From positions 6,193-70,192 of the forward strand of contig JAJRTH010000092.1 of the NCBI GenBank assembly GCA_024278375.1: 64,000 nt of DNA. The letters are read 5' to 3'. How positions within the stretch are numbered: the first letter of the stretch is position 1; the number at the start of each line of letters is the position of its first letter. The notes under the pieces were generated by a model. The model was not told the origin of the DNA and did no database searches. It worked only from the letters and a program-made list of their open reading frames with translations. This stretch comes from an archaeon (GTDB taxonomy: Archaea > Thermoplasmatota > Thermoplasmata > WALJ01). Both the position numbers and the translations under genes were made by a program. This document shows positions 1 to 64,000 of this stretch, piece after piece.

Positions 1-38
1 TCAGAGGTCCTTGAGGTGAGAGTATGGGTTAAGTCGCG

Positions 39-290
39 ATGATATACAGGATAATGCCCGAAAGTCCGGAAAATCTCAGGTCCATAAAAAACGAGGTCGA
101 GAGCATTGTGAAATCTCTGGGTGCTGAACTGAACAGGGCGGAGGAGAAGCCGATAGCCTTTGGCCTTAAGGCACTGGAAATAACCATAATCATGGATGAC
201 AAATCCGGTAAAAGCGGAGAACTCGAGGAAAAGCTGGCCTCCATCCCAGGCGTTCAGAGCATGGAATTGACGGATATGAGCCTTATATGA
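39..290 (+). CDS. translation elongation factor aEF-1 beta
   Basis: 83-aa ORF (..MPESPENLRSIKNEVE..KPIAFGLKALEI..) with the size and pattern of archaeal EF-1beta. Its TGA stop overlaps the rfc stop by 8 nt, convergently. Confidence 0.75.
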   Translation: MIYRIMPESPENLRSIKNEVESIVKSLGAELNRAEEKPIAFGLKALEITIIMDDKSGKSGELEEKLASIPGVQSMELTDMSLI

Positions 291-1236
291 TGCCGAAGGC
301 CGCAAGTAGGGCCTCTATCTGAATTCTCGGATTCGAGCCCTCCACCATCCTGAACTCGGCCTCCCCAATCTTTTCCAGCATCATCACCTTTTTGCTCTCT
401 TTTATTCCGGCTTCATCTATTACGACCTTGTGTATCGCTTTTATTATGTCTTCACCGGAAAGACCTTGGTCTATCAGAAGTTTGTCCAGTATTCTTCTGG
501 CTTCCATGAACTTCCCTGTAATGGCCTTGCCGACCATCTCTCTTACGTCCTTCGGGTCCGCCATTGCCGTGGCTTCGAAAACGGTTTTCAGCGTTATCTC
601 CTTTCCGTCTGAGAACGAAGCGGCGACCTGTAGTATGTTAACGGCCTTTCTGACATCTCCGTCGGCAACATAGGCTATCTGCTTTACAGCCTCATCGCTT
701 ATCTTCAGTTTTTCCCCTTCGATTATCCTTTTCAGATAGAAAATGATGTCTTCTTCATCGGGTCTCGTGAACCTGAACACGGCGCATCTTGACTGTATCG
801 GCTCGATTATCTTGGAGGAATAGTTGCAGGAGAGAATGAACCTGCATGTTCTGGAGTACTTCTCCATGGTCCTTCTGAGAGCTGCCTGAGCGTCGGATGT
901 GAGGGCATCGGCCTCGTCCAGAAAGATGATCTTGAAAGGAGCACCGCCGAATGGAGCGGTTCTCGCATATTCCTTTATGTTTACCCTGACCACATCTATT
1001 CCCCTCTCATCGCTGGCATTGAGTTCGTAGAAATTGCTCTGCCAGTTGTCCCCGAAGAACTCCTTGGCTATTGCTATGGCACAGGTGGTCTTGCCAATCC
1101 CTGCCGGGCCGGCGAAAAGGAGATGCGGCATATTTCCGCTCTTCACATAGGATTTAAGCCTCGGAACCACATTTTTCTGACCCACAACCTCATCCAGAGT
1201 CTCGGGTCTGTACTTCTCTGTCCATATCTCAAGCAT
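283..1236 (-). CDS. rfcS: replication factor C small subunit
   Basis: 317 aa with Walker A GPAGIGKTT, Walker B FLDEADAL and the SRC motif (QSRCAVFRF). Conserved N-terminal WTEKYRP. Confidence 0.93.
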   Translation of the reverse strand: MLEIWTEKYRPETLDEVVGQKNVVPRLKSYVKSGNMPHLLFAGPAGIGKTTCAIAIAKEFFGDNWQSNFYELNASDERGIDVVRVNIKEYARTAPFGGAPFKIIFLDEADALTSDAQAALRRTMEKYSRTCRFILSCNYSSKIIEPIQSRCAVFRFTRPDEEDIIFYLKRIIEGEKLKISDEAVKQIAYVADGDVRKAVNILQVAASFSDGKEITLKTVFEATAMADPKDVREMVGKAITGKFMEARRILDKLLIDQGLSGEDIIKAIHKVVIDEAGIKESKKVMMLEKIGEAEFRMVEGSNPRIQIEALLAAFGII

Positions 1237-1395
1237 GAAGGGTGATTGCGCATCTGCATATTAAGTTTTTTGATTGTCGCAAATTAAATGTGAGCCCATT
1301 CCACCCTATGCCTGTTACTGTGACCCCATTATCCGTTTATGATTAGTAAAGGGCGAAGAGTGCCCTCCGTAACGGGCCAAAAACGGCCTAAAATC

Positions 1396-1403
1396 TTTAT
1401 ATA
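1396..1403 (+). promoter_or_regulatory. TATA box (TTTATATA) for the aldehyde dehydrogenase gene
   Basis: TTTATATA lies about 30 nt upstream of ATG 1434 with an A-rich BRE-like flank, consistent with an archaeal short-leader promoter. Confidence 0.4.
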
Positions 1404-1433
1404 CCGTTTGTTCTTCGAGTAGCAGGTGATATC

Positions 1434-2978
1434 ATGAATGTTAATGAGGTAAAGAAAGAAATCATGGAAAAACTGGAACTCGGCGAACTGAATTCCGGTG
1501 TTTTCTACGGCGAATGGGCTCCGGTAGAGGGAAGAGACACCTTAAGCTCATACTCACCGATAGACGGAAGCCCAATAGCAAAGGTCACCATGGCCACGAA
1601 AGAGGATTATGAGAAAGTAATAAAGAAAGCTCAGGAATCGTTCAAAGTATGGAGCGACATACCTGCACCGAAGAGGGGCTGGGTAGTTAGAGAGATAGGG
1701 AACGAACTGAGAAAATACAAAAAAGAATTGGGAAGGCTGGTCTCCATAGAGGGCGGTAAGACTCTTACGGAGGGAGAAGGAGAGGTTCAGGAGATGATAG
1801 ACATAGCTGACTTCGCGCTCGGTCTTTCCAGACAGTTCTACGGACTCACCATTGCCAGCGAAAGGGAGCACCACAGAATGTACGAACAGTGGCTCCCGAT
1901 AGGCCCGATCGGCGTCATAACATCCTTCAACTTCCCGTGCGCTGTTTGGGCATGGAACACCATGATAGCCTCCGCTGCCGGAGACACTTCTGTCTGGAAG
2001 CCCTCAAGCAAGGGAGCGCTAGTCGCCATAGCCACAATGAAGATAGCCAACCGTGCGGTCGAGAGGCTGGGATATCCGCCCATATTCTTCCTTGTGGTAG
2101 GAAGGGGCAGGGAGGTCGGCGAATGGATGTCCACCGATTCGAGATTGCCTCTCATATCTTTCACAGGTTCCATCCCGACGGGAAAAAGGATAGCCGAGAA
2201 TGTTGCCAAGAGGCTTGGAAGAACGATACTCGAGCTCGGAGGAAACAACGCCGCGATAGTCACGCCGAAAGCGGATACTACGACCGCCCTGAAAGGAGTC
2301 GCATTCGGAGCGCTGGCAACCGCAGGTCAGAGATGTACCACCACGAGAAGGCTCATACTCCACGAGTCCATATATGATGATTTTCTGGGAAAGTTGAAGA
2401 ACATATACGAGAAGGTCAGTATAGGCAATCCTCTGGAAAAAGAGGTTCTCATGGGCCCGCTCATAGACGAAAAGGCCGTGGAGAACTACCTGGATGCAAT
2501 AAAGCAGGCGCAGGAACAGGGCGGCAAACTGATATACGGCGGAGAGAGAGCAAAAATTCCCGGTTTCGAGAACGGGCACTATGTCAAACCCACCATTATA
2601 GAGGCGAATCCGGACATGGATATCGTCAAGACAGAGACATTCGCTCCCATACTATATGTTATGAAATACAGAACCATCGAAGAAGCACTCGAAATCCACA
2701 ACAACGTGCCTCAGGGCCTCTCATCCGCTATATTCACAACAGACCTTCAGGAGGAGGAATACTTCCTCTCGCACAGGGGTTCCGACTGCGGAATAGCCAA
2801 TGTGAACACGAGCACCGCAGGAGCGGAGATAGGCGGAGCTTTCGGCGGTGAGAAGGAGACAGGCGGAGGAAGAGAGAGCGGAAGCGATGCCTGGAAGGCG
2901 TACATGAGAAGGCAGACTGTGACGATAAACTACGGAAAAGACCTCCCTCTCGCACAGGGAGTGAAATTCGACATATGA
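1434..2978 (+). CDS. aldehyde dehydrogenase, ALDH7-like (aminoadipate-semialdehyde / piperideine-6-carboxylate dehydrogenase type)
   Basis: 514 aa. Has PAPKRG..VR.IG, GEGEVQEMIDI and ITSFNFP.AVWAWN, the catalytic Cys context (GQRCTTTRR) and ELGGNN. Confidence 0.8.
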   Translation: MNVNEVKKEIMEKLELGELNSGVFYGEWAPVEGRDTLSSYSPIDGSPIAKVTMATKEDYEKVIKKAQESFKVWSDIPAPKRGWVVREIGNELRKYKKELGRLVSIEGGKTLTEGEGEVQEMIDIADFALGLSRQFYGLTIASEREHHRMYEQWLPIGPIGVITSFNFPCAVWAWNTMIASAAGDTSVWKPSSKGALVAIATMKIANRAVERLGYPPIFFLVVGRGREVGEWMSTDSRLPLISFTGSIPTGKRIAENVAKRLGRTILELGGNNAAIVTPKADTTTALKGVAFGALATAGQRCTTTRRLILHESIYDDFLGKLKNIYEKVSIGNPLEKEVLMGPLIDEKAVENYLDAIKQAQEQGGKLIYGGERAKIPGFENGHYVKPTIIEANPDMDIVKTETFAPILYVMKYRTIEEALEIHNNVPQGLSSAIFTTDLQEEEYFLSHRGSDCGIANVNTSTAGAEIGGAFGGEKETGGGRESGSDAWKAYMRRQTVTINYGKDLPLAQGVKFDI

Positions 2979-2988
2979 GGTGGTAGGT

Positions 2989-4608
2989 ATGATATGGCCT
3001 ATTGAAAAACCGAAAAACGATGTGGATACCATTCCGACGTATTCCTCCGGAAGCGCGGAAAGAGAGAGGCTTCTGGATGAGATAGAGAGGATGAAGAACA
3101 CGACCTTGGAAATACCTCTGATAATAGGAGGTAAGGAGGTAAAGACGGATGACATCTTCGAGGTCAGATGCCCGCATAACAGGGAACTCGTGCTTGCCAG
3201 AGCGCATCTAGCTGGCGAGGAGGAGCTTAAAGAAGCCATAGATGCTGCACTTGCGGCCCACGAGGAATGGGCGAACATGGACTGGTACCACAGGACTGCC
3301 ATATTCAAAAAGGCCGCTGACATGCTTTCCGGACCGTACAGGACAAGGAACATAGCGGCTATAATGCTCAACCAGTCAAAGAATCCCTATGAGGCGGAGA
3401 TAGACCTTGCAGAGCTCGTTGATTTCTGGAACTTCAACTCCTACTACACGAAGATGATATATGAGAATCAGCCGAACCAGTATCCCGGTGAGATGAACAG
3501 GCTGGACTGGCGCCCACTCGAAGGCTTTATACTTGCGATACCACCGTTCAATTTCTACTCCATAGGCGGCAATCTGCCAACCGCTCCGGCAATCGTGGGA
3601 AACGTCGCTCTGTGGAAGCCGTCCAGAGCCGTTCTGCTCTCCAACTACGAGATAATGAGGGTTCTCCTGGAAGCCGGACTACCCGGGGGCGTGATAAACT
3701 TCGTGCCTTTCTCAAGCAAATATGGAGATATTGTGCTGAAGCACCCCGATTTCGCAGGACTGCATTTCACCGGAAGCTATGAGACCCTTGTCACACTCTG
3801 GAACAAGATAGGGGCCAACCTCGAGAACTACAGAAACTTCCCGAGAATCGTGGGAGAGACCGGCGGAAAGGACTTCATATTCGTGCATAATTCAGCGGAC
3901 CCGAGAGGCGTTGCCATAAACATCCTCAGGGGAGGATTCGGATATCAGGGACAGAAGTGTTCCGCCGTTTCCAGGGTGTATGTGCCTGAGGGAATGTGGG
4001 GTGAGATAAAATCCGTACTGCTCGAAGAACTTCCCAAGGTCAGATACGGACCCACCGAGGACCTTAATAACTACATGGGTGCGATAATAGATAAGAGCGC
4101 CTATGAGAAGATAGTGAGCTATATCGATCATGCAAAGGCACATCCCGAAGAATACGAGTTCATATACGGTGGCAATTACGATTCCTCGAAAGGATGGTTC
4201 GTTGAGCCAACGGTTATCAGAACGAACAACCCGAAGAGCAAGCTCATGAGCGAGGAGATATTCGGCCCCGTCGTAACCGTCTATTTATATCCGGATGACA
4301 AATTCGAGGAAACTCTCAGGCTATGCGATTCCACATCTCCCTATGCGCTCACCGGCTCGATATTCGCCACCGACAGGTATGCGATAACAACCGCGGAGAG
4401 AATTCTGAGATACAGTGCGGGCAACTTCTACATAAACGACAAACCAACGGGTGCGATAGTCGGAAGACAGCCATTCGGCGGATCGAGAGCATCGGGCACA
4501 AATGACAAGGCGGGCTCTTTCCTGAACCTTCTGAGATGGCTCAACCCGAGGACAATAAAGGAAACGACCATCCTGCCATCCGACTGGAGAAGACCGTTTA
4601 TGGAATAA
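2989..4608 (+). CDS. 1-pyrroline-5-carboxylate (L-glutamate gamma-semialdehyde) dehydrogenase
   Basis: ALDH-superfamily ORF (track 2980..4608). ATG 2989 is preceded by GAGGTGG. Has GETGGKDF, GQKCSA and a P5CDH-like N-terminus (IPLIIGGKEV). Confidence 0.75.
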   Translation: MIWPIEKPKNDVDTIPTYSSGSAERERLLDEIERMKNTTLEIPLIIGGKEVKTDDIFEVRCPHNRELVLARAHLAGEEELKEAIDAALAAHEEWANMDWYHRTAIFKKAADMLSGPYRTRNIAAIMLNQSKNPYEAEIDLAELVDFWNFNSYYTKMIYENQPNQYPGEMNRLDWRPLEGFILAIPPFNFYSIGGNLPTAPAIVGNVALWKPSRAVLLSNYEIMRVLLEAGLPGGVINFVPFSSKYGDIVLKHPDFAGLHFTGSYETLVTLWNKIGANLENYRNFPRIVGETGGKDFIFVHNSADPRGVAINILRGGFGYQGQKCSAVSRVYVPEGMWGEIKSVLLEELPKVRYGPTEDLNNYMGAIIDKSAYEKIVSYIDHAKAHPEEYEFIYGGNYDSSKGWFVEPTVIRTNNPKSKLMSEEIFGPVVTVYLYPDDKFEETLRLCDSTSPYALTGSIFATDRYAITTAERILRYSAGNFYINDKPTGAIVGRQPFGGSRASGTNDKAGSFLNLLRWLNPRTIKETTILPSDWRRPFME

Positions 4609-4624
4609 ACCTCTTTTTCCTTTT

Positions 4625-5206
4625 ATGATATACGATAGGTTCGCAAGATATGCCGGCATTCTCGCTCCTCCGATTACATTTCTTTTCATAGCCGTTGCCA
4701 TACTGACACATCCCTGGTTCTCTTTCACGGAAAATGCCCTGAGTGACTTGGGAGCGCTCCACACCGAGAACAACTGGATATTCAACACCGGCCTGATTCT
4801 GGGAGGAATTCTTGCCACCGTTTTCTCCGTTTATCTTCAGGGTAAGGGAAAAAACATGGCTGAGAACACAGGATATGCGATATTCCTGGCCTCCTCCGTG
4901 TTCATGATTCTGATAGGTGTTTTTCCGGAAGATACCGCACCGCACTTCACTGTCTCGGTCCTTTTCTATCTTCTTGGCTCTGTAGCGATATCCATATCCG
5001 GCATAGGTTTCGTGCGCTCCGGTAGGAAAAAGGAGGGGAAAATCTCTGTCGCACTGGTCCTGGTCACTCTCGCCATAGCACTCGGAATAGAGTGGAATGG
5101 CATAGCGATTCCGGAGACAATCGGCGCTCTGGCCATAGCCGCATGGGTTTATATCGTGATATTCGGGGTCAGGGGCAATGCCGTTCTCCGGCGCAAAGCA
5201 AATTAA
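4625..5206 (+). CDS. polytopic membrane protein (DUF998-like)
   Basis: 193 aa with about 6 hydrophobic helices and a NALSDLG motif. Confidence 0.5.
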   Translation: MIYDRFARYAGILAPPITFLFIAVAILTHPWFSFTENALSDLGALHTENNWIFNTGLILGGILATVFSVYLQGKGKNMAENTGYAIFLASSVFMILIGVFPEDTAPHFTVSVLFYLLGSVAISISGIGFVRSGRKKEGKISVALVLVTLAIALGIEWNGIAIPETIGALAIAAWVYIVIFGVRGNAVLRRKAN

Positions 5207-5227
5207 CATCCACTCGATACGGGAATC

Positions 5228-5467
5228 ATGCACGAAGTAATCGAAAAGGCGGAGGAATATTTCCTCGAACTTGTATCCAGAATAGAAGAAGGCGATGAGG
5301 AGGCCCTGGGCGAACTCAAAGAATTGAAAAGATACATGGCGGATATAAATTCTATTCTCGATATGATAGAGGAAAACGACACAATAGAGACGATAAAAGC
5401 CAAATTCGACTCTCTGGAAGAGAGATTCGACAGGTTAATGATGGAGATTCACAGGGTAGTGGGCTGA
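5228..5467 (+). CDS. small acidic helical protein, hypothetical
   Basis: 79-aa ORF with heptad-like charged sequence. No recognisable family. Confidence 0.35.
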   Translation: MHEVIEKAEEYFLELVSRIEEGDEEALGELKELKRYMADINSILDMIEENDTIETIKAKFDSLEERFDRLMMEIHRVVG

Positions 5468-7384
5468 TTATTTCACTCGCATAGTCTCCAGGTTCCTGGG
5501 AACCGCAGTCTCCACATCGTATTTTCTTCTTGCCACGTGGGCCATCTCGAGCGCTTTCGATTCTTCCCCGTGACAGAAGACTATCCTCTCGGGTTCGGGA
5601 GTAAGTGAAGATATGTACCTTATCAGCTGTCTTCTGTCGGAGTGGCCTGAAAATCCCTCGGATGTTTCCACATCCATCTTTATCTCGATGGTTATCGGAT
5701 TCCCTCTTTCCATCAGAGTGACATCCTTCCATCCCTTCTGTATCTTGTTACCCAGTGTTCCTTCGGCCTGATAGCCTACGAATATAAGCGTGTTCCTCTC
5801 GTCGTCTGCCCAGTGTTTGAAATATTCCATCACCGGTCCGCCGTTCATCATACCAGAGGTTGCCAGCACTATGGCCGGGTCCGGATCTCCTATTATGTTC
5901 TCTCTCTGACTTCCGGTCTCGACCCTGTGGAACACCTCCGAGAGGAAGGGGTTTTCCTGTTGCTGGAATATCTTCATCCTCAGTTCGCTGTTTAGATACT
6001 CGGGATATGCCGTGTGTATGGCCGTTGCCTCCCATATCATGCCGTCGAGGTAAACAGGTGTTTCCGGTATCTCGCCGGTCCTCATAAGTTCTTCGAGAAC
6101 GAGCATGACCTCCTGCGAACGGCCGACAGCTAAGACCGGCACGAGTATTTTACCGCCTTTCGAGATGGTCCTCGTCACGATCTCCTTCAACTGCGCCGTC
6201 GCCTCTCTTCTCGTAGGTTGTATGTCCGTATAGCTTCCGTATGTGGATTCCATTATTACCGTATCCAGCCTGGGATACTTGGCGTTGGCGGCGTTGAAAA
6301 GCCATGTTCTCTCGAACTTTATGTCACCCGTTATCAGGATATTATATGTGCCGTTACCGATGTTGAAGTGTGCGGACGCCGAACCGAGGATATGGCCGGC
6401 ATTGTGAAGGGTCAGCTTTATATCTGGGGCTATGTCGGTGGTTTCCTTGTATTTCAGAGGTATGCAGTGCTTTACGGCATTCCTTATGTCTGCCGACTGA
6501 TAAGGGCTCCTCTTCCCCTCACCGAATGATACCTTGATATAGTCCAGTTGAAGCAATGCCATTAGGTCCCTTGTAGGGGGGGTACAGTATATGGGCCCCT
6601 CATATCCGTATTTGTAAAGGGCAGGAACCAACCCGGAGTGGTCCAGATGGGCATGCGTCAGAACAACGGCATCTATGGAGTCCAGGGGCTGGACCTCCGG
6701 AACATCCAGAAAAGGAGTCGTCCTGGAAGGGTCGGTGGAAACATCCACACCCACATCTATGAGAACCCTGCTGTTCTTCGTCATGAGCAGGGTGCAGCTT
6801 CTGCCTACCTCTCTGTACCCGCCGAGTGCCGTGAACCTTATCCAGTATTCTCCCTTTTCGATGAGGTCCCGGTTGAGCCTCTTTCCGACTTTCAGGAGGA
6901 AATTCCGCCTTTCGTCCGCAACCATCCTCAGGTATTTCCTTATGTCCTCTATGGTCTTGGACTGAATGGGAGGAGTCCTTATGACCACGGGGGCCCAGCC
7001 GGTCTTTCTCTTTATTTCGTTGAGGAGAGCGCCTTTTTTACCTATGGCGATACCAGGGGCTTTTGCCTCTATGGTAACCTGCCCCGTTTCCCGATCGAAG
7101 TAGAAATCGGTTATCTCCGCCTCTTTCGGTATTATGTTCCTTATCTCTATCTCGGCATCGTCCGGCGGCAGTGTAATGGAGGGATCCGGCCGTATCTTAA
7201 CCCTTTTTTTGAGTATTTTGGCAAGTTTGTTTATTATTTCCTCGCTCTGGGCGAATGCCCCTATGTCCCTCGTATAGATCACTATCGCGGGACCTTCAAA
7301 GGTTATGTCGACGATATCGACCTGCCCGGACAGTATCTCGTTTATTGCCTTTCTTGTCTCTCTGAGAACATCTTCGGCACTCAT
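5468..7384 (-). CDS. aCPSF1 beta-CASP ribonuclease with N-terminal KH domains
   Basis: 638 aa. KH-type GIAIGKKG, metallo-beta-lactamase HAHLDHSG, beta-CASP C-terminal region. Confidence 0.9.
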   Translation of the reverse strand: MSAEDVLRETRKAINEILSGQVDIVDITFEGPAIVIYTRDIGAFAQSEEIINKLAKILKKRVKIRPDPSITLPPDDAEIEIRNIIPKEAEITDFYFDRETGQVTIEAKAPGIAIGKKGALLNEIKRKTGWAPVVIRTPPIQSKTIEDIRKYLRMVADERRNFLLKVGKRLNRDLIEKGEYWIRFTALGGYREVGRSCTLLMTKNSRVLIDVGVDVSTDPSRTTPFLDVPEVQPLDSIDAVVLTHAHLDHSGLVPALYKYGYEGPIYCTPPTRDLMALLQLDYIKVSFGEGKRSPYQSADIRNAVKHCIPLKYKETTDIAPDIKLTLHNAGHILGSASAHFNIGNGTYNILITGDIKFERTWLFNAANAKYPRLDTVIMESTYGSYTDIQPTRREATAQLKEIVTRTISKGGKILVPVLAVGRSQEVMLVLEELMRTGEIPETPVYLDGMIWEATAIHTAYPEYLNSELRMKIFQQQENPFLSEVFHRVETGSQRENIIGDPDPAIVLATSGMMNGGPVMEYFKHWADDERNTLIFVGYQAEGTLGNKIQKGWKDVTLMERGNPITIEIKMDVETSEGFSGHSDRRQLIRYISSLTPEPERIVFCHGEESKALEMAHVARRKYDVETAVPRNLETMRVK

Positions 7385-7396
7385 GGAATCAATTCC

Positions 7397-8038
7397 TCAC
7401 TGTAAAACTTTTTTCTTTATATTCTCAATCTCCTCGTCGGAGAACCGCTTAAATCCGTCTTTTCTGTCTATCGTGGCCAGATTTATACCGTCTCCGGACG
7501 CCGCATCTCTCTTCATGGCCATGGAGATTGCCCTTACCGCCAGTTCCACCCCCTGTTTCACAGAAATCCCCTTCCTGTAATGGTACTCCAGAATACCGTA
7601 TACATATGGGGACCCCGAGCCGGTTGTGACGTAATCGTCCTCTATGGAACCTCCGGCGGCATCCAGGGAAAATACATGCGGACCTCTCTCGTCTATGCCT
7701 GCGATGATTAGCTGGACCCAGTATGGATAATAACTTCTTCCGTTAAGGATGTTGGCCATCAGGGTGGCTGCTCCGTTCAGTGTTATTGGCTTGCCGTTCT
7801 TTATCTTGTAAAGTTGCACTTCGGCGGATATGTATCTGGCAAGGAGTTGGGCATCCCCAACGAGGCCGGCCACGGTCATTCCTATGTGGTCATCTATCTT
7901 GAAAAGCTTGTTCGTCCTCTTATGGGCTATCAGAGTGCCCATGGTGGCCCTCATCTCTGTCGCCATCACTATTCCGTCCTTGCAGACCATCGCCACAGTG
8001 GTGGTTCCTTTTTTCAGTTCTGGTTTCTCTTCTTTCAT
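7397..8038 (-). CDS. psmB: proteasome subunit beta
   Basis: 213 aa with a propeptide followed by the catalytic TTTVAMVCKDGIVMA. Confidence 0.9.
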   Translation of the reverse strand: MKEEKPELKKGTTTVAMVCKDGIVMATEMRATMGTLIAHKRTNKLFKIDDHIGMTVAGLVGDAQLLARYISAEVQLYKIKNGKPITLNGAATLMANILNGRSYYPYWVQLIIAGIDERGPHVFSLDAAGGSIEDDYVTTGSGSPYVYGILEYHYRKGISVKQGVELAVRAISMAMKRDAASGDGINLATIDRKDGFKRFSDEEIENIKKKVLQ

Positions 8039-8144
8039 ATTATCGACCTTTAATTACAGTTAATTAGGTTTCTCCCTGTAGCACAGGAACTTCCTAAAAG
8101 TGCTGATTGGGCATATTTCTTCGGTATTTAAGAATTTCGGGAAC

Positions 8145-8360
8145 TCATTTCGGAGCGATGCTGACCACATTATTTCCTCTGAGTATTACCTTTCCAAGTC
8201 TCCTTACCCTTTCCTGGGTTGTCTCTTCGGTGTCCTCGAGAACCATGTTCATGTAGTCATCAAATCCGACGAGCTTTCCTTCGAGAACCCTTCCGTCCTT
8301 TAGCAGAAGGGTTATCCTGTGGTTCAGCGATTGTTCGAGTAGTGTGTTGGGCATAACCAT
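8145..8360 (-). CDS. Sm-like (LSm) archaeal RNA-binding protein
   Basis: 71 aa with Sm1/Sm2 pattern (LKDGRVLEGKLVGFDDYMNMVL ... ILRGNNVV). Confidence 0.85.
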   Translation of the reverse strand: MVMPNTLLEQSLNHRITLLLKDGRVLEGKLVGFDDYMNMVLEDTEETTQERVRRLGKVILRGNNVVSIAPK

Positions 8361-8453
8361 GTATTTCCCTCAGAGCCATATATTCTACTCGGATTTAAAG
8401 TTTTTGTATTAAACCCGCCTCTGCCCGAGATTTGTAGAAATAACTTTATATGC

Positions 8454-11108
8454 ATGCCATCTTCCCAATACGGTTTTGACATGTCAGAGTATCAGCGCTC
8501 CTCGGTGGAAAAGAAATGGCAGGATGCATGGGAAGAGTGGGAACTTTACCGCTTCGAACCGAACTCAAAGGCAGAAGCATATACGATAGACAACCCTCCC
8601 AGATATGCCTCCGGTGCCCTTCACATAGGCCATGCGGTCCATTACACCCACATAGACTTCGCTGCCCGCTATAAGAGGATGAGAGGCTACAATGTCATGT
8701 TTCCCCTTTGCTTCGATGTGAACGGCATGCCGATAGAGGTGAATGTCGAGAAGAGCTACGGTATAAAGATGCGCGATACCGATAGACATGAGTTCATAAA
8801 GCTGTGCAGGGAATTCGCCAATGCGAACATAGGGGAGATGAAGAGACAGTTCAAGATACTCGGACATTCGATGGACCCCAGTGTCTATTATCAGACGGAT
8901 GCGGACTATTACCGCAGGATAACTCAGCTCACATTCCTCGATATGTACAGGAAAGGCTATGTTTACAAGGGCGAGAGCCCGATAAACTGGTGTCCCAGAT
9001 GTGGCACCGCCCTTGCGGACGCGGAGGTGGAATACAGGGAAAGGAAGACCACACTCAATTACATAAAGTTCAGGGAAAGCGATACAGGAAGAGATGTAAT
9101 CATCGCCACAACCAGACCGGAGCTCCTCTGTGCGTGCAAACTCATAGCTGTGCATCCCGGAGACGAGAGATATGCGGAACTCGTCGGAAAAAGGCTCAAG
9201 ACACCGATTTACGATGTTGAGGTCGAGGTTGTTGCCGACGAGAAAGTCGATCCGGAATTCGGAACAGGGGTGGTGATGATATGCACGATAGGAGATAAGG
9301 ACGATCTGGAGTGGATATTCAGATACGGTCTTAAAATAGAGAAGAGCATCGACGAGCACGGAAGGATGACTGATATTGCCGGAAAATATGCAGGTATGGA
9401 TGCGGTCGAGGCGAGAAAGGCCATAATCGATGACATGAGGGATGCGGGCCTGCTTGTAGAGCAGCAAGAGCTGGAGCAGACTGTGGGGACGTGTTGGCGC
9501 TGCCACACACCCCTTGAATTCCTCCAGGTTCCCCAGTGGTTCTTCAATATACTGGACCACAAGGAGGAGATATTGAAGGCGGCGGAGGATATAGAATGGT
9601 TCCCGGATTTCATGAAGGTGAGGCTCAGGGACTGGGTCAACTCCCTGAACAGAGACTGGGTGATATCTAGACAGAGGTACTTCGCAACGCCTATACCGCT
9701 GTGGGAGTGCAGGGAATGCGGCAATGTCGTCCCGGCGGAAGAAGAGCAGTGTTATGTCGACCCGACAATAGATAAGCCACCTGCGGAGAACTGCCCGAAC
9801 TGTGGCGGCAAACTCAAAGGTTGCGAGGAGGTCTTCGATACCTGGGTAGATTCCTCGATAACTGCACTCTACAACACCTTCTGGGGCAGGGACGAGGAGA
9901 TGTTCAAAAAGCTGTATCCGATGAGTCTTAGGCCACAGAGCCACGATATCATAAGGACATGGGCATTCTATTCGATATATAGGGGGCTTTCCGTGACTGG
10001 GAAACGGCCCTGGAAGAACATAATGATAGGCGGTTTCATACTGGCCGAAGACGGAAGACCGATGCATGCCTCATGGGGAAATGCGGTGGACCCCCTCAAG
10101 ATACTGGAAGAGTATGGTGCCGATGCGCTCCGATACTTTGCGGCGAAATGCGCTCTCGGAATCGACGCTCCTTTCAGGTCGAAGGATGTGAAGCATGCGG
10201 TGAAGTTCGAGAACAAGATATGGAACATCTATGAACTCATAGGAAGATGGGGCGGCGAAGGAAAGGGCGAAGACCTCAGGTTAATAGACAGGTGGATAAT
10301 AAGCAGGTACAGCAGGGTTGTGAAAAAGGTCACGGAGCACATGGACAGATTCGAGTACGATAAGGCAATGGCACTGGTGGAGAACTTTCTGTGGCACGAG
10401 TTTGCGGACCACTACCTTGAGATGATAAAAGGAAGGGATGATGAGGGCGTGAGGTACGCACTTCACAACATCGGCCTAGGAGCACTCAAGATGCTAGCGG
10501 TCTTCATGCCCCACATAACAGAAGAGATTTATCAGAAACTATACAGGGATATCGAGGGAGAAAAAAGCATACACATATCCAGATGGCCTGAACCTCTGTT
10601 CGTGAATGAGGCGGATGAGAAGGGCGGAGAGACGGTGAAGGAGATAATAGGTACGATAAGAAGGTGGAAGGCTGGCCACGGAATGCCGCTCAATGCGGAG
10701 ATAGGTGAGATAACCATAGTCGCACCGGAAGCGGAGAATGCGATAATAGAGGCGCACGAGGACATACTCAGGACCGTGAAGGGAAGCGACATAGTTCTGA
10801 TAAAAGAAGAGGACATAGAAAGGTTGCCCGAGAGTGTGATTCCGAACTACAGGAAGATAGGGCCGGAACTCAAGGGAGACGCGAAAACCGTTATAAAGAG
10901 ACTGGAAGAGATGGGACCCGAAAAGGTAGCGGAACTACTCCGGAACGGAGGAGTTCGGATGGAGATTGAGGGCAGGGTCCATCTCCTGACAGGGGAGCAC
11001 GTTTCCGTGGATTACTCTCTCAAGGTAGAGGGCATAGAGATGGACATGACCGAATTGAAGACCGAACTCGGAAAGGTGCTTTTACTCCTTAAAAAGGAGC
11101 GGACATGA
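8454..11108 (+). CDS. valS: valine--tRNA ligase
   Basis: Class I aaRS of 884 aa with HIGH-type LHIGHA and IDFAARYKRMRGYNV, typical of archaeal ValRS. A TTTATAT box at 8445-8451 suggests the real (leaderless) start may be ATG 8481. Confidence 0.8.
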   Translation: MPSSQYGFDMSEYQRSSVEKKWQDAWEEWELYRFEPNSKAEAYTIDNPPRYASGALHIGHAVHYTHIDFAARYKRMRGYNVMFPLCFDVNGMPIEVNVEKSYGIKMRDTDRHEFIKLCREFANANIGEMKRQFKILGHSMDPSVYYQTDADYYRRITQLTFLDMYRKGYVYKGESPINWCPRCGTALADAEVEYRERKTTLNYIKFRESDTGRDVIIATTRPELLCACKLIAVHPGDERYAELVGKRLKTPIYDVEVEVVADEKVDPEFGTGVVMICTIGDKDDLEWIFRYGLKIEKSIDEHGRMTDIAGKYAGMDAVEARKAIIDDMRDAGLLVEQQELEQTVGTCWRCHTPLEFLQVPQWFFNILDHKEEILKAAEDIEWFPDFMKVRLRDWVNSLNRDWVISRQRYFATPIPLWECRECGNVVPAEEEQCYVDPTIDKPPAENCPNCGGKLKGCEEVFDTWVDSSITALYNTFWGRDEEMFKKLYPMSLRPQSHDIIRTWAFYSIYRGLSVTGKRPWKNIMIGGFILAEDGRPMHASWGNAVDPLKILEEYGADALRYFAAKCALGIDAPFRSKDVKHAVKFENKIWNIYELIGRWGGEGKGEDLRLIDRWIISRYSRVVKKVTEHMDRFEYDKAMALVENFLWHEFADHYLEMIKGRDDEGVRYALHNIGLGALKMLAVFMPHITEEIYQKLYRDIEGEKSIHISRWPEPLFVNEADEKGGETVKEIIGTIRRWKAGHGMPLNAEIGEITIVAPEAENAIIEAHEDILRTVKGSDIVLIKEEDIERLPESVIPNYRKIGPELKGDAKTVIKRLEEMGPEKVAELLRNGGVRMEIEGRVHLLTGEHVSVDYSLKVEGIEMDMTELKTELGKVLLLLKKERT

Positions 11109-12118
11109 ACAGGTTGAGCAAATTCCTGATAATCTCCGTCGCCATAAGCATCGGGGCGATACTGACCATTTTGGTCCTGACCACAGACGTAGATTCCGTG
11201 AAATACATCTCTCACGCCTCCCCATTCTTCGTACTCCTTGCCTTTTTGGCGCATTTCCTGTCCATACTAACCATTTCTCTCAAACTGAAACTGCTGGCGA
11301 GATCGATAGGCTACAGAATAGGCATGAAAAAGGCCGTGGAAATAACCCTTGCAAGTGGATTTCTGGCAGCCATAACTCCGTCTCAGATGGGGGGGGAACC
11401 TCTTAGAATAAAGATGCTTGCCGATGATGTGGGCGGAGGAAACGCCACCGCTCTGGTCTTTGCAGAAAGAATAATGGATGTCATCTTTTTCATCACCGCC
11501 GCACCTGCCATATTCATTCTGTTCGGCGGCATGGTTATGATCGGTGACCCGCGTCTTTACATAGCCGGAGGTGCTCTCTTCGTCTTCCTGATATGGCTTG
11601 TCATCTGGATGGGAGTGATACGGCCGCAGATACTTAAAAGGCTTGCGAGACGGCTCCTGATGAGATTGAGCAGCAAAGAGAGAGGGAAGGTGGATAGAGT
11701 TCTAAGGAAGATAGAGAAGGAGATAGATAATTTCAGTTCCGGGTTCAAGACCTTAGTGAAGAAGAAGGCATACTTCACGGCCGGAATATTTCTCACGGCC
11801 CTTCTGTGGATATTCGATTTCGCAGTACCGTGCCTCCTGATGATGGCTTTCGGAATACAACCGGCATGGATGTACGCCATCTTCGCGCAGATTCTCATAA
11901 CACTGATAGCGCTCATACCTCTGACTCCGGGAGCCTCCGGCGTCTATGAGGTGAGCGCTCTGGCATTCTTCACCCGTCTGGTGCCTCTTTCCATAATAGG
12001 GATATTCATATTTCTATGGAGACTTTCAACATATTATTTTAACCTCGTTGTCGGAGGAATAGTCTCCATAAACGTGATAAAGAAGTACGGAAGTGAGGAA
12101 AATGGAGATAGAGATTAA
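11105..12118 (+). CDS. flippase-like / UPF0104 (lysyl-PG synthase TM-region family) membrane protein
   Basis: 337 aa with about 8 TM helices. Its ATGA overlap with the valS stop suggests coupling. Confidence 0.55.
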   Translation: MNRLSKFLIISVAISIGAILTILVLTTDVDSVKYISHASPFFVLLAFLAHFLSILTISLKLKLLARSIGYRIGMKKAVEITLASGFLAAITPSQMGGEPLRIKMLADDVGGGNATALVFAERIMDVIFFITAAPAIFILFGGMVMIGDPRLYIAGGALFVFLIWLVIWMGVIRPQILKRLARRLLMRLSSKERGKVDRVLRKIEKEIDNFSSGFKTLVKKKAYFTAGIFLTALLWIFDFAVPCLLMMAFGIQPAWMYAIFAQILITLIALIPLTPGASGVYEVSALAFFTRLVPLSIIGIFIFLWRLSTYYFNLVVGGIVSINVIKKYGSEENGDRD

Positions 12119-12620
12119 GGCACGCGCACCAATTGGCATAAGAGAAACTCTTAGAAACCTCGGTGCGGCACCTTCGGTGAAAGTCATCCAAAGGGATGTG
12201 TATTTCAATCACCCGCAGAGGGATTTCGAGGAGACGGACGAGGCATTGAGGATAAGATATGAGGATGGGAGGACATTTATGACATACAAAGGGCCCAAGG
12301 TAGATAAGAAGACAAAGACCAGGGAGGAGATAGAGTTCTCGATAGATGACGGCAGAAAAGCGGAATCGATGCTCGAAAAACTCGGGTTCAGGAGATCGGT
12401 AGAGGTATCTAAGAGGAGGGAAACTTACATTCTCGAAGGAATCCGAATATGCCTGGATGATGTCGAAAAACTCGGATTTTTTGTGGAAATAGAAACGGAG
12501 GGGTATGACACGGAAGAGAACAGGAAAAAACTTTTCGAGATCGGAGATAGGCTTGGCCTGAAAAATTATATAAGAAAATCATATCTAGAAATGATACTAA
12601 AAAATGAAAAAGATTTGTGA
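12102..12620 (+). CDS. CYTH-domain protein (class IV adenylate cyclase / triphosphate tunnel metalloenzyme)
   Basis: N-terminal EIEIK (ExExK) signature, about 170 aa. ORF track start is 12093; ATG 12102 follows GTGAGG. Confidence 0.7.
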   Translation: MEIEIKARAPIGIRETLRNLGAAPSVKVIQRDVYFNHPQRDFEETDEALRIRYEDGRTFMTYKGPKVDKKTKTREEIEFSIDDGRKAESMLEKLGFRRSVEVSKRRETYILEGIRICLDDVEKLGFFVEIETEGYDTEENRKKLFEIGDRLGLKNYIRKSYLEMILKNEKDL

Positions 12621-12632
12621 CCGTTCGCTCCA

Positions 12633-12812
12633 TTACTTGGATATCGATCCGGTCGGACAGCTGCTTATGGCTTCGTCCACACAGGGAGCGTTCTCGTCCG
12701 CGCCGTCCTTGACATGGGCTTTCATATCCGCCCCTATCTCGAAGACATCGGGGCAGAGCGACTGGCATACGCCGCATCCTATGCAGCTCTCTTCATCCAC
12801 TTTTATCGGCAT
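12633..12812 (-). CDS. small 4Fe-4S ferredoxin (59 aa, below the ORF-track cutoff)
   Basis: Hand translation gives MPIKVDEESCIGCGVCQSLCPDVFEIGADMKAHVKDGADENAPCVDEAISSCPTGSISK*. It carries CxxCxxC...CP plus a distal C...CP, like Thermococcales-type monocluster ferredoxins. Confidence 0.75.
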   Translation of the reverse strand: MPIKVDEESCIGCGVCQSLCPDVFEIGADMKAHVKDGADENAPCVDEAISSCPTGSISK

Positions 12813-12893
12813 TTTTTAACCTCCTTTGGTTGGGTGGGAAAAATGGAGGGGATATTTCTACTTTTCCCCATACCTTCAGTCCACGGTCCAAGA

Positions 12894-13733
12894 CTACACA
12901 TCGATTCTGTATGCCTGTATTCCGTATCCTTCCTCATCATATATGGCCACGAGTATGGCCATGTTGTCCGGATTCGCAACATCCCCGGTCCAGACCCCCT
13001 CCCGGAAATACGAATTCGAGGCGGATACCGAAAACTCCTCTATCACGGCATATCCGACGAAGGCGTTAGGAATGGGCTCACCTCGGACATTGAGATATCT
13101 GGATGCTTTCTCTATAACGAAGGCCCTTATCTGTCCGGAAAACGTCCCGGAATTAACGGAAAGCCTTATCAAGAATGATATTCCGGAATCGGTGAGATAC
13201 GCTCTGCCTCCGACGATTACCTCCGGGACACCCACATTTTTACAGTATTCGATGTCTTTGACATACGATGCTGAATCCACCGCACCAAGTTCACCGACCC
13301 TTCCTCCATCGAATTCGGTATCCGGTGTTCCTTGGCGCTTGGATATCTCATTGTATCTGGCATAAGCCTCTTCGTTCGCATCGGCAACGAAGGTAACGAA
13401 GTGAAAATCGTCTCTCTCAGACTCTATGGCTGCCAGATCATCCTCGGCCTTGACGCAGTACGGACAGGTGGTTGTTACGAAGAGTTCTCCGATCACATTC
13501 CGGTATCGCGTAGTCGGTACCTCTACCAGAGCACCTCCCGACTCTCCGTTCCCGGAACTATCGAGTATGCCTCCGCCACCCCTACCGGCGAGCCAGTATG
13601 CGGATGTGACTCCAACTCCGGAGAGTATGAGAACGAGAACCAGGAAGACAGCCGTGTTTTTTCTATTTCTTTCGCTGTTAGTGTTCTTGACATCGAAATC
13701 TGTCGTTTGTTTTCTTCTTTTTGACATTGTCAC
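12894..13733 (-). CDS. membrane-anchored thioredoxin-fold protein
   Basis: 279 aa with an N-terminal TM anchor and a CPYC redox motif (TTCPYCVKAEDDL). TAG stop. Confidence 0.5.
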   Translation of the reverse strand: MTMSKRRKQTTDFDVKNTNSERNRKNTAVFLVLVLILSGVGVTSAYWLAGRGGGGILDSSGNGESGGALVEVPTTRYRNVIGELFVTTTCPYCVKAEDDLAAIESERDDFHFVTFVADANEEAYARYNEISKRQGTPDTEFDGGRVGELGAVDSASYVKDIEYCKNVGVPEVIVGGRAYLTDSGISFLIRLSVNSGTFSGQIRAFVIEKASRYLNVRGEPIPNAFVGYAVIEEFSVSASNSYFREGVWTGDVANPDNMAILVAIYDEEGYGIQAYRIDV

Positions 13734-13904
13734 ACCATTGTCTGACTGAAAAAGGAAACCCGGAGTAAATAAAGATATCGGATAAATCTGTGATTTTTAT
13801 AATCGGATGCAAAGAATATATTTTTGCAATAAAAACCTATTTATACTATGATATCTCATGCAATATTGCCTTTTGTAGGCAAAAAGAAAAAAGGAGAAAC
13901 AGAC

Positions 13905-14339
13905 ATGGAAGAACCAGTAGAAGTAAAAGTGAGCGACCTGACACCCAATCACAACAGGATAAACCTGAAGGTGAAGGTCGTCAAGATAGGCGAGACGAAA
14001 GAGATACCCTCGAGATACGGGCCACCGAAAAAGGTTACGGAGGCCGTCGTTGGGGACGATACCGGAGTGGTCACAATGTCCCTCTGGGAGGACCAGATAA
14101 ACGATATAAATGAGGGAGATACCCTGTTCGTAAGTAACGGATACATCTCTCTCGTGCAGGGACACATGAGACTGAATGTTGGAAAGTACGGCTCGAAAGA
14201 GGTCATCGACGAGGATGTCGGTGAGGTGAACGAAAGCCTCGATATGAGCGAGAAAGAGTATGAGTACAACGAGTACCGGAGAAAAAGGAACAATTTCGGT
14301 GGAAGAGGCGGAAGCGGATACAACAGAAACAGATACTGA
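13905..14339 (+). CDS. OB-fold single-stranded DNA-binding protein with RGG tail
   Basis: ATG 13905 is preceded by AAGGAG, with a TATTTATA box at 13838-13845. OB-fold core plus a C-terminal FGGRGGSGYNRNRY tail. The ORF track extends to 13848. Confidence 0.7.
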   Translation: MEEPVEVKVSDLTPNHNRINLKVKVVKIGETKEIPSRYGPPKKVTEAVVGDDTGVVTMSLWEDQINDINEGDTLFVSNGYISLVQGHMRLNVGKYGSKEVIDEDVGEVNESLDMSEKEYEYNEYRRKRNNFGGRGGSGYNRNRY

Positions 14340-14358
14340 ATAAATCTGTAAAAACCCA

Positions 14359-14940
14359 TTATCTTTCATTTTTCATTTCGTTCCGTCTCCTGACAGAGAC
14401 TATAAGCATGAGAACAAGCAATGTTGCGAAGATAATCGGAACCAAAAGACTCCCGAACTCAGGAACCGGAGTCGTAGCTGTGAATATCTCGGTTTTGGAG
14501 GTATTCATCTCCGTGTCTCGTGGGTTATTAATAAAGGTTAATCCTGTATAATTTACAGTTATGTTGTAAGGCGTATAGTAAATCTTTGTAGTGCTGTTCT
14601 GCCAGTACTCGGTTAATACTATCCATCTAACATAACCATCCAAATCGGTTGAGAAATTCTTGTCATAGGTTCCGTTCTCATTATCTTTAATTCTAACCTC
14701 TGCGGCAGGAATCGGTGTTCCTTCGGAATCTTCCACATAGACATGGAGATACCAGCGAACTGTTAAATTTCCATAGCTATCGATAGTTATCTTATTTATA
14801 TCAAAACTTGAATTTGTTACTACAAAATATGAGCCTGGACTCCCGACTATCGAAAAATCATATAAATTCATATTTCTTATTGTTGTATTATATATATATG
14901 TACCCTGTAGCTGAGCTAGAAATTCCAAAATTTCCACCAT
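14359..14940 (-). CDS. beta-helix surface protein paralog 1, C-terminal fragment with PEF-CTERM-like anchor
   Basis: Ends ..TATTPVPEFGSLLVPIIFATLLVLMLIVSVRRRN. It has no signal peptide of its own. Its frame continues the upstream fragment across the (TA)n tract. Confidence 0.7.
   Translation of the reverse strand: MVEILEFLAQLQGTYIYNTTIRNMNLYDFSIVGSPGSYFVVTNSSFDINKITIDSYGNLTVRWYLHVYVEDSEGTPIPAAEVRIKDNENGTYDKNFSTDLDGYVRWIVLTEYWQNSTTKIYYTPYNITVNYTGLTFINNPRDTEMNTSKTEIFTATTPVPEFGSLLVPIIFATLLVLMLIVSVRRRNEMKNER
14462..14769 (-). repeat. conserved C-terminal module, copy 1 (about 0.3 kb direct repeat with 16745-17052)
   Basis: The nucleotide and protein alignment with copy 2 is clearly tighter than in the N-terminal halves (TVRWYLHVYVEDSEGTPIPAA..). 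Confidence 0.8.
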
Positions 14941-15175
14941 CCAATGTTACGTTTATCAATGTCGGAGTGGAATACAATGAATATATGGCATCCTCTGTGC
15001 TCCTTAGAACCACGGTATTTTTTATTAATGGAGCACTGTTGTATTCCACCTGAATTCCATCTGCCGTATTGCTCCCCCTCCCGGTATCTGTTATCATATT
15101 ATTGACTATAATAGGATTGCTAGGTCTAGCTGGAGAGTTCCCCCCCACCAGTAACCCATATACCATATGTACCAC
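14888..15175 (-). CDS. beta-helix surface protein paralog 1, middle fragment
   Basis: 95-aa ORF collinear with residues ..PSNPKIVGNVIAH..TLINVTIDG.. of paralog 2. It is bounded by a G7 run and a (TA)5 tract. Confidence 0.65.
   Translation of the reverse strand: MVHMVYGLLVGGNSPARPSNPIIVNNMITDTGRGSNTADGIQVEYNSAPLIKNTVVLRSTEDAIYSLYSTPTLINVTLDGGNFGISSSATGYIYI
14889..14899. repeat. (TA)5T dinucleotide tract at a frame break
   Basis: tatatatatat read directly from the sequence. It is homologous to the tract at 17163-17171. Confidence 0.95.
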
Positions 15176-15866
15176 TGTATGTTATCCAGTTGTTCTCTAT
15201 GGTTCCATTTGACCAGTATCCGGCATAGATTCCAACATCATTCCAAGTTATCGTGTTGTTGGATACGGTGGCATCCGAGCCATAGAGAACGATGCCGTCG
15301 TTGTTGTAGGATATAAGGTTGTGGTCTATGGTAGCGTTGTCGGTTTCGATGTAAAGACCGTAATATGCGGGATTCGGTGCAGGCGGGTCTATCACCCATA
15401 CGCCGATGCCTCCACCGCATCTGTGCAATTCAGAGTTCCTCATCTCGAAGACAGAGCCATCCCTTGCCAGAAATATGAACCTGTAGGAGGTGTTGTTCGT
15501 GGTTATCACAGAGGCATCATAGCTTGTGGTATTGTCGTTATCCCAGTCCAGAATGTGCATCTCTCCTCCAGCCCAGACATCTATCTTCCATTTCTTATCT
15601 GATGAGCAGTTCAGCTTGAGGGTTACATTCCTTAAAATAAGATTTCCTCCAGACTTTATGGTTATGTTTCCATCCGCTATTATCGTGCAGTTCCTGTATT
15701 CTCTGGTATCCGTGACATTCCATGTACCCTGAAAATAGACCGTACCTCCCTCGGGTGGCTGTATCGGGTCGTTCTCAGCCTTGACATTCCCAGAGATGAG
15801 CAGAAACATAGCTATGAAGAGCAGAAACATGACGAGCATTCCCATGAACAACCTGAAGCTTTTCAT
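15126..15866 (-). CDS. beta-helix surface protein paralog 1, N-terminal fragment (signal peptide + PbH1-like repeats)
   Basis: MKSFRLFMGMLVMFLLF.. signal sequence. Repeats NNTITWNDVGIY and IENNWITYSG. The frame ends in the G7 run at 15140-15146. Confidence 0.7.
   Translation of the reverse strand: MKSFRLFMGMLVMFLLFIAMFLLISGNVKAENDPIQPPEGGTVYFQGTWNVTDTREYRNCTIIADGNITIKSGGNLILRNVTLKLNCSSDKKWKIDVWAGGEMHILDWDNDNTTSYDASVITTNNTSYRFIFLARDGSVFEMRNSELHRCGGGIGVWVIDPPAPNPAYYGLYIETDNATIDHNLISYNNDGIVLYGSDATVSNNTITWNDVGIYAGYWSNGTIENNWITYSGTYGIWVTGGGELSS
15140..15146. repeat. C7/G7 homopolymer at a frame break
   Basis: ccccccc on the plus strand. Removing one base joins ..GIWVTGGG to NSPARPSNP... Confidence 0.9.
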
Positions 15867-15908
15867 ATCCTCATCCATACATACACACATGTTAGATAAG
15901 CATTTTCC

Positions 15909-16544
15909 TCATATGTTTCCGACATTCCTTAACTCGACATAGAGCATATTCTCCTTGCCTTCAAACGCCATGAACTTGGGAAAAATGTTCTCAGGATGCT
16001 TCAAATCCTTAGGATTCAGATTAGTATCCACCAGTTCTGGCAGTTCCAGAGGATATGCACCCATATCGCTCATTATTATCGGTGGAGATGTCTCATTCGT
16101 CTCATTGCTTTCGTTTCCAGAACTCACGGGCGGAATTCCGGAAAATTTGGGTCTCTCCGGTAAAGTTATCTTGTCATTCAGAGGTTTCATCGCTTCCTTT
16201 ATCCTATCTATGTCTGGCTTCTCAAAGTGGGCGGGTTTTGGCATCTCCCTCATCGGGTCGAGAGTGATGTTGAGCTCCTTAATCATCGGAAGTGAATCAA
16301 TTGTTATCTCCTTATGCACAAAGCATTTCCCATCTGTGAAATTCAGAGAGATAACATCACCTATAGATGTATTCTCTATTTCCAGATAGTATTTTCCATC
16401 CTCGAACTCAGATACCTTTCCCGTATTTGTGTTCATGTTCTCATAGCCAACGAGAAACCAGCTTGTTGGAACTCCAAATTCATCCTCCACTGTTCCGTAA
16501 ACAGTTAGCATATCGTTGCTTCCTGTCTCTGCTGCTCCCATCAT
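15909..16544 (-). CDS. hypothetical protein between the two beta-helix paralogs
   Basis: 211-aa ORF with no signal peptide and no recognisable motif. Two hairpins lie upstream at about 16575-16625. Confidence 0.4.
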   Translation of the reverse strand: MMGAAETGSNDMLTVYGTVEDEFGVPTSWFLVGYENMNTNTGKVSEFEDGKYYLEIENTSIGDVISLNFTDGKCFVHKEITIDSLPMIKELNITLDPMREMPKPAHFEKPDIDRIKEAMKPLNDKITLPERPKFSGIPPVSSGNESNETNETSPPIIMSDMGAYPLELPELVDTNLNPKDLKHPENIFPKFMAFEGKENMLYVELRNVGNI

Positions 16545-16641
16545 TGGTATTAATGTAGATACAGCATAGTCAGGGCTATTAAGGCCGGTATGGCCTTTTT
16601 CATCATCCCGAAGGATGATTTTCCTTTATTCTCGTTTCCTT

Positions 16642-17154
16642 TCATTTTCTTTTCCTCCTTTTTTGTTTTATTTTGTTATTTTTCATAAATAAAATGATGA
16701 GAGTGATGGTGATTATTAAAGGAATAAATATCGAATCAAATTCAGGAACCGGAGTTGTAGCTGTGAAAACTTCGGTTTTGGAAACATTCATATCCGTGTC
16801 TCTCGGATTGTTGATAAAGGTTAAGTCTGAGTAATTTACAGTTATGTTATAAGGTGTGTAATAAATTATCGTATCGTTATTTCTCCAGTACTCTTTTATA
16901 ACTATCCATCTCACATAACCATTGGAATCCGTGGTGAAATTCTCGTCATAGGTTCCATTCTCGTTGTCTTTTACTCTCACATCAGCTGCCGGTATCGGTG
17001 TTCCTTCAGAATCCTCCACATAAACGTGGAGATACCAGCGGACTGTCAGGTTGCTGAAACTATTTGATATCCACACTCTGCTTTTATTGAATGTTGTATT
17101 TGCAACTATAAAGTATGAATCAGCTATTGAAAAAACAGTATTCACATTTGACAT
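16642..17154 (-). CDS. beta-helix surface protein paralog 2, C-terminal fragment with PEF-CTERM-like anchor
   Basis: Ends ..TATTPVPEFDSIFIPLIITITLIILFMKNNKIKQKRRKRK. It continues the upstream fragment across the (TA)4 tract. Confidence 0.7.
   Translation of the reverse strand: MSNVNTVFSIADSYFIVANTTFNKSRVWISNSFSNLTVRWYLHVYVEDSEGTPIPAADVRVKDNENGTYDENFTTDSNGYVRWIVIKEYWRNNDTIIYYTPYNITVNYSDLTFINNPRDTDMNVSKTEVFTATTPVPEFDSIFIPLIITITLIILFMKNNKIKQKRRKRK
16745..17052 (-). repeat. conserved C-terminal module, copy 2
   Basis: See 14462-14769. Confidence 0.8.
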
Positions 17155-18125
17155 AGAAGTATTATATATATGTATTTTGTAGAAGAGCTCGCAATCCCAT
17201 AATTCGCCCCATCTATTGTAACATTTATTAGAGTTGGTGTAGAACCGTCAGAAGAATAAACGGCATCTTCCCCAGTGCTAAGAATCTCCGTGTTTTTGAT
17301 TATGGGATTGGATGCGTATGTAATATGGATTCCGTTTCCATATCCAACTCCCAAATCCTGTCCAGTATGAGCAATCACATTCCCAACTATCTTCGGGTTG
17401 CTCGGATGAGTGTTTACATTATCCCATCCATCTACCCATATTCCGTATTTGTAATTCCATGTTATCCAGTTATTTTCTATGGTTGCGTTGGACCACCATG
17501 TCGCCATTATTCCCGTGTCATCATTCCATGTTATCGTGTTGTTGGATACGGTGGCATCCGAGCCATAGAGGACGATGCCGTAAGCATTGCGAGAGATAAG
17601 ATTATGGTCGATTATAGCATTATCCGTCTGAATATACAACCCTGACCAAGACACTATTGCAGGAGTTATTCCGCACCTGTGCAGTTCGGAATTCCTCATC
17701 TCGAAATAGCTCCCATCATCCACCCAGAACAGATATGGATAATTTGAATCCGCAGCGGTCATGTTGCTCGCATCTCCTGTTGTCAGATTGTTATTGTCCA
17801 GATCGAGTATATACATAGAGGCTCCTGATTGAACCTCTATGATGTATTGACCTGCAGATGTGCAGTTCATTATCAGGGTTACATTCCTGAAAGTCAGGGT
17901 TGCATTATTGGAAACCGTTAGATTTCCACTCAAAATGATGGTCTCATTGCTTCTTATAGTATCGGTTGTTATGTCCCAGTCCCCGTTTATGTAGATTTTC
18001 GGCTGAGGATAGGTTATTGACCTCGTGCCCTCGGCATAAAAATTCTCTGATAATGAATTCATAGGTATGACTGCAAAAACCAGCAAGACGACGATTATTC
18101 CCATGATTTTTCCTAGCTTCTTCAT
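17142..18125 (-). CDS. beta-helix surface protein paralog 2, N-terminal fragment (signal peptide + PbH1-like repeats)
   Basis: MKKLGKIMGIIVVLLVF.. signal sequence and NNTITWNDDTGI / IENNWITWNY repeats. The 21-nt start region ATGTATGGATGAGGATATGAA is shared with paralog 1. Confidence 0.7.
   Translation of the reverse strand: MKKLGKIMGIIVVLLVFAVIPMNSLSENFYAEGTRSITYPQPKIYINGDWDITTDTIRSNETIILSGNLTVSNNATLTFRNVTLIMNCTSAGQYIIEVQSGASMYILDLDNNNLTTGDASNMTAADSNYPYLFWVDDGSYFEMRNSELHRCGITPAIVSWSGLYIQTDNAIIDHNLISRNAYGIVLYGSDATVSNNTITWNDDTGIMATWWSNATIENNWITWNYKYGIWVDGWDNVNTHPSNPKIVGNVIAHTGQDLGVGYGNGIHITYASNPIIKNTEILSTGEDAVYSSDGSTPTLINVTIDGANYGIASSSTKYIYIILLCQM
17163..17171. repeat. (TA)4T dinucleotide tract at a frame break
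   Basis: tatatatat read directly. Deleting one TA unit fuses ..SSSTKYIY to NTSMSNVNTVF... Confidence 0.95.
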
Positions 18126-18196
18126 ATCCTCATCCATACATATGCATGCCATGGATAAAGTTTTTGCCCGCAAAAAGGAAAAGGGTCTCGAAGAAC

Positions 18197-20530
18197 TCAT
18201 TTCCTCCTTTTCGCCCATATCACCAGAAATGTCGGCAGTATGAATACCGAGAGCAGGAAGCTGAACAGTATCGATATCGTGGATATCTCCCCGAACTGTC
18301 TCAGCGGAGGCATGGAAGACAGCATAAGGACTCCGAACCCGCCCATCGTCGTTGCGGCGGCACTGAATATGGCACTCCCCGTATGCCTGACAGCGGTCCT
18401 GACCGCCTCTTCGGGAGAGGAGCCGTCAAGTTCTTCCAGGAATCGGTGGGTCAGATGTATCGAATATGTTATTCCGAGCCCTATGGTGAGGGCAGTAATT
18501 GTAACGGTCATCATGTTGAAACCAAGCCCGACCAGATACATCATGCCCATGGACCACAGCAGCGCTATGGCCACCGGAAGGGTGGTTATCAGCCCTATTG
18601 CAAGGACCCTTCTGAGATAATAGAATACCGCCGTCAGGATTATGAGAGATATCGCTAGGGTGATCATCAGAGAATTCCACTGGCTGTTCTGCAGGCTCGT
18701 TGTTATGGTGTAGATGAGTATGGAACCTCCCGTGACCACCGTCTCGTATCCCGCATCTCGGAGCGGTTTCGCATCCTCTCTCAGTTCCGAAAGAAGCACA
18801 GCGTGTTCCGAATTGGATTCTGATGTGCCCTTTATGCGCATAAGAGCGCTCTCATACGTGCCGTTTTCCCTGTACAGCACATACTTCGTCCTTTCGTCGT
18901 GTTCGAAGAGCCAGTCATAGATGCTTGCGATATTGGAATCCGGAAGTCCGTCCCCGTCGCTATCTGCAGAAGCGCCAAGCGCCCTGAAACTCGCGTTTTT
19001 TCCGTAAATGTCCCGTATCACCGTTGTTATGTCCTGCGATTCCGAGAGAGAGACATACCTGTCATCCGCCATCTCCGCTCTCGTGTTCTCTATCGCCCTT
19101 AGGAGTTCGGGAGAGGTCAGATCGCCCTTTATTAGGATGTAACTGTCCTCCATAGCCGAACTCTGGAAGTGCTCCATGATATATGTCATGGTTTCTGCGG
19201 AAATGGAGTTTTCGGGAAGGAAATCGCTCTCACTGAAGTTCGTATCCAGGTTTGTGGCACCGTAGAGGGATGCGAGAGATATAACAATCACTATACCCAG
19301 CACCTTGTATGGATGGTGTTCTGCGCCTATCGCACCCACGGCCAGTATCCTGTTGAGCACCAGCAATCCGCTTTCCGTCCTCTTACCTCTCTCTTTTATC
19401 ACTTCCAGACCCTTCTTTTCCCGTCTCCCGTCAATGATGACCTTGGCGGAGGGTATGAAGGTGAGATTGATGATAAAGGCCGAAAATATGCCGAAGGCAT
19501 TCATAATACCGAAGTCTCTGAGCGGAGGGATCGGTGATGATATGTTGGAGAGAAAGGAAACTATGGTGGTCACAGTGGTCAGTATGAGGGCCATGCCAAG
19601 GTGCGCTTCCATGGAGATCGTCGCTTTTTTCACATCCTTTCCGGCCCTTATCTCCTCCCTGTATCTCATTATGGTATGTATTGCGTAGTCTATCCCCAGA
19701 CCGACTATCAGGACGGCAACGGTTGTGCTTATCTGATTGAAGGTCATGTTCGCCATCACACCGAAGCCGTAGGTCCATATTATAGCCATGAAGAGCCCAA
19801 TAAGACCCAGCAAAGTATCAAGAAAGGACCTGAAAATGACCAGAAGAATCAATATGACCAGGATGAACACCACCGGAAGTAGAACCTTCGATGTCTCGTC
19901 CATAGTCTCTTTCATGTCTTCGTCCATCAGTCTCAGGCTCATGACAAGGTATTCGCCGCCACCATCAAAGGAATCGGCAATGCCCTTGATTTTCAGGTGA
20001 ATTCTCACCATCCTGTCCGAGAACTCCTTGTCGCCCTCACCCGCCTTTTGCGTACCGTTTAGATTTATAATCATAAGAGAAGCGCTAGCCTCGGGCACGG
20101 CAGGGTCAAAGTCCTCGGAAATCATCTTCTTCATCTGTTCCTTTGCCGCCGATATTGACGAGGGGTCCATCGAGGCGATCATGGTTTCGAGGTTCGACCC
20201 CATTTCGGAAAAATTCTGTGACATGGAGGAAAACGTCGCATATGCTTCGGTGAATGTCATGTTCACGGTGGTATTTGAATATACAGGCACGGTGCCCAGG
20301 CAGTCATCGATTTTCAAGGACAGGGAAATGCTATATGCGGATAGGTCGGAACTCAGTTTGGACAGGGCCGCAGCGGAACTCTGAAACTCCCTTCCAAGTT
20401 CCATGAACTCTGCGCTATCCATGGGAGTGCCGTATCTGAGTATGTTGTCTATCTCTTCCAGACTCATGTTTTCCAGATGGGATATCTTATCGTCCGCGGA
20501 CATTTCCGAGGAAAACGCCGGAGGGCTCAT
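18197..20530 (-). CDS. RND-superfamily (MMPL/HAE3-like) exporter, TM2-TM12 portion
   Basis: 777 aa with two 5-6-helix bundles separated by a large loop and a GLGIDYAIH motif. It lacks TM1, which lies in the upstream same-frame ORF. Confidence 0.75.
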   Translation of the reverse strand: MSPPAFSSEMSADDKISHLENMSLEEIDNILRYGTPMDSAEFMELGREFQSSAAALSKLSSDLSAYSISLSLKIDDCLGTVPVYSNTTVNMTFTEAYATFSSMSQNFSEMGSNLETMIASMDPSSISAAKEQMKKMISEDFDPAVPEASASLMIINLNGTQKAGEGDKEFSDRMVRIHLKIKGIADSFDGGGEYLVMSLRLMDEDMKETMDETSKVLLPVVFILVILILLVIFRSFLDTLLGLIGLFMAIIWTYGFGVMANMTFNQISTTVAVLIVGLGIDYAIHTIMRYREEIRAGKDVKKATISMEAHLGMALILTTVTTIVSFLSNISSPIPPLRDFGIMNAFGIFSAFIINLTFIPSAKVIIDGRREKKGLEVIKERGKRTESGLLVLNRILAVGAIGAEHHPYKVLGIVIVISLASLYGATNLDTNFSESDFLPENSISAETMTYIMEHFQSSAMEDSYILIKGDLTSPELLRAIENTRAEMADDRYVSLSESQDITTVIRDIYGKNASFRALGASADSDGDGLPDSNIASIYDWLFEHDERTKYVLYRENGTYESALMRIKGTSESNSEHAVLLSELREDAKPLRDAGYETVVTGGSILIYTITTSLQNSQWNSLMITLAISLIILTAVFYYLRRVLAIGLITTLPVAIALLWSMGMMYLVGLGFNMMTVTITALTIGLGITYSIHLTHRFLEELDGSSPEEAVRTAVRHTGSAIFSAAATTMGGFGVLMLSSMPPLRQFGEISTISILFSFLLSVFILPTFLVIWAKRRK

Positions 20531-20554
20531 CTCGAACCCTGAATTCCCGCTGTA

Positions 20555-21121
20555 TTAGAGAAACGAGTCCAGAGCCACATATGCCATATCCAAGCCGGCA
20601 CTGACATTTTCCGCCGAGGCGTTCGAATTGTAGAGAAGAAGATAATTGGATAACAGGTAGTCGATGCCGGAAAACGATGCGTTCAGCGCCTCCATCTCTT
20701 TTGTTGCGTTTATGACCCGCTGCATGAACTCCGCATACGCCTTGCCGCCCATGTCCATCATCACGACCATGTCCGCAACACTAAAAACGCTGTTTTCCGG
20801 ATTTTTAGGGGTTTGCAGAGCCTCGGATAGCTCTCTGTCCGCCAGGATCTCCTTTTCCAATCTCAGTTGTTCCAAGAGAGCCTCCTTGGTCAGGACATTG
20901 TCGTCTTTCACGACTATCTGGACCATCTCCACCCCTCCATATGTATCCTGGATTTCGGTGTATGCCCTCGAAATCTCATCATCGGGCATGAAACTGTGAA
21001 AATCTGAGGTCATACTCATCTGAGAGGCATAGGAACCGAATATGATGGTGATCAGGATGATGGTCGCTATGACCTTTCCCGGATTTTTCGCAACCGCTTT
21101 TCCGAACGTCTCCGTATTCAT
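20555..21121 (-). CDS. RND-superfamily exporter, N-terminal portion (TM1 + start of the first extracytoplasmic loop)
   Basis: MNTETFGKAVAKNPGKVIATIILITIIFGSY... It is in the same frame as 18197-20530 and separated from it by a single TAA (20555-20557). Confidence 0.65.
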   Translation of the reverse strand: MNTETFGKAVAKNPGKVIATIILITIIFGSYASQMSMTSDFHSFMPDDEISRAYTEIQDTYGGVEMVQIVVKDDNVLTKEALLEQLRLEKEILADRELSEALQTPKNPENSVFSVADMVVMMDMGGKAYAEFMQRVINATKEMEALNASFSGIDYLLSNYLLLYNSNASAENVSAGLDMAYVALDSFL

Positions 21122-21485
21122 ATGATCGGCCCCGCAAAGACGGCTTTGTATATAATAATTTGCTCCTAACAAATGGATTCTATCAAAAAATGTGTCATTC
21201 ATCCATTCAGAATGGGCAAAATAGCAAATTTTAAGTACTATGTGTCCATGAGACGCCTATGAACCTCACCACAATGGAAAAAAGGTCCTTCTGGGATATC
21301 TACGCAATCCCGATGCCGAGGCCAGGGAACTGGCGGATATTCTGGATATAAACTTCTGGAGCGTTCTTAAAGCCAGAAAAAGACTGCTGGACTTCGGGAT
21401 ACTGAGATTCGCCCTCATACCGAACCTCGGAAGAATCGGTGCGGAGATAATATTCTCCGGCTTCGGCTCGGTCAAGAACTCAGGT

Positions 21486-22262
21486 GTGAACAGGGCGGCG
21501 GATATAATGAGCGAGAGCTTCTTTTTCATGGCCAGGGAGGACGGGAAGGGATTTGCCATGGGAATATCAAAGGATTACACGGGATTTTACGGCGACCTTC
21601 TGGATTTTGCCGGGAGATACGGCTACATAAGACCCGACTATTTCGGCGTCAAAGTGCTGCCGGTCAGATTCACCACTTTCTGGAGATTCGGGGATTTTTA
21701 TGAGCTTATCTCAAATAATTACGGCATTGAGGTCGAAAGAATAGGCAAGAGGGAGGAGATGCACGGCGAATACTTTTTCAGAAAGGGTGAGGAGGAGGTA
21801 TACGCAACATTGCTGGAACATCCCGGCTGGTCCGGAGAGAGGATAGCGAAGCATCTCGGCACCAGCAGACAGAGGGTTCTGAGACTGAGGGAAAAGTTCT
21901 CCTCAGAGGGTCTGTACGACAAAAAGGCCATAGTCGACGTAAAAAGGATGGGATACGAGGTACTGCTCTTCGTTTCGTGGAAAACGACACCTTCCGCCTA
22001 TGACGAGATGATAGAAAAGATGAGAGCGCATCCGATGCCCCCGGTGGTTTTTGCGGCCAGCACTCCGGCCGAAGGTTTCGCCATCGCAATCTTCAAGAAT
22101 TTCAGAGAGAGCAGGGAAATCACTGCCCGGTTGTCTGCATGGGTCAATCCGGAAAAGAGCATGCCGGAGGAGCCCGAATTGATGTTCCTATCCATACAGG
22201 ATACCAGATTTACAAGGTATTTCGAGTTCGGAGAATCCGTTAGGAATATTTTAAAAGAATAG
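21486..22262 (+). CDS. winged-helix domain protein (the ORF probably begins at 21259 and is frameshifted)
   Basis: HTH-like GERIAKHLGTSRQRVLRLREKF. The frame stays open and protein-like upstream to 21253 (LLGYLRNPDAEARELADILDINFWSVLKARKRLLDFGIL) but has no start codon there. Confidence 0.55.
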   Translation: MNRAADIMSESFFFMAREDGKGFAMGISKDYTGFYGDLLDFAGRYGYIRPDYFGVKVLPVRFTTFWRFGDFYELISNNYGIEVERIGKREEMHGEYFFRKGEEEVYATLLEHPGWSGERIAKHLGTSRQRVLRLREKFSSEGLYDKKAIVDVKRMGYEVLLFVSWKTTPSAYDEMIEKMRAHPMPPVVFAASTPAEGFAIAIFKNFRESREITARLSAWVNPEKSMPEEPELMFLSIQDTRFTRYFEFGESVRNILKE

Positions 22263-22281
22263 ATAAAACAAACATCCCGAT

Positions 22282-22953
22282 TTGTACAGAAACGGGAAGC
22301 CTTTAAATATGAGAAGAGAGAAGGAGAATTGGGTATGGGAAATGAATGAAAGAGACCTTAAATTAGAAGAGGCTTTATCAAGTCAGCTGGGTGTGGACGG
22401 GAACGACTACATGTTCACAACGAAGCAGGTGTTCCTGGTAAGAGTTAATCTCGTAATACTGAAACTCCTGCTTGAAGAGAGAAAGAAAAGAGGCATAGCG
22501 GTTGTGCTGGACAGGCCGCACGGATATCTGGCGCATCTTTTGACACTGCATAAGATAGACCAGACGAACCTTTCGTACATAGACACCGTCGCCAAGTTTT
22601 CCGGTGACTGTGTGTTCGAGGACCCTAAGAAGGTCATATACACGAACGGACCTTTCCATGTGGAACTGCTGCTCAACGCTTTTTCCGAGGGATATACCGA
22701 TGATTTCCAGACCAAGGAGATAGACATGAGCGAGGTGGATTTCATAATAATAGATAACATCGCGACTGCCCTTACATACAATACCATGGAATCGATAGCT
22801 ATGTGCTGCGAGGCCCTTAGGAAACTTGCGGAGGAGCACGACATACTATGTGTCGTGGGGGTCGATCCGGATGCTCACAGGTCTCTTTATTCACTTCTAA
22901 AGGGATATATGACCAATGAGATAAAGATAGAGGAGAGGTGGTTACATGGATGA
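22282..22953 (+). CDS. degenerate KaiC/RecA-like protein lacking a P-loop
   Basis: RecA-fold-like Walker B context (VDFIIIDNIATAL), but VVLDRPHGYLAHLL sits where the GxxGxGKT would be. Overlaps the next gene by 8 nt. Confidence 0.45.
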   Translation: MYRNGKPLNMRREKENWVWEMNERDLKLEEALSSQLGVDGNDYMFTTKQVFLVRVNLVILKLLLEERKKRGIAVVLDRPHGYLAHLLTLHKIDQTNLSYIDTVAKFSGDCVFEDPKKVIYTNGPFHVELLLNAFSEGYTDDFQTKEIDMSEVDFIIIDNIATALTYNTMESIAMCCEALRKLAEEHDILCVVGVDPDAHRSLYSLLKGYMTNEIKIEERWLHG

Positions 22954-23680
22954 TGTTGCGGATGAAACATGGGAAAGTCATGAGGAAGGTGAGGAATTGC
23001 AAAAAAGCGAGATCTTCAGGATACCTTCGGGAATCCCGGGACTGGATGATATGATCGAGGGCGGATTTCCGTTCCCCTCCGTCGTACTTGTGGCGGGGAG
23101 CGCCGGAACCGGAAAGACAACGTTCTCTCTTCAGTTCCTATTCGCCGGTGCGGAGAACGGAGAGCAGGGGTTGTTTTTCACTACTCTAAGCGAACCGACA
23201 CACTGGATGCTTCAGTACTCTTCAAATTTCAGTTTCGTAAAAAAGGAGTATTTCGGCAATCTGATAAGGTATGTGGATCTGGGATCGATGTTGAACAGGC
23301 CAATCGATGAGATACTGAACTACATAAATGAGAAGATAGCGGAGACAATGCCGCAGAGAATCGTGATAGACCCCGTGACCATAATCGGGAACATAGTCAA
23401 AGAAAACTACAGGAAGTTCCTTTTCGACCTGACGAACTCGCTCAAGAGCTGGCAGGCGGTAACTCTTCTAACGGGCGAGGTAAGGCCGGGAGAGATGTAT
23501 CCGGTGGAGGTATCGTACGCAGCGGACTCGGTGATACTGCTGTCACTAAAAGCAGAGGGAAATGCGAGAAGAAAGTATCTGGAAGTACTGAAAATGAGAG
23601 GTACGGACCACAGGACAGGAGCATATCCCGTAAGCATAACACGCGAAGACGGTTTCGTGGTCCTGAGAGCAAGGTTCTAG
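22946..23680 (+). CDS. single-domain KaiC-like (RecA-superfamily) ATPase
   Basis: [14 protein letters not shown], Walker [10 protein letters not shown], Walker B RIVIDPV and LKMRGTDH. Confidence 0.8.
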
Positions 23681-24159
23681 AACTTATAACCTATCTTCCT
23701 CAAAAACCCTCTTCTTTTTTTCACATGTTCTTCATCCTCGATTCCCAAGGGGCCGTGTCCGTCTATCACTCCCAATATGCCTCTTCCTCTGTCGTTCTCG
23801 GCCACTATAACAGATATCGGATTGGCCGTCGCGGCGAAAATCGTGCACACCTCCGGAACCTGTTTTATGGCCCTAAGTATGTTTATCGGATATGCATTTT
23901 CGAGGAAAATTATGAAACTATGTCCCGCACCTATTTTCATGGCGTTCCTGGCTGCGAGTTCTTTCAGTCCTTCGTCATTCCCCTCAACCCTGACGAGCCT
24001 GTCCGCCGAAGCTTCGCAGAATGCCAATCCGAACTTGGCCTGGGGTACTGTGTTCACAATCGCCTCGTATATGTCCTCCACGGTTTTTATGAAATGGCTC
24101 TGGCCCAGTATGAGATTCATCTCTTCCGGTTTTTCGATAGCAACTTCTTTCAGATTCAT
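23677..24159 (-). CDS. adenosine-specific kinase family protein (PF04008-like)
   Basis: 160 aa: [52 protein letters not shown]. Confidence 0.7.
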
Positions 24160-24297
24160 GGGTGGTCATCACTCCGGGGGATTAAAATTTTGCGAAAGCA
24201 AGGGGGATTTCTATGGGTCGAACACAAAAAGTCACAGCATCAGGGGAGAGCATATGCATCCTGAGGAGGCTCCCGCCATGAGTTTGTTAGGCGTTAA

Positions 24298-25092
24298 TTA
24301 TTCTCTCCAGTCCCAGCCGACTGTTCTGAGGCCTATTTTCGGTATTATCGGCGTTTTTCTCTTGTGAGCGCTCCTCCTCACCATTTCTCTTATTCTGGCA
24401 ACCTCTTTTTCCTCTATGTTGCATTCCTCCGCGATGTCCTCATCGTCGAGATCCTTTTCTATACCCTGGAGTATCCGGTCCAGTGTTTCATAGCCCATTC
24501 CGAGGTCGTCCTCATCTGTCTGTCCGGGATGAAGCCCTGCGCTCGGCTTTTTCCTTATGAATTTCTCTGGAACACCGACGTGCTTCGCAAGCTCGACCAC
24601 CTGTGTCTTGTAAAGGTCCCCGAGAGGCATGAAATCCGCCCCTCCGTCGCCGAATTTCGTGAAATAACCGGTCAGAAGCTCCGATTTGTTGCTCGTGCCC
24701 ATCACAATCAGGTTTCTATCGTAGGCATAACCATATAGAAGAGCCATCCTCGCCCTTGCTTTTATGTTTGCCAAAGCATACCTGGAAACACCGCCCAGAG
24801 AATTAAAAAACTCATCCGCAATGCCCTCAATCTCAATGATTTTGTATTCAATGCCCATATCTTTCGCATACTCCTCCGCATCCCTCGCATCCTCGTTACC
24901 TTCCATTCTTTCGGGCATGAGGAGCGCATGCACCTTCTCATTCCCCAGAGCGTCAACACATAGTTTAAGAACCACAGCGGAATCGAGACCGCCACTTAGA
25001 CCTATAACGGCTCCGGAAGCACCCGTCTCTTCCATCTTGTCCAGAATGAAGCGTCTGATGATTTTTTCCGTCTCCTGAACGTCCATGCTCAT
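24298..25092 (-). CDS. nadE: NH3-dependent NAD+ synthetase
   Basis: 264 aa with the PP-loop SGGLDSAV. The start may be ATG 25086, given the TATA at 25110-25117. Confidence 0.88.
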   Translation of the reverse strand: MSMDVQETEKIIRRFILDKMEETGASGAVIGLSGGLDSAVVLKLCVDALGNEKVHALLMPERMEGNEDARDAEEYAKDMGIEYKIIEIEGIADEFFNSLGGVSRYALANIKARARMALLYGYAYDRNLIVMGTSNKSELLTGYFTKFGDGGADFMPLGDLYKTQVVELAKHVGVPEKFIRKKPSAGLHPGQTDEDDLGMGYETLDRILQGIEKDLDDEDIAEECNIEEKEVARIREMVRRSAHKRKTPIIPKIGLRTVGWDWRE

Positions 25093-25127
25093 CTATGGAA
25101 ACCACTGTGATATAAAGATTTTCGGAG

Positions 25128-25190
25128 AAAAAAGGGGTGAGGGCTAGTTTGTCGGACGGGATGCACTCAACTCCTAGCCCGAAATCCCCG
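25128..25190 (-). ncRNA. candidate small structured RNA (own TATA, long hairpin, T6 tail)
   Basis: On the minus strand: CGAAAAGG-TATATATA (25220-25213), then about 23 nt, then GGGGATTTCGGGCTAGGAGTTG...CAAACTAGCCCTCACCCC (25189-25134), then TTTTTT (25133-25128). No known family recognised. Confidence 0.3.
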
Positions 25191-25279
25191 GTAATCTTCT
25201 TTTCAATTGTCCTATATATACCTTTTCGATTTACGAAGGCCTTTTTAGGAAGAAACCTTAAAAAATAAAGATAGATTGT

Positions 25280-26149
25280 TTACAGAAAACCCGATTTCTG
25301 GAGCAACATGAGGTCTTCGGTACTGAGTTTCTCGCCTTTTTTGAACCTCTCATATATCTCTTTCGCTCTTTCTTTGCTCTCCTTTTCCCCTTCTTCCCTT
25401 CTCCTTGATTTCTTGTGTCTGAGACCTGCAAGAACCTTGTCGAAATCGCTGACTTTCTTCATGGCCTCCAGGAATTCCCTGTGCTCTTCATCTGATTTCA
25501 GTTTTGCCTCTATGAACTTTTCCTGGGCCTCATCCGCCTCCTCCCTGAGTTTGTCGGCCTGTTCGAAGAGTTCCACCATCTTTTCGTGCTCTTCCTGGGC
25601 CTCATCCGCATATTTCGAGACCAGTTGGTGGTATTCTTCCGCCTTTTCCTTTATCTCTTCAGCCTTCTTTTTGAGCCTCTTTATCTCCTCGCTTTCTTCC
25701 AATCTTTCTTCGATATCTTTTATCTGCTTCTGGAGTCTGGCAAGGAGCTCTATTATCTCCATCTCCTTTTCCTTGGTGAGAACCTGCGTCATCTGTTTGA
25801 ACTCGAGAGCCTTGAGCTGCGCTTTGAGTTTACCGAGAGGTACGCCGTTTTTCGGCATCTGTTCCCTCTTTTTTCTGGCTATCTCTTTCTCTATCTCCCT
25901 GTATTTCTTGTTCCATTTGTCCCTCAGGACCTTCGTTTCCTTCACCTTTTCGTTGAACTGGTCCCTCTTTTCTTTGTGCAGATTCCCTTCTTTGGCCAGC
26001 GCTCTGGCCTTTTTGTTGAGTTCGTCCCTTTTGTTCGCCCACTTTTTGGCCTCTTCGTTGAGAGCATCTCTTCTCTTGCGGTGTTTCATTGCTTCATTAT
26101 ACGCTTTTTCTCTCTTTTTTTCCAGGTCGTCAGTGAGTTCTCCAGCCAT
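25280..26149 (-). CDS. archaeal coiled-coil protein (COG1340-like)
   Basis: 289 aa of K/E-rich heptad repeats throughout. Confidence 0.6.
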   Translation of the reverse strand: MAGELTDDLEKKREKAYNEAMKHRKRRDALNEEAKKWANKRDELNKKARALAKEGNLHKEKRDQFNEKVKETKVLRDKWNKKYREIEKEIARKKREQMPKNGVPLGKLKAQLKALEFKQMTQVLTKEKEMEIIELLARLQKQIKDIEERLEESEEIKRLKKKAEEIKEKAEEYHQLVSKYADEAQEEHEKMVELFEQADKLREEADEAQEKFIEAKLKSDEEHREFLEAMKKVSDFDKVLAGLRHKKSRRREEGEKESKERAKEIYERFKKGEKLSTEDLMLLQKSGFL

Positions 26150-26309
26150 ATAAAAGCCTCATGTGGGTATAAGGCCCATAAAAGGGTGTGCTTTATAATG
26201 CTTTCGACAGAAAAAGTTTCTTCGCAACGGAGCGTCGGGTCCGAGAAAGCATCCTTATGGGGTTTGGAAAGACACGAAAGTTTTTTACCGCATCATCTCA
26301 TCATCTACC

Positions 26310-26879
26310 GTGAAATCCCACATAAGAGTCCTCGGTATAGACGACGGACCCTTCGATTTCGGTGATGACAGGGCAATTTTCGCAGGAATCCTTATCAGAC
26401 TGCCTTCCTATATGGAAGCGGTTTCACTCGAGACCGTGGAGGTCGACGGCAAGGACTCCACCGAAAGGATATGTGAAATGGTGGTCAGTAACTGATGGCA
26501 ACATCTGTTACATGCGATACTGATAGATGGTGCGGCCCTCGGGGGATTCAACATCGTCGATCTGAAAGCTCTCAGCAAGAAAACAGGGATTCCGTCGATA
26601 ACGGTCACATCCGAGAGACCCGACATGGAATCGATAAAAGAGGCTCTGAAGGGGCATTTCTTCCGGTGGGAAGGGAGATATGCAATGCTTGAAAGGAGGG
26701 GGCTCCACGAGATACGGGTCGAGGAAGGTACGGTATATATTTCGTTCGAGGGCACCGACCTGAAAAATGCCATTGAGATTGTGAGAAAGAGCATAATCAG
26801 GGGTCTTAGGCCGGAACCTGTCCGGATGGCCCATATGGTGGCGAGAGCGTGTGCAGAACTCCGCTCGGAGGGCTTTTAG
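26310..26879 (+). pseudogene. DUF99/UPF0215 (EndoV-like) protein interrupted by an in-frame TGA
   Basis: GTG start, then MKSHIRVLGIDDGPF... The ORF reads ..EMVVSN-TGA-WQHLLHAILIDGAALGGFNIVD.. in one frame, with the stop at 26493-26495. It ends with TAG at 26877-26879. Confidence 0.7.
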
Positions 26880-27382
26880 TGGTGCGTTTGAGACTGGAAA
26901 AGGTGAAACCTGCCGACAGGGAACAGGTTGAGGAGCTCTGCAGCAGAATATGGAACGGGCACGATTACATACCGCAGGTTTTCGATGAATGGGTAAGGGA
27001 GGGAGGATTTTACTGCGGAAAAATCGGAGACAGGATAGTCGCTCTGGATAAGTACACATGGCATAAGAACGGAGTGCTGTGGCTCGAAGGTCTCAGGGTC
27101 CACCCGGATTTCCAGGGAATGGGCATCGGCAGGGAAATGGTCGAGCTCATGTGGGATCTGATAAGCGGGCTTCCGTATTCTTCCCTGAGATTCATGACGT
27201 CAGAGGCCAATGTTGAGAGCATACATCTGGCTGAAAAGAAGGGTTTCAGGATAATGGCTGAATACCATTACCTGACACTTACGGAGGAGGAGCTGAAGGA
27301 GTTCGAGATAAAAGGGGATTTTACGGGAGTGAGGGAGGAAAAGGACCCGGAAAAGGCTTTTGAACCCGTGCGCTCCACGTAA
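26879..27382 (+). CDS. GNAT family N-acetyltransferase (N-terminal domain)
   Basis: GTG start overlapping the upstream TAG. Acetyl-CoA motif VHPDFQGMGIGREM. Ends at TAA 27380-27382. Confidence 0.7.
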   Translation: MVRLRLEKVKPADREQVEELCSRIWNGHDYIPQVFDEWVREGGFYCGKIGDRIVALDKYTWHKNGVLWLEGLRVHPDFQGMGIGREMVELMWDLISGLPYSSLRFMTSEANVESIHLAEKKGFRIMAEYHYLTLTEEELKEFEIKGDFTGVREEKDPEKAFEPVRST

Positions 27383-27460
27383 GAATACGAAGAGAACAGG
27401 AGGCAGTATCTCGCGTACTGGGTCGCCTATGACATCACGGAATCCCTAATCGAACAGGAA

Positions 27461-27745
27461 GTGAATCTTGGAAGGTGCTTGGTGCATGTGAAGAACGGAA
27501 AGGAGGATGCCATAGCCTTCTTCTATCCCTATGAACCCAGGGACACGATGAGCATAGCGTTCATCGGAGGAAATGAGAAAGGAATGGAGGAACTCATAAG
27601 GTTCGGAATCTCGCTAACATCTGAGAAAGGATACGGAAGATTGACGGTGAAGAGCGCCTCGGAGAATGCTATAAAAGCAGCAAAGAGGGCAGGGATGAAG
27701 GAGAGGGAGATAGGAATGGCGATGGTGTGGGAGAAAAAGCGATAG
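27461..27745 (+). CDS. second (GNAT-like) domain ORF, same frame as 26879-27382
   Basis: 94-aa ORF. The 26 codons between the TAA and this ORF are open and protein-like (EYEENRRQYLAYWVAYDITESLIEQE). Confidence 0.45.
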   Translation: MNLGRCLVHVKNGKEDAIAFFYPYEPRDTMSIAFIGGNEKGMEELIRFGISLTSEKGYGRLTVKSASENAIKAAKRAGMKEREIGMAMVWEKKR

Positions 27746-27776
27746 GTCTTTATGGATGCAGAAGGCTCTGAAACCA

Positions 27777-29039
27777 TCAGACTTCCAGAGAGAAGCTCCA
27801 AGCAGGGATTATTTCTATGGTACCGTATTCGGTTTCCACCGTATCTCTGATGTTTTTCGATATCAGAATTCCCCTTTTAACCCCGTACTTCCTCATGAAC
27901 TGCATCAGGCCTTTGAAATCACCTTTCCCTATACTTCCCTGATACTTAACCTCTACTGGAATGGGACCGTCATCGGTTTCCATTATTATATCGACTTCAT
28001 CCTTCCGAGGAGTCCTCCAGAAGAACCTGACAGTATCCACGGTGAAAAAGCACTGCTCGGCCATCTTCCCCATATCAGGCTCCTTTCTCGCAATCATCGA
28101 TAGAGAGGTGTTTGCCAGATACGCCTTCTTCATCTTTCTCTCGCTAACCATGCCGCTCTCAGAGTAGTTGTATCCCAGTTTAAGGAGGTATGCGTCCTGA
28201 AGGTGATGTACATATCTGGAAACCCTCACCCTGCTTATGCTTTCTCCGTTCCCTATGGCCCCCGCAATCGAGGAATAGTCCATGAGCATGCCGGGTTCCG
28301 AGGCCACTATATCCACTATTTTCATCAGAAGATGTGGGTTCTCTATAGAGAATATCAGAGGGATGTCTATGAACACCACTTTCTCGATTATGCTTCTGAC
28401 ATAATCCCGAACCCCATCATCGTCCTCGTTGAGCACCTCTATATACTGCCTTTTCAGGTATCTGTCGAACTCTGCTTCCAGATTCTTCTCGAACATCCCG
28501 GTTTTTTCCAGCATATAATCTTTATCCGTGAAGACCAGATATTCCCTGAAACTCAGGGGGCCCATGTGAAATTCCTTAACACGGCCTGCGAGGCTCTCAC
28601 GGATGCCCTGCCTTATGAAAAGAGATGCTGAGCCCGAGACTGTGAATTTAAGGTTATCATAGGAATCGTAGAAGTACTTTATCTGTTCCTGCCAGCCATC
28701 CAGCTTCTGGATCTCGTCCAGAAATACATAGTGTCTCTGCTTCGACTCCAGAATATCAACCCCGAGCCTGGCCTCATACTCTCTCATCAGCTCTCTTATG
28801 GGCGGTTGCTCCTCGTCGAATGAGAAATAAAGTATGCTGTATCTATCATCTCCTTCCTTTATCAGCTCGTCTATCATCTGCTTCATTATCGTGGTCTTCC
28901 CCACCCTTCTGGTGCCTGTTATGACGGTTATGTGTATGCTTTTCAGGGATTTCCATAGTTCAGGATATATCTCCCTCTTTCTCTCATAGCCGTAGAAATA
29001 CCCTTTTCTCCAGTGGAAATTGTGATATTCAAGGTCCAT
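27777..29039 (-). CDS. AAA+ ATPase, AAA_14 + DUF4143 (COG1373-type)
   Basis: 420 aa. Walker A GTRRVGKTT, Walker B YVFLDEIQ, C-terminal DUF4143-like region. Confidence 0.75.
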   Translation of the reverse strand: MDLEYHNFHWRKGYFYGYERKREIYPELWKSLKSIHITVITGTRRVGKTTIMKQMIDELIKEGDDRYSILYFSFDEEQPPIRELMREYEARLGVDILESKQRHYVFLDEIQKLDGWQEQIKYFYDSYDNLKFTVSGSASLFIRQGIRESLAGRVKEFHMGPLSFREYLVFTDKDYMLEKTGMFEKNLEAEFDRYLKRQYIEVLNEDDDGVRDYVRSIIEKVVFIDIPLIFSIENPHLLMKIVDIVASEPGMLMDYSSIAGAIGNGESISRVRVSRYVHHLQDAYLLKLGYNYSESGMVSERKMKKAYLANTSLSMIARKEPDMGKMAEQCFFTVDTVRFFWRTPRKDEVDIIMETDDGPIPVEVKYQGSIGKGDFKGLMQFMRKYGVKRGILISKNIRDTVETEYGTIEIIPAWSFSLEV

Positions 29040-29058
29040 AATATATCATAAAACCAGC

Positions 29059-29129
29059 ACATATTTAAAGTTTATGTCATGCTCACATAACATATTCTTT
29101 AAGTTTATGTCATGTCGGGATGACATATT
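29059..29129. promoter_or_regulatory. repeat-rich divergent control region
   Basis: ACATATT occurs three times (29059, 29090, 29123). AAGTTTATGTCATG occurs twice (29068-29081, 29101-29114). Inverted repeat ATGTCAT/ATGACAT at 29107-29126. The region lies between divergent starts 29039 (-) and 29305 (+). Confidence 0.55.
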
Positions 29130-29304
29130 GTTAAAAATGGTGTGTGAATAATGCCGGCCGGAGACGGGATTGAGGGATTCGGCGTTTTTAATGGTTTTTA
29201 TTGAAGTTTTCTATACGATGGGAGAGGAAGCAGGAGAAGATTTAAAAATATACTGACTATCGAAGGCTAGGAAACCAGAAAATGTTCAGCATAGGAGATT
29301 AAAC

Positions 29305-30165
29305 ATGGATTATCAACTTATAGTCTCTCCGTGGAAAAACAAGTTCATAGAAACGATAGAGAAGACCAAAAAGGAGATTCTGATATCTTCTCCTTTCGTG
29401 AGTAGAGAAGGTGTGAGTATACTTTCCAAGGCCATCCCTTCAAGAAAATCAGTGAGTATATCGCTTATCACAAACATAAGTCCCAAAAATGTGCTCGGTG
29501 GTTTTACAGACCCGTTTGCTCTGCTCGACCTGTATGAGAATTTCAATCGTGTGAATGTCTCCAGTCTCGGAAGGCTTCATGCGAAGGTATATCTTATAGA
29601 TGATAGAATGGGCATTATAACATCTGCCAATCTCACAGGCGGAGGATTGGTGGGGAACTTTGAGTATGGAATACTAATTGATGATAGGGAAACCGTGCTT
29701 TCAATCAAGAAAGACATGCTAGAATACTACTACCTTGGCAACATATTCGAAAAAGAACTCCTTGAGAAAGTAGGAAAAGAGGCTCTGGAGCTTCAAAAGA
29801 TGAGGGAGTACACGGATGAGCTTTTAAAAGGAACAGAGCTCGAGAGGCTTCTTAAAAGCCATGAAGAAAGGGTAGAGTATGAGATCCTGAAGAATCGTGT
29901 GAAAGACGGAAAAACGATCAACTCAATATTTGCTGAGACAATTCTGTACATCCTCAAAAAGAAAGGGCCTCTGAGTACAAAGGAGATGCATCCGCTAATT
30001 CAGGCCATACATCCGGACATTTGCGATGATTCCATAGACCGGGTGATAAACGGACAACACTTCGGAAAGAAATGGAAGCATTTGGTAAGGGATGCTCAAC
30101 AGTTTCTCAAAAAGAAAGGGCTCATATATTTGAAAGATGGGAAATGGCATCTGGTTGCTAAATAG
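29305..30165 (+). CDS. PLD-family (HKD, Nuc-like) nuclease fused to a C-terminal Mrr_N-like winged helix
   Basis: Single HKD motif HAKVYLIDDRMGIITSANLT. C-terminus ..KKWKHLVRDAQQFLKKKGLIYLKDGKWHLV. RBS TAGGAG. Confidence 0.65.
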   Translation: MDYQLIVSPWKNKFIETIEKTKKEILISSPFVSREGVSILSKAIPSRKSVSISLITNISPKNVLGGFTDPFALLDLYENFNRVNVSSLGRLHAKVYLIDDRMGIITSANLTGGGLVGNFEYGILIDDRETVLSIKKDMLEYYYLGNIFEKELLEKVGKEALELQKMREYTDELLKGTELERLLKSHEERVEYEILKNRVKDGKTINSIFAETILYILKKKGPLSTKEMHPLIQAIHPDICDDSIDRVINGQHFGKKWKHLVRDAQQFLKKKGLIYLKDGKWHLVAK

Positions 30166-30292
30166 TTTTCATTCCGCCCTCATGACCCGCCATAAAGAGC
30201 GCATCCGAGAAGGTCAGAGATGTGGCAATTAAAGAAGGACTGGGGGGGTCCAAGATAGGGAGGCAAGGATATACGAAAAGAAGCGGTAACCC

Positions 30293-30751
30293 TCACTCCT
30301 GGATTTCTTCGGCAAAGCTCCTCATCATTTCCCAGTGACTTCCTTCCCAGTATATCTTGTCGCACCTTTCACAGTACCAGAATCTATCCTGTCTTTCATA
30401 AACTCCTTCGGGCACCCGCCCCCTCACATCTTTCTTCGAAATCTCGACAATTTCCGAATTGCAGAGAGTGCATCTGCTCATGAATCTCTCTTTTTCCGGA
30501 GGATACACGGATATTATCTCCTTCATATCTCTGTCCAGTTCGGCATGCGGGAGATAAATGGCCGAAATCCCTCTCTTTTTTGCCCTGTCAAAGAGCTCCG
30601 TATCCCTTGTGAGCAGCACCCTGTCCTCTTCCTCCGCCTTTGATAGTATTTCGTCATCTTCCATATCTCTGGCATACTCGGTGTCGAATCCCAGAATTCT
30701 AAGCCATTTCGCAACGGTACCCAGCATCTCATCTGCCAGAAACCTTACCAT
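30293..30751 (-). CDS. Mut7-C (DUF82) PIN-like RNase domain protein with zinc ribbon
   Basis: FLADEMLGTVAKWLRILGFD.. and C-terminal CTLCN...CERCDKIYWEGSHW. Confidence 0.75.
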   Translation of the reverse strand: MVRFLADEMLGTVAKWLRILGFDTEYARDMEDDEILSKAEEEDRVLLTRDTELFDRAKKRGISAIYLPHAELDRDMKEIISVYPPEKERFMSRCTLCNSEIVEISKKDVRGRVPEGVYERQDRFWYCERCDKIYWEGSHWEMMRSFAEEIQE

Positions 30752-31379
30752 GCAGTACCTCGTATCTGAGCAAAATTCCGCCTTCCATAGGCTTTGCCTC
30801 GATCCTCATCAGCCTTATGATTTCATCCTGTGATTTTGCACCCTCTCCGTCCGCTATCGTCGGCGAATCCCTCCCGCCTATTACCATGTCTCCGACGAAT
30901 ATGTTCAGTTCATCCGCCATTCCCTCTTTCAGGAAGTTCCAGATGATAGTGCCACCACCTTCCACCATCAGCGCTCCAACACCTCTTTTCTCCAGCTCTC
31001 TGAGGACACAGTCAAGGTCCAGCTTCCCGTCCTTTTCAGGGCACTTTATAAGCTCTGCATTCCCGTATTTCCCATTCTTTATGGCATTGAATATAAGCGT
31101 GGGTGCCATATCGTTAAGAACCTGAGCGCTCTCCGGCGTCCTCAGGCGGGAATCAAGAACAACCCTTATCGGATTCGCTCCATGCGCATACTCCTTTTTA
31201 ACGGTGAGCTTCGGGTCATCGGAAAGTATCGTACCGACTCCAACAAGTATGGCATCCACGGATGCCCTCAACCTGTGAACCCTTGCAATGTCCTCTTCGC
31301 CGGATATTTTCGTCTGTTCTCTGGATGGCAGGGCAATCTTCCCGTCAACGGATGCAGCACAGTTTATTATGACACGCAC
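30729..31379 (-). CDS. 2,5-diamino-6-ribosylamino-4(3H)-pyrimidinone 5'-phosphate reductase (RibD C-terminal type)
   Basis: 216 aa: INCAASVDGKIA..., ILVGVGTILSDDPKLTVK, MVEGGGTI. Confidence 0.8.
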   Translation of the reverse strand: MRVIINCAASVDGKIALPSREQTKISGEEDIARVHRLRASVDAILVGVGTILSDDPKLTVKKEYAHGANPIRVVLDSRLRTPESAQVLNDMAPTLIFNAIKNGKYGNAELIKCPEKDGKLDLDCVLRELEKRGVGALMVEGGGTIIWNFLKEGMADELNIFVGDMVIGGRDSPTIADGEGAKSQDEIIRLMRIEAKPMEGGILLRYEVLHGKVSGR

Positions 31380-31406
31380 AGAGGGAAATGCACCTTAAAT
31401 AAAAGG

Positions 31407-32492
31407 TTATTTCCTGAAATACTCGCTCTCTTCGAAATTCAGGATATTATCGTCCCTGACCCTTTCCTTCCTCGATTTGCTGTAGGCAAAGACCGATATG
31501 GCAGCCGCACCGGTAACGGCGCCGACAACCAGAGACAGTATATTGTCATATGCGAAGTCCGTGATTTCCTTTGCGATCCCCGTCCCGCCGGGCACACCTA
31601 TCACGGGGTCGTGGTACACGGTCACGCCGACGGCGGCCGGATATGACGTATATATGACCAGAGCCCCGTTCTCCTGGGCATAATGGGCGGTTATCTCCAT
31701 GCTCTCTCCGTCCACGGTGGCATATGACTCCCAGAAATAATGGGCCTTTTCACCATCGTTCCCCATGAACATCATCTTCTGCTCTATGTCCGGCGTGTTT
31801 CTGAAATACTCTATGCTGCCAGAAGGCACCGTGGCGCCGGGTGCGATTCTTTTCATGCCACCCGAATCCTGAAGCACATAGCTCTGCGTCTCGGTCGAAC
31901 GGAGGCTCTGCCTGAGCGCTATGGTATCCACACCCGCATCTCTCAGCACCCTTATAGAAATGTCTATTTTCGCCTCATTACCTCCGGTTATGCTGTATTT
32001 CCCTCTTTCCGTATTTATTGCATATGTCCTGTCGGCCACGGTTATCGTGAAAGATACCGAACACCAGTCTCTAAGTATCGGTTGCGGTGCGCCGACACCG
32101 ACCTGTGGAACGGAGGGCATCTGTGTGCCGTCAAGTGTGGCGGATATGATGACCTTCGTGTAGTTCCCCATCACGGGAGACAGCCCCGTCTCAACCTTTC
32201 TTTCCCATACAGCATCCTCGAAAGACGCCCTTATTTTCCACAGCGAACCGAAACCCCCTTCCTCCTCATTGTAACCCAGTATTTCTTCGTAGTCGAGGAA
32301 GAACTTTTCCTCGGGTGAGGAGTAGAAAGTTATTTCCGGGTAGTTCGATAGGAGAACGGTAAGATTGGTGCTGGTTATGAGAAGATTCTGACCCGAATAA
32401 TCCGTGGAAACGGCAGCGGTGCTGACGGAGAGAGGGGCGATGAACAGCATCGTCACCAGAATCGGGAGTAGGGAGCGCACCTTGATCACCAA
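31407..32492 (-). CDS. secreted protein with C-terminal TM anchor, hypothetical
   Basis: Signal-like N-terminus and the C-terminal helix LSLVVGAVTGAAAISVFAY followed by basic residues. Confidence 0.5.
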   Translation of the reverse strand: MVIKVRSLLPILVTMLFIAPLSVSTAAVSTDYSGQNLLITSTNLTVLLSNYPEITFYSSPEEKFFLDYEEILGYNEEEGGFGSLWKIRASFEDAVWERKVETGLSPVMGNYTKVIISATLDGTQMPSVPQVGVGAPQPILRDWCSVSFTITVADRTYAINTERGKYSITGGNEAKIDISIRVLRDAGVDTIALRQSLRSTETQSYVLQDSGGMKRIAPGATVPSGSIEYFRNTPDIEQKMMFMGNDGEKAHYFWESYATVDGESMEITAHYAQENGALVIYTSYPAAVGVTVYHDPVIGVPGGTGIAKEITDFAYDNILSLVVGAVTGAAAISVFAYSKSRKERVRDDNILNFEESEYFRK

Positions 32493-32683
32493 AGATATTA
32501 TGTCATAAAGAGTACTTATAGGATTTGGTGCGATTCTCTAATTATCGGGAGAATATTGTTAGAGAAATGCACAACAGTTAGATGATTGCCCCAAAAAGCT
32601 CTTAAATACCGACCGAAAGGAAATATCAGAACAAAAGAGGTGAGAGGTCGAACGGAAGTTTGACCTCTTCCAAGCAATAAGAG

Positions 32684-33853
32684 GTGATAAAAATGAAAGG
32701 AAAAATCGGAATCGTAATGGCGCTGTCCCTTCTGATGCTCGCACCCGTGGCCCTTGGTTACGGCGCGGACTCTGGACAGACAACACCGCCTATCAACATG
32801 GACCCCTGGGAGCAGTGCATGCAGAACGCAGAGAAAGCATACATGTTCGGAACATTCTCGTACGATGCGGTGACCGGGGATGTTTCCGGAAGGTTCGTCG
32901 AGTTTCAGGTATCCGGAGACGGAGTAATAAACGACTATACGGTAAAGCGCTCTGACTCCTCGATAAAGGTCTTCGACGAGGTCTATCTGGAAGCGTTCAC
33001 GCCGCAGGGAACCCCGAGAGTCGAAGGAGCCATGTTCCAGTACATGGGTACAGAGGCGATGATAATGGCGCACAACAACCCGCCGGCCGTGCTTCACTTC
33101 ACGACCACTGTCGGTGAGGACACCGTGGTTTATGTCCTCGCAGAGGGATTCACGGCAACAAAGCTGCCTGAGAGCTATAATGTGAGGATACAGGGTAATG
33201 GACTCACGGGATACATAATAAATGAGAAGTCTAACATAACCATCGAGAACAACACGGTGACCGTCACCCTACCTGCCGCCTCTCAGTCCCTGTTCAGGGT
33301 CATGCCGGTGGAAAGTGTCGTCGGACAGATGAACCAGGAGAAGATAATGGAGAAGATACAGGAAGGCAAGGTCATCGGAGAGATATCTGTCTCGGCATAC
33401 AGCGGAGAGAAGAGCGCGGACATAATGCAGTACCAGCATCAGGTGCAGGTCCAGCTGCAACTGGCCGAGCAGAACAAACTCCAGATAAAGGTGAGCGCAG
33501 AGTTCCAGGAAGGCAAGTGTGTGATAGTGAACATAGACAAGGAGACCATGAAACTCTCCGAGAACCAGGAGATTGTCGTGAAGCTCGACGGACAGAAGCT
33601 CAGGAAGGAGAGCAACATAGACAATGTCCTCAACGCTAATGATGCGGAGGGCAGATACAACATCGCCGAAGGCACCGACGGATACCAGATATCCGTGTAC
33701 ATACCGCACTTCTCTGACCACACGCTTACAGTGGAACCGGAGAGCAGTACGAGCACCGGAGAGACAACGATGCCCGGCTTCACCGGAGCCGCTGCCGTAT
33801 TGGGAACGCTGGCGGCCATGGGCATAGCAGTGGCTTACAGAAAGAGAAAATAA
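32684..33853 (+). CDS. secreted protein with PGF-CTERM archaeosortase sorting signal
   Basis: Signal peptide, an S/T-rich linker (ESSTSTGETT), then MPGFTGAAAVLGTLAAMGIAVAYRKRK at the C-terminus. Confidence 0.7.
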   Translation: MIKMKGKIGIVMALSLLMLAPVALGYGADSGQTTPPINMDPWEQCMQNAEKAYMFGTFSYDAVTGDVSGRFVEFQVSGDGVINDYTVKRSDSSIKVFDEVYLEAFTPQGTPRVEGAMFQYMGTEAMIMAHNNPPAVLHFTTTVGEDTVVYVLAEGFTATKLPESYNVRIQGNGLTGYIINEKSNITIENNTVTVTLPAASQSLFRVMPVESVVGQMNQEKIMEKIQEGKVIGEISVSAYSGEKSADIMQYQHQVQVQLQLAEQNKLQIKVSAEFQEGKCVIVNIDKETMKLSENQEIVVKLDGQKLRKESNIDNVLNANDAEGRYNIAEGTDGYQISVYIPHFSDHTLTVEPESSTSTGETTMPGFTGAAAVLGTLAAMGIAVAYRKRK

Positions 33854-33915
33854 ACCCCTTCAATCTTTTATTTGTCTGACCCAAAACCTATAAATTTTAC
33901 ATTCTATTACGGGGC

Positions 33916-34170
33916 GTGATGATCTTCAATGTGATGCTGGGATTGCTGCTTCCGATATATATCTTCTTTCTGGGGAGTACTATAGCCGCTTACAGAACTA
34001 CGGGCGATAGGAGGATTCTGCTGGCATCGTTGATTTTCCTGTTTCTCCTGATAAAGAGCATATTTGTTGTATTCCGGCTACTGTCCGGTGAATCTCCCCA
34101 GACTCTTCTTCTACTGATCGATGTCATGGGAATAGTACTCGTTATACTGTTATGGAAGTGGAGAGGATGA
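33916..34170 (+). CDS. small membrane protein
   Basis: 84 aa with 3 hydrophobic helices. Overlaps the following regulator gene. Confidence 0.4.
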   Translation: MMIFNVMLGLLLPIYIFFLGSTIAAYRTTGDRRILLASLIFLFLLIKSIFVVFRLLSGESPQTLLLLIDVMGIVLVILLWKWRG

Positions 34171-34694
34171 AGGAGCTGGAGAGCCGGAGGCGAATATATC
34201 AGTACATATTCGAAAACCCGGGTGTGCATTATCGGGAGATAGCGAGAAACCTCAACATACCCTTCGGCTCTCTGGATTACCATCTCTCGTATCTTTCCAG
34301 GCACGGAATGGTAACGATTCTAAAGGATGGCGGGTACACCAGATACTATGCCCGAAAGGATGTGGACGCAAGAAAGAAGAACATACTTTCGGTGCTGAGA
34401 CACGAACTTCCCAGAGCGATAGTCCTATTTTTGATGAAGAACGGCGGAGCGAGACATAAAGAGATAACGGAGGCCTTCAATGTATCGGGCGCCACGATAT
34501 CTTACCATCTGAAAAGGATGCTTGAAAAAGGCATACTGCTTGTTGAGGGCAGCGGAAGGGAGCACTTCTACACTGTCAGAGACCCCGATATGGTAGCGGA
34601 CGTTCTGATAACATATAGAAGGAGTTTTGGAGACAGACTTGTGGATGCTTTCGTGCGGTCGTGGATTCTCGAAAAGAAAGAAGAAAGGGGTTAG
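34152..34694 (+). CDS. ArsR-type transcriptional regulator with two winged-helix domains
   Basis: Two wHTH segments: YQYIFENPGVHYREIARNLNIPFGSLDYHLSYL and HKEITEAFNVSGATISYHLKRM. Confidence 0.65.
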   Translation: MEVERMKELESRRRIYQYIFENPGVHYREIARNLNIPFGSLDYHLSYLSRHGMVTILKDGGYTRYYARKDVDARKKNILSVLRHELPRAIVLFLMKNGGARHKEITEAFNVSGATISYHLKRMLEKGILLVEGSGREHFYTVRDPDMVADVLITYRRSFGDRLVDAFVRSWILEKKEERG

Positions 34695-36343
34695 AGAAGG
34701 TCTAGCATTCTCGCGAGGGCTCTTTCTCCCCTGTAATCCGGGAGCATTATCGGAGACCTTCTTTCGGGTTTTATTTTTGCCTTCTTCAGCTCGTTTTCGT
34801 AGAGTGCCACATGTTTCAGGCTCAGCTTCTTCGGTTTTCCGCGCTTCTTGGCCCACTTTGCAGCGCTTATTCCAGCTCTCCTTCCGAAAACATTGAAGTC
34901 CAGCAGGGAATTCCCCATCAATCGGTTCTTTCCGTGTACGCCGCCCTCGACCTCTCCGCCGGCAAACAGACCGGGAACAGAGGTCTGAGCACTCACATCT
35001 ATCTCGACACCGCCGTTCTGATAGTGTAATGTGGGAAATACGAGTATCGGGTCCTTTGTCATGTCTATTCCGAACCTCTTATACATGCGGTACATGGCAT
35101 CCAGATCTTTTTCTATGGTTCCTTCGCCGCTTATCTCCTCTATCATGGGCGAATCCAGCCATATTCCCATCATACCCGTGGGGGTCTCGACACCTTTGTT
35201 CCTGCCGTAGCATTCCCTTATGAAAGCAGCGGCCTCGACATCTCTGGGCTCCATCGGGAACACGAAGAGTTCTCCGTCCCTGTTCACGGGCTGTGCGCCC
35301 ATCCCGCGGACCTTTTCGGTTATCAGCAGGCCAACAATCTGCTCGGGATATGCGGCACCCGTCGGATGATACTGCACCGTATCCAGGTCCCTCAGCTTCG
35401 CTCCGGCCCTGTAGGCCATCACTAAGCCATCGGCAGTTGCACCGTAGTGATTCGTCGTGGGGAATCCCTGTATGTGCAGCCTGCCAAATCCGCCTGTTGC
35501 CAGAACGGTTGCCTTTGCCCTCACAACATAATACTGTTCCGTTTCCATGTTGAACAGCACGGCTCCGGCAACATTCCCTTCATCATCTTTCAACAGCTCT
35601 ATTGCAGGACTGAACTCCAGCACGGGTATCTCCCTGTTCCTGAACTCATCCCTCAGAACCCTCATTATCTCCATTCCTGTGTAGTCTTTGGCGGAATGCA
35701 GTCTGAATCTGGACGTGCCTCCTCCTGCTCTCTCGACATAGCTTCCGTCGGGATTTCTGTCATACTGCACGCCCAGCTCCTCGTGCCATTTCAGTATGAA
35801 AGGCGCATCTTTCACGAGCGCTTCCACGAGTTCGGGTTTGTTCGCGAAATGCCCTCCGCCTATTACATCAAGGTAATGTAAGGCAGGACTGTCCTCCTCT
35901 CTGTCGGCAGCCTGTATGCCGCCCTGTGCCATCATGGAGTTGGCATCGCCGTGTCTGAGCTTGGTTACCATGAGGATGTTCTCCGCAGAGATTCCGTTGT
36001 CATTGGCCCACAGTGCGGCTACGGTGCCGGCACCACCACCTCCTATTATGAGGAGGTCAACATCGTAATCTATGGTTTTGAGGTCAATGTCTTTCTCGCT
36101 TATCAGAGGATATGCTTCGAGGAGGTCAACAACTTCGTGAGGCGCAAGATCTCCCTTGTTCGGTCCGACCTTAACAGGTCTTTTTTTATCGGGCTTGTAA
36201 TCCGGGTGATACTTGTTCAGCACATCCTCTCTCGCATCCATGCTCATCGCTTCGAAGCTTTTTTTCATCCTTTCAGTCCTAGTCTTCTCCACCTTCTCTA
36301 TGGATTCCCTCATTTCTTCCGTATAACCGCCTATTAGTTTCAC
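34691..36343 (-). CDS. SdhA/FrdA-like FAD flavoprotein (fumarate-reductase family) with N-terminal extension
   Basis: 550 aa: LLIIGGGGAGTVAAL, MAQGGIQAA, QYHPTG, GLFAGGEV. Confidence 0.7.
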   Translation of the reverse strand: MKLIGGYTEEMRESIEKVEKTRTERMKKSFEAMSMDAREDVLNKYHPDYKPDKKRPVKVGPNKGDLAPHEVVDLLEAYPLISEKDIDLKTIDYDVDLLIIGGGGAGTVAALWANDNGISAENILMVTKLRHGDANSMMAQGGIQAADREEDSPALHYLDVIGGGHFANKPELVEALVKDAPFILKWHEELGVQYDRNPDGSYVERAGGGTSRFRLHSAKDYTGMEIMRVLRDEFRNREIPVLEFSPAIELLKDDEGNVAGAVLFNMETEQYYVVRAKATVLATGGFGRLHIQGFPTTNHYGATADGLVMAYRAGAKLRDLDTVQYHPTGAAYPEQIVGLLITEKVRGMGAQPVNRDGELFVFPMEPRDVEAAAFIRECYGRNKGVETPTGMMGIWLDSPMIEEISGEGTIEKDLDAMYRMYKRFGIDMTKDPILVFPTLHYQNGGVEIDVSAQTSVPGLFAGGEVEGGVHGKNRLMGNSLLDFNVFGRRAGISAAKWAKKRGKPKKLSLKHVALYENELKKAKIKPERRSPIMLPDYRGERALARMLDLL

Positions 36344-37050
36344 TGGGTCACCTCCCCTCTCTGTATCTTTTCGATGGTTCTCGAGGTATATTCCTCCTTG
36401 AGCTTTTCCATGCTCATCTTCTTGAGTTTTTCGATTTCCTTGTCGAACTTGCCCGCATCTATTTCCTCAATCCTTTTGAGCAGATGCTCCGGAATCTGCA
36501 GATAGTACTTTCCGTATATCCTTCTCGCGAGCTGAGCTACGTGGTAATGTGTTATTTCCGCGGGACACCTTGCAGCACATAGACCGCACTGGATGCAGTC
36601 GAACGAGAGCTTAGAGACCTCACCGTAATCTCCTCTTATCGCGGCCTGAATGTAGTACATCACATCGAGCTCCTGCGGGCAAGATTTCGTGCAGGTATTG
36701 CAGGAAACACACCTGTTTATCTCTGGGTAATACTCGGAGAGAACGTTCTTTTCCGGATTAATCATGTCAATATCGTATTCCTTCCTGTTCGCAGGGACAA
36801 AAGGAAGCTGTGCGAGATACATGCCATCCTCGGCCGTCGTCTGACATGCCAGAGCGGTCTGGAACTTGTACTCTCCTTTATTTCTGTATACGGTCGCACA
36901 GGCACCGCAGAAACCTGCCCTGCATCCCGAACCTCTTATGAATCTGTATCCCACATATTCCATAGCCTTCATTATGGTGAGGCCGAACGGGACCTCGTAT
37001 GCTTTTCCCATTATATACACAGTTATCATTTTTTCTTTGTTTTCAGACAT
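36340..37050 (-). CDS. SdhB/FrdB-like iron-sulfur protein (2Fe-2S + 2x 4Fe-4S motifs)
   Basis: CRAGFCGAC, CVSCNTCTKSCP and CIQCGLCAARCP. 4-nt overlap with the flavoprotein gene. Confidence 0.7.
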   Translation of the reverse strand: MSENKEKMITVYIMGKAYEVPFGLTIMKAMEYVGYRFIRGSGCRAGFCGACATVYRNKGEYKFQTALACQTTAEDGMYLAQLPFVPANRKEYDIDMINPEKNVLSEYYPEINRCVSCNTCTKSCPQELDVMYYIQAAIRGDYGEVSKLSFDCIQCGLCAARCPAEITHYHVAQLARRIYGKYYLQIPEHLLKRIEEIDAGKFDKEIEKLKKMSMEKLKEEYTSRTIEKIQRGEVTQ

Positions 37051-37052
37051 TT

Positions 37053-37931
37053 TTAACCCTCCAGAAGCCCGCGCTCCTCAAGAAGAGGCCTCGGGTCTAT
37101 ATGGTTTTCATCTAAACCGGCCTTATCCTCGAGTCCCATGGCAAGAGCCATGAGCTGTGTGAAATAGAGGACTGGCATCTCGATGAATCCGTGATATTTC
37201 TTTTTAACCTCCATCTGCCTGTCTTCGAGATTGAAATCACAGAGAGGACATGAAAGGATGATAGCATCTCCGCCAGCTTCTCTTGCGGATTCCACTATCT
37301 TTCTGGTGCGCTCCAAGACGGCATCCTTGTTCGTTATGGTCTGGTATGAGCCGCAGCATTCGGTCTTGTACTCTGTGTCTATTATATCCGCCCCCATGGC
37401 CTTCATTATTTCTTCCATTATTCTGGGATCACGCGGGTCGTCAATGGAAACATCCTCCGGCCGGACCAGGGTGCATCCGTAATAAGGGACGAGTTTCAGA
37501 CCTGTGAGCGGCTTTCTGACCTTCTTGCCGATCTCCTTGATTCCTACTTCCCCGAGTATCTGCAGCAGATGCAGGGGTTCCACCCCGCCTCCGTAGTCCT
37601 CCTCCGTATCCATGAACTCGTTTATTGTCTTCAATTTCTCCGGATCGTTTATTACTAGATTGTTTGCCTGCCTAAGCGTGTTATAGCACATGGAGCAGAA
37701 GGATACCACCCTCTTCTCCCCCATCTCCGATTCCACGACCACCAGGTTCCTTATCGGAGCAAGCTGATGCATGAGATCGTCCGTTGCAAGGGAGTACACG
37801 GTCCCGCAGCAGTTCCATCTCGGCATCTCGATGAATTCTATTCCGAGTTCCTTCCCGACGGCGAGACCCGACATTTCGAAGTTCTTTGCGGTCGCTTTGA
37901 GGGTACATCCCGGAAAATACGGTATTTTCAT
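37053..37931 (-). CDS. hdrB: heterodisulfide reductase subunit B-like (CCG domains)
   Basis: 292 aa with two CCG-type Cys clusters (PRWNCCGT, TECCGSY, PLCD). Confidence 0.8.
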   Translation of the reverse strand: MKIPYFPGCTLKATAKNFEMSGLAVGKELGIEFIEMPRWNCCGTVYSLATDDLMHQLAPIRNLVVVESEMGEKRVVSFCSMCYNTLRQANNLVINDPEKLKTINEFMDTEEDYGGGVEPLHLLQILGEVGIKEIGKKVRKPLTGLKLVPYYGCTLVRPEDVSIDDPRDPRIMEEIMKAMGADIIDTEYKTECCGSYQTITNKDAVLERTRKIVESAREAGGDAIILSCPLCDFNLEDRQMEVKKKYHGFIEMPVLYFTQLMALAMGLEDKAGLDENHIDPRPLLEERGLLEG

Positions 37932-37935
37932 CCAT

Positions 37936-38343
37936 TCACCCCGTCAGTTTCCTCATAGCCGACACGAGCGCTATCGGCGGCAGTTCTTCGACATCATCTT
38001 CCGCAATCGACTCTATGCGCAAAACATCGATGTTTTTCCTTAGTATGTGGAGCCTGAGAGCTTCCATCACAGAGGCTATGTCTATACCTTTCGGGCACTC
38101 CACCGTGCAGTTAAAACACTCTGCGCATATCCAGGGCGTGTTGCCCTCGAGTATCTTTTCCGTGGCGCCTATCTGTATGAACTTCATAACCTGATTCGGC
38201 AGGTAATCCATATCGTCCGCCATAGGGCATGAGGACGAGCATTTCCCGCACTGATAGCATAGCATTACAGGTTGTCCGCTTATTTCCTCTACCTCTTTCA
38301 TCAAAGCCAGATTCTTGTCATTGTATCCTATTCTCAATTCCAT
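37936..38343 (-). CDS. hdrC: heterodisulfide reductase subunit C-like (2x 4Fe-4S)
   Basis: CYQCGKCSSSCP and CAECFNCTVECP. Confidence 0.8.
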   Translation of the reverse strand: MELRIGYNDKNLALMKEVEEISGQPVMLCYQCGKCSSSCPMADDMDYLPNQVMKFIQIGATEKILEGNTPWICAECFNCTVECPKGIDIASVMEALRLHILRKNIDVLRIESIAEDDVEELPPIALVSAMRKLTG

Positions 38344-38789
38344 CCCTCCATTATATTCTCGGCCATCTCGGCCGCCTCTTCGATCCCTTTTTCCACTTCC
38401 GGGGAGGGTTTTTCCGTGAATTCTGTGGGTGGAAGGATCTCTATTCCTATTATTCTGAGCTCTGGAAGGCGGAGACCGGATTTTTCCGCCAGTTCAAGGG
38501 CCTGGGAGATGCTCACGTCATGGATTGTGGAGCCGTGCCCTTTATTCGAGAGAGTATCCTTCTCTATGAGCCTCACGGTCCCGGGGCTCTCTCCGATTAT
38601 GGCATCCACGATAACCGCTCTTTCGTAATCCATCAGTTCTTCCAGGAGCCTCATTCCGCCGACATACGATTCCTTAATCTCAAAATCTTTCGGGAATTCC
38701 TTTCCTTTCTCTTTCAGTTTCCTCACGGCCAGTATGCCCGCGCTGTCATCACCGAGTATCGGATTACCCAGACCTATTATCACATTCAA
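38334..38789 (-). CDS. NiFe-hydrogenase maturation endopeptidase
   Basis: 151 aa with IIGLGNPILGDDSAG and DAI..G..PG. Overlaps the end of mvhA. Confidence 0.8.
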   Translation of the reverse strand: MNVIIGLGNPILGDDSAGILAVRKLKEKGKEFPKDFEIKESYVGGMRLLEELMDYERAVIVDAIIGESPGTVRLIEKDTLSNKGHGSTIHDVSISQALELAEKSGLRLPELRIIGIEILPPTEFTEKPSPEVEKGIEEAAEMAENIMEGWN

Positions 38790-40242
38790 GTCTCCTCAGC
38801 TCCTTTATCTTTCTTCCTCTGTGGTCTATTATCTCCACTTCCATCGGCATGGTTCCGGGAAGCGTGTGCGTTGCACATGCGAGACAGGGGTCATAGGCTC
38901 TGAAAGCCATCTCTATGGTGTTCAGTATTCCATCATTTACCTTACCTTTCTTTATGACGCTCTTCGCAGCCTTTCTCACGCTCATACATATGCCACCGTT
39001 GTTGTGCGTCGTGGCCACTATTATGTTGACCTTCTCGGTGATTCCCTCTGGATTTGCGAAGTAATGATGTATGAGAACTCCTCTCGGTGCCTCCACACAT
39101 CCTACGCCTTCTCCGGGCACACCTATCTCCGCCCTGATATCTCTGTTGGTTATGCTTCTGTCCTTCACGAGTTGGAGTCCGTGCTCGGCCGCATAGAGGG
39201 TCTCTATTAGCCTTGTCCAGTGGTATGCCATGGTATGGTGCACCGGAGAACCTCCGAAAAACTCATAGAATTCTTTGAACTCTTCATTGGCCACCGGCGT
39301 GGTGAGACCTTCCGCTACATTCATCCTCGCAAGCGGCCCCACTCTGTATATTCCCGAATCCTTTCCGTCCTTAACTCCGTTCCATCCGACCTTTTTCAGG
39401 TACGGGAATTTTATGAAGGTCCAGGGTTCGACATGCTCCGCTATGTGCTCGAGGTATTCCGAGGGGTGGAATTTGGCGAACTCGTTGCCGTCGGGGTCGA
39501 TGACCCTCAGGTCTCCGTCGTAGAGGTTCAGCATGTTGTTCTTGTCCACGGTTCCCATGTAGTAGGTCCTGTGGATATATCCCTCGGAAAGTATGAGGTC
39601 CTTGTAGGCGGGGACTATCTTATCTTTGAGAAGAGCCAGGGATTCCTTGACGAACTCAAGGGTCTCCTCCATCTTCTTCTCCATCTCCTGTCTCTCTTCA
39701 TCCGTTATTCCCTTCGAGACTCCTCCAGGAAGGCCGAATACAGAGTGTATCGCCTTTCCTCCTATAATCTCCTGGATGTCGGTCATATTCTTCATGTTCC
39801 TGAGAACTTTCTTAACCAGGTCCTCTCCGACTTTGTCTATCATTCCCAGGACATTCCTGCTAGCCCTGGGAGCATCCGGCCCCATCACGAAATCCGGTGC
39901 AGCAAGGACATAGAAGTGGAGCAGATGGTCATGGACAGTGAAGGCATCGTAGTAAAGCTCCCTTATCTTCCTGGCCGTTTCTGTGGGCTTCGTTTTGAAC
40001 ACCGCATCAATGGCTTTTGTGGATGCCATCACGTGGGCTCCCGGGCAGACACCGCATATTCTCGGCGTGATTCTGGCAAGCTCTTCCACCGCCCTTCCGA
40101 CACAGAAGCGCTCGAATCCCTTGAATTCAACGGTCTGGAAATAGGCATCCTCCACATTTCCCGTTTCATCCAGGAATATGGATATCTTAGCCTCACCCTC
40201 CAGCCTGGTAACCGGATTTATCGTTATCTCCTTGGTATTCAT
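38764..40242 (-). CDS. mvhA: [NiFe] hydrogenase large subunit, Mvh/F420-non-reducing type
   Basis: N-terminal RICGVCPGAH and C-terminal DPCLACATH ligand motifs plus a cleavable C-terminal extension. ATG 40242 follows AAGGAGG. The ORF track extends to 40281. Confidence 0.85.
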   Translation of the reverse strand: MNTKEITINPVTRLEGEAKISIFLDETGNVEDAYFQTVEFKGFERFCVGRAVEELARITPRICGVCPGAHVMASTKAIDAVFKTKPTETARKIRELYYDAFTVHDHLLHFYVLAAPDFVMGPDAPRASRNVLGMIDKVGEDLVKKVLRNMKNMTDIQEIIGGKAIHSVFGLPGGVSKGITDEERQEMEKKMEETLEFVKESLALLKDKIVPAYKDLILSEGYIHRTYYMGTVDKNNMLNLYDGDLRVIDPDGNEFAKFHPSEYLEHIAEHVEPWTFIKFPYLKKVGWNGVKDGKDSGIYRVGPLARMNVAEGLTTPVANEEFKEFYEFFGGSPVHHTMAYHWTRLIETLYAAEHGLQLVKDRSITNRDIRAEIGVPGEGVGCVEAPRGVLIHHYFANPEGITEKVNIIVATTHNNGGICMSVRKAAKSVIKKGKVNDGILNTIEMAFRAYDPCLACATHTLPGTMPMEVEIIDHRGRKIKELRRLECDNRSG

Positions 40243-40277
40243 CTTAAACCTCCTTTCGGATGATTCCTGCCGGACCA

Positions 40278-41249
40278 TCATTCATCGTCCAACCTCCTGT
40301 TGATTATCGCAGAGGGAAGGGTGAACCTGTAAAAGGTTCCCGTCGGGTCCGCTATTCTCTCGAGAAGTTCACGCAGTCCTTCTTCTCCGAGTTCAACCTC
40401 TTTGTCCGCAGCAAGAAGCGATGTTATGGCCGAAAGCATCTTGGAACCCTGGTCCTTTATTCCGGGAGGGGGGCCAAAACATCCCCTGCACGGCATATTG
40501 GCATTTATGCAACGGGTCCCGCATCCAGATCTGGTGGCAGGTCCCATGCAGATTATGCCCTGCGCCAGGAAACAAAGATTCGGGTCAGCCTCCTTCTCAT
40601 GGGGCCTGTAGAATCCGTCTATGACCATTTTCTCGGGCTTCTCCCTCTTACACTCGTCGCAGAGCGCTCTGGTTCCGGCTATGACTGTTCCCTTGGGAGG
40701 CAGCTCCTCACCCTTGGAATAGGCCACGGCCACGCCTATGAGGTCTCTTATCTGGGATTCCACAGGAGGACATCCGGGAACATAATAGTCCATGTCCACG
40801 AGATTGTCATGGGAATGGCCGAGATTGTAGAGTTTTGGCAGGGTGAGGATCTTTCCGTCCACCTTCGACCTCTCAGAAGGCCATTCTCCTTTGTCGGTGC
40901 TTATGCTCTCGTATGCCGTTCTCATCACCTCATCCCGATCTGGACTCAGATTGACAAGGCCTGGAATGCCGCCGAAACAGGCGCACGAGCCGAAAGCGAC
41001 CATGACCTTCGATTTTTTCCTGAGTAATTTCAGTATTTCCTCCTGTTCGGATGTCCTTATGGAGCCGTGGCTCAGGGTTATATCTATGTAGTCGATGGCC
41101 TCCAGATCCTCGTGTTTTGGGTCCGCTCCGGTCGGCCAGTACACTATCTCTGCGATTTTCGCAAGATCAGCGAAATCCTCACCTATGTCGGCGATTGCCA
41201 CATCGCATCCGGAACATGAGCCGAGCGGTGCAATTGCAATCCTTATCAT
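40278..41249 (-). CDS. mvhG: [NiFe] hydrogenase small subunit, Mvh type
   Basis: GSCSGCD, FGSCACFGG, and distal Cys clusters (CDECKR, CMGPATRSGCG..C). Confidence 0.8.
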   Translation of the reverse strand: MIRIAIAPLGSCSGCDVAIADIGEDFADLAKIAEIVYWPTGADPKHEDLEAIDYIDITLSHGSIRTSEQEEILKLLRKKSKVMVAFGSCACFGGIPGLVNLSPDRDEVMRTAYESISTDKGEWPSERSKVDGKILTLPKLYNLGHSHDNLVDMDYYVPGCPPVESQIRDLIGVAVAYSKGEELPPKGTVIAGTRALCDECKREKPEKMVIDGFYRPHEKEADPNLCFLAQGIICMGPATRSGCGTRCINANMPCRGCFGPPPGIKDQGSKMLSAITSLLAADKEVELGEEGLRELLERIADPTGTFYRFTLPSAIINRRLDDE

Positions 41250-41674
41250 CTCTCACCCTCCTTCATTCTCGGAACAGGGCCGAGTTTTCTGACTTCATCT
41301 ATGAAGTCGTCCATGACCTCCGCAAACTTCTTTCCCTCGCTTGCAGAGACCCACTCGAGCCTCAATCTTCTGGGGTTTATTCCCATCTGCTCAAGCATTC
41401 TCTCCATGACCACCTTTCTCTTGTACGTCTTGAAGTTTCCGTTCACATAGTGGCAGTCAGTCGGCGTATGGCACCCGCCTATGAAAACACCGTCCGCACC
41501 CTCTCTGAATGCCTCGAGAACGAACTGCGGGTCCACCCTTCCGGAGCACATGACCCTTATGGGCACTACATTTGGCGGATATTTCAGCCTGCTGACGCCC
41601 GCAAGGTCGGCACCGCTGTATGCACACCAGTTACACAGAAACGCAACAATCCTGGGTTCAAAACTCTTCCTCAC
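41246..41674 (-). CDS. mvhD: MvhD-like hydrogenase iron-sulfur subunit
   Basis: 142 aa: IVAFLCNWCAYSGADLAG..MCSGRV..GC..DCHY. Confidence 0.85.
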   Translation of the reverse strand: MRKSFEPRIVAFLCNWCAYSGADLAGVSRLKYPPNVVPIRVMCSGRVDPQFVLEAFREGADGVFIGGCHTPTDCHYVNGNFKTYKRKVVMERMLEQMGINPRRLRLEWVSASEGKKFAEVMDDFIDEVRKLGPVPRMKEGER

Positions 41675-41675
41675 T

Positions 41676-43625
41676 CTATCCCTCCTGGAGTATGGAGCGT
41701 ATCATATCGAAAATCTGCTCCTGTGTCCCATTCTTGAGGGTCATGGCTCCTGACGGACATGCCGCAGCGCAGGAACCGCACCCCTCGCACATTACCGCAT
41801 TGACCTCCGCATGACCGGCAACGAGGCTTATCGCACCATAGGGACATACGGATATGCAGACCTCACACCCGGAGCACAGGTCTTCGTCGACCTGAGCCAC
41901 GGCGGGTTCATGTTCCAGATATTCCTGTCCGATTACGGAGAGCGCCTTGCTGGCGGCCGCACTTGCCTGTGCAACCGTATCTGGTATGTCCTTTGGGGCC
42001 TGGGCAGCACCTGCCAGGAAAAACCCGGGGGTGGAGCTTTCTACCGGTCTCAGTTTCGGATGAACCTCTTTAAGGAACTCATTCTCGTCGGCAGCGCAGT
42101 TTAGGACATCTATTATCTCGCCGGTACCTTTTCCCGGTACCATCGCCATGGCAAGGACCACAAGATCGGCCTCTATCTCTATCTTCTCGCCCAGAAGCGT
42201 ATCGACACCCCATACGACGAGCTTGTCCCCTTTTCTGAACACCTTGGAAGGTTTGCCCCGAAGATAGACTATTCTGTCCTCCTCCATGGCACGATGTATG
42301 AACTCCTCGTATCCTTTTCCCGCTGCCCTTATATCAATATAGAATATGTAGGCTTCACCGTCCTCCACATGGTGTTTGTAAAGCATGGCATGCTTTGCGG
42401 TGTACATGCAGCATATCTTCGAGCAGTATGGGAGGTGGTTGTCAGGGTCCCTCGAACCGGCACACTGGATGAAGACGACCCTTTTCGGTACTTTTCCATC
42501 GGAAGGCCTTCTGACCTCACCCTTGGTCGGCCCGGAAGCCGAAAGCATCCTTTCGAACTCAAGCCCGTTTATTATGTCCTCGTCTTCTCCGTACCCGTAT
42601 TCTCCGAGCATCTTTTTCGGATACAGGTCATATCCCGTGGCCACTATTATGGCACCCACCTCCTCTTCTATGATCTCAGGGTGAACATCGTAATCTATGG
42701 CCTCGACATCGCAGACCTCAATACATTTCCCGCATTTTATCGGGTCCAGACCCAGACATTTGTCCATGTCAAGCGTATAGGTGGATGGCACCGCCTGAGG
42801 GAACGGAAGATATATGGCCTTCCTGATGCTAAGACCCATATCGAACTCGTTCGAAACCACCACCGGACAGACATCCTCGCAGTCAGTGCATAAATTGCAC
42901 TTCTCCGGGTCGACATATCTTGGCTTTTGCTTTATTTTAACCTTGAAGTTGCCGACATATCCAGATATGTCAATGACCTCGCTGTATGTCATAAGTCTGA
43001 TCCTCGGATTTCTGGAAACGGCAACCATCTTCGGGGTCAATATGCACTGGGAACAGTCAAGAGTCGGGAAAGTTTCCGATAGCTGTGCCATATGGCCCCC
43101 TATGCTCGTCTCCTTTTCCACAAGAATTACATCATAACCGGCGTCCGCCACGTCCAGAGCGGCCTGAATTCCGGCTATTCCCCCACCTATAACCAGGACC
43201 CTCGGGGTGACTCCGACCTTCACAGGTTCTAGCGGTTCGTTTCCGACGACCTTTCTGACCATGCTCCTCGTTATCTTTATTGCCTTTTCCGTCCCTTTTT
43301 CCATGTCGTCGTGTACCCAGCTGCACTGTTCCCTTATGTTGGCTATTTCTACGTCATAGGGATTGAGCCCCACATCCTCGGCAGCGCTCCTGAAAGTCGC
43401 TTCATGCATGCCGGGTGAGCAGGCCGCTATTATGACCTTGTCCAGCCTGTGCTCCTTTATGGCCTCCTGAACCAGGCTCTGCCCGGGTCCGGAACACATG
43501 TACTTGTAAGTGGTGCTGAAAACCACATCCTTGTCCCTACCCAGGGCTTCGGCGACCTTTTCCACATCAACCGTGCCAGCGATATTGAAACCGCAGTGGC
43601 ATACGAAAACTCCTACTCTTGCCAC
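41676..43625 (-). CDS. hdrA: heterodisulfide reductase subunit A-like flavoprotein
   Basis: 649 aa: VCHCG N-terminus, VIGGGIAGIQAALD, and several CxxCxxCxxxCP motifs. GTG start after GAGGAGG. Confidence 0.85.
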   Translation of the reverse strand: MARVGVFVCHCGFNIAGTVDVEKVAEALGRDKDVVFSTTYKYMCSGPGQSLVQEAIKEHRLDKVIIAACSPGMHEATFRSAAEDVGLNPYDVEIANIREQCSWVHDDMEKGTEKAIKITRSMVRKVVGNEPLEPVKVGVTPRVLVIGGGIAGIQAALDVADAGYDVILVEKETSIGGHMAQLSETFPTLDCSQCILTPKMVAVSRNPRIRLMTYSEVIDISGYVGNFKVKIKQKPRYVDPEKCNLCTDCEDVCPVVVSNEFDMGLSIRKAIYLPFPQAVPSTYTLDMDKCLGLDPIKCGKCIEVCDVEAIDYDVHPEIIEEEVGAIIVATGYDLYPKKMLGEYGYGEDEDIINGLEFERMLSASGPTKGEVRRPSDGKVPKRVVFIQCAGSRDPDNHLPYCSKICCMYTAKHAMLYKHHVEDGEAYIFYIDIRAAGKGYEEFIHRAMEEDRIVYLRGKPSKVFRKGDKLVVWGVDTLLGEKIEIEADLVVLAMAMVPGKGTGEIIDVLNCAADENEFLKEVHPKLRPVESSTPGFFLAGAAQAPKDIPDTVAQASAAASKALSVIGQEYLEHEPAVAQVDEDLCSGCEVCISVCPYGAISLVAGHAEVNAVMCEGCGSCAAACPSGAMTLKNGTQEQIFDMIRSILQEG

Positions 43626-44397
43626 AGTTTTTCCTCCTCGTAAAATCCTTTGAAAACGAGCCTTTCACAGCGGAGCAAAGCAGCAGAAAAAATCTCTGAT
43701 TTCGCTCCATTTATCCTTACTCTTTTCGGGTGGGCGACCTTTTCTGTATTTGAAATACAAGTTCCAATTCGGCTTTTTATTGCCATTTTAACGCCCGACA
43801 GCGAGGGAAACTGGTTGCATTATTTAAGAGTATCGCACTCCGACTTAGTAAAAACTGGAAAAACTTGCTATCCGAGGATGTTTCTGTCCCATTCATTCAG
43901 GCAAGAGGTGTACGGGCCGTTTGCAGTGATGTCGTAGTTTTCCGGCACGTTGTAGCTTTATTCTTCATAGTTTGTCAATGTGTCGTTAGGTGTTCCGAGA
44001 TTTGAAACAAAATCTTGAAAAGGTAACATAGAACTCATCAGGATTCCTCCGAATGTTTATCAATAAATAATATCAATTGGAATCTAATTTCTTTTTAAAT
44101 GAGTTTTCATATCCTTCTGCTATCTCTAGATTATATTCTAAATAATGCATACAAAGTTTATTGCCGTTTTTAGTGTTATATCTATGCGAAATATTTTTCA
44201 TTCATTCTGAATATAGTCACATAAGTCAATATCTTTATGGAAGACACTCCTTTTTTAAATAATATGAATTCTCGAAAGGTTTTTCTGTTAAATACAGTAA
44301 AATAGTCTTCCCTAATTTCGATTTCTTTTGGATACCCTAAAAATAAATTGAAGGTATTGAAATCGAAATAAATTAATATCTAATTTTGGAGTTAAAC

Positions 44398-44583
44398 TTA
44401 TATCTGGAATCTCAATTTTTTCTTGTTTATCTGGGAATATGAGAGACTATGGCATCTACTACGGTTTCTATCGCATTTTTTTATGACATTGGAGAACAAT
44501 CTCAATAATGAGGTTACTGCATTCATTATATCTTTAATGATATAAAATACACCTGCGAGAGGACCGTAAACTGCATTCTTCAA
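44398..44583 (-). CDS. hypothetical, downstream part of a TAG-interrupted low-GC ORF
   Basis: Same frame as 44656-45150. The frame is open from the TAG (44656-44658) through to 44398. Confidence 0.3.
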   Translation of the reverse strand: MKNAVYGPLAGVFYIIKDIMNAVTSLLRLFSNVIKKCDRNRSRCHSLSYSQINKKKLRFQI

Positions 44584-44655
44584 ATCATCAATCTGGGCCT
44601 GTGAAAGTTCTCCTTGTTCTTCATATGCAGCTCTGGCACGACCTATTGCATATAA

Positions 44656-45150
44656 CTAGGCCATAATCCACAGTTCCATTAAAGAAGTAAGAAGACTTTT
44701 TATGCCGCTAAGTAAGTTAATAGCTTGTTCAATTATCCACTCCAAAAGCCAGCTCAGTGCATCCATAAACGAATTCCATGCTTTTTGTAATGCTCCCGCA
44801 ACAGCATTCCAGATATCTCTCACGAAGTCAAGGACACCGGCGAACAATCCTTTTACCGTGTGATCGTATCTGAGTCCGTTTCCTGCAATGTCCTCCGCTT
44901 TTAGATGGACGATGTATTCTTCCAGACCTGAGCCGAATCCTATGTCAAGGGTCGTGTTGAACCATCCGTTGTGATGCACAGAGCATGATATTTCCGCATA
45001 GAACGACCATACGCTGTTATCCGCATGAAACCCAGGAGTTCCACCGATTTCAAGATGGAATCCGGCATTGTTTTCAGCTACGAGAGACTCCGGGAAAATT
45101 CTTGCCGATGGAAAACAAATAGGGTTCTCCGCCATCCTGTCCTGAAACAT
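44656..45150 (-). CDS. hypothetical protein (low-GC region next to the tRNA)
   Basis: 164-aa ORF with no recognisable family. Ends at an in-frame TAG. Confidence 0.35.
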   Translation of the reverse strand: MFQDRMAENPICFPSARIFPESLVAENNAGFHLEIGGTPGFHADNSVWSFYAEISCSVHHNGWFNTTLDIGFGSGLEEYIVHLKAEDIAGNGLRYDHTVKGLFAGVLDFVRDIWNAVAGALQKAWNSFMDALSWLLEWIIEQAINLLSGIKSLLTSLMELWIMA

Positions 45151-45257
45151 GCCTGGAAGAATATAATCTGCATATTTAATCTTTATCTCGATGTGGTAAA
45201 TGTGGTCCCCTATTCAGGCCAGAGAGATGCACAGAACCTCTGCCACCCGGAAGGATG

Positions 45258-45332
45258 CGGACCCGGGGGGATTCGAACCCCCGTCCCCGGCTCCGAAGGC
45301 CGGAAGGATGATCCAGGCTACCCTACAGGCCC
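45258..45332 (-). tRNA. tRNA-Arg (anticodon UCG)
   Basis: Hand-folded cloverleaf: acceptor GGGCCTG/CGGGTCC, anticodon stem CCGGC/GCCGG with loop CTTCGGA, T-arm GGGGG-TTCGAAT-CCCCC, discriminator G. CCA is not encoded. Confidence 0.8.
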
Positions 45333-45369
45333 AGCGAAAACAGAATGTCGGGTGTGTTAAAAAGCTTTG

Positions 45370-45555
45370 TCACTTTTTCTTTATGAATTCCGTATAGCCG
45401 CATTTGCCGCAGGAGACCCGGTCCTTATGAACGGCAAGGAAAACTCCCGGTCCGCACTTCGGGCATGTACGCCTTATGCGCATGAGTTTCCCGTTCTCCA
45501 CCTTGTAGTAGTTGGATTTTTTGACCGCCGGTTTCTTGGCCTTATCCGCCATCAC
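45370..45555 (-). CDS. rps27ae: 30S ribosomal protein S27ae
   Basis: 61 aa with zinc ribbon CPKCGPG...CGKCG. Confidence 0.85.
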
Positions 45556-45863
45556 TCACCACCTTCCTCCTCTTTTTTCTCCTTCACCACGGCATTTCTT
45601 TTCTTTATGTGCTCTCTTTCCACGCTCTTGAGATCATCCACCGTCTTATAGGCCTTGGCATATCCGACCGTGACAGGCATACCGTATTCGCTTCGCATGT
45701 AATCTATCACCACGAGTTCTCGGGGGACTTTCAGAGCTTCGGCTACCTTTCCTCTGACAGCATCCCTTTTCGGCGTCTTTTCCCGGGGGTGCTCGACCTT
45801 AAAGTACACTTCCGTTCTTTTCAGCAGGGCGTTTTCCCTTTTGTTCGTTATTTCGATTTCCAT
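45552..45863 (-). CDS. rps24e: 30S ribosomal protein S24e
   Basis: 103 aa: [15 protein letters not shown]...TP.R..VR. Confidence 0.85.
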
Positions 45864-45864
45864 T

Positions 45865-46398
45865 TTATGCCTCCGTCTTTTTCATCCTGGACAGGGCGTC
45901 ATTCGCTTTTTTTCTGGTCTTTTCGTCCACTTTCACCACGCACATCCCTTCATCGGGAATCCCATAGACAACGTATGCGCCGTCAGGTGCGAGTGATATG
46001 CATACGAGAGATGCGAGGTCCTCTTCGCCATCGACCTTTATAAGGGTTCTTTCTTCGGACTCCATCGCGTTTTTTACCGCATTCCACAGTTCTGCGGTGA
46101 TGGTTGCTTCCGGGTTTCTCACCGTGACCGTTTTTTCCGCAGAAATGTCATCCAGGTCTAAATGGGAAGAGCGCTTTGTTTTGCCGTCTACAACGGCGAG
46201 ATGCGGCATAATGCCTCTCTGATATAAAGTTATCGAGCAGACATCTCCGACGGATATTATGTACTCTCCATGAAGAGAATCGATCTCGAAATCCTCAATA
46301 ATTGGTCCAAGAGGTTCCGCCAGCTCTTTTCTCATCTCATCCGGAAGAATCCATATTGCTTCAGGACTCTCCTCTGACTTTGAGCGCATATCTGCCAT
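45865..46398 (-). CDS. GTP-dependent dephospho-CoA kinase (DUF359)
   Basis: 177 aa with SVGDV...LAVVDGKTKR. It occupies the conserved position in the rpoE'-spt4-S24e cluster. Confidence 0.7.
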   Translation of the reverse strand: MADMRSKSEESPEAIWILPDEMRKELAEPLGPIIEDFEIDSLHGEYIISVGDVCSITLYQRGIMPHLAVVDGKTKRSSHLDLDDISAEKTVTVRNPEATITAELWNAVKNAMESEERTLIKVDGEEDLASLVCISLAPDGAYVVYGIPDEGMCVVKVDEKTRKKANDALSRMKKTEA

Positions 46399-46558
46399 TG
46401 TTCTCTATCCCCATCTTTCTGGCTATCTCCGATTTCGTATAATCGACGATTATGAGATATCCCTGCCATTCTCTGGATGTCTCTCCTCCGCATATGGGAC
46501 ATGTTTTTTCGGGAGTAAGGTATCTGCATTTCTTGCAGGCTTTTAGATCTTTCGTCAT
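46361..46558 (-). CDS. spt4: transcription elongation factor Spt4 (RpoE'')
   Basis: Zinc ribbon CKKCRYL...CPICGG. ATG 46558 overlaps the rpoE' TGA (ATGA). The ORF track extends to 46594. Confidence 0.8.
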   Translation of the reverse strand: MTKDLKACKKCRYLTPEKTCPICGGETSREWQGYLIIVDYTKSEIARKMGIENNGRYALKVRGES

Positions 46559-47148
46559 TTCGCCCCCTCCTTCTTTCGGTCCTCTTCGAGCCATTCGATT
46601 TTCCCGAGACCTGGCTGTTTCATGGTCAGCCCTATCTTGGATTCTCGCGGGGAGCGCTCGTTTATTGCCACGGAGACTATTCTCGCCCTCACCTCATCCT
46701 CTATTTTCAGGAATCTTTTGGTATCCGCAGCGACAAGCCTCTGATTCGCAAGGTCGACATCTATCCTATCGGTGGTTATCTGGCTTATGTGTATGAGCCC
46801 GTCCAGAGGACCGAATCTGACAAAAGCCCCGAATTTGACGACCTCGCATACGAATCCGTTTATGACCTCTTTGTCCTTAACCTCGAAAGAAAGTGCCTCA
46901 TACTCGACCTTCTGATACACGGCACCGTCTCCGTATACCATCCTTCCCTCCCCCATCAACTTTATATCCTTTACAAGAACGACCATTATGTTGTCGTGCA
47001 TTGTGCCTTCAAAGGTCTCCTGTGCAATCTCCTTGCACACCCTCTCGTAGTCCTCTGAAAGGCGCTCTGGAGGAATTCTCACGGTATCGACTCTCTTTTC
47101 CATAAGATACATAAGTATCACCTTTTCTTCCCGAGTAAGTTTTCTCAT
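46555..47148 (-). CDS. rpoE: DNA-directed RNA polymerase subunit E' (Rpo7)
   Basis: 197 aa with an S1 domain (GFVCEVVKFGAFVRFGPLDGLIHISQ). Confidence 0.85.
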   Translation of the reverse strand: MRKLTREEKVILMYLMEKRVDTVRIPPERLSEDYERVCKEIAQETFEGTMHDNIMVVLVKDIKLMGEGRMVYGDGAVYQKVEYEALSFEVKDKEVINGFVCEVVKFGAFVRFGPLDGLIHISQITTDRIDVDLANQRLVAADTKRFLKIEDEVRARIVSVAINERSPRESKIGLTMKQPGLGKIEWLEEDRKKEGAK

Positions 47149-47323
47149 ATAAAGTTATGGCGGCAGAAAAAAGAATTGTGATTGGAGAATTTTTTCCTCC
47201 GAGGTGTTCTAAAAGGTGTGAATGCATCCTATATATACCTATCGCAGAAGTTAAACACATGTACCGAAAATCTTAAATAAACCCAGACGAAATGAGCAGC
47301 AGAAAAACATGGAGGTTTTTAAA

Positions 47324-48346
47324 ATGAAAAAAGGAATCCAGATCGGATTGATATGGGCCGTCGCATTCCTCCTTCTCTTCCCTGTGGGGAATGTGATGGC
47401 CGTGGATGTGCAGAGCGCCAACGACACCAGTACGACAATAAGCTGTGTCGTACAGACAGGTTCACCAGTTATAAACGACGTGAAATTCATGGACAGTAGC
47501 TGGACATTGAGGAATAACACTCAGATAGATGTCCTGCAGACCTACTACTTCGTTGTGGACGTCACTCAGGACGCAGGATGGGTGAACATAACCTATGTGA
47601 ACATAACCCTGTCCTTCGATTTCGGAGATGATTCCGACATCAAACCCTATGTCGGGACCAACAACACGCAGTTCAGACTCGTTTATGAGAACACCACCGG
47701 AACAGCTTCATTCGGTCTTGCATCCGCAGGAAACGGTGAAGTCACCTTTGTTGCCGGTACGGAGACCTATGTGAACGATACCACAAGGATTCTCAACTTC
47801 TCGTTCACACCGCAGAACGAGATAAGACATGCCACCGGTGCCGGTACGGGAGGTCTCGGCTTCAATGACCTCTATTCCTGGAACTATAGGGTAAATGCTA
47901 CGAATAATGACGGGCTCGTATCTTCGAACTGGGATGATGAATTCGGAGTTTACAGATATACCAGCATATCCGCGTCCGGAGACCCCACAGGAAGCGGCAA
48001 TCCCGGTCAAACCGTAACGCTCTCCCCGTCAACCACGGTAACGTTCAGCGCTAACGAGGAGTTCAATCTGAGCGTTAGCATAAGCGATCTTACCAGCGGT
48101 ACGAACACAATAGCCGCGACGAATGTGGAAGTTCTCGGCGGGAACATAGCCGCATATACCGCGTTTGGCGGTGCTGGCGTCGTCCAGTGGATATATGGCG
48201 GTGCTGGAAGCTGGCAGGCTCCTTATGACACATACAACCCGTCATTGGACCATCAGGTGCAGACCGATTGGAGAGTGAACATACCGTTCGGTACTCCTAC
48301 GGGAACATACAGCTCGCCGGTGACCTACACGATAGAAGTGAACTAA
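47324..48346 (+). CDS. secreted protein carrying the shared beta-rich module X
   Basis: ATG 47324 after GGAGG. Signal peptide ..FPVGNVMA/VDV. About 300 aa are collinear with the C-terminus of 52950-55034 (..DEFGVYRYTSISASGDP.. versus ..DEFGIYRFTSVSASGNP..). Confidence 0.65.
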   Translation: MKKGIQIGLIWAVAFLLLFPVGNVMAVDVQSANDTSTTISCVVQTGSPVINDVKFMDSSWTLRNNTQIDVLQTYYFVVDVTQDAGWVNITYVNITLSFDFGDDSDIKPYVGTNNTQFRLVYENTTGTASFGLASAGNGEVTFVAGTETYVNDTTRILNFSFTPQNEIRHATGAGTGGLGFNDLYSWNYRVNATNNDGLVSSNWDDEFGVYRYTSISASGDPTGSGNPGQTVTLSPSTTVTFSANEEFNLSVSISDLTSGTNTIAATNVEVLGGNIAAYTAFGGAGVVQWIYGGAGSWQAPYDTYNPSLDHQVQTDWRVNIPFGTPTGTYSSPVTYTIEVN

Positions 48347-48380
48347 CCCCAATCCCCTTCCCTCTTCTGAGGGGAAAACG

Positions 48381-49760
48381 ATGAGAACCCTTTCCACATC
48401 GCTATCGCTAGCGTTGATAGCATTCACACTATCGAGCATCTTCATACCTTCGGGTAGCGGAGCCTCCATCCAGAGTTTTGATCTGCATATGGTCGGAGAG
48501 GCCGCTTTAAAGGATTCTGAGGGCAGATACAGAATGGTCGCAGGGATATGGCACCAATTTGATATCTATCTGGACACGAGTGCGGATGTCGTGGAGATAG
48601 AGATGCGGTACGGAGATTTTACGGACTGGGACACCACCAACCACTACCGTTGGCTTTATTCGGCGGGCAACTGGAGCGATGCGGAATATGGAATATATAT
48701 CGAACAGGATAAATGCGACAGAACTGGGACCCTTTACTCCTTTATAGTGGGTGTGGACGGAAAGGTTAATTACGGTTTGTGGAACCTGACGGTAAGGGCG
48801 GACGGAGAGGAGATATATGCATCGGAGATATATGTGGAAAAAGCTGTCGTAGGCGCTGATTTTCACTCGGCGGATTTTCTGCTGTGGGCGGTACCATTTA
48901 CCGCAGGAACGATAGACTCTGCGGATAAAATGCAGTATATTAGGATAGTGAATGGGGGCAATACACCGTTGTATTATAATATCACCTTCTCGGCCTTTTC
49001 AGATAGGATAAACCTCACGGGAGATGACGAGGTAATACACGTCGGTGGAGAGACCGTTCGGTACATCAGATTCGGGACGGATTCATGGAGCCCCAGAGTC
49101 ATAAAAATAAAGGGCAGGATAAATGTAGGGGCTATGTACAGGATACCTACGGCCAGTACAGCCACGCTTATAACAGGGGTCGGCTCAACATTTCCCTTAA
49201 CGATATATATCGGACATTCCGGATATGAGATACTGGAGAAAGACGGCCTGACAATCCAGATAAAGAGACGCATATCTTTGGACTATGGTGCGGAATCCGA
49301 GCTGAAAATCTTTTTAACAGGAAACGGTACTGCTATGGTGAACATACGCGGAGAAAACTGTACGATAGAGGAGATTATTTACAGGGGAGAAAAGAGAAAT
49401 CCTCCTTTTCCGGTGGTCCTGTCCGAGGAATTCGAGACAAACATAACGATAAGAATACGAGCGGACACCCCCGATGTCATAGCGAAGGTAATATACCTGA
49501 TAGAATATGGGGGAAAGGACAACATATACTCCACTGATGTAGAGGTCGGGCCAGCACCTCCTCCGGAGCCTGTACCACCGCAGGAGCCAGACAAAACCTT
49601 GGCTGCGGCCTTCATCATAGGAGCAGCGGCATTAGCTACTGCATACATAATGTTGACACATAAAAAGGCGGCGGATGAAGTGAAAAGGAAGGGCATTGAG
49701 GATGCGAGCGAGAAAAGACCAAGACGCACAAAAAAGAAGAGGGGAGGAGATAAGAGATGA
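48381..49760 (+). CDS. secreted protein with C-terminal TM anchor and basic tail
   Basis: Signal peptide. A P-rich stalk (PAPPPEPVPPQEPD) is followed by the helix AAAFIIGAAALATAYIML and then KKAADEVKRKG..KKKRGGDKR. Confidence 0.6.
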   Translation: MRTLSTSLSLALIAFTLSSIFIPSGSGASIQSFDLHMVGEAALKDSEGRYRMVAGIWHQFDIYLDTSADVVEIEMRYGDFTDWDTTNHYRWLYSAGNWSDAEYGIYIEQDKCDRTGTLYSFIVGVDGKVNYGLWNLTVRADGEEIYASEIYVEKAVVGADFHSADFLLWAVPFTAGTIDSADKMQYIRIVNGGNTPLYYNITFSAFSDRINLTGDDEVIHVGGETVRYIRFGTDSWSPRVIKIKGRINVGAMYRIPTASTATLITGVGSTFPLTIYIGHSGYEILEKDGLTIQIKRRISLDYGAESELKIFLTGNGTAMVNIRGENCTIEEIIYRGEKRNPPFPVVLSEEFETNITIRIRADTPDVIAKVIYLIEYGGKDNIYSTDVEVGPAPPPEPVPPQEPDKTLAAAFIIGAAALATAYIMLTHKKAADEVKRKGIEDASEKRPRRTKKKRGGDKR

Positions 49761-50422
49761 GGGGGAGGGCTATTCTGGCAATCTTTGCAATTTCCATGAT
49801 TCTCGTGGTGACCAATCCCGGAATCACAAAGGCAAACCCTGATGCCACTGGCGTATCCGTTCTGAACGTGGATCCCACGATCTCCTACATACACTTCTCG
49901 TCTTCCGACGGCATCCACATGGTACAGGTCACGGTTTCGGACTACAACTCATGGATGGATGTATATCGTATAACTGTGGAGTTCAGGGGAGAAAAAGGAC
50001 CTATAAGTGTGATAACATACACTCAGTATTCAGATAGAGCCAACATGACAACGAGAGTGGACTGGTTCAATGAGACATACGGTCACTACCTGATGGAGTC
50101 GAAATCTGGAATCGTGAGGGTATCCAACGGCACTACGGTGTCAGAAAAGTGCGAGATGAATGTGACCTTCGCTTTCAGACCGATAGAGGCAAGAAAAGTC
50201 GTTGTTACCGTGGAAGACCTGGAAGGCAGTATAGCCAGGGCAAGGGTGGATTATCCCCCCTTGTTCGGTTTTCCGATGGAAGAGGAGCCGATATCTACCG
50301 ATCTGATAGCCGTTGTTCTCTCTGTGTTCGGCACGGCAGGAGGAATAAAGCTGAAATACGGCTCATTCAAGAAGCCGATAAAGAATCTCAAGAATGGTGT
50401 CAAGGAGGTGAGTAAGAGATGA
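49757..50422 (+). CDS. secreted/anchored protein with an N-terminal X-like subdomain
   Basis: ATGA overlap with the upstream gene. Signal peptide, ..VTVSDYNSWMDVYRITVEF.., and a C-terminal hydrophobic segment. Confidence 0.55.
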   Translation: MRGRAILAIFAISMILVVTNPGITKANPDATGVSVLNVDPTISYIHFSSSDGIHMVQVTVSDYNSWMDVYRITVEFRGEKGPISVITYTQYSDRANMTTRVDWFNETYGHYLMESKSGIVRVSNGTTVSEKCEMNVTFAFRPIEARKVVVTVEDLEGSIARARVDYPPLFGFPMEEEPISTDLIAVVLSVFGTAGGIKLKYGSFKKPIKNLKNGVKEVSKR

Positions 50423-51324
50423 ACGGGAGGGACAAACTATCGATAATACCGTTCACGTTCTTTTTCTTCCTAGGACTGTATGTGGTAATAAAATTCTTCC
50501 TGGTCCTGTTCTGGACGCTCAACTTCAATACCAAGATAATCCTGGAACTTACACCTTTCTTCCTGTTCGGAATGAACCCGGTCCAGTTGCTTGTTCTGTC
50601 AGCCATCGTGGCCGGTTCTGATGCATATTTCCATTTCAAGAATCACGGTTGGAACATCGTGATATCCTTCGTGCCGACCGTCATAATGCTTATCGGCATA
50701 GGTGCCGCGATATATGCCAGCGAGTGGAACAATCCCTTTTACTATACGCTCTTCGCAATAATGCTGGGTGTCACCATCGTTGACCATCGATATCTCCTGA
50801 AGATAAACGGATATATCAGAGAGGAGGAGGGCGAAGAAGAGGTCGAAACGGTCGAAGAGGCTGCCGAGGAGGGCGCTGAGGAAGAATGGGAGGAGATAAC
50901 TCCTGCCGAAGAGGTCTCGGAGGTCGAGGTAGAGGAAGTAAGCGTAGCTCCGGAGGAAGAGAGGGAGATTGAGGAGATACTGGAGGCCGAGAAGATAGAG
51001 GAAGAACTGAGAGAGATGCCGGAAGAGGAAAGGGAGCACCTCGAAGAGGTGCCCGAGATACCGAAAGATATGATAGGCAAAATAGAGAGGCATGAAATCG
51101 CTGCCAGGGAAGAGGAAAAGGTCGAGCCCAAGACCGAGCCTGCGGAGATGTCCAAAGAGGAGAGGGAAAAGACCATAGAGGAGCTGCTCGAAGAACTGCT
51201 GGAAGCCACCGGTAAAAAGAGGGAGATGGAGAAAGGGAAGGAATGCCCGATATGCGGGGCCATGAACTCTATGGATGCCAAATACTGTAAGGAATGCGGT
51301 TCCGAACTGGAGGAGGGGGCATGA
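50419..51324 (+). CDS. polytopic membrane protein with poly-Glu linker and C-terminal zinc ribbon
   Basis: About 4 TM helices, about 130 aa of E-rich low complexity, then CPICGAMNSMDAKYCKECG. ATGA overlaps on both sides. Confidence 0.6.
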   Translation: MNGRDKLSIIPFTFFFFLGLYVVIKFFLVLFWTLNFNTKIILELTPFFLFGMNPVQLLVLSAIVAGSDAYFHFKNHGWNIVISFVPTVIMLIGIGAAIYASEWNNPFYYTLFAIMLGVTIVDHRYLLKINGYIREEEGEEEVETVEEAAEEGAEEEWEEITPAEEVSEVEVEEVSVAPEEEREIEEILEAEKIEEELREMPEEEREHLEEVPEIPKDMIGKIERHEIAAREEEKVEPKTEPAEMSKEEREKTIEELLEELLEATGKKREMEKGKECPICGAMNSMDAKYCKECGSELEEGA

Positions 51325-52928
51325 AAAAGGTGGCGATGTTCCTCACTGCCCTGATGCTCATATCCGCCATACCCATGGCAGGCGGCGATACGCTGTTCAC
51401 ATTCGTCGACGGTTCCGGTACGGATTCTTCCCAGTTCGGGTTCAATGTCACTTATCTGGGCGATATCAACGGGGACGGCTACGATGATGTGGCTGTCGGA
51501 GCACCCTACAACGACAGCGCGGACGGTAGCAGGCCTGACTGCGGAGCGGTTTACATATTCTTTGGATATCCGAATATGGACATATTCCATGGGAACAATA
51601 TAGATATAGGGAGCGCCAACGTTACGATATACGGTGCGACGACAGGCGATTATTTCGGATGGAGCGTGGCGTACGGCGGCAACATCGACGGTTCCGGCGG
51701 AAGCATAATCATCGGTGCACCGGATAACGACACCGCTGATGGCAGCAAACCGAGCGCAGGTGCAGTCTATATATTCAATTCCACAGCATTCGTATCCTCT
51801 GGAAAGACCTATTCGGCAACCGATGCCAACTACACCATATATGGCGAGCAGAACTATACCAGATTCGGATTCTCCATCTCGGGAGGAGCGAATATAGACG
51901 GTCTGCTGTATGACGATTTCGTTGTCGGAGCCCCTGGAAAGGTGTATTTCTACGACAATATGGAATATTCCGACAGTCCAGGCGGTGCCACCACGCCTTA
52001 TCATGGGTGGACACATTATGGGAGCGGATTGACAGATGAATGGGAACACGGTACACCCTCGAACAGCGATAACGATGCGGATTCGGATGATTTTGGCCCT
52101 TATTCTGCATATTCGGGAAAATATTGCTGGGCTACAGATTTGGATAACGATTACTCTCTAGGAAGTTCGTTGAGCGACTTTATGGCTCTAAACACAACAG
52201 ATATCGACCTAACCGATTCTATGTATCCTCATCTGACATTTTACGATTGGCTCGAGATTGAGGGGGGCTCATATGATTACTGCAATATAAGCATATACAG
52301 GAGTTCGGATGACACGCTACTTCTAACTCTCGAGGCAGATTACGATGACACTCATGCTTGGCAAAAAAACGTATACAACATCTCGGCGGTTGCGGGAGAG
52401 ATAATATATGTGCAGTTCGCCCTTCATTCTGATTCCACGGTTGCCTATGCCGGCTGGTACATAGACGATGTAATGGTATATGAGAACAAAACCGGGAAAG
52501 CCTATGTTTTCTACGGTGATGGCTCGCTACCAGGGAGTGCTTCCAATGCCGATGTCGTGCTTCACGAGGGCAGAGGTAGCGAACTTTTCGGCTACTCTGT
52601 TTCCACAGGAGATGATTTGAACGGAGACGGATATGATGACATAGCAATAGGTTCTCCAGGATATGATTTCTTCAGGGGCAAGGTATCTGTTTATTACGGC
52701 GGACAGCTGGACCCTCAGGTTTATTTTCATGATGGCTTCGATGACGGAGTGTTCAATGGATGGGCCGCAGGCGGTGCTGCCACCGTCTCCATAAGCAGTA
52801 CGGTATATCATTCCGCACCGTATTCTCTTTTAATATCGGCAAGTGCGACAACAGCCACATACATCACAAAAACGATGTATTGCCGAAATGTCTCTAACCC
52901 CGTGATGTCGCTTTGGTGGAATCCGTAG
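51321..52928 (+). CDS. FG-GAP repeat (integrin-alpha-like) surface protein, part 1
   Basis: Signal peptide MKKVAMFLTALMLISAIPMAGG. Repeats FG.S/NV...GD(I/L)NGDGYDD..(V/I)GAP...GAVYIF. An inserted jelly-roll-like domain (WYIDDVMVYE). Ends at TAG 52926-52928 inside a second jelly-roll-like domain. Confidence 0.7.
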   Translation: MKKVAMFLTALMLISAIPMAGGDTLFTFVDGSGTDSSQFGFNVTYLGDINGDGYDDVAVGAPYNDSADGSRPDCGAVYIFFGYPNMDIFHGNNIDIGSANVTIYGATTGDYFGWSVAYGGNIDGSGGSIIIGAPDNDTADGSKPSAGAVYIFNSTAFVSSGKTYSATDANYTIYGEQNYTRFGFSISGGANIDGLLYDDFVVGAPGKVYFYDNMEYSDSPGGATTPYHGWTHYGSGLTDEWEHGTPSNSDNDADSDDFGPYSAYSGKYCWATDLDNDYSLGSSLSDFMALNTTDIDLTDSMYPHLTFYDWLEIEGGSYDYCNISIYRSSDDTLLLTLEADYDDTHAWQKNVYNISAVAGEIIYVQFALHSDSTVAYAGWYIDDVMVYENKTGKAYVFYGDGSLPGSASNADVVLHEGRGSELFGYSVSTGDDLNGDGYDDIAIGSPGYDFFRGKVSVYYGGQLDPQVYFHDGFDDGVFNGWAAGGAATVSISSTVYHSAPYSLLISASATTATYITKTMYCRNVSNPVMSLWWNP

Positions 52929-52949
52929 GGAGATATAGCGAGGATATAC

Positions 52950-55034
52950 ATGCGCGATGACAATGAGGGCTCGTATTATCTTATAAGAGAGAGCACTGCC
53001 ACGGCATGGGAACAGGTCACGGTAGACCTGTCCAAAGAAGCGGCAGGCTACGGATTTGACCTTTCTGACGGATTGTGGATAGTCATTGGTGTGTGGACCG
53101 GTAATGGAGACATATATGTGGACGACATAAACCTAACTGGCATCCGAAGTACGGTATATTACGGCGAGAACGCAGGAAAAGGGCAGGAAAAGGGAGACGC
53201 CTTCGGTTCTTCCGTTGAAATCTCAGGAGATATGAACGGAGACGGCAGAGGCGAACTGGTTGTCGGTGCACCCAACGGCGGTCAGACAGAGGGAAGGGCC
53301 AAGATATACTACGGTCGTAGCATCCAGGAGCCTTCTGTCACTACATCCAAATACGGAGGGTTCATAATAGAATCGGATGGTTATGTTTGGGGGGCCCAGG
53401 CCTTCGTCCCAAAGGAGGATATAACCCTTGTTGCCATAGAACTCCAGATAAGATCCAGAGATGACTGTGCAGGGAAGGCATATGTGCGAATAAACGCCAC
53501 AAGCGGAAATCTCCCTGGCTCTGTCGTCGTCAGTTCCGTGGAATCCTTCCATGCACCGAGAACATTGCCGGCAGTATGGGTAAGAGTGGAATTTTCCGCC
53601 CCGGCAAAGCTATCTGCCGGAACGAGATATTGGATAGTGGTGAATACCTCAGATGCCTTCGGTTACCTCTGGTATTCCGACAATGGAGGCATATATTCGG
53701 ACGGAAGGTTCATAACCAATGGTGCGACCGTCCAGACCGGCGAAAACGCCACATTCCTTCTGCATTTCGAGGCCAATGTAACTCTCAACGGTACGCGGGC
53801 AGGCGACAGATTCGGTTATTCGGTATCCTGGGCGGATATGGACGGAGACGGCTATAACGACACGATTGTCGGCGCTCCATACAACGACACCGCATCCGGT
53901 ACACTTGCGGATGCCGGAGCCATCTATGTTTTCAGAGGGGGGCCCACAATGCAGAGCTACATCTCCGCTTCCAGTGCCGATTACATAAATTACAGTACAT
54001 CTGCGGGAGCCCACTTCGGATTCTCCGTTTCGAAAGCAGGAGATGTCAACGGAGACGGGTTCAATGATGTCATAGCAGGTTCACCCGCATACGCCATCGA
54101 TTCGGGTAAGGCGGAGATACTCTCATGCAAAAAACCACCGAATATTGTGGACTATGACCTGCTGGATTCCTCCGGAGCCTCAAGGTTGAACCAACAGATA
54201 GATGTCAATGCGGAGTATCATTTCATAGTCAATATCACTCATCCGAATGGGTGGCAGTATGTGGATTATGTGAGGGTAAGGGCATGGTATGACTTCGGGA
54301 GCGAGGCCACCGCATACAATGATACCAAAGGCGGAAACATAAACCTGTTTATTGAGTACGAGAACACTACCGGAACAGGAATCTTCAAACTCCTGTGGCC
54401 GACCGGAGGAGAGGTCGTCCTCGGAACCTGCTCCGACACAGTGATAAATTCCACGACATATTCCCTCGATTTCAACTTCACACCCATGTATCAGTTCAGA
54501 TATGCGCCCGGAGACGGAGTGTGGGATGCGGGACCGGGATTCAATGATGCGAATTCCTGGAATTTCGAAATAAACGTCACCGACTCCAGCGGGTGGTACG
54601 ATTCCGTGAAGGACGAGTTCGGCATATATCGCTTCACCTCGGTATCCGCCAGCGGAAACCCGTCGGTAACCGGATACCCAGGCTTTACATACGCTATGAC
54701 TCCCTCGACGATCGTCACATACAGTTCCAATGCCGACTTTCACATGAACGTCTCTCTTGTAGACGATTTGTGGAATGCCGGTAACACGGCCAGCATAGCT
54801 GCCAGAAACGTCGCCATAAACTGGACCGGCCATGTGCCCGATTCCTATGTGTCGTTCGCCGGGTCAGGCTCTGCAAATGCCATATGGATAATAGGAGATT
54901 CGGCCACACTGGTATCAGCACCTCTCAACGACACCTCTCAGAGCATAACCGTTTACTGGCAGATAACAATACCGGCAGGCACGATAGCAGATACATACAG
55001 CGCCACCGTCAATTACACCATATCTCAAACATAG
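52950..55034 (+). CDS. FG-GAP repeat surface protein, part 2, with C-terminal module X
   Basis: Same frame as part 1. Completes the split domain (..GDIYVDDINLTG). More FG-GAP repeats (GDMNGDGRGELVVGAP, DMDGDGYNDTIVGAP, GDVNGDGFNDVIAGSP), then module X. Confidence 0.7.
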   Translation: MRDDNEGSYYLIRESTATAWEQVTVDLSKEAAGYGFDLSDGLWIVIGVWTGNGDIYVDDINLTGIRSTVYYGENAGKGQEKGDAFGSSVEISGDMNGDGRGELVVGAPNGGQTEGRAKIYYGRSIQEPSVTTSKYGGFIIESDGYVWGAQAFVPKEDITLVAIELQIRSRDDCAGKAYVRINATSGNLPGSVVVSSVESFHAPRTLPAVWVRVEFSAPAKLSAGTRYWIVVNTSDAFGYLWYSDNGGIYSDGRFITNGATVQTGENATFLLHFEANVTLNGTRAGDRFGYSVSWADMDGDGYNDTIVGAPYNDTASGTLADAGAIYVFRGGPTMQSYISASSADYINYSTSAGAHFGFSVSKAGDVNGDGFNDVIAGSPAYAIDSGKAEILSCKKPPNIVDYDLLDSSGASRLNQQIDVNAEYHFIVNITHPNGWQYVDYVRVRAWYDFGSEATAYNDTKGGNINLFIEYENTTGTGIFKLLWPTGGEVVLGTCSDTVINSTTYSLDFNFTPMYQFRYAPGDGVWDAGPGFNDANSWNFEINVTDSSGWYDSVKDEFGIYRFTSVSASGNPSVTGYPGFTYAMTPSTIVTYSSNADFHMNVSLVDDLWNAGNTASIAARNVAINWTGHVPDSYVSFAGSGSANAIWIIGDSATLVSAPLNDTSQSITVYWQITIPAGTIADTYSATVNYTISQT

Positions 55035-55077
55035 GGGAATCTTTAAATCCTGTTTCATATCGGCTCATGGTGATTTC

Positions 55078-56235
55078 ATGAAGGATTTCATATTCCACAG
55101 TCCGACGAAGATAATATTCGGAAGGGGCAAGAACGCTGAGATAGGCGAGGAATTGGCAAGAGATGGTGTGAAGAAGGTCCTGATGATCTACGGAAAGGGC
55201 AGCATAAAGAGGAACGGAGTATACGAGGAGGTAACATCTTCGCTAAACGACAACGGCATATCTTTCGTTGAACTCGGAGGAATAAAGCCCAATCCTGTGC
55301 TCAGCATGGTCTACGAGGGCATAGATTTGGCAAGAGCCGAGGGGTGCGAAGCCGTCCTCGGTGTCGGTGGTGGAAGCGTGATAGATTCCGCCAAGGCCAT
55401 AGCGGCGGGCATACCATACAAAGGAGATGTGTGGGATTTCTACTCTGGAAAGGGGCCTAGCGAGGCTCTACCGATATATGCGATACTTACATTATCGGCT
55501 ACAGGCTCCGAGATGAACGGGAATTCCGTGATAACAAGGGACGACAGCATGGAAAAGAAGGGGATGCACGGCGGAGCGATAACCACACCGAAGGTATCGA
55601 TAATAGACCCGAGCGTTCAGTTCTCTCTTCCGAAGGAACAGACGGTATACGGTGCAATAGACGCTATAACTCACGTTGCCGAGTACTATTTCAACGGTTC
55701 CAAGGAACTCAACTTTCCTGACAGGCTCTGCGAGTCCCTTATACGGACAATAATAGAGAGCACGGATGTCCTGCTCGAGAATCCTACGGATTACGATGCG
55801 AGGGCCGAACTCGCATGGAGCGCAACAATGGCACTGAACGGCATGACCGCAGTCGGAAGGGGAAGAGGTGACTGGTCCAGTCATCAGATAGAGCATGCTC
55901 TAAGTGCGATATATTACATAGCTCACGGAGCCGGTCTTGCCATAATTTTGCCGGCATGGCTGGAATACACCAAGGATGTCAACGGAGACAAGATAGTACA
56001 GATTGGAGAGAGGGTACTCGGGATCAAAGGAAATCCGGAGGAGACAATAGAAGAACTCATAAATGTCTATGCGGCCTGGGGAGCGCCAGTTTATCTGGAA
56101 GATGCGGGGATTCCTCCGTCGGATGCTGAAAAAATAGCGGAAAACGGCTCCATAGGCTATCCTCTCGGATCAGCAAAGACTCTCGAGAAAGAGGATGTCG
56201 TCGGAGTTCTGAAACTTGCATCGAAAAGCAAATAG
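55078..56235 (+). CDS. iron-containing alcohol dehydrogenase
   Basis: 385 aa with GGGSVIDSAKAIA and His-rich metal site motifs (HQIEHALSAIY..HGAGLA). Confidence 0.85.
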   Translation: MKDFIFHSPTKIIFGRGKNAEIGEELARDGVKKVLMIYGKGSIKRNGVYEEVTSSLNDNGISFVELGGIKPNPVLSMVYEGIDLARAEGCEAVLGVGGGSVIDSAKAIAAGIPYKGDVWDFYSGKGPSEALPIYAILTLSATGSEMNGNSVITRDDSMEKKGMHGGAITTPKVSIIDPSVQFSLPKEQTVYGAIDAITHVAEYYFNGSKELNFPDRLCESLIRTIIESTDVLLENPTDYDARAELAWSATMALNGMTAVGRGRGDWSSHQIEHALSAIYYIAHGAGLAIILPAWLEYTKDVNGDKIVQIGERVLGIKGNPEETIEELINVYAAWGAPVYLEDAGIPPSDAEKIAENGSIGYPLGSAKTLEKEDVVGVLKLASKSK

Positions 56236-56289
56236 CTCTCCTATGGCAATCTCTATATACTCTTTTTTCATTACCTGCCCGGGATACCC

Positions 56290-56928
56290 ATGATGATAAG
56301 GTGGCACGGACACGCATGCTTCGAAATATCCGGCTCTAAAACGGTGGTTATCGACCCACATGACGGAAAGTCCATAGGAATTCCAACCCCCAACGTGAGA
56401 GGGGATATCGTACTGGTTACCCACGATCACTTTGACCACAATGCCACGAGAATCGTGAAAGGAAGTCCGGAAATAATAAGGAGTTTTGTGGGCAAGAAAA
56501 AGATAGGAGGGCTTGAGATCCTCGGCATAAACGAGTACCATGACGAGATGGGTGGAGCGAAAAGAGGGCCGGTATCCATATACAGGTTCTCCATGGACGG
56601 TCTGGACCTGACCCATATGGGAGACATAGGCCATATACCCGACGAACATACGATAGGGAAACTGAGGGGCACGGACATACTTTTCATACCCGTCGGTGAT
56701 GTATTCACCGTCGGTGCATCGGATGCCTGGAAGATAGCCAGTAAGATAGCCCCCAGAGTAATCGTTCCAATGCACTACCGCATAGGCGGACTGTCGCTGT
56801 CCATAAAGCCGGTCAACGGTTTCCTCGAGAACCTGCCTCCAGAAAGGGTGATAAAGATAGGCAACAGCGTTGACTTCGAGAAAGAGGATCTGCCAGAAAA
56901 GACCGAGATATGGGTCTTCTCCCTCTGA
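56290..56928 (+). CDS. metallo-beta-lactamase-fold hydrolase (UPF0173-like)
   Basis: 212 aa: WHGHACFEI, THDHFDH. Confidence 0.75.
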   Translation: MMIRWHGHACFEISGSKTVVIDPHDGKSIGIPTPNVRGDIVLVTHDHFDHNATRIVKGSPEIIRSFVGKKKIGGLEILGINEYHDEMGGAKRGPVSIYRFSMDGLDLTHMGDIGHIPDEHTIGKLRGTDILFIPVGDVFTVGASDAWKIASKIAPRVIVPMHYRIGGLSLSIKPVNGFLENLPPERVIKIGNSVDFEKEDLPEKTEIWVFSL

Positions 56929-56929
56929 C

Positions 56930-57367
56930 ATGACAATCATAAGGAATTTTGAGGAGAAGGACATAGGAGACATAACGGATATAGCGAAGCGCTCCCTAAA
57001 TACCGATTACGACCCCAGGTTCTACATCTCCATACACGAGCTGTGGCCGTCCGGTTTCCTGGTGGCCGAGGAGAACGGAAGGATAGTCGGGTTCATAGCG
57101 GGAGTGATGCCCCAAGAATCGGAGGCCAGAATTCTCATGATGGCCGTGAAAAAGCATTTCAGAAGAAGAGGCATAGGAAGAGCGCTCATGCATGCTTTCA
57201 TAAACAATTGCACCCTGATAGGCGCTAAACGCACATATCTGGAGGTTCGAAGGAGCAACACCGCCGCAATAAAGTTCTACAGAAGCCTCGGATTTTCGAC
57301 CGGAGCCAGTTACCCCTCGTACTATGATGACGGAGAGGATGCACTGATAATGTGGAAGACCCTATGA
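56930..57367 (+). CDS. GNAT N-acetyltransferase (RimI/Ard1-like)
   Basis: MTIIRNFEE...; MAVKKHFRRRGIGRAL; YLEVRRSNTAAIKFYRSLGF. The ORF track start 56870 overlaps the upstream gene. Confidence 0.75.
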   Translation: MTIIRNFEEKDIGDITDIAKRSLNTDYDPRFYISIHELWPSGFLVAEENGRIVGFIAGVMPQESEARILMMAVKKHFRRRGIGRALMHAFINNCTLIGAKRTYLEVRRSNTAAIKFYRSLGFSTGASYPSYYDDGEDALIMWKTL

Positions 57368-57424
57368 AGCGCCACGGAAGCAAGCACTGCAAAGATTATA
57401 AATAGAACATCCCCATATACTATC

Positions 57425-57961
57425 ATGAGACGATACAAGCTCAAACTCTGCCTCTTCGGTGGCGGAGGTGTCGGCAAGACCTCTCTGATACGAAGATATG
57501 TGTATGACGAGTTCGATGACAAATATCTTCAGACCATAGGGACCAAGGTGTCCAAGAAAGTGGTGGATGTCTTCATCAACGGTGAGGACGTGGAGGTACA
57601 GCTTTACATATGGGATATAATGGGGCAGAAAAACTACAGGGATGCTTTAAAAGAGGCGTATTTCCATGGTGCCGATGCCCTTCTCGGAGTTGCTGACATA
57701 ACCAGAAAGGAGACGTTGGAAGAGTTGGAGGAATGGATGGAGGCTATGAGGGGAGTGGTCAAGGATGGGGCTCCCGTGATATTTCTCGGCAACAAATGGG
57801 ACCTGAAGGAAGAGGCACAGTTCGGAAGAGAGGAGATTGAACTGGTGGCTGACAGATACCTTGGGGATTACTACTTCACCAGCGCCAAGACAGGGGAGCA
57901 TGTGGAGGAAGCTTTCGAAAAACTCGCGGAAAGAGCCGTGGAAAAGAGAATGGGTGATTGA
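57425..57961 (+). CDS. small Ras-superfamily GTPase
   Basis: G1 GGGGVGKTS, G3 WDIMGQ, G4 GNKWDL, G5 TSAK. 178 aa. Confidence 0.75.
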   Translation: MRRYKLKLCLFGGGGVGKTSLIRRYVYDEFDDKYLQTIGTKVSKKVVDVFINGEDVEVQLYIWDIMGQKNYRDALKEAYFHGADALLGVADITRKETLEELEEWMEAMRGVVKDGAPVIFLGNKWDLKEEAQFGREEIELVADRYLGDYYFTSAKTGEHVEEAFEKLAERAVEKRMGD

Positions 57962-58459
57962 ATGGAAAATTTCAGTGAGATAAGCCCGGGAGATGCGATA
58001 AAATACCTTCCCCTTCCGGTTGTGATAGTAACCGCCAGAAAGGGAGAAAGCATGAACGGAATGACGGCGGCATGGATATCCCAGGTATCTGCGAAACCTC
58101 CCGTGATAATGGTTGCCATAAGGCTGGAGAGATACACCTGGGAACTGATGAAGGACACGGAATACTTCGGAATCTCCGTCCTCGGTGAAGGGCAGGAGGA
58201 CATCGCAGAGTTCTTCGGGACCGTAAGCGGTTGGGATAAGGACAAGTTCAAGGAGATGGAAATGGAACCGTTCTATTCGGAAGAGGGCATACCGCTGATA
58301 CCCGGCTCTCTGGCCGCATTCGTGTGCAGAAAGAGAGAGGTCGTTGAAATCGGAGACCATCTGGCCATCTTTGGAGAGGCGATAAAAGGATGGGAAGGAA
58401 AAGGAGACAATCCTCTGGTATGGTACAGATGGAACGTTACCGGGATGAAGTCTGATTAA
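57962..58459 (+). CDS. flavin reductase-like (flavoredoxin) FMN-binding protein
   Basis: 165 aa with a split-barrel pattern (PVVIVTA..NGMTAAW.SQVS..PP). Abuts the GTPase stop. Confidence 0.7.
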   Translation: MENFSEISPGDAIKYLPLPVVIVTARKGESMNGMTAAWISQVSAKPPVIMVAIRLERYTWELMKDTEYFGISVLGEGQEDIAEFFGTVSGWDKDKFKEMEMEPFYSEEGIPLIPGSLAAFVCRKREVVEIGDHLAIFGEAIKGWEGKGDNPLVWYRWNVTGMKSD

Positions 58460-59016
58460 TTGCCAGAGCCCAATTCTCTCAGAGTCTCGAGCTGCGTATC
58501 AAAAACTTCTCTCAGATACAGGACCATTCTGACCTCATCAATCCCTTCGTGTTTTTCCAGCTCGTCCATGATTGCGGAGAGCGCTATTTTCGCCGCTTTT
58601 TCTACCGGATATCCGTATGCACCGGTGCTTATAGATGGAAAGGCCATGGTTCTTGCGCCTATTTCTCTTGCGAGTTTCATGGAGTTCCTGTAGCATCTTT
58701 CCAGAATCTCCGGCTCGCCATGCTTTCCACCGCGCCATACTGGACCGACTGTGTGGATTATCCATCTTATCCCTCTTTCTTTCATCCTGCCGGCACGCGT
58801 ATACACCGCATTTCCATGCTCCAATCTCACTATCTTCCTGATTATCTCCATGCATTCCCTGTGAAGTTCCGGTCCGGCAGCCCTGTGTATGGCTCCATCT
58901 ACTCCTCCCCCGCCCATCAGCCTACTGTTGGCAGCGTTCACAATGGCATCCACCCTCTGTTCGGTTATGTCTCCGTGCACGAGTCTGAGCGTACCGTATT
59001 TAAGCCTGAGTTCCAT
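58456..59016 (-). CDS. macro-domain protein (ADP-ribose binding / O-acetyl-ADP-ribose deacetylase type)
   Basis: GDITEQRVDAIVNAANSRLMGGGGVDGAIHRAAG, and SISTGAYGYP. Confidence 0.85.
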   Translation of the reverse strand: MELRLKYGTLRLVHGDITEQRVDAIVNAANSRLMGGGGVDGAIHRAAGPELHRECMEIIRKIVRLEHGNAVYTRAGRMKERGIRWIIHTVGPVWRGGKHGEPEILERCYRNSMKLAREIGARTMAFPSISTGAYGYPVEKAAKIALSAIMDELEKHEGIDEVRMVLYLREVFDTQLETLRELGSGN

Positions 59017-59061
59017 GGAGCCAATGGAGCAAATTAAAAATATTGTCTTTCATGGGTAGCC

Positions 59062-59763
59062 GTGAAGGAGCGCCTGCAGAAATACATGGCAAGATGCGGT
59101 GTGGCATCCAGAAGAAAGTGCGAGGAGCTGATACTCGCCGGCAGGGTGGAGGTCAACGGAGAGGTGGTGGACGAACCGGGAGTAAAGATAGACCCTGATA
59201 AGGATGTGGTAACTCTGGACGGAGAGGTTCTCAGGCCTGAAAGTCCGAGATATTATGCGGTGAACAAGCCTGTTGGGTATATCTCTTCAAACAGGGATGA
59301 GAAAGGGAGGCCAAGGGTAATCGATATAATCCCCGGCAAAGGGCGGCTTTTCACAGTTGGGAGACTGGATATAAACTCCTCGGGGCTGATAATCGTCACT
59401 AACGACGGGGATGCCGCATACAGACTATCTCATCCGAGATTCGCTCCGGAAAAAGAATACCATGTTCTCATTAAAGGGACTCTTGAAGAAAGGGATATAA
59501 GAGCGCTGGAAAATGGCATAGTACTAGAGGAGGGAAGGACTGCTCCCGCTAAAGTGAAGGTTCTTTGGCAAAAGAATGGAAAAACCATGGTCTCAATAAC
59601 GGTCAAACAGGGATGGTTCCGCATGGTTCGAAGGATGTTTAATGCCATAGGAAAAGATGTTAAAAGCCTCAAAAGGGTGAGAATAGGCTCTCTGACCCTC
59701 AAAGGAATAGAAGAGGAGGGTATGTGGAGGGATTTGTCCGAAGAAGAAATAAAAAGATATTGA
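59062..59763 (+). CDS. RsuA/RluB-family pseudouridine synthase with S4 domain
   Basis: GTG start. S4 region LQKYMARCGVASRRKCEELI. Catalytic GRLDINSSGLIIVTNDG. Confidence 0.8.
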   Translation: MKERLQKYMARCGVASRRKCEELILAGRVEVNGEVVDEPGVKIDPDKDVVTLDGEVLRPESPRYYAVNKPVGYISSNRDEKGRPRVIDIIPGKGRLFTVGRLDINSSGLIIVTNDGDAAYRLSHPRFAPEKEYHVLIKGTLEERDIRALENGIVLEEGRTAPAKVKVLWQKNGKTMVSITVKQGWFRMVRRMFNAIGKDVKSLKRVRIGSLTLKGIEEEGMWRDLSEEEIKRY

Positions 59764-59773
59764 GATAATAGGT

Positions 59774-62700
59774 TCAAGGCATTTCTTGATCCAAAGGTTC
59801 TCCATCTACAACGTTTTCCTCCGAGATAGCAGATTCCATGTCTTCGTCATATCTTTCTCTGAACTCTTCCGGTGCCGTCTCTTCTAGTGGAGCCCCAGCT
59901 GTCCCCTCTTGTTCTACTGCTCTTATCTTTTTCTTCATAGCTATGGCCAGAATCACTCCGAGGACTATGATTATAATCAGTATCAGGTAAAGCCAGGGAA
60001 TTCCCTCCGAAGGAGCTTTTGTTTTGGGAAGTTCAATCTGCGGGATGTTCGTGCTATCACCGGGGCTCACGGAGGCACTGGCCGTCTGCACCTCATAACC
60101 ATCCTTGGATATCGTTATCGTATGATTGCCTGCATGCACCTGTATTGAGAACTCACCGTTCTCATCTGTTGTAGTGGTTTCTCCCGTATCCAGAGTTACC
60201 GTTACACCGGATATCGGATTTCCGTTCTCATCCACAACTCTGCCTGTTATCGTTCCTATGTCTGTGGTTGTGAAAGACCACGTGTATTCATCCATTGCAT
60301 TTCCCGCACGATCGGAGCCTGTGACATGCACCGTATATTCGGTGGCATAGCTCATATTTTCAGAGGGTACGAATGAGATAGTGTTATGTAACCATATAAG
60401 TTCTCCTTCCAGGCCATTTATACTAATTCTAACCGAACTCTGATCCATCGTCTCAGAGAATGTAACGGCTATGACAGAATCCACAGGAACATCGCTTCCG
60501 GTCGGTGAATGCTCCGTAACCGTTGGAGCGGTCGCATCGACATCGAATGTCACATTTGCCATACCCTCATTTCCTGCGTTGTCTATGGCTTTGACATAAA
60601 CGGTATGCGTTCCATCAGTGAGATTGTCAAGGTGATATGTTGTGTTGGTCCCAACATCCATCCATGTTCCTGAATCGATCATTATCTCGTAGTGGTCGAT
60701 GCCGGATGTATCATCTGTGCCATGCCATGTGACCTGTGTATCCGCTGTGTGGAGTGAACCCTCAGAAGGTGCGGTTATCGTTATTTCCGGTGCTGTGGTA
60801 TCGATTGTGAAGTTCACGGATGCGGTGTTCTCGTTTCCTGCAGTATCAATTGCTTTTACCTCGACAGTATGTTCTCCATCCGAGAGGTCAGCGAATTCAT
60901 GCTGGGTATCTGTTCCGATATCAATCCATGCTCCCGAATCGATACTTATTTCGTAGTGGCCAATACCGCTCAGCGAGTCGTTTCCTGCCCAGATCACTGT
61001 TACGGTGTTGAGGTCGAAGAGAGAATTCTCCGATGGAGAAGTTATGTTGATGTTGGGTGCCGTGCTATCGTAAGCACATATCGCATCCGCAGATGTCTTC
61101 GATTCGCTGTTTCCCGCCGCATCTGCGGCAATAGTGTGGAGCTCATAGTATCCGTCACCCTCGGGGAAGGTTAATGTTATTGTTCCTGACCATGAGGTCC
61201 CTGAAATTGATATCGGCGAGCCGAACTGTGTCCATGAGGACCATGTGGAGTTGTCGCTGGATAAGCGGTAATAGAGGGTAATCGAAGAAAGATCCTGATC
61301 ATCCGTAGCCGAGAGCGAGAGATCGATGTTTGAGTTATGCCAGTATGGTGTGATTGCAGAAACAGACGAGGTCGGTGCCACGGTATCCTGGGGTTCCGTG
61401 GTGAAACTCCATGAATAATCGTCTGTCGGTGAGCCTTCCGCAGTGCCGTTTCCGTTTCCATCAAGGGTATTTCCGTTCACATCCGCAGCGATGCTAGCGT
61501 TAATAACTATGGTATATGTGGTGTTGTAGGAAAGGTTCGAAGCGGGAGTGAATGTCATCGTAGTATTTGCGGAATTCCACGAAAACGAGCCGCTTAAGGA
61601 AGGAGTTATGGAGAAAGCATTCTCCACGCTGCTTGTGTTCATGCTCTCGTTGAATGTTGTCGCTATTACGGTGTTAACGGGAACTCCCGTCCCTGTGGGG
61701 AAATGAGATACCACGGTCGGTGGTGTGGTGTCAGGCTCGGTGGTGAAGCTCCATGAACACGCTGTCTGAACATTTCCGGCAAGGTCCTCCCCGCCTTCGA
61801 TAGTAATACCGATTGTTTCATTGTATGCCCAGCTATCGTGTGTCCATGTCGCCGTATCGTTAGCGACATTCGTCGTGCTCCATCCTGCGAATGTGTATGT
61901 TACTGTGGTTCCCGAGGTCTGCGTGAGTGTAGGAGTCACGGATGTATCCATGCTCTCGCTGAATACGACCACAACATTCTGATTTATTGGAACGCCTGTG
62001 GAACCGTCTGCAGGGGTTGTTGATGTGACGGAGGGGGGTGTGGTGTCGTTCCCCGCATCTGTGGTTATGGGGGCCATTAGAGGATAGTAATCTATGGCTC
62101 CCGAAGTACCGCTTATGTTGGTATACGGTGTATCTCCTATGCCGTCACTTCCTGTGAGGTTTTGTCCAGGACCAGAGTAGTTATCTGCGCCGTTGTAGTC
62201 GGACCAGTAATTGCCCCCGGTGGGATATGAGGTGTTCCATAGATTGCTACCCGTGTCATCATATGCTTGAATAGCATTGTCGATGAAGTTGTTATTATAT
62301 ATAATGTTAGAATTCGAAGACAAAGAAAAGACTCCGTAGTTATTTTTTGATATGTTGTTGAGAACAATCTTGTTATCATTTGAAAACTGATATAGATAGA
62401 TGCCTTTATCATTATTTGCTATGGTGTTGTTTGTAAATGTATTATTCGAAGAGGAATGGAATAATATGCCATGCCACAGATTCGAATCTAGAAGATTCCC
62501 TGAGATATTGTTATTTGAAGATGAATAAATGTAGATACCGCGATTGTTTTTTGTCGCATTATTATATGATATAGTGTTATTTGTGGAAAATCCTATTTCG
62601 ATTCCAACCGTCCCGTCACTGACATTTTGTTCTCTTATCGTTATATACGTACAATTTGCTAAAATGATTTCTCCAGCACCACTAGGAACAACGCTTCCAG

Positions 62701-64000
62701 TTATATTTTTCCAGTAATACACTGGTTTGCCATTCACCGTATTGCTAATTCCGATTTGATGCCTATTCCATTGTTCTAATCTATTGCCCCATATCAGAAT
62801 TCCATTATTGATTAGATCATTCCCTACTAGATTATCATTTTTGGAGTATCCAAGGAGGACTCCCCCATATGGATTTCCGGAGACAACATTGTAGATAACC
62901 TCACTATTGTTTGAATATCTCAGATATATACCATATCTCCAATTAGCGGAGACCATGTTTCTAGAGATATTTAAAGAATTACTGTCTTCCAAATATAATC
63001 CATCTAGGCCATTACTTATGAGACTGTTATTTTCAAATAGCGCCCGATTAGAATATATCGTAGAAATGCCGTGATAGTTTACATTGTATGAGACATTACA
63101 TCCCACTACTGCCACATTGGTCGTATTGTTGAGATATAATCCGTTGTTGTTATTGTACTGGGCCATACAGTTCCTTATGGATATGTTACTGGAATCCCAC
63201 ACCCCCATTCCATGATATTGGAGCGTATTTGTGGCACTCGAATTTCTGATAGCGATATATTCGCTTCCTTCTGAGATCGCTATCCCTGTCAGGTTCGAGT
63301 ACATAACCGTTGCGTTTTCTATTGTGCCATAGCTGAAGTTCCACATACCGATTCCATATGCGGTGTTGTTATATCCGATGAAATCAGTAATATCGGTATG
63401 GGTCGAATTCACGATTGCCAGACCGTAGGCATTGAAAGAGGAGTTCAGGTCAGAAATGCTTATGTTATTGGAATTGTCATCTATATAGGTCCCAACATAG
63501 CAGTTCCTGTTGCTTGTACCAGAGACGTTTGAAAAGCTGCTCTGAAAGATATATACTCCAATCCCATTCGATGCGGAATCATATATCGTGGCATTTTCAA
63601 CTCGTATCCCGGAAGAGTAGCCTATGAGTATCCCACAGCTGGAATTGTATACTGTGTTATTTGTCATCTGACTGCCATAGTCGTAGTATGATGCGAGACC
63701 GTAGGTGGTATTATATATTGTGTTGCCCCTAATAACATTTGCTTTACCGGACATCGGCGAGAGGTATGCAAGAATTCCTATGTCGGAATAGGAAACTATG
63801 TTGTCAACTGCCGTATTATTGCTGGACCCTTGGAAGAAGATACCCCGGGTTGTGTTGTGTATATAGCAGTTTGAAACAGTATTATTAGATGAAAATACGT
63901 ATATCGCATTATCGCCGTAACTTATCTCGGCATATAAAATATCTGCATGACCAGTTGCGTTGATATGTATAGAGTTCCAATCTGCCACGGATGGAAAGCT
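59774..64000 (-). CDS. giant cell-surface protein, partial (N-terminus outside the window): PbH1 beta-helix repeats + Ig-like domains + CarboxypepD_reg-like domain + C-terminal TM anchor
   Basis: ORF open to the window edge. Many NxxIxxN beta-helix repeats. Several Ig-like SbsA-type segments (TPPSVTSTTPADGSTGVP, TPPTVVSHFPTGTGVP, APTVTEHSPTGSDVP). GRVVDENGNPISGVTV. TM helix LYLILIIIIVLGVILAIA with an acidic tail. Confidence 0.75.
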   Translation of the reverse strand, partial: SFPSVADWNSIHINATGHADILYAEISYGDNAIYVFSSNNTVSNCYIHNTTRGIFFQGSSNNTAVDNIVSYSDIGILAYLSPMSGKANVIRGNTIYNTTYGLASYYDYGSQMTNNTVYNSSCGILIGYSSGIRVENATIYDSASNGIGVYIFQSSFSNVSGTSNRNCYVGTYIDDNSNNISISDLNSSFNAYGLAIVNSTHTDITDFIGYNNTAYGIGMWNFSYGTIENATVMYSNLTGIAISEGSEYIAIRNSSATNTLQYHGMGVWDSSNISIRNCMAQYNNNNGLYLNNTTNVAVVGCNVSYNVNYHGISTIYSNRALFENNSLISNGLDGLYLEDSNSLNISRNMVSANWRYGIYLRYSNNSEVIYNVVSGNPYGGVLLGYSKNDNLVGNDLINNGILIWGNRLEQWNRHQIGISNTVNGKPVYYWKNITGSVVPSGAGEIILANCTYITIREQNVSDGTVGIEIGFSTNNTISYNNATKNNRGIYIYSSSNNNISGNLLDSNLWHGILFHSSSNNTFTNNTIANNDKGIYLYQFSNDNKIVLNNISKNNYGVFSLSSNSNIIYNNNFIDNAIQAYDDTGSNLWNTSYPTGGNYWSDYNGADNYSGPGQNLTGSDGIGDTPYTNISGTSGAIDYYPLMAPITTDAGNDTTPPSVTSTTPADGSTGVPINQNVVVVFSESMDTSVTPTLTQTSGTTVTYTFAGWSTTNVANDTATWTHDSWAYNETIGITIEGGEDLAGNVQTACSWSFTTEPDTTPPTVVSHFPTGTGVPVNTVIATTFNESMNTSSVENAFSITPSLSGSFSWNSANTTMTFTPASNLSYNTTYTIVINASIAADVNGNTLDGNGNGTAEGSPTDDYSWSFTTEPQDTVAPTSSVSAITPYWHNSNIDLSLSATDDQDLSSITLYYRLSSDNSTWSSWTQFGSPISISGTSWSGTITLTFPEGDGYYELHTIAADAAGNSESKTSADAICAYDSTAPNINITSPSENSLFDLNTVTVIWAGNDSLSGIGHYEISIDSGAWIDIGTDTQHEFADLSDGEHTVEVKAIDTAGNENTASVNFTIDTTAPEITITAPSEGSLHTADTQVTWHGTDDTSGIDHYEIMIDSGTWMDVGTNTTYHLDNLTDGTHTVYVKAIDNAGNEGMANVTFDVDATAPTVTEHSPTGSDVPVDSVIAVTFSETMDQSSVRISINGLEGELIWLHNTISFVPSENMSYATEYTVHVTGSDRAGNAMDEYTWSFTTTDIGTITGRVVDENGNPISGVTVTLDTGETTTTDENGEFSIQVHAGNHTITISKDGYEVQTASASVSPGDSTNIPQIELPKTKAPSEGIPWLYLILIIIIVLGVILAIAMKKKIRAVEQEGTAGAPLEETAPEEFRERYDEDMESAISEENVVDGEPLDQEMP

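Follow-up and report, generated by a model that had tools for sequence, protein, structure and literature searches.

Two tandem surface-protein genes on the minus strand of an archaeal contig both lose their reading frame inside an alternating TA run, which raises the question of whether this repeat works as an on/off switch or simply marks the point at which two genes are decaying. The DNA analysed (hereafter the window, 64 kb in its full length) comes from an uncultured vent-type archaeon, whose relatives suggest the class Thermoplasmata. Both tracts lie exactly where the earlier note had located them. Copy 1 carries (TA)5T at 14889-14899, where the plus strand reads TATATATATAT, one unit fewer than the in-frame (TA)6 form, and copy 2 carries (TA)4T at 17163-17171, where the plus strand reads TATATATAT, two units fewer than that form and collinear with the YIYIYN of the homolog L001. 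These are the only TA runs of at least 9 nt in the window, the remainder being 8 nt or shorter. The window holds four overlapping matches to TATATATAT, all at the two tracts, compared with a mean of 0.61 in dinucleotide-preserving shuffles, 4 of 100 of which reached four matches. Tblastn placed the frame change near query residues 318-320 in copy 1 and copy 2 alike, confirming that both paralogs lose frame precisely at their homologous TA tract.

In each paralog a signal peptide precedes a beta-helix, which is followed by an Ig-like domain and a tail made of VPEF, a transmembrane helix and basic residues. The two copies scored 62.3 and 60.7 bits against PF13229 (Beta_helix, cut-off 25.9) and 31.4 and 37.0 bits against PF05048 (NosD, cut-off 23.6). 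With scores above the gathering cut-offs and an AF2 model that is itself a beta-helix, the family belongs to the right-handed beta-helix class, while the MG4/CarboxypepD_reg matches were sub-threshold. In the AF2 model (pLDDT 78.9) the junction is predicted to lie inside beta-helix strand 318-326, followed by more rungs, an Ig-like domain at 358-455 and a transmembrane helix at 466-492. The nearest PDB folds were beta-helix proteins, tailspikes and alginate epimerases being the best Foldseek hits. The fold is therefore shared with carbohydrate-active beta-helix proteins such as the AlgG/AlgE epimerases and phage tailspike depolymerases, as judged by Pfam and Foldseek, but identity to the solved structures among the top 20 hits is only 8-17%, with query-normalised TM-scores of 0.3-0.4.

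The tails resemble those of PEF-CTERM (TIGR03024) proteins in their P-E-F motif, hydrophobic helix and basic cluster, and the proteins share with that group a signal peptide and richness in sequons (20-21 N-x-S/T sites per protein). The motif can be read by eye in both copies as VPEF, a hydrophobic stretch and an R/K-rich end. Scores for the PEF-CTERM assignment proposed earlier are mixed: the orthologous L032 tail scored 25.8 bits, above the 23-bit cut-off, whereas, unlike curated members, the copy 2 tail remained below it at 16.1 bits and the copy 1 tail gave no match to TIGR03024. On these features the product is probably an N-glycosylated surface protein with a putative archaeosortase anchor. 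No archaeosortase was found in the part of the window's ORFs that was scanned.

The upstream frame of copy 2 (17142..18137, minus strand) begins MDEDMKKLGK and covers the signal peptide together with the bulk of the right-handed beta-helix; the frame continues through the tract and meets a TGA 15 codons on, ending in SSSTKYIYIILLCQM. The database protein P0002, located on a 74,438-bp NCBI contig, is identical to this upstream product. The downstream frame (16642..17162, minus strand) supplies the final beta-helix rungs, the Ig-like (MG4/CarboxypepD_reg-like) domain, VPEF, the transmembrane helix and the basic tail, and its called ORF begins at ATG 17154 (P0038). The claim that 3 or 6 units would give one ORF in either copy stands for copy 2, which with either number becomes a single 493/495-aa ORF (18125 or 18137 to 16642) and has no other disabling lesion besides the tract break, but it does not stand for copy 1, where two repairs are needed. 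Copy 1 lies in three pieces (15878/15866 to 15126, 15151 to 14888, and 14940 to 14359). The first (15126..15878, minus strand; P0037) takes in the signal peptide plus the first two thirds of the beta-helix and terminates in GIWVTGGGELSS. A second frameshift is found here at a G7 run of the gene (C7 on the plus strand, 15140-15146), a position at which orthologs have no G run; changing G7 to G6 would restore TGGGNSPARPSNP. The second piece (14888..15151, minus strand) contains the rungs from the G run to the TA tract and terminates in SSSATGYIYI, and the downstream frame (14359..14888, minus strand; longest called ORF from ATG 14940, P0040) contains the final rungs, Ig-like domain, VPEF, transmembrane helix and basic tail.

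Between copy 2 and copy 1 lies a conserved partner gene for a small secreted protein (15909..16645, minus strand), whose start codon shares bases with the stop of copy 2 (ATGA). The gene is split into a 31-aa signal-peptide fragment (16645 to 16550) and a 211-aa ORF in another frame (16544 to 15909), the frameshift lying inside the signal peptide at a site that is not a repeat. Intact orthologs of the partner adjoin the beta-helix gene in L114, L006, L007 and L100. Both this frameshift and the copy 1 G7 frameshift had been missed in the earlier note. The cluster as a whole thus has four frameshifts across three adjacent genes, three of them in simple repeats.

Family relatives of the window genes, all of them metagenome-assembled genomes (MAGs), were compared at the same position. 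The database contained no other assembly of this species, the closest sequences being 79% identical for copy 2 and 76% for the copy 1 C-terminal module. Intact homologs encode YIYIYN at the junction. L001 and L119 do so in frame with a pure (AT)6, as TAC(AT)6A (TAC ATA TAT ATA TAT AAT), and in L005 the tract is interrupted but still codes for this peptide. Four more assemblies (L032, L113, L115 and L116) have lost their frame at the tract, where one or two TA units are missing; with the two window copies this makes six alleles, all from different assemblies or lineages, whose frame is off by whole units. Across the window copies, L001, L119 and these four, the lengths seen were 6 units (in frame), 5 and 4, or equivalents. 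The slippage site proposed for the two paralogs is thereby supported, the copies being one and two units short of the 6-unit form; as for the ON forms proposed, the 6-unit form exists in L001 and L119, while a 3-unit YIYN occurs in no intact homolog. Each of the six OFF alleles has contracted from 6 units or the equivalent, and neither a 7-unit allele nor evident re-expansion was found among the homologs compared.

The number of units sets the frame, since a whole-unit change yields a single ORF in copy 2, L032, L113, L115 and L116, all five of which are otherwise intact within their sequenced extent. The shift needed is in one direction for copy 1, L032, L113 and L116 and in the opposite direction for copy 2 and L115. 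Breakage was associated with tract length: alleles with a pure run of at least 9 nt were out of frame in six cases and in frame in three, whereas none of 21 with shorter (8 nt or less) or interrupted runs was broken at the junction (Fisher p = 1.4e-4). Six of eight frameshifts in family genes fell inside a tract of at most 13 nt in a gene of ~1.5 kb. Because the same repeat is independently broken in at least four other related assemblies, the tract appears to be a real slippage hotspot. TA runs of 9-11 nt in other large ORFs of related contigs (L013, L065, three in L070, and L079) are in frame, and breakage here would therefore also need a tolerated or selected loss of the protein.

The orthologs copy 1, L115 and L032 allow the age of the breaks to be judged. 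All three are out of frame, in two different frames (copy 1 and L115 differ), and they are deeply diverged, with synonymous sites saturated (pS 0.59-0.73). Nevertheless, dN/dS in the downstream frame is 0.05-0.09 among them, equal to that upstream. By this measure, strong purifying selection continues to act on the frame downstream of the break in OFF alleles. Two frames, saturated synonymous sites and low downstream dN/dS together indicate that the breaks in these three are not one inherited dead allele, and the ortholog comparison put forward in the earlier note thus found no single dead allele shared by the relatives.

These results suggest a model in which the tract originates from the way a beta-strand, Tyr-Ile-Tyr-Ile-Tyr, is encoded. 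In a genome that prefers ATA for Ile (67%) and writes about half of Tyr as TAT (52%), this coding would give a pure (TA)6. Chance alone would make ~12% of YIYIY codings pure, so any selection for mutability would be hypothetical. Replication slippage on the pure run could then remove one or two TA units and shift the frame about two thirds into the gene. The OFF product would consist of the signal peptide and the larger part of the beta-helix. Its final rungs, Ig-like stalk and VPEF-TM anchor would be missing, for which reason it would be either released or non-functional. Independent loss of TA units in many lineages of the family would amount to contingency-like ON/OFF variation at the population and lineage level. 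The evidence leans modestly towards the TA tract being such a slippage-prone, contingency-like hotspot in an archaeal surface-protein family. Judged from the alleles, true phase variation at the tract, in which its length would change often and reversibly inside one population, is plausible, and the tract may act as an on/off switch for the surface protein. Any adaptive value of such switching could lie, for example, in evading viruses for which the protein serves as receptor.

Dinucleotide repeats of 4-6 units are at or below the length at which those of bacteria usually count as phase-variable. Coding-repeat contingency loci of bacteria include Helicobacter pylori sabA/hopZ with (CT)n, Haemophilus influenzae lic1 with (CAAT)n and Neisseria opa with (CTCTT)n (PMC11868660; sabA PMC2715451), and a 2025 review leaves the distribution of phase variation in archaea to future work (PMC11868660). 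The locus described here shares with them a short tandem repeat inside the ORF that sets the frame of a surface protein, with one third of lengths in frame, as well as allele differences by whole units and paralogs of different lengths. Unlike theirs, its tract has 4-6 units, lies two thirds into the gene rather than near the 5' end, seems to be a by-product of YIYIY coding and belongs to an archaeon. Another parallel is Listeria monocytogenes inlA, in which frameshifts in homopolymeric tracts cause premature stops (PMC2831843). In both cases a surface protein is truncated at a slippage-prone tract, sparing the signal peptide but removing the C-terminal sorting/anchor signal, and the frameshift recurs independently across lineages; but the inlA tract is a 5'-proximal poly(A), and its bacterial host uses an LPXTG/sortase anchor, whereas here a TA dinucleotide run precedes a putative PEF-CTERM/archaeosortase-type tail.

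The same alleles could result from plain one-way pseudogenisation of a dispensable cluster in which the TA tract is the weakest point, with no reversion and no switch. We regard this reading as less probable, though a substantial contender. It accommodates the four frameshifts in the three adjacent window genes, which include a non-repeat site and G7, and the L117/L118 homolog, which lost its frame outside repeats through a 2-nt deletion with no repeat nearby; the tract changes are contractions throughout, each of which reduces later mutability, and codon bias accounts for the tract itself. Decay sits poorly, however, with the finding that five of the six tract-broken alleles have no second disabling mutation in the available sequence, and with a downstream dN/dS that remains low even between two broken, synonymous-saturated orthologs; the breaks must therefore be recent, which needs either a very high OFF rate or reversion. 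Moreover, six broken against three intact long tracts is close to the 2:1 expectation for a freely slipping dinucleotide. A sequencing or assembly artefact, in which the genomes are truly in frame and library stutter or consensus errors in a strain-variable region of low coverage produced the breaks, is very unlikely. In its favour, the window comes from a draft assembly or a metagenome, the family relatives are all MAGs, the GC content of the surface-protein cluster (0.37-0.43, against 0.46-0.51 in the flanks) is atypical, as for a variable island, and simple repeats hold three of the four window lesions. Against this, five assemblies that differ in sample and pipeline (NCBI, ENA, JGI) all show a broken tract, it measures at most 13 nt, well below assembler k-mer size, and other assemblies recover a 6-unit tract in frame. 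In addition, no split gene was found elsewhere among the ~60 ORFs of the window, in which further G7/G8 and (TA)4 runs leave the frame intact.

Recoding, by which OFF alleles would still yield full-length protein through a +/-2 nt ribosome slip on (UA)n or RNA polymerase stutter, appears more improbable still. Every broken allele has a conserved downstream frame, P-site tRNA-Ile or tRNA-Tyr could re-pair perfectly two bases off on a dinucleotide repeat, and a stop directly after the tract in copy 1, L032 and L113 could pause the ribosome. But at least 21 homologs are in frame at the junction and several spell the peptide without the repeat, so the frameshift is not conserved, unlike known programmed cases; opposite shifts are required in the two groups of alleles, and neither site nor direction is conserved among orthologs, as a programmed frameshift demands. 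Recoding at the tract would not rescue copy 1, with its G7 frameshift, or the partner gene, and we know of no archaeal precedent for it on a dinucleotide repeat. Least probable of all is gene fission, with the C-terminal module expressed as a protein of its own from an internal promoter whose archaeal TATA box would be the TATATATA run. The tract does look TATA-box-like, a start codon for the downstream ORF is called near it in every broken allele, and copy 1 has an in-frame ATG ~24 nt downstream of the tract centre; yet the spacing varies, from ~13 nt in copy 2 to a start inside the tract in L032, and the downstream product would have no signal peptide despite being sequon-rich with a sorting/anchor end. 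The ancestral unit is also one protein, the beta-helix spanning the junction in intact homologs.

Within the slippage-hotspot reading, both window paralogs would be OFF, copy 1 by one unit and copy 2 by two. The extra lesions, namely G7 in copy 1 and the non-repeat frameshift in the translationally coupled partner, seem hard to revert, and because of them the window cluster looks as though it has been OFF for some time and is in early decay rather than toggling freely.

Within 14.3-18.2 kb of the window, the minus strand carries a pair of paralogous beta-helix surface-protein genes, copy 1 (15878 or 15866 to 14359) and copy 2 (18137 or 18125 to 16642), and the earlier note had placed a break in each at a TA tract. 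The sequence bore this out: the frame switches exactly at the tract in both copies, and the + strand reads TATATATATAT at 14889-14899 in copy 1 and TATATATAT at 17163-17171 in copy 2, the tract lengths differing between two paralogs of one genome. No TA run longer than 8 nt occurs elsewhere in the 64-kb window, in which further (TA)4 runs lie at 48693-48700, 49203-49210 and 62296-62303, and dinucleotide-preserving shuffles gave 0.61 matches to TATATATAT on average. The prediction that three or six TA units would restore one ORF in either copy held for copy 2, whereas copy 1 became a single ORF only after a G7 to G6 repair as well; as for the in-frame lengths, the 6-unit form was found in two relatives (L001 and L119), while the 3-unit form was absent from intact homologs. 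With 6 units, the full-length proteins would read ...GYIYIYNTTIR... and ...KYIYIYNTSMSNVNTVFSIADSYFIVANTTFNK... across the junction; the frameshifted, truncated forms would end in ...YIYIILLCQM and ...SSSATGYIYI.

Both copies encode a signal peptide, a beta-helix and a C-terminal end running from VPEF through a hydrophobic helix to a basic tail, as had been described from the sequence, and Pfam Beta_helix and NosD matches were above threshold in both. The N-termini probably read MDEDMK..., 12 nt 5' of the start first proposed, followed by the signal peptide; an identical 5' sequence, TGTATGGATGAGGATATG, is common to both copies (15864-15881 and 18123-18140), and several homologs also have M-[DES]-E-[DN]-M-like openings. 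The C-terminal third of each gave sub-threshold Pfam matches to MG4/CarboxypepD_reg, and each repaired protein holds 20-21 N-x-S/T sequons. Scores of the tails against PEF-CTERM varied: the VPEF motif is present in both copies and the tail of the ortholog in L032 passes the cut-off of the curated model (25.8 bits against 23), but the copy 2 tail scored 16.1 bits and that of copy 1 gave no match. AlphaFold2 modelled repaired copy 2 (pLDDT 78.9, pTM 0.71) as a right-handed beta-helix to which an Ig-like domain (residues 358-455) and, at the C-terminus, a TM helix (466-492) are appended, and the closest solved folds, at low identity, were phage tailspike depolymerases and alginate epimerases. A giant relative with the same surface-protein theme lies at 59774-63988 on the minus strand, an intact ORF of at least 1404 aa that reaches the window end and contains five NosD/Beta_helix stretches, Big_5 and other Ig-like domains and a CarboxypepD_reg domain. 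At 11182-12987 of L032, close to the broken ortholog, is a NosD/Beta_helix repeat protein of more than 2026 aa, and genomes of this kind appear rich in beta-helix surface proteins.

A protein search returned many full-length homologs of 480-512 aa, with junctions such as YIYIYN, YIYIIN and YIYVYN. All family relatives are Thermoplasmata-type MAGs, which by sample or isolate names appear to come largely from hydrothermal or sediment samples. A long pure tract is in frame in L001, from a WALJ01 assembly, and L119 (JGI 3300022188), both reading TAC ATA TAT ATA TAT AAT, that is (AT)6A; L009 is also in frame with (AT)5A and a shifted tract start. Interrupted in-frame tracts occur in L005, which spells YIYIYN as TAC ATC TAT ATT TAC AAC, and in L114, the closest relative of copy 2 (TAC ATC TAT ATA ATA AAT). 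Four other relatives are out of frame at the tract, L032 (GCA_054002815.1), L113 (JGI 3300053005) and L116 (ENA ERZ27248007) by minus 1 unit and L115 (ENA ERZ23499380) by minus 2 units, and adding back whole TA units returned each to one frame, collinear with intact homologs. Measured against the in-frame form, all six broken alleles are short by whole units, which fits slipped-strand mispairing. Breakage also followed run length: among alleles with pure TA runs of at least 9 nt, six were out of frame and three in frame, against 0 of 21 broken at the junction where runs were 8 nt or shorter (Fisher p = 1.4e-4). Six of the eight frameshifts in the family genes fall in the TA tract, with the remaining two at the G7 run of copy 1 and, as a 2-nt deletion outside any repeat, in L117/L118. 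These two assemblies share the deletion, which lies upstream of an interrupted TA tract that is itself in frame in this homolog (P0042; L117 about 390-400, L118 about 50-60; expected AAC TAT GGA ATA TGG, observed AAC TGG AAT ATG G). Across 824 kb of fetched archaeal loci, 10 of 21 TA runs of at least 9 nt lie at the junction and the non-junction runs within large ORFs are in frame. Such in-frame runs of 9-11 nt (L070 2735-4132, three inside one 1090-aa ORF; L013 2740; L065 1211; L079 1750) may be further candidate slippage sites. No same-species assembly was found for tract comparison, the nearest proteins sharing 79% identity with copy 2 and 76% with the C-terminal module of copy 1. No encoding-contig record was found for the database proteins P0002 or P0009, the gene for P0051 (L120) is cut off at the contig end and uninformative, and a JGI metagenome scan gained few close relatives, its matches being mostly distant beta-helix proteins.

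Copy 1 and the broken alleles of L115 and L032 share an orthogroup, all three falling in a single protein cluster at 90%. Upstream of the tract they show 77-83% nucleotide identity with saturated synonymous sites (pS 0.59-0.73), downstream dN/dS is as low as upstream (0.05-0.09), and the frameshift of copy 1 differs in direction from that of L115. Therefore, the broken state is not one old inherited dead allele, and the comparison of orthologous tracts that the earlier note had proposed rules out such common descent among these orthologs. Either each break is recent and independent, or the locus is in frame much of the time; in both cases, mutation is far faster in the tract than elsewhere in the gene.

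In the structural model, the tract encodes a Tyr-Ile-Tyr-Ile-Tyr beta-strand (318-326) inside the beta-helix. ATA makes up 67% of Ile codons and TAT 52% of Tyr codons in the window's genome, so that a pure TA run is expected in about one in eight codings of this strand (about 12%), and the tract can arise without selection for mutability. Selection for a pure tract is not demonstrable, since codon usage alone yields this share and the alleles are not phylogenetically independent. Such a pure tract, once present, would be open to slipped-strand mispairing. Out of frame, the gene would yield a product that retains its signal peptide and most of the helix but lacks the last rungs together with the Ig-like domain and anchor tail; this product might be secreted, degraded or functional.

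Two lesions absent from the earlier note accompany the tract breaks, and the three adjacent genes of the cluster carry four frameshifts. The second frameshift of copy 1 lies at 15140-15146 (C7 on the + strand, G7 on the coding strand) and is mended by G7 to G6; because orthologs encode this Gly-rich loop with no G run, the G7 run is lineage-specific and G6 to G7 the likely slip. Between the copies, a partner gene for a small secreted protein (16645 to 15909, minus strand) is frameshifted into a 31-aa signal-peptide fragment and a 211-aa ORF in another frame. Its break falls inside the signal peptide at a non-repeat site (about 16550-16570), probably through loss of 1 nt (ATGGCT to ATGCT), and the gene is conserved intact beside the beta-helix gene in L114, L006, L007 and L100. 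The partner's ATG and the stop codon of copy 2 share bases (ATGA), suggesting translational coupling to copy 2, through which an early stop in copy 2 could reduce partner-gene expression. GC content is 0.37-0.43 in the cluster (14000-18000) against 0.46-0.51 in flanking genes, as is typical for variable or acquired islands of surface-protein genes.

We lean, with reserve, towards a contingency-like slippage hotspot that generates polymorphism between ON (in-frame) and OFF (out-of-frame) alleles, those of the window being OFF and partly decaying. Several observations favour a switch: the breaks are recurrent and independent, the ratio of broken to intact alleles (about 2:1) is that expected if a dinucleotide tract slips freely, OFF alleles have clean downstream frames, tract lengths differ between the paralogs of one genome, and a surface-exposed glycoprotein is a suitable type of gene. 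One-way pseudogenisation alone is less probable and still a serious contender, as the tracts are short, the only tract changes observed are contractions, no intact homolog has 3 units, and one more homolog is broken at a non-repeat site. The second frameshift of copy 1 and the non-repeat frameshift of the partner gene point the same way, and the cluster looks durably off in this genome. Other large genes contain in-frame TA runs of comparable length, so the high breakage at the junction must also need tolerance of, or selection for, loss of the protein. Sequencing or assembly artefact, recoding and gene fission carry small weights. Assembly-wide error is ruled out by the lack of further split genes among approximately 60 ORFs in the rest of the window, where overlapping ORF pairs are separate complete genes and other G7/G8 and (TA)4 runs within genes are in frame; a programmed frameshift is excluded as the main reading because homologs are mostly in frame and the required shifts are opposite in direction.

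Strict, reversible phase variation is plausible but less likely than not. It would make this a repeat-driven archaeal family in which (TA)n toggles a glycosylated beta-helix protein between an anchor-tailed (probably archaeosortase-sorted) and a truncated or absent state. The paralogs would be set independently, as in bacterial phasotypes, and the switch would act in thermophilic vent Thermoplasmata, where it might aid virus evasion or cell-surface remodelling.

In bacteria, repeat-driven contingency loci are a cornerstone of host and phage evasion, but archaeal accounts of them are scarce. The CT repeats of H. pylori sabA follow the same logic of a coding-repeat contingency locus (PMC2715451; review PMC11868660), matched by inlA, in which recurrent tract frameshifts lead to unanchored internalin (PMC2831843). 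The archaeal distribution of phase variation is an open question for future work in a 2025 review (PMC11868660), archaeal genomes have been covered by statistical surveys only (PMC3315296, PMC2831843), and one preprint states contingency loci to be known in archaea, citing general reviews only; we found no archaeal SSR phase-variable gene described in the literature. Pending read-level proof, the locus would be a further case of the known bacterial contingency logic in an under-explored domain of life. It is a concrete, testable candidate: the tract is defined, its in-frame length is known, and the family holds six independently broken and three intact long-pure-tract alleles. Should switching be confirmed, slipped-strand bet-hedging would reach into the surface biology of archaea; failing that, the locus still illustrates that codon bias on a Tyr-Ile beta-strand can make a gene prone to mutation at one point, and that surface-protein genes which look "split" in MAGs need not be assembly errors but can reflect real biology.

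The window is archaeal in content, encoding FttA, Spt4, an Rpb7-like subunit and ribosomal protein S24e. Rfam and tRNA scans gave tRNA-Arg (45257-45332) as its sole RNA gene, irrelevant to the breaks. A NiFe-hydrogenase gene cluster at 36340-41674, likewise unrelated, includes the large subunit (38764-40281), the HycI maturation protease (38334-38789) and a 4Fe-4S protein (37936-38343).

Follow-up and report, generated by a model that had tools for sequence, protein, structure and literature searches.

The window, which is the whole 64,000-nucleotide stretch analysed here, carries between positions 14359 and 55034 a tandem pair of NosD-like genes, an MMPL/RND transporter gene, an Endo_dU/DUF99 gene, a GNAT acetyltransferase gene and an FG-GAP surface protein gene, each interrupted in the assembled sequence. 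It belongs to a 1.42-Mb metagenome-assembled genome of an uncultured Thermoplasmata-related archaeon. Nine lesions, five in-frame stops and four frameshifts, had been listed in the initial annotation. Seven of them were confirmed in the sequence, the exceptions being the TAG at 44656 and the A6 run at 21278. The sites are as follows.

14889-14899, minus strand: (TA)5 tract in NosD-like paralogue B (14359-15890), frameshifted; one unit short of (AT)6
15140-15146, minus strand: G7 run (C7 on the plus strand), a second frameshift in paralogue B; one extra G compared with every homologue
17163-17171, minus strand: (TA)4 tract in NosD-like paralogue A (16642-18218), frameshifted; two units short of (AT)6
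20555-20557, minus strand: in-frame TAA in the MMPL/RND transporter gene (974 aa; 18197-21121); Leu TTA or Gln CAA in relatives
21278-21283, intergenic: A6 run upstream of the MMPL start; not a frameshift
26493-26495, plus strand: in-frame TGA in the Endo_dU/DUF99 gene (about 26310-26879); Gly GGA or Arg in relatives
27380-27382, plus strand: in-frame TAA in the 284-aa GNAT acetyltransferase gene (about 26891-27745); Glu or Gly in relatives
44656-44658, minus strand: TAG ending a 164-aa orphan ORF beside tRNA-Arg; unconfirmed as a lesion
52926-52928, plus strand: in-frame TAG in the 1238-aa FG-GAP surface protein gene (51294-55034); CAG (Gln) in the closest relative

Comparison with close relatives showed that four of the five stops stand at sense codons of otherwise continuous genes. 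The MMPL/RND orthologues in four genomes (G003, G004, G005 and G006) are continuous across the site of the TAA at 20555. The TGA at 26493 splits a single Endo_dU/DUF99 domain, with Pfam profile positions 2-59 and 66-181 on either side, and the gene is uninterrupted in all relatives. The GNAT gene is uninterrupted in six relatives, and the FG-GAP orthologue in G003 (91% identity) has CAG at the site of the TAG at 52926, which makes it the one clear case of C>T. The two TA tracts and the G7 run were likewise confirmed as frameshifts by homologues that stay in frame.

For the TAG at 44656, no homologue of the 85 codons past the stop was found among 5.8 billion proteins, and the site is spanned by one relative only, which is 30% identical; this TAG may be a normal terminator. 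The A6 run at 21278 proved to be non-coding. The 97-aa ORF upstream of it scores negative for coding potential, each of the three frames is closed by stops between this ORF and the MMPL start, and the MMPL relatives align from MNTETF at 21121.

Genome-wide distribution of in-frame stops

Exact 141-bp overlaps are common to dozens of contig ends, indicating a short-read de Bruijn assembly with k=141. The longest contigs reach 74 kb, which is an argument against very low coverage. The genome is 91% complete, and a second population is present within the bin (contig C87 versus C2). An exact-protein look-up for an independent assembly of the same species gave no match, the nearest protein among 5.8 billion being 76% identical.

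An intrinsic coding-score scan alone yielded 179-204 candidate stops. Because these were mostly normal in-frame neighbouring genes, 61-aa junction peptides joined into two 2623-aa queries were searched against five relatives. One candidate, the in-frame TAG at C75:12663, was rejected as a conserved, normal stop between trmI-like and gatD-like genes. The resulting total of 26 is a lower bound, since it covers candidates with at least 6 codons between the stop and the next start codon (109 others had fewer), and the catalogue is biased to conserved genes because validation requires conserved relatives.

At least 22 in-frame stops besides those of the window were identified throughout the genome at sites that are sense codons in relatives of the same genus or family. 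The four window stops and 21 others are sense, and never stop, in up to five such genomes, and the 22nd case was recognized through the second population, AcnX and RpoA' reading GAG in contig C87 and TAG in C2. The stops are private to this assembly, none of the sites being a stop in any relative. The genes cut include those for RNA polymerase A', the DNA polymerase D (PolD) large subunit, aIF2-gamma and RadA, and in all four a single NCBIfam match spans the stop, as it does for dihydroorotase, spermidine synthase and an Obg-type GTPase.

The density of lesions had been described as unusually high, which is true with respect to a healthy genome and not within this one. The lesions over the contigs fit uniform scatter (p 0.90) and their positions along the contigs are uniform (KS p 0.82); a contig bearing four or more lesions (p 0.14) and the cluster of three window stops within 6.9 kb (scan p 0.11) are compatible with this. 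Neither the ends of contigs nor any individual contigs were enriched in stops. The window is not special, and essential genes and all genome regions are struck alike, showing no filter of selection, as an artefact would leave them.

One option in the initial annotation was a lineage undergoing pseudogenisation. In that case reductive evolution would have left young, ordinary pseudogenes, gathered in envelope and accessory genes that the cell can spare. Within the window, surface and transport proteins indeed account for five of the seven confirmed lesions, and the small genome (1.4 Mb) and the intact third NosD-like paralogue at C43 agree with such decay. Genome-wide, in contrast, core information-processing genes are struck as often as accessory ones. 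Indispensable genes are not spared, the same type of stop cutting the polymerase, initiation-factor and RadA genes of core replication, transcription and translation. Furthermore, nearly every affected gene has a single lesion, the frameshifts and deletions usual in decaying genomes are rare here, and relatives of similar size carry none of these stops. We therefore consider pseudogenisation very unlikely.

Substitution spectrum and origin of the stops

G:C>T:A transversions (Glu GAR>TAR, Gly GGA>TGA and Ser TCR>TAR) account for 21 of the 23 stops that could be assigned, while the share expected from codon usage is 41.5% (binomial p 9e-7). The residues replaced, as itemised for this class, are 15 Glu, 3 Gly and 4 Ser. 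The per-site rates are alike for GAG, GAA, GGA and TCR (2.5-7.4e-4), and those of all other routes to a stop are more than 10 times lower. No sequence motif was found in the context of the G>T sites. The MMPL and FG-GAP stops of the window fall outside the class, and no TAC>TAA stop was seen where about 2.5 were expected under the C>A class; both observations count against an artefact. As a set, the window stops belong to the single-base G:C>T:A changes that are scattered over the whole genome and private to this assembly.

Read-through or recoding of the stops (Pyl at UAG, UAR as Glu, UGA as Gly, or leaky termination) would leave the genes functional. The pattern of replacement has some appeal for this explanation, TAG and TAA mostly replacing Glu and all three TGA replacing Gly of the relatives. 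The same codons, however, also replace conserved Ser (PolD, RadA, HAD and a TPR protein) and Gln; the sites being Glu, Ser, Gln, Leu or Gly in relatives, no single meaning fits, and one mutational class explains all the replaced residues. All three codons still terminate genes: long ORFs end with TGA in 357 cases, TAA in 226 and TAG in 134, and the normal terminators cited in the initial annotation (TAG at 23678 and 26877, TGA at 2976 and TAA at 4606) were verified, in agreement with its view that wholesale reassignment is unlikely. The best match to PylS (TIGR02367) scored 35.7 bits against a cut-off of 178, the Methanosarcina control being positive, and none of the 39 tRNAs detected by ARAGORN in the 91%-complete genome has a stop-reading anticodon (CUA, UUA or UCA). 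The stops are absent from genomes of the same genus, and they number only about 26 against about 62,000 susceptible codons. Recoding is thus unlikely and largely refuted, and we regard it as scarcely credible. Both recoding and ordinary pseudogenisation are unlikely because all three stop codons still terminate genes and neither PylS nor a suppressor tRNA was found. Regulated read-through or phase variation focused on envelope genes, as had also been proposed, fits the stops poorly: over the genome as a whole they show no preference for envelope genes, they are private, and they replace Glu, Gly and Ser alike.

Among the three options of the initial annotation, consensus error fits best. Internal-stop 'pseudogenes' follow assembly error and coverage (PMC11017572), and C>A/G>T artefacts arise from oxidative damage (PMC3616734; bioRxiv 10.1101/070334). 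The probable source of such base errors is guanine oxidised in the template, or G>T miscalling where the effective depth of template was low; the errors would then be fixed in the k=141 short-read contigs and become visible as broken genes only where GAR, GGA or TCR turns into TAR or TGA. For a damaged base to become the consensus, few template molecules must have been sampled, for instance after amplification or with high duplication, which is assumed here. The living cell itself would have intact genes. Most likely, these changes are not alleles that a living population inherits, and the stop codons reflect artefacts of the sequence and not biology. The whole reading, in which the stops are genome-wide, selection-blind G:C>T:A base errors fixed in the contigs and the frameshifts are separate and probably real, we hold to be probable with some reserve.

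The same spectrum might instead reflect genuine alleles, produced in vivo when the population sampled, or a cell line that is polyploid, underwent heavy oxidative G:C>T:A mutagenesis; the nonsense alleles would be recent or unfixed, and intact copies or rare read-through would sustain the essential functions. This spectrum is that of 8-oxoguanine, which is active in vivo too, many euryarchaea are polyploid, and the length of the contigs points to a reasonable depth. AGOG, a family of archaeal 8-oxoG glycosylases, was undetected in this genome, and equally so in the relatives, which are without the stops. With no AGOG signal from the genome, the relatives or the controls, the search is uninformative on a loss of AGOG as a mutator cause. 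A viable clone cannot have fixed nonsense changes in RNA polymerase A', PolD and aIF2-gamma, unfixed variants would normally be expected to give way to the majority path during de Bruijn assembly, and the scatter bears no sign of purifying selection. Genuine alleles are therefore rather unlikely. There is only a very small chance of the far-reaching version, in which a hydrothermal Thermoplasmata population under extreme oxidative mutagenesis carries genuine stops, those in RNA polymerase, DNA polymerase D and aIF2-gamma included, survives by polyploid heterozygosity or efficient nonsense suppression, and has in its (TA)n tracts the first archaeal slipped-strand switches of surface proteins. 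If the stops were real, such nonsense tolerance in essential archaeal genes would be remarkable.

The G:C>T:A changes occur at a rate of about 3.5e-4 per susceptible G/C site, which extrapolates to roughly 240 in 1.42 Mb. Under the preferred reading as base errors, the assembly would carry these as damage-type errors of concern for quality control, and annotation would turn at least 26 genes (2% or more) into pseudogenes or split proteins. Even when no reads are used, an artefact can be distinguished from biology by combining the codon in relatives, the substitution class compared with the codon-usage expectation, and the presence of essential genes among those struck.

Repeat tracts in the tandem NosD-like genes

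The initial annotation had spoken of lesions of every kind. Lesions of different types do occur, and two phenomena had been merged, the genome-wide G:C>T:A scatter and a local set of three repeat-tract indels. The indels lie in NosD-like paralogues A and B, PEF-CTERM-type beta-helix surface proteins that are secreted and C-terminally anchored and whose orthologues are single ORFs of about 500 aa. The (TA)5 and (TA)4 tracts occupy the homologous site of the two paralogues, where the orthologue in G001 has an in-frame (AT)6 encoding YIYIY. At the site of the G7 run in paralogue B the homologues have G5-6.

Indels are rare in the rest of the genome. Of the 41 G/C runs with a length of at least 7, about 36 are embedded well within long ORFs that remain intact, and so are about 8 of the 10 TA tracts in coding sequence that measure at least 9 nt. 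A strict frameshift scan of the whole genome gave 3 candidates; the three frameshifts already recognised in the window escaped it, the codon usage there being atypical, and the rarity of indels leans mainly on the intact repeat tracts because the scan is insensitive. Since indels are rare genome-wide, the three window frameshifts are a separate, local and probably genuine slippage phenomenon. They probably represent true slipped-strand alleles, reflecting either decay or on/off switching of both NosD-like genes. The tandem gene pair broken at a shared TA tract is the only part of the data with possible biological content, as had been foreseen for the TA-tract polymorphism.

For these frameshifts, phase variation can be proposed only tentatively, and we think it unlikely. 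The (TA)n tracts and the G run would act as slipped-strand switches toggling the tandem surface proteins. The unit number of the tract sets the frame, (AT)4 and (AT)5 being out and (AT)6 being in; neither paralogue is in frame at the homologous tract, one having 4 units and the other 5, the orthologue carries the in-frame (AT)6, and the affected proteins are anchored at the surface. Similar tracts are intact elsewhere in the genome, which makes a general indel artefact unlikely. On the other hand, 4 of the 6 homologues have an interrupted tract, as seen in other orthologues and in the intact paralogue, so that it is not conserved as a repeat, the two independent frameshifts in paralogue B look more like decay, and tract-length polymorphism is not observable in a single assembly. 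An efficient switch would usually need more than 4-6 units. To our knowledge, a slipped-strand contingency mechanism has not been established in archaea.

Comparison with known systems

Bacterial simple-sequence contingency loci of Neisseria, Haemophilus and Campylobacter, with poly-G or dinucleotide repeats, likewise have their tracts within surface-protein genes, and paralogues here differ in unit number and frame state as in those loci. In contrast to them, the tracts here are short, not kept as repeats in the orthologues, and seen in one assembly only.

Ambiguous or reassigned stops, as in Pyl-decoding archaea or the UGA = Gly code (NCBI table 25), resemble the present case in having in-frame TAG or TGA in conserved genes, and the TGA here likewise aligns with Gly. 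Unlike in those systems, the search for PylS and suppressor tRNAs was negative, genes still end at these codons, several residues are replaced, and the stops are not common to congeners.

The errors derived from OxoG and other DNA damage (Costello et al. 2013, PMC3616734; Chen et al., bioRxiv 10.1101/070334) belong to the same substitution class as the stops described here, and both are indifferent to gene function and position and private to one data set. When sequencing is deep, the classical OxoG artefact is seen at a low fraction of alleles and is marked by read-orientation asymmetry, whereas here the changes sit in the consensus and the class was assigned from the assembled sequence. The spurious internal-stop 'pseudogenes' of Cooley and Wright (2024, PMC11017572) likewise show an excess of stops in conserved genes of draft assemblies, with the relatives intact. 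Those genomes were from isolates, whereas the present one is a metagenome-assembled genome with no second assembly, and the strong G:C>T:A skew is an additional feature of the present case.

In-frame stops in the window

The five stop codons and four repeat tracts listed as gene disruptions in the initial annotation were all found at their positions in the sequence, and each was compared with as many as six genomes of the same genus or family. Four of the stops interrupt the following genes.

18197-21121, minus strand: MMPL/RND transporter gene, TAA at 20555
about 26310-26879, plus strand: Endo_dU (DUF99) gene, TGA at 26493
about 26891-27745, plus strand: GNAT gene, TAA at 27380
51294-55034, plus strand: FG-GAP gene, TAG at 52926

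The TGA breaks a single Endo_dU domain (profile positions 2-59 and 66-181), which is uninterrupted in all 25 matching relatives, with Gly or Arg at the site. The transporter is one ORF of 980-1040 aa in relatives (Leu, Gln or Ala at the stop), the 284-aa GNAT protein is unbroken in six relatives (Glu, Gly or Ala), and the 1238-aa FG-GAP protein has CAG at the corresponding codon of the relative G003 (91% identity). The fifth stop, TAG at 44656 (minus strand), could not be confirmed as a lesion, being spanned by a single 30%-identical match only; the 85 codons beyond it matched nothing among 5.8 billion proteins.

In another family-level relative, the GNAT orthologue (L041, G017:C65:46560-47405) has an in-frame TAA of its own, at a different site that is Ser or Glu in others, indicating that private internal stops also occur in other metagenome-assembled genomes (MAGs) of the group. 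The FG-GAP surface-protein locus (47309-55034) is 90-91% identical to G003:C147, and the housekeeping genes of the two genomes share only 71-85% identity at the protein level; recent exchange between the two species may have taken place at this locus. Beside tRNA-Arg (45257-45332), in a region of low G+C (42%), the first 77 codons (44920-45150, minus strand) of an orphan ORF are 91% identical to C84:13284-13514, where they are fused to a different C-terminus; the arrangement resembles a repeated module located at an integration site.

Repeat tracts in the NosD-like gene pair

Three of the four repeat tracts lie in two tandem NosD-like beta-helix genes.

14359-15890, minus strand: gene B, (TA)5 at 14889 and G7 at 15140
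16642-18218, minus strand: gene A, (TA)4 at 17163

All three are frameshifts, as had been proposed. The TA tracts occupy the homologous position in the two genes: in the G001 orthologue the tract is (AT)6 and encodes YIYIY, and with four units in gene A and five in gene B both are out of frame. G7 contains a single G in excess of every homologue. Each of the NosD-like orthologues, like a third paralogue on contig C43, is encoded by one ORF of about 500 aa. The fourth tract, A6 at 21278, turned out not to be a lesion: the upstream ORF is non-coding by score, stops occur in every frame before the MMPL start, and the alignments with relatives begin at their residue 1, at 21121. A 211-aa ORF without a Pfam match (15909-16544, minus strand) lies between the two paralogues.

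The assembly has few indels: of 41 G/C runs of at least 7, about 36 are situated deep within intact long ORFs, as are about 8 of the 10 coding TA tracts of 9-10 nt, and a strict genome-wide frameshift scan gave three candidates. The presence of three repeat-tract indels inside 2.3 kb of one tandem gene pair, with the homologous TA tract hit in both genes, therefore points to genuine slippage there. Redundant copies may be decaying, as the third paralogue is intact; the two independent frameshifts in gene B and the interruption of the tract in other orthologues favour this, and on/off switching is less likely. On C82, 516-codon and 366-codon ORFs overlap by 13 codons at a stop at 3904 (minus strand), with no start for 62 codons, which may reflect a frameshift outside any repeat within one long gene.

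Genome-wide distribution and substitution class of private stops

With a codon model trained on long ORFs, every stop with coding sequence on either side was listed, giving 204 candidates, 95 of them without a start codon within six codons. Junction peptides (86, each of 61 aa) were joined into two queries and searched against five relatives, with positive and negative controls as expected. About 36 junctions were ordinary neighbouring genes, because the stop is present in relatives too, and 21 junctions outside the window had a sense codon in relatives and were read straight through. In-frame neighbours can imitate internal stops: the TAG at C75:12663, conserved in frame in four genomes, proved to be the normal terminator separating gatD from a TrmI-like tRNA methyltransferase gene. 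One further case, AcnX, came from comparison of contigs C2 and C87. There are thus at least 26 private stops including the window's four, about one per 55 kb, and their positions fit a uniform distribution both among contigs (p 0.90) and within them (KS p 0.82); three stops in 6.9 kb of the window have a scan probability of 0.11. Most of the lesions that had suggested an unusually dense region are real, but the density belongs to the assembly, not to this region or to envelope genes.

A single NCBIfam profile match spans the stop in RNA polymerase subunit A', DNA polymerase II (PolD) large subunit, aIF2-gamma, RadA, dihydroorotase, spermidine synthase, an Obg-type GTPase and a HAD hydrolase. 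Null alleles of the first three cannot be compatible with a viable organism, and ordinary pseudogenisation, one of the options offered initially, is contradicted as an explanation of the set.

The aligned codon was read from the DNA of the best relatives at each site, leaving out three sites aligned to distant paralogues only. Glu GAR was replaced by TAG or TAA in 15 cases (AcnX counted), Gly GGA by TGA in 3 of 3 TGA cases and Ser TCR by TAG or TAA in 4, all by G>T, or C>A on the opposite strand; the sole exceptions among assignable stops are FG-GAP (CAG>TAG) and MMPL (TTA or CAA>TAA). The G:C>T:A class makes up 21 of 23 stops, against 41.5% of nonsense routes expected from the genome's codon usage (p 9e-7); no stop had arisen by the Lys, Tyr, Trp or AGA routes, which together account for about half of those expected. 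Per-site rates are alike for GAG, GAA, GGA and TCR (2.5-7.4e-4) and more than 10 times lower for all else. All Glu, Gly and Ser replacements are accounted for by one mutational class, and by no decoding rule.

Read-through, amber read-through included, or reassignment was rejected, since each of the three stop codons terminates hundreds of long ORFs (which bears out the initial dismissal of wholesale reassignment), no stop-reading tRNA was found in the 91%-complete genome by ARAGORN, the best PylS score, 36 bits, was below the cut-off of 178 (a Methanosarcina control passes), and no private stop is common to any congener genome compared.

Assembly structure and origin of the stops

The window comes from contig C78 (6193-70192) of a genome that spans 1.42 Mb on 95 contigs (G+C 48%, 91% complete, 6% contamination). 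Genes for HdrA, KaiC-like proteins, ribosomal proteins S24e/S27ae and Spt4 are indicative of an archaeon; among named records the closest are MAGs from hydrothermal sites labelled 'Thermoplasmata archaeon', and identity to Methanomassiliicoccales is about 50-58%. Dozens of contig ends, involving most contigs, share exact overlaps of 141 bp or slightly less, for example:

C2:1-141 = C51:9088-9228, exact
C78:74330-74438 (the window's contig) = C8:8426-8534, exact

These are the signature of de Bruijn assembly at k=141 from short reads: the contigs end at branch points of the graph, where strains or repeats fork. Roughly 40 kb of the bin is duplicated at 82-90% nucleotide identity (C2 and C87, C62 and C64, C72 and C79, C74 and C24, C84 and C70), indicating a co-binned second, related population, in agreement with the contamination estimate. 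C87 is 85% identical to C2 across 21 kb; RpoA' and AcnX are intact in C87 and carry TAG in C2.

The stops are most likely damage-derived or G>T miscall errors, which would produce the selection-blind, uniform, assembly-private G:C>T:A scatter. Extrapolation gives about 240 changes (0.017% of bases), a load within the range that metagenome assemblies can carry. This reading presupposes few effective template molecules, since contigs this long suggest decent depth. The main rival is true oxidative mutagenesis in vivo, its alleles being unfixed or heterozygous; it is considered unlikely.

The initial observation was largely correct and its biological readings are unsupported. With the TA-tract gene pair as a small residue of possible interest, the finding is best classed as an assembly-quality issue. 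The G:C>T:A class is exactly what oxidative damage in sample or library handling gives (PMC3616734; bioRxiv 10.1101/070334), and internal stops in excess are a recognised proxy of assembly error (PMC11017572).

Follow-up and report, generated by a model that had tools for sequence, protein, structure and literature searches.

The nine genes on the minus strand at positions 43625-34691 of the window, the 64,000-nucleotide stretch of DNA analysed here, from an uncultured Thermoplasmata archaeon, may well encode one soluble, H2-dependent, flavin-based electron-bifurcating fumarate reductase, a reading to which we give a probability of roughly 55%. The sequence suggests that the final electron acceptor would be fumarate rather than a disulfide of the methanogen type. 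Linkage of a hydrogenase, Hdr subunits and a fumarate reductase-like pair, as in these nine genes, recurs in many anaerobes. The initial annotation had tentatively interpreted the operon as H2-driven bifurcation feeding a fumarate reductase-type module, and this interpretation is supported by the sequence, with substrate, activity, direct wiring and direction standing as predictions.

Organisation of the operon

According to the mechanical ORF list, the nine genes are translationally coupled and form one operon. In gene order, preceded by the presumed promoter region, the features are:

43626..44655, minus strand: presumed promoter region, AT-rich and non-coding, including the GAGGAGG ribosome-binding site at 43633-43639 (sequence reading, GC content)
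41676..43625, minus strand: hdrA, electron-bifurcating subunit with FAD and multiple [4Fe-4S] clusters, 649 aa, GTG start (PDB 5ODC alignment, NCBIfam)
41246..41674, minus strand: mvhD, [2Fe-2S] connector between hydrogenase and HdrA, 142 aa (Pfam FlpD 180 bits, NCBIfam VhuD 121 bits)
40278..41249, minus strand: mvhG, [NiFe]-hydrogenase small subunit, 323 aa (Pfam Oxidored_q6, NCBIfam VhuG 195 bits)
38764..40281, minus strand: mvhA, [NiFe]-hydrogenase large subunit, 505 aa as the longest ORF (NiFeSe_Hases, NCBIfam VhuA 412 bits, motifs)
38334..38789, minus strand: hydrogenase maturation endopeptidase, 151 aa, TTG start (Pfam HycI; TIGR00072 97.6 bits, above its cut-off of 47)
37936..38343, minus strand: hdrC-like, two [4Fe-4S] clusters, 135 aa (Pfam Fer4_8 and Fer4_17, NCBIfam)
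37053..37931, minus strand: hdrB-like, two CCG domains, 292 aa (two Pfam CCG stretches, NCBIfam, PDB)
36340..37050, minus strand: FrdB/SdhB-like Fe-S subunit, 236 aa (2Fe-2S domain and dicluster domain)
34691..36343, minus strand: fumarate reductase-type flavoprotein with non-covalent FAD, 550 aa (FAD_binding_2, catalytic residues, AlphaFold2)

Going from hdrA to the flavoprotein gene, the first junction is a 1-nt gap, the next four are overlaps (4, 4, 26 and 10 nt), two further gaps of 4 and 2 nt follow, and the last two genes overlap by 4 nt; these figures rest on the starts as given in the ORF list. The initial annotation had described nine packed genes in this order, on which the ORF list, Pfam and NCBIfam agree; its overlaps of 4-26 nt fit, and the gaps, which it put at up to 35 nt, are smaller still (4 nt at most). 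The GTG start and GAGGAGG motif that it assigned to hdrA were likewise found, the motif at 43639-43633 lying 7 nt 5' of the GTG (43625). The AT-rich intergenic stretch 5' of hdrA spans ~1 kb (GC of 0.42 in the 44-46 kb bin) and has no minus-strand ORF of at least 80 aa in the ORF list, the sole ORF of that size being on the plus strand (43650-43937). At its 3' end the operon is abutted by a convergent HTH gene.

As had been stated at the outset, there is no methanogenesis marker in the window: a Pfam scan of its ~50 larger ORFs returned no Mcr or Mtr domain. Nor does the window hold genes for a 2-oxoacid:ferredoxin oxidoreductase (OFOR) or recognisable TCA-cycle genes, an observation that speaks against the main reading.

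The hydrogenase, HdrA and HdrCB modules

HdrA aligns over its full length (741 bits) with a bifurcating counterpart of solved structure, the HdrA chain of 5ODC, and scores 824 bits with the NCBIfam HdrA2 model, whose cut-off of 1100 is not reached. In MvhA the motifs RICGVCPGAH and DPCLACATH are both present, and after them comes a C-terminal tail of 33 residues that is expected to be the substrate of the co-encoded protease. The HdrC-like protein matches the NCBIfam models of the QmoC N-terminal region (73 bits) and HdrC (65 bits). The HdrB-like subunit, predicted to bind two non-cubane [4Fe-4S] clusters, scores 166 bits with HdrB and 159.5 bits with the MFR subunit SdhE, and 145 bits with the HdrB chains of the PDB entries for H2:CoB-CoM heterodisulfide,ferredoxin reductase. 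With both CCG motifs intact, this HdrB is at least as compatible with a real thiol/disulfide substrate as with the role of a pure electron relay, a point against the main reading. All NCBIfam equivalog scores are under their cut-offs, which also counts against it.

The Fe-S subunit and the flavoprotein

The 236-aa Fe-S subunit has the cysteine patterns C43-x4-C48-x2-C51...C69, C114xxC117xxC120xxxC124P and C152xxC155xxC158xxxC162P, a set for one 2Fe-2S and two [4Fe-4S] clusters. No CCG domain was found in it by Pfam or by reading the sequence, so that domains and cysteine patterns agree with the description first given of this protein. In an hhalign comparison E. coli FrdB matched it with a probability of 93%, colinear across both domains.

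The flavoprotein contains both motifs ascribed to it initially, QYHPTG and MAQGGIQAA, and Pfam FAD_binding_2 covers residues 96-480 (233 bits). It begins with a conserved N-terminal extension of 95 residues and lacks the C-terminal helical domain, with no match to Pfam Succ_DH_flav_C. The catalytic residues of FrdA, H232, T244, E245, R287, H355 and R390, correspond to H326, T342, E343, R367, H440 and R474, and N135 occupies the position of the covalent-FAD histidine. The closest structures to its AlphaFold2 model (monomer, pTM 0.81) are E. coli FrdA, the best match, M. smegmatis Sdh1 and flavocytochrome c3.

The near-equal NCBIfam scores with TfrA (326 bits, the best), SdhA/FrdA (281) and NadB (275), all under cut-offs, together with the family's unique architecture at both ends, would be compatible with another substrate, such as L-aspartate as in NadB, another enoate or a 2-substituted succinate, or with enzymes that are co-transcribed and functionally uncoupled. 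We consider this very improbable. The dicarboxylate-binding set of two His, two Arg and a Thr-Glu pair is complete, the position of NadB E121, the aspartate-oxidase glutamate, is a Gly, and the flavoprotein has a dedicated, invariant Fe-S partner to which it is naturally fused in one case (P0122). In a neighbour-joining tree the family is monophyletic (100/100 bootstraps) and groups with TfrA-like proteins, with NadB outside. The linkage of the pair to hdr genes across more than 10 phyla, and its OFOR and isocitrate dehydrogenase neighbours, also speak against such a reading. Catalytic residues, structure matches and tree place the flavoprotein with fumarate-reducing enzymes, not with an unrelated family.

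Conservation and co-evolution across related loci

We compared 84 related loci from Thermoplasmata, DHVE2, Methanomassiliicoccales, Asgard archaea, Methanofastidiosia, Bipolaricaulota/Acetothermia, Aerophobetes, Aminicenantes, Atribacteria, KSB1, TA06, Sumerlaeota and Anaerolineales. In 84/84 the gene for the Fe-S protein stands next to that for the flavoprotein, and in most the pair is located with hdrC-hdrB and hdrA-mvhD, usually 3' of hdrC-hdrB; one Asgard locus has a gene order identical to that of the window operon. This linkage, and the 2-nt gap between hdrB and the Fe-S gene, bear out the view that the pair and the genes before it form one unit. The flavoprotein family is highly conserved, with at least 63% identity across Thermoplasmata, Asgard archaea, Methanofastidiosia, Bipolaricaulota and several other bacterial phyla. 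Cluster cysteines are kept throughout: 12/12 of the Fe-S protein in 80/80 loci, 8/8 of HdrC in 68/68, and 10/10 of HdrB wherever aligned (74 loci).

The electron-input module differs between loci, being an MvhAG hydrogenase (mvhGA in 19-24 of the 84), a Flx-type NAD(P)H module (9 loci) or none, and in a sister clade a NuoF-like gene replaces the other donor modules. The donor modules are interchangeable and the acceptor pair is constant. OFOR genes, encoding a four-subunit enzyme, lie on the same strand in 41/84 loci, often interleaved with the cluster and in several split around it; in one locus (L087) an isocitrate dehydrogenase gene adjoins the cluster.

Pairwise distances of the flavoprotein correlate at 0.90 with those of the Fe-S protein, and those of the pair at 0.71-0.76 with HdrB/HdrC versus 0.27-0.45 with HdrA. 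Together with a Methanofastidiosia locus comprising hdrC-hdrB-FeS-flavoprotein only, these values support the earlier suggestion that the pair has its CCG partner in HdrB(C). Between the window lineage and the closest relatives of its pair, identity is 85-87% for the flavoprotein but 54-57% for hdrB and 43-49% for hdrC. The modules have therefore been reshuffled, and co-inheritance of hdrB/hdrC with the pair is not strict, a further point against the main reading.

The HdrB partnership might also be mediated by a thiol. MvhADG-HdrABC would then reduce a low-molecular-weight or protein disulfide at HdrB, and the pair, using the HdrB-type CCG site in the style of thiol:fumarate reductase, would re-oxidise the thiol with fumarate, a diffusible or tethered thiol taking the place of a continuous Fe-S wire. 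The invariant CCG cysteines of HdrB fit this, as do the Methanofastidiosia, which are methanogens and carry just the four-gene set. Methanogen TfrB is described as a fusion of 2Fe-2S, dicluster and CCG domains (Heim et al. 1998, as reported in PMC9723677), which match the N-terminus of the window Fe-S protein, HdrC and HdrB, respectively, and a Tfr/Hdr-Mvh cycle via CoM/CoB thiols has been proposed for Asgard archaea (PMC9723677). However, since the Fe-S subunit itself lacks a CCG domain, both half-reactions would be forced to share one HdrB, and a free intermediate seems needless. HdrBC and the pair co-evolve tightly, as would fit a physical complex, and thiol-cofactor biosynthesis genes were not found in the window. 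On balance we regard thiol-mediated coupling as improbable.

Proposed mechanism and direction of electron flow

For the proposed bifurcating fumarate reductase, we infer complex formation and the following route. H2 would be oxidised by MvhAG, matured by the co-encoded endopeptidase, and the [2Fe-2S] cluster of MvhD would carry the electrons to the FAD of HdrA. There the pair would be split, one electron going uphill via the HdrA ferredoxin domains to ferredoxin and the other downhill, first via the HdrC [4Fe-4S] clusters and then via the CCG clusters in HdrB, to the two [4Fe-4S] and one 2Fe-2S clusters of the FrdB-like subunit, and finally to the flavoprotein, at whose non-covalent FAD fumarate would be reduced to succinate. 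Fumarate (~ +30 mV) would thus take the role held by CoM-S-S-CoB (~ -140 mV) in methanogens. In many relatives, the OFOR of the same cluster is the probable consumer of the reduced ferredoxin.

The same machine may be speculated to run in reverse, oxidising succinate to fumarate (glutamate, via 2-oxoglutarate and succinyl-CoA, being one possible source of the succinate), with the high-potential electrons confurcated with reduced ferredoxin at HdrA to yield H2. A fermenting or syntrophic archaeon would thereby gain a soluble bypass of the energetically difficult oxidation of succinate. The flavoprotein is SdhA-like in having Gln at the FrdA E49/SdhA Q50 position, and an OFOR beside the cluster could serve the oxidative breakdown of 2-oxoacids as readily as reductive carboxylation. 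From standard potentials, however, the H+/H2 couple at only 1 Pa H2 (~ -265 mV) is still negative of the mean donor potential (~ -235 mV), so that H2 could be evolved only if fumarate were very low or ferredoxin very reduced. In the cultured Asgard archaeon MK-D1, Mvh-Hdr was read as an H2-evolving confurcating enzyme, and a Sdh flavoprotein is among the conserved Asgard catabolic genes (PMC7015854); in Culexarchaeia a SdhA gene adjoins Hdr genes, for which H2-coupled succinate oxidation was proposed (PMC9723716). The related P. thermosuccinogenes cluster, on the other hand, belongs to a succinate-producing pathway (PMC7282089). We hold the reverse direction to be somewhat unlikely.

Comparison with known systems

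All six subunits of methanogen MvhADG-HdrABC (PDB 5ODC, 8RVU) are present with cofactor motifs intact. The window differs in adding two co-translated fumarate reductase-module genes, in its short HdrC (135 aa), in having no methanogenesis genes and in its putative terminal acceptor, fumarate.

Methanothermobacter TfrAB resembles the pair in being soluble, with non-covalent FAD, 2Fe-2S and two [4Fe-4S] clusters and CCG-domain chemistry, and TfrA is both the top NCBIfam model and, as TfrA-like proteins, the nearest outgroup. Yet TfrB is a single polypeptide, whereas its parts are split in the window over the Fe-S protein, HdrC and HdrB, and the flavoprotein score is far under the TfrA cut-off of 718, leaving C-terminal profile positions 423-546 unmatched and adding the N-terminal extension.

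Type E succinate:quinone reductase/MFR (SdhABE(F)) likewise combines a SdhA/SdhB-like pair with a CCG-domain subunit, and the MFR SdhE model scores about level with the HdrB model on the window HdrB. The window operon differs from that enzyme: nothing in it points to membrane association or to the use of a quinone, its flavoprotein has no covalent-FAD histidine, the third cluster of its Fe-S subunit is [4Fe-4S] because of a fourth cysteine, and HdrA, MvhD and a hydrogenase are present.

The closest precedents are Flx-Hdr clusters with a 'novel fumarate reductase' or 'tfrAB', hypothesised and not purified, in Ca. Endoriftia persephone and Thioflavicoccus mobilis (PMC6315080, PMC11636981, PMC13147460) and in P. 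thermosuccinogenes (PMC7282089). For Endoriftia and Thioflavicoccus, a complex with flxABCD that bifurcates electrons to OGOR and fumarate reductase was proposed in 2019 (PMC6315080, Text S1), and the Endoriftia cluster minus tfrAB is co-expressed as an apparent operon (PMC11636981). In the 'succinate operon' of P. thermosuccinogenes, a succinate producer, fumarate hydratase is encoded together with Flx-Hdr and a fumarate reductase of two genes (PMC7282089), and that paper cites a 2019 preprint by Koendjbiharie and van Kranenburg for the bifurcation proposal in Pseudoclostridium thermosuccinogenes. These clusters share with the window an anchor-less two-gene Fe-S and flavoprotein fumarate reductase amid hdrA, hdrB, hdrC and a MvhD/FlxD gene, and the proposed logic of bifurcation to ferredoxin and fumarate; gene order suggests that the pair is homologous to the enzymes of Endoriftia and P. 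thermosuccinogenes. The Endoriftia kor and flx gene set also occurs in related loci (L022, L028, L034, L066, L067, L047, L011 and L026). In contrast, the window has an archaeal host and no kor, acl or fumarate hydratase genes, and its input is a MvhAG [NiFe]-hydrogenase with its protease (H2) rather than FlxABC (NAD(P)H). Our literature search found no description of a hydrogenase version of the Hdr-linked fumarate reductase. The concept itself is not new, the NADH (Flx) version having been put forward already as a hypothesis for tubeworm symbionts and P. thermosuccinogenes; the hydrogenase version would extend it.

Organisation of the operon

The nine minus-strand genes of the initial annotation were all reproduced by our ORF list at their coordinates; neighbouring genes overlap by up to 26 nt or lie at most 4 nt apart. 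Only 2 nt separate hdrB from the Fe-S gene, which in turn overlaps the flavoprotein gene by 4 nt. The GTG start codon of hdrA and its GAGGAGG motif were recovered as well, the motif lying 7 nt upstream of the start, and an AT-rich non-coding stretch of roughly 1 kb extends upstream of hdrA. Because of these tight junctions, the AT-rich stretch and a convergent HTH gene at the 3' end, the nine genes look like one transcription unit. The convergent gene, which overlaps the 3' end of the flavoprotein gene by 4 nt, might encode a regulator of the operon. The features discussed here are the following.

1434-2978 and 2980-4608, plus strand: two tandem aldehyde dehydrogenase genes, 1 nt apart (Aldedh, 451 and 311 bits)
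34152-34694, plus strand: two-HTH regulator gene (HVO_0163 N-terminal HTH and HTH_24)
34691-43625, minus strand: the operon hdrA, mvhD, mvhG, mvhA, protease, hdrC, hdrB, Fe-S gene, flavoprotein gene
59774-63988, at the window end: 1404-aa NosD/beta-helix/Big_5 protein, probably of the cell surface

The genes flanking the operon in the window gave no metabolic clue. A region of low GC content (0.40-0.43) at 14000-18200, beside an MMPL transporter gene (18197-20530), also encodes NosD/beta-helix proteins, again probably of the cell surface.

Pfam and NCBIfam models identified HdrA, MvhD (FlpD in Pfam), MvhG (Oxidored_q6 in Pfam), MvhA and a HycI-type endopeptidase, followed by an HdrC-like protein with two [4Fe-4S] clusters, an HdrB-like protein with two CCG domains, an Fe-S protein with a 2Fe-2S domain and a dicluster domain, and a flavoprotein with FAD_binding_2. 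All the motifs previously quoted for these proteins are present. Pfam likewise finds no CCG domain in the Fe-S subunit, as had been noted; these domains sit on the separate HdrB.

The flavoprotein and its Fe-S partner

In the 550-aa flavoprotein, FAD_binding_2 covers residues 96-480, and Pfam gave no match to Succ_DH_flav_C. The protein was aligned to FrdA, SdhA and NadB from the E. coli K-12 genome and the residues were mapped explicitly. FrdA H232, T244, E245, R287, H355 and R390 correspond to H326, T342, E343, R367, H440 and R474 of the window protein, and these six catalytic positions are invariant across the flavoprotein family. The position of the covalent-FAD histidine is occupied by an asparagine (N135). 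The same mapping argues against reading the flavoprotein as L-aspartate oxidase, since the amino-group-binding Glu121 of NadB is replaced by glycine (G207 in the window) in every aligned family member; moreover, NadB is a stand-alone flavoprotein whereas the window family has an obligatory Fe-S partner. An AlphaFold2 model (pLDDT 77, pTM 0.81) is nearest to E. coli FrdA, M. smegmatis Sdh1 and flavocytochrome c3. The N-terminal 95 residues, which have no Pfam match, are confidently modelled and highly conserved.

A neighbour-joining tree with TfrA-like proteins, SdhA, FrdA and NadB, the last serving as the outgroup, upheld the fumarate-reductase-type assignment made from the sequence, in that the family groups near TfrA-like proteins. 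It is monophyletic in 100/100 bootstraps and has four sister clusters at 42-48% identity. Beyond these lie proteins that score best against TfrA (555-690 bits) or PRK07803 among the NCBIfam models, with E. coli FrdA and SdhA further out still.

The Fe-S protein has cysteine spacing of the SdhB/FrdB type, and its third cluster has a fourth cysteine. A profile search of its family against PDB sequences returned generic ferredoxin domains only, and the relation to E. coli FrdB, colinear over both domains, was seen only by hhalign (probability 93%). In one homologue, P0122, the Fe-S protein and the flavoprotein are naturally fused. The cluster-ligating cysteines, 12 in the Fe-S protein, 10 in HdrB and 8 in HdrC, are invariant in 68-80 loci. 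Taken together, the residue mapping, the relation to FrdB and the position in the tree argue that the pair formed by these two proteins is a distinct, anchor-less, TfrA-related enzyme of the fumarate reductase type.

This flavoprotein family is very large and has no characterised member. Homologues number in the thousands at about 65-96% identity, more than 8000 close ones were scored, and the whole family, archaeal and bacterial, falls into one 50%-identity cluster. An exact-sequence look-up of the window flavoprotein gave no record; its closest genome match is an uncultured archaeon (JAJRVK01, 95% identity), followed by Thermoplasmata (85-88%), which assigns the window to an archaeon related to Thermoplasmata. 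The best 120 matches to a bacterial family member were all from metagenome-assembled genomes, with no named cultured organism. Among the sister clades, a 542-aa flavoprotein (P0128/P0285, 45% identity), located on a 2.59-Mb contig, carries the annotation 'FAD-binding protein [Prochlorococcus sp. MIT 1201]', an unexpected host for such an enzyme.

Linkage and co-evolution across related loci

By tblastn and blastp, together with precomputed Pfam annotation, we examined 84 related loci. The archaeal ones come from Thermoplasmata, DHVE2, Methanomassiliicoccales, Ca. Mnemosynella, Asgard archaea and Methanofastidiosia, and the bacterial ones from Bipolaricaulota/Acetothermia, Aerophobetes, Aminicenantes, Atribacteria, Caldisericota, KSB1, TA06, Sumerlaeota and Anaerolineales, and from MAGs labelled 'Eubacteriales' or 'Thermotogae'. 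In every locus the gene for the Fe-S protein adjoins that for the flavoprotein. In most, hdrC-hdrB lies immediately upstream of this pair, and nearly all have hdrA and mvhD, either as separate genes or as a fusion. One Methanofastidiosia locus consists of hdrC-hdrB-FeS-flavoprotein only. The input module varies: mvhG-mvhA occurs in 19-24 of the loci, nine have genes of the NAD(P)H-oxidising Flx type (an FrhB-like protein, a Fer4_22 protein and a NAD_binding_1/DHODB protein), and others have neither. Genes for 2-oxoacid:ferredoxin oxidoreductase (OFOR) are found on the same strand in 41 of the 84 loci. In an Asgard locus (L081) a four-subunit OFOR precedes a gene order identical to that of the window.

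Pairwise-distance matrices were correlated over the 49 loci holding all five genes (those for the flavoprotein, the Fe-S protein, HdrB, HdrC and HdrA). Correlation was 0.90 between the flavoprotein and the Fe-S protein, 0.86 between HdrB and HdrC, and 0.71-0.76 between the two sets, but only 0.27-0.45 between any of these four and HdrA. HdrBC thus keep company with the reductase pair, and it is HdrA and the donor module that are swapped. The co-evolution of HdrBC with the pair, along with the Methanofastidiosia locus, favours the proposal of the initial annotation that HdrB(C) may be the CCG partner of the pair. In the closest relatives by flavoprotein and Fe-S protein (L002-L008 and L045), the flavoprotein is 85-87% and the Fe-S protein 72-81% identical to that of the window, but HdrB reaches only 54-57% and HdrC only 43-49%; HdrA is of another type (an hdrA-mvhD fusion, 48% identity), there are kor (OFOR) genes upstream, and the loci have no hydrogenase. 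In the window lineage, all genes on the 5' side of the Fe-S gene seem to have been exchanged.

Individual loci show further arrangements. In six loci from Bipolaricaulota/'Thermotogae' MAGs (L029, L030, L036, L046, L054 and L069) the OFOR genes flank the cluster on both sides, with korC directly 5' of hdrA and korA-korB directly 3' of the flavoprotein gene, so that the Mvh-Hdr-reductase genes lie inside a kor operon. In an Acetothermia MAG (L087:11686-13980) the flavoprotein gene is directly followed by genes for a 374-aa Fer4 and CCG protein (HdrD/GlpC-like) and for isocitrate dehydrogenase. A sister-clade locus in a marine Gammaproteobacteria MAG (L088:9366-12891, 44% identity) carries the pair and then a NuoF-like gene (Complex1_51K, NADH_4Fe-4S), with no hdr genes, and resembles an NADH-linked form of the same reductase module with three subunits. 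In a Thermoplasmata MAG (L060:559-11644), mvhD-mvhG-mvhA-protease-hdrC-hdrB is followed on the same strand by hdrA-mvhD-hdrC-hdrB-FeS-flavoprotein; one organism thus has a hydrogenase-linked and a reductase-linked HdrBC side by side. The DHVE2/Aciduliprofundum-type MAGs (L009-L021), which have no hydrogenase at these loci, encode a second HdrA-like protein of roughly 850 aa (Pyr_redox and Fer4) between hdrA and mvhD, and a 358-aa Fer4 protein between mvhD and the Fe-S gene (e.g. L021:5123-7672 and 8099-9175). Finally, no gene was called at the place of hdrA in the Asgardarchaeia MAG (L081:2624-4591), where ORF extraction gave a 526-aa piece with 71% identity. The gap probably reflects an in-frame UGA that encodes selenocysteine, a feature already described in HdrA of Asgard archaea (PMC9723677).

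A possible H2-driven route to fumarate

The most economical reading of the operon is that it encodes a single soluble, H2-dependent, bifurcating, fumarate-reducing complex. According to this model, MvhAG would oxidise H2 and pass electrons via MvhD to the flavin of HdrA, where they would be bifurcated. One branch would reduce ferredoxin, and the other would run through HdrC and HdrB to the FrdB-like subunit and the flavoprotein, which would reduce fumarate. The frequently neighbouring OFOR would consume the ferredoxin or, in the reverse direction, supply it. Textbook potentials are -414 mV for H+/H2, about -500 mV for ferredoxin, about +30 mV for fumarate/succinate and about -140 mV for CoM-S-S-CoB, so that fumarate would be a better driving acceptor than the heterodisulfide of methanogens. 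Our analysis shows the gene content, the conservation of cofactor and active-site residues, the linkage and the co-evolution, whereas complex formation, electron passage via HdrB, the nature of the substrate and the direction of the reaction are inferred.

Two variants of this model are conceivable. As the CCG motifs of HdrB are fully conserved, electron transfer may be thiol-mediated, the pair then being a split thiol:fumarate reductase that shares HdrB with the heterodisulfide reductase. Thiol:fumarate reductase has been named as a possible thiol re-oxidiser, with the gene linkage unremarked (PMC9723677, PMC8163825). Alternatively, the complex may run in reverse, by confurcation with H2 evolution, as papers on Asgard archaea prefer to read Mvh-Hdr (PMC7015854, PMC9723677).

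Returning to the H2-oxidising, fumarate-reducing complex, one may generalise that fumarate, rather than a heterodisulfide, would be the long-sought high-potential acceptor that MvhADG-HdrABC uses in archaea other than methanogens, Asgard archaea among them, and in a number of uncultured bacterial phyla, and that it would be reached by a direct HdrBC Fe-S wire into a dedicated two-subunit reductase. We give this tentative claim a probability of about one in three. In Asgard archaea, Mvh-Hdr clusters rank with the most strongly transcribed genes of energy metabolism, and the acceptor has been described as 'an unidentified heterodisulfide compound' (PMC11291895). If it is fumarate, flavin-based bifurcation in these organisms would become understandable and testable, H2 metabolism would have a direct link with the C4 branch of the TCA cycle, and HdrA-based bifurcation would gain a third acceptor class. 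With an interleaved OFOR, the module would use H2 to convert fumarate to succinate and supply succinyl-CoA carboxylation with bifurcated ferredoxin; run backwards, it would allow fermenters to oxidise succinate to H2 without membrane-based reverse electron transport. The module is widespread and uncharacterised, and offers a testable answer to what Mvh-Hdr reduces outside methanogens.

Comparison with known systems

With the methanogen MvhADG-HdrABC (group 3c [NiFe]-hydrogenase/heterodisulfide reductase) the window shares a full-length HdrA with the bifurcating FAD and Fe-S domains, residues 3-645 of which align to 5-649 of the HdrA chain in PDB 5ODC (741 bits), the structurally solved bifurcating HdrA. 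HdrB, which aligns with HdrB chains of heterodisulfide reductase PDB entries (145 bits), has two CX31-39CCX35-36CXXC motifs, and HdrC has two [4Fe-4S] motifs. MvhA has both Ni-Fe cysteine motifs (RICGVCPGAH and DPCLACATH) and a 33-residue C-terminal tail for the protease. However, the window proteins score below the curated NCBIfam equivalog cut-offs for the CoB-CoM enzyme: 824 bits against 1100 for HdrA2, 166 against 345 for HdrB, 65 against 160 for HdrC and 412 against 800 for VhuA. None of the equivalog cut-offs for HdrABC, Vhu or TfrAB is reached by the operon. The 64-kb window also contains no mcr or CoM/CoB biosynthesis genes, in agreement with the absence of methanogenesis markers noted initially.

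TfrAB shares the fumarate catalytic residues and the non-covalent FAD predicted from N135. Yet TfrB unites SdhB-like clusters and two CCG domains in one polypeptide, whereas the window splits the CCG domains onto HdrB, and the window flavoprotein reaches 326 bits against the TfrA cut-off of 718, matching only profile positions 6-422 of 546. Unlike quinone-linked SdhABCD/FrdABCD, the window has neither the covalent-FAD histidine nor Succ_DH_flav_C, and the ORF list shows no membrane anchor gene in the operon. By predicted architecture, the operon thus departs from what defines TfrB, SdhABCD and NadB.

Two further precedents were set aside. QmoC is the best NCBIfam match for HdrC, which had prompted an analogy to AprAB/Qmo; this was abandoned, since the models matched by the flavoprotein are those of Tfr, Sdh and Frd, and since a 2Fe-2S domain sets the Fe-S protein apart from AprB, a plain two-[4Fe-4S] ferredoxin. 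The five-subunit NADH fumarate reductase of Hydrogenobacter was not retained as an HdrBC-containing precedent, since the listed Aquifex subunit sizes misfit a simple HdrB.

The concept of an Hdr-linked fumarate reductase is already in the literature for an NADH version, Flx-Hdr-FR. Rubin-Blum et al. 2019 (PMC6315080, Text S1 note 3, Table S1) described a tubeworm-symbiont cluster of frdB, frdA, hdrC, hdrB, korDABC, hdrA and flxDCBA, which according to Mitchell et al. 2024 (PMC11636981) is co-expressed in an operon-like manner, tfrAB excepted; a 2026 survey (PMC13147460) repeated the proposal. The 'succinate operon' of the succinate producer P. thermosuccinogenes unites fumarate hydratase with Flx-Hdr and a fumarate reductase encoded by two genes (Koendjbiharie et al. 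2020, PMC7282089). Several of our bacterial loci have the same kor and flx gene set as the symbiont cluster. We found no description of a hydrogenase-linked version in the literature: Asgard and Acetothermia papers annotate Mvh-Hdr without a link to fumarate reductase (PMC11291895, PMC7015854, PMC6092417), and in Culexarchaeia an SdhA gene adjoins Hdr genes (PMC9723716). The interpretation in the initial annotation, an H2-driven bifurcating complex feeding a fumarate-reductase-type module, is thus supported by comparison across loci and coincides with a published but biochemically unproven hypothesis. The window differs from Flx-Hdr-FR in having no flx-like match, with mvhG, mvhA and the protease gene instead of FlxABC. 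As in most of the 84 loci, it shares with Flx-Hdr-FR a contiguous reductase pair on the same strand as hdrABC and mvhD/flxD and, likened to the Endoriftia and P. thermosuccinogenes systems by gene set and order, would be their H2-driven archaeal variant.
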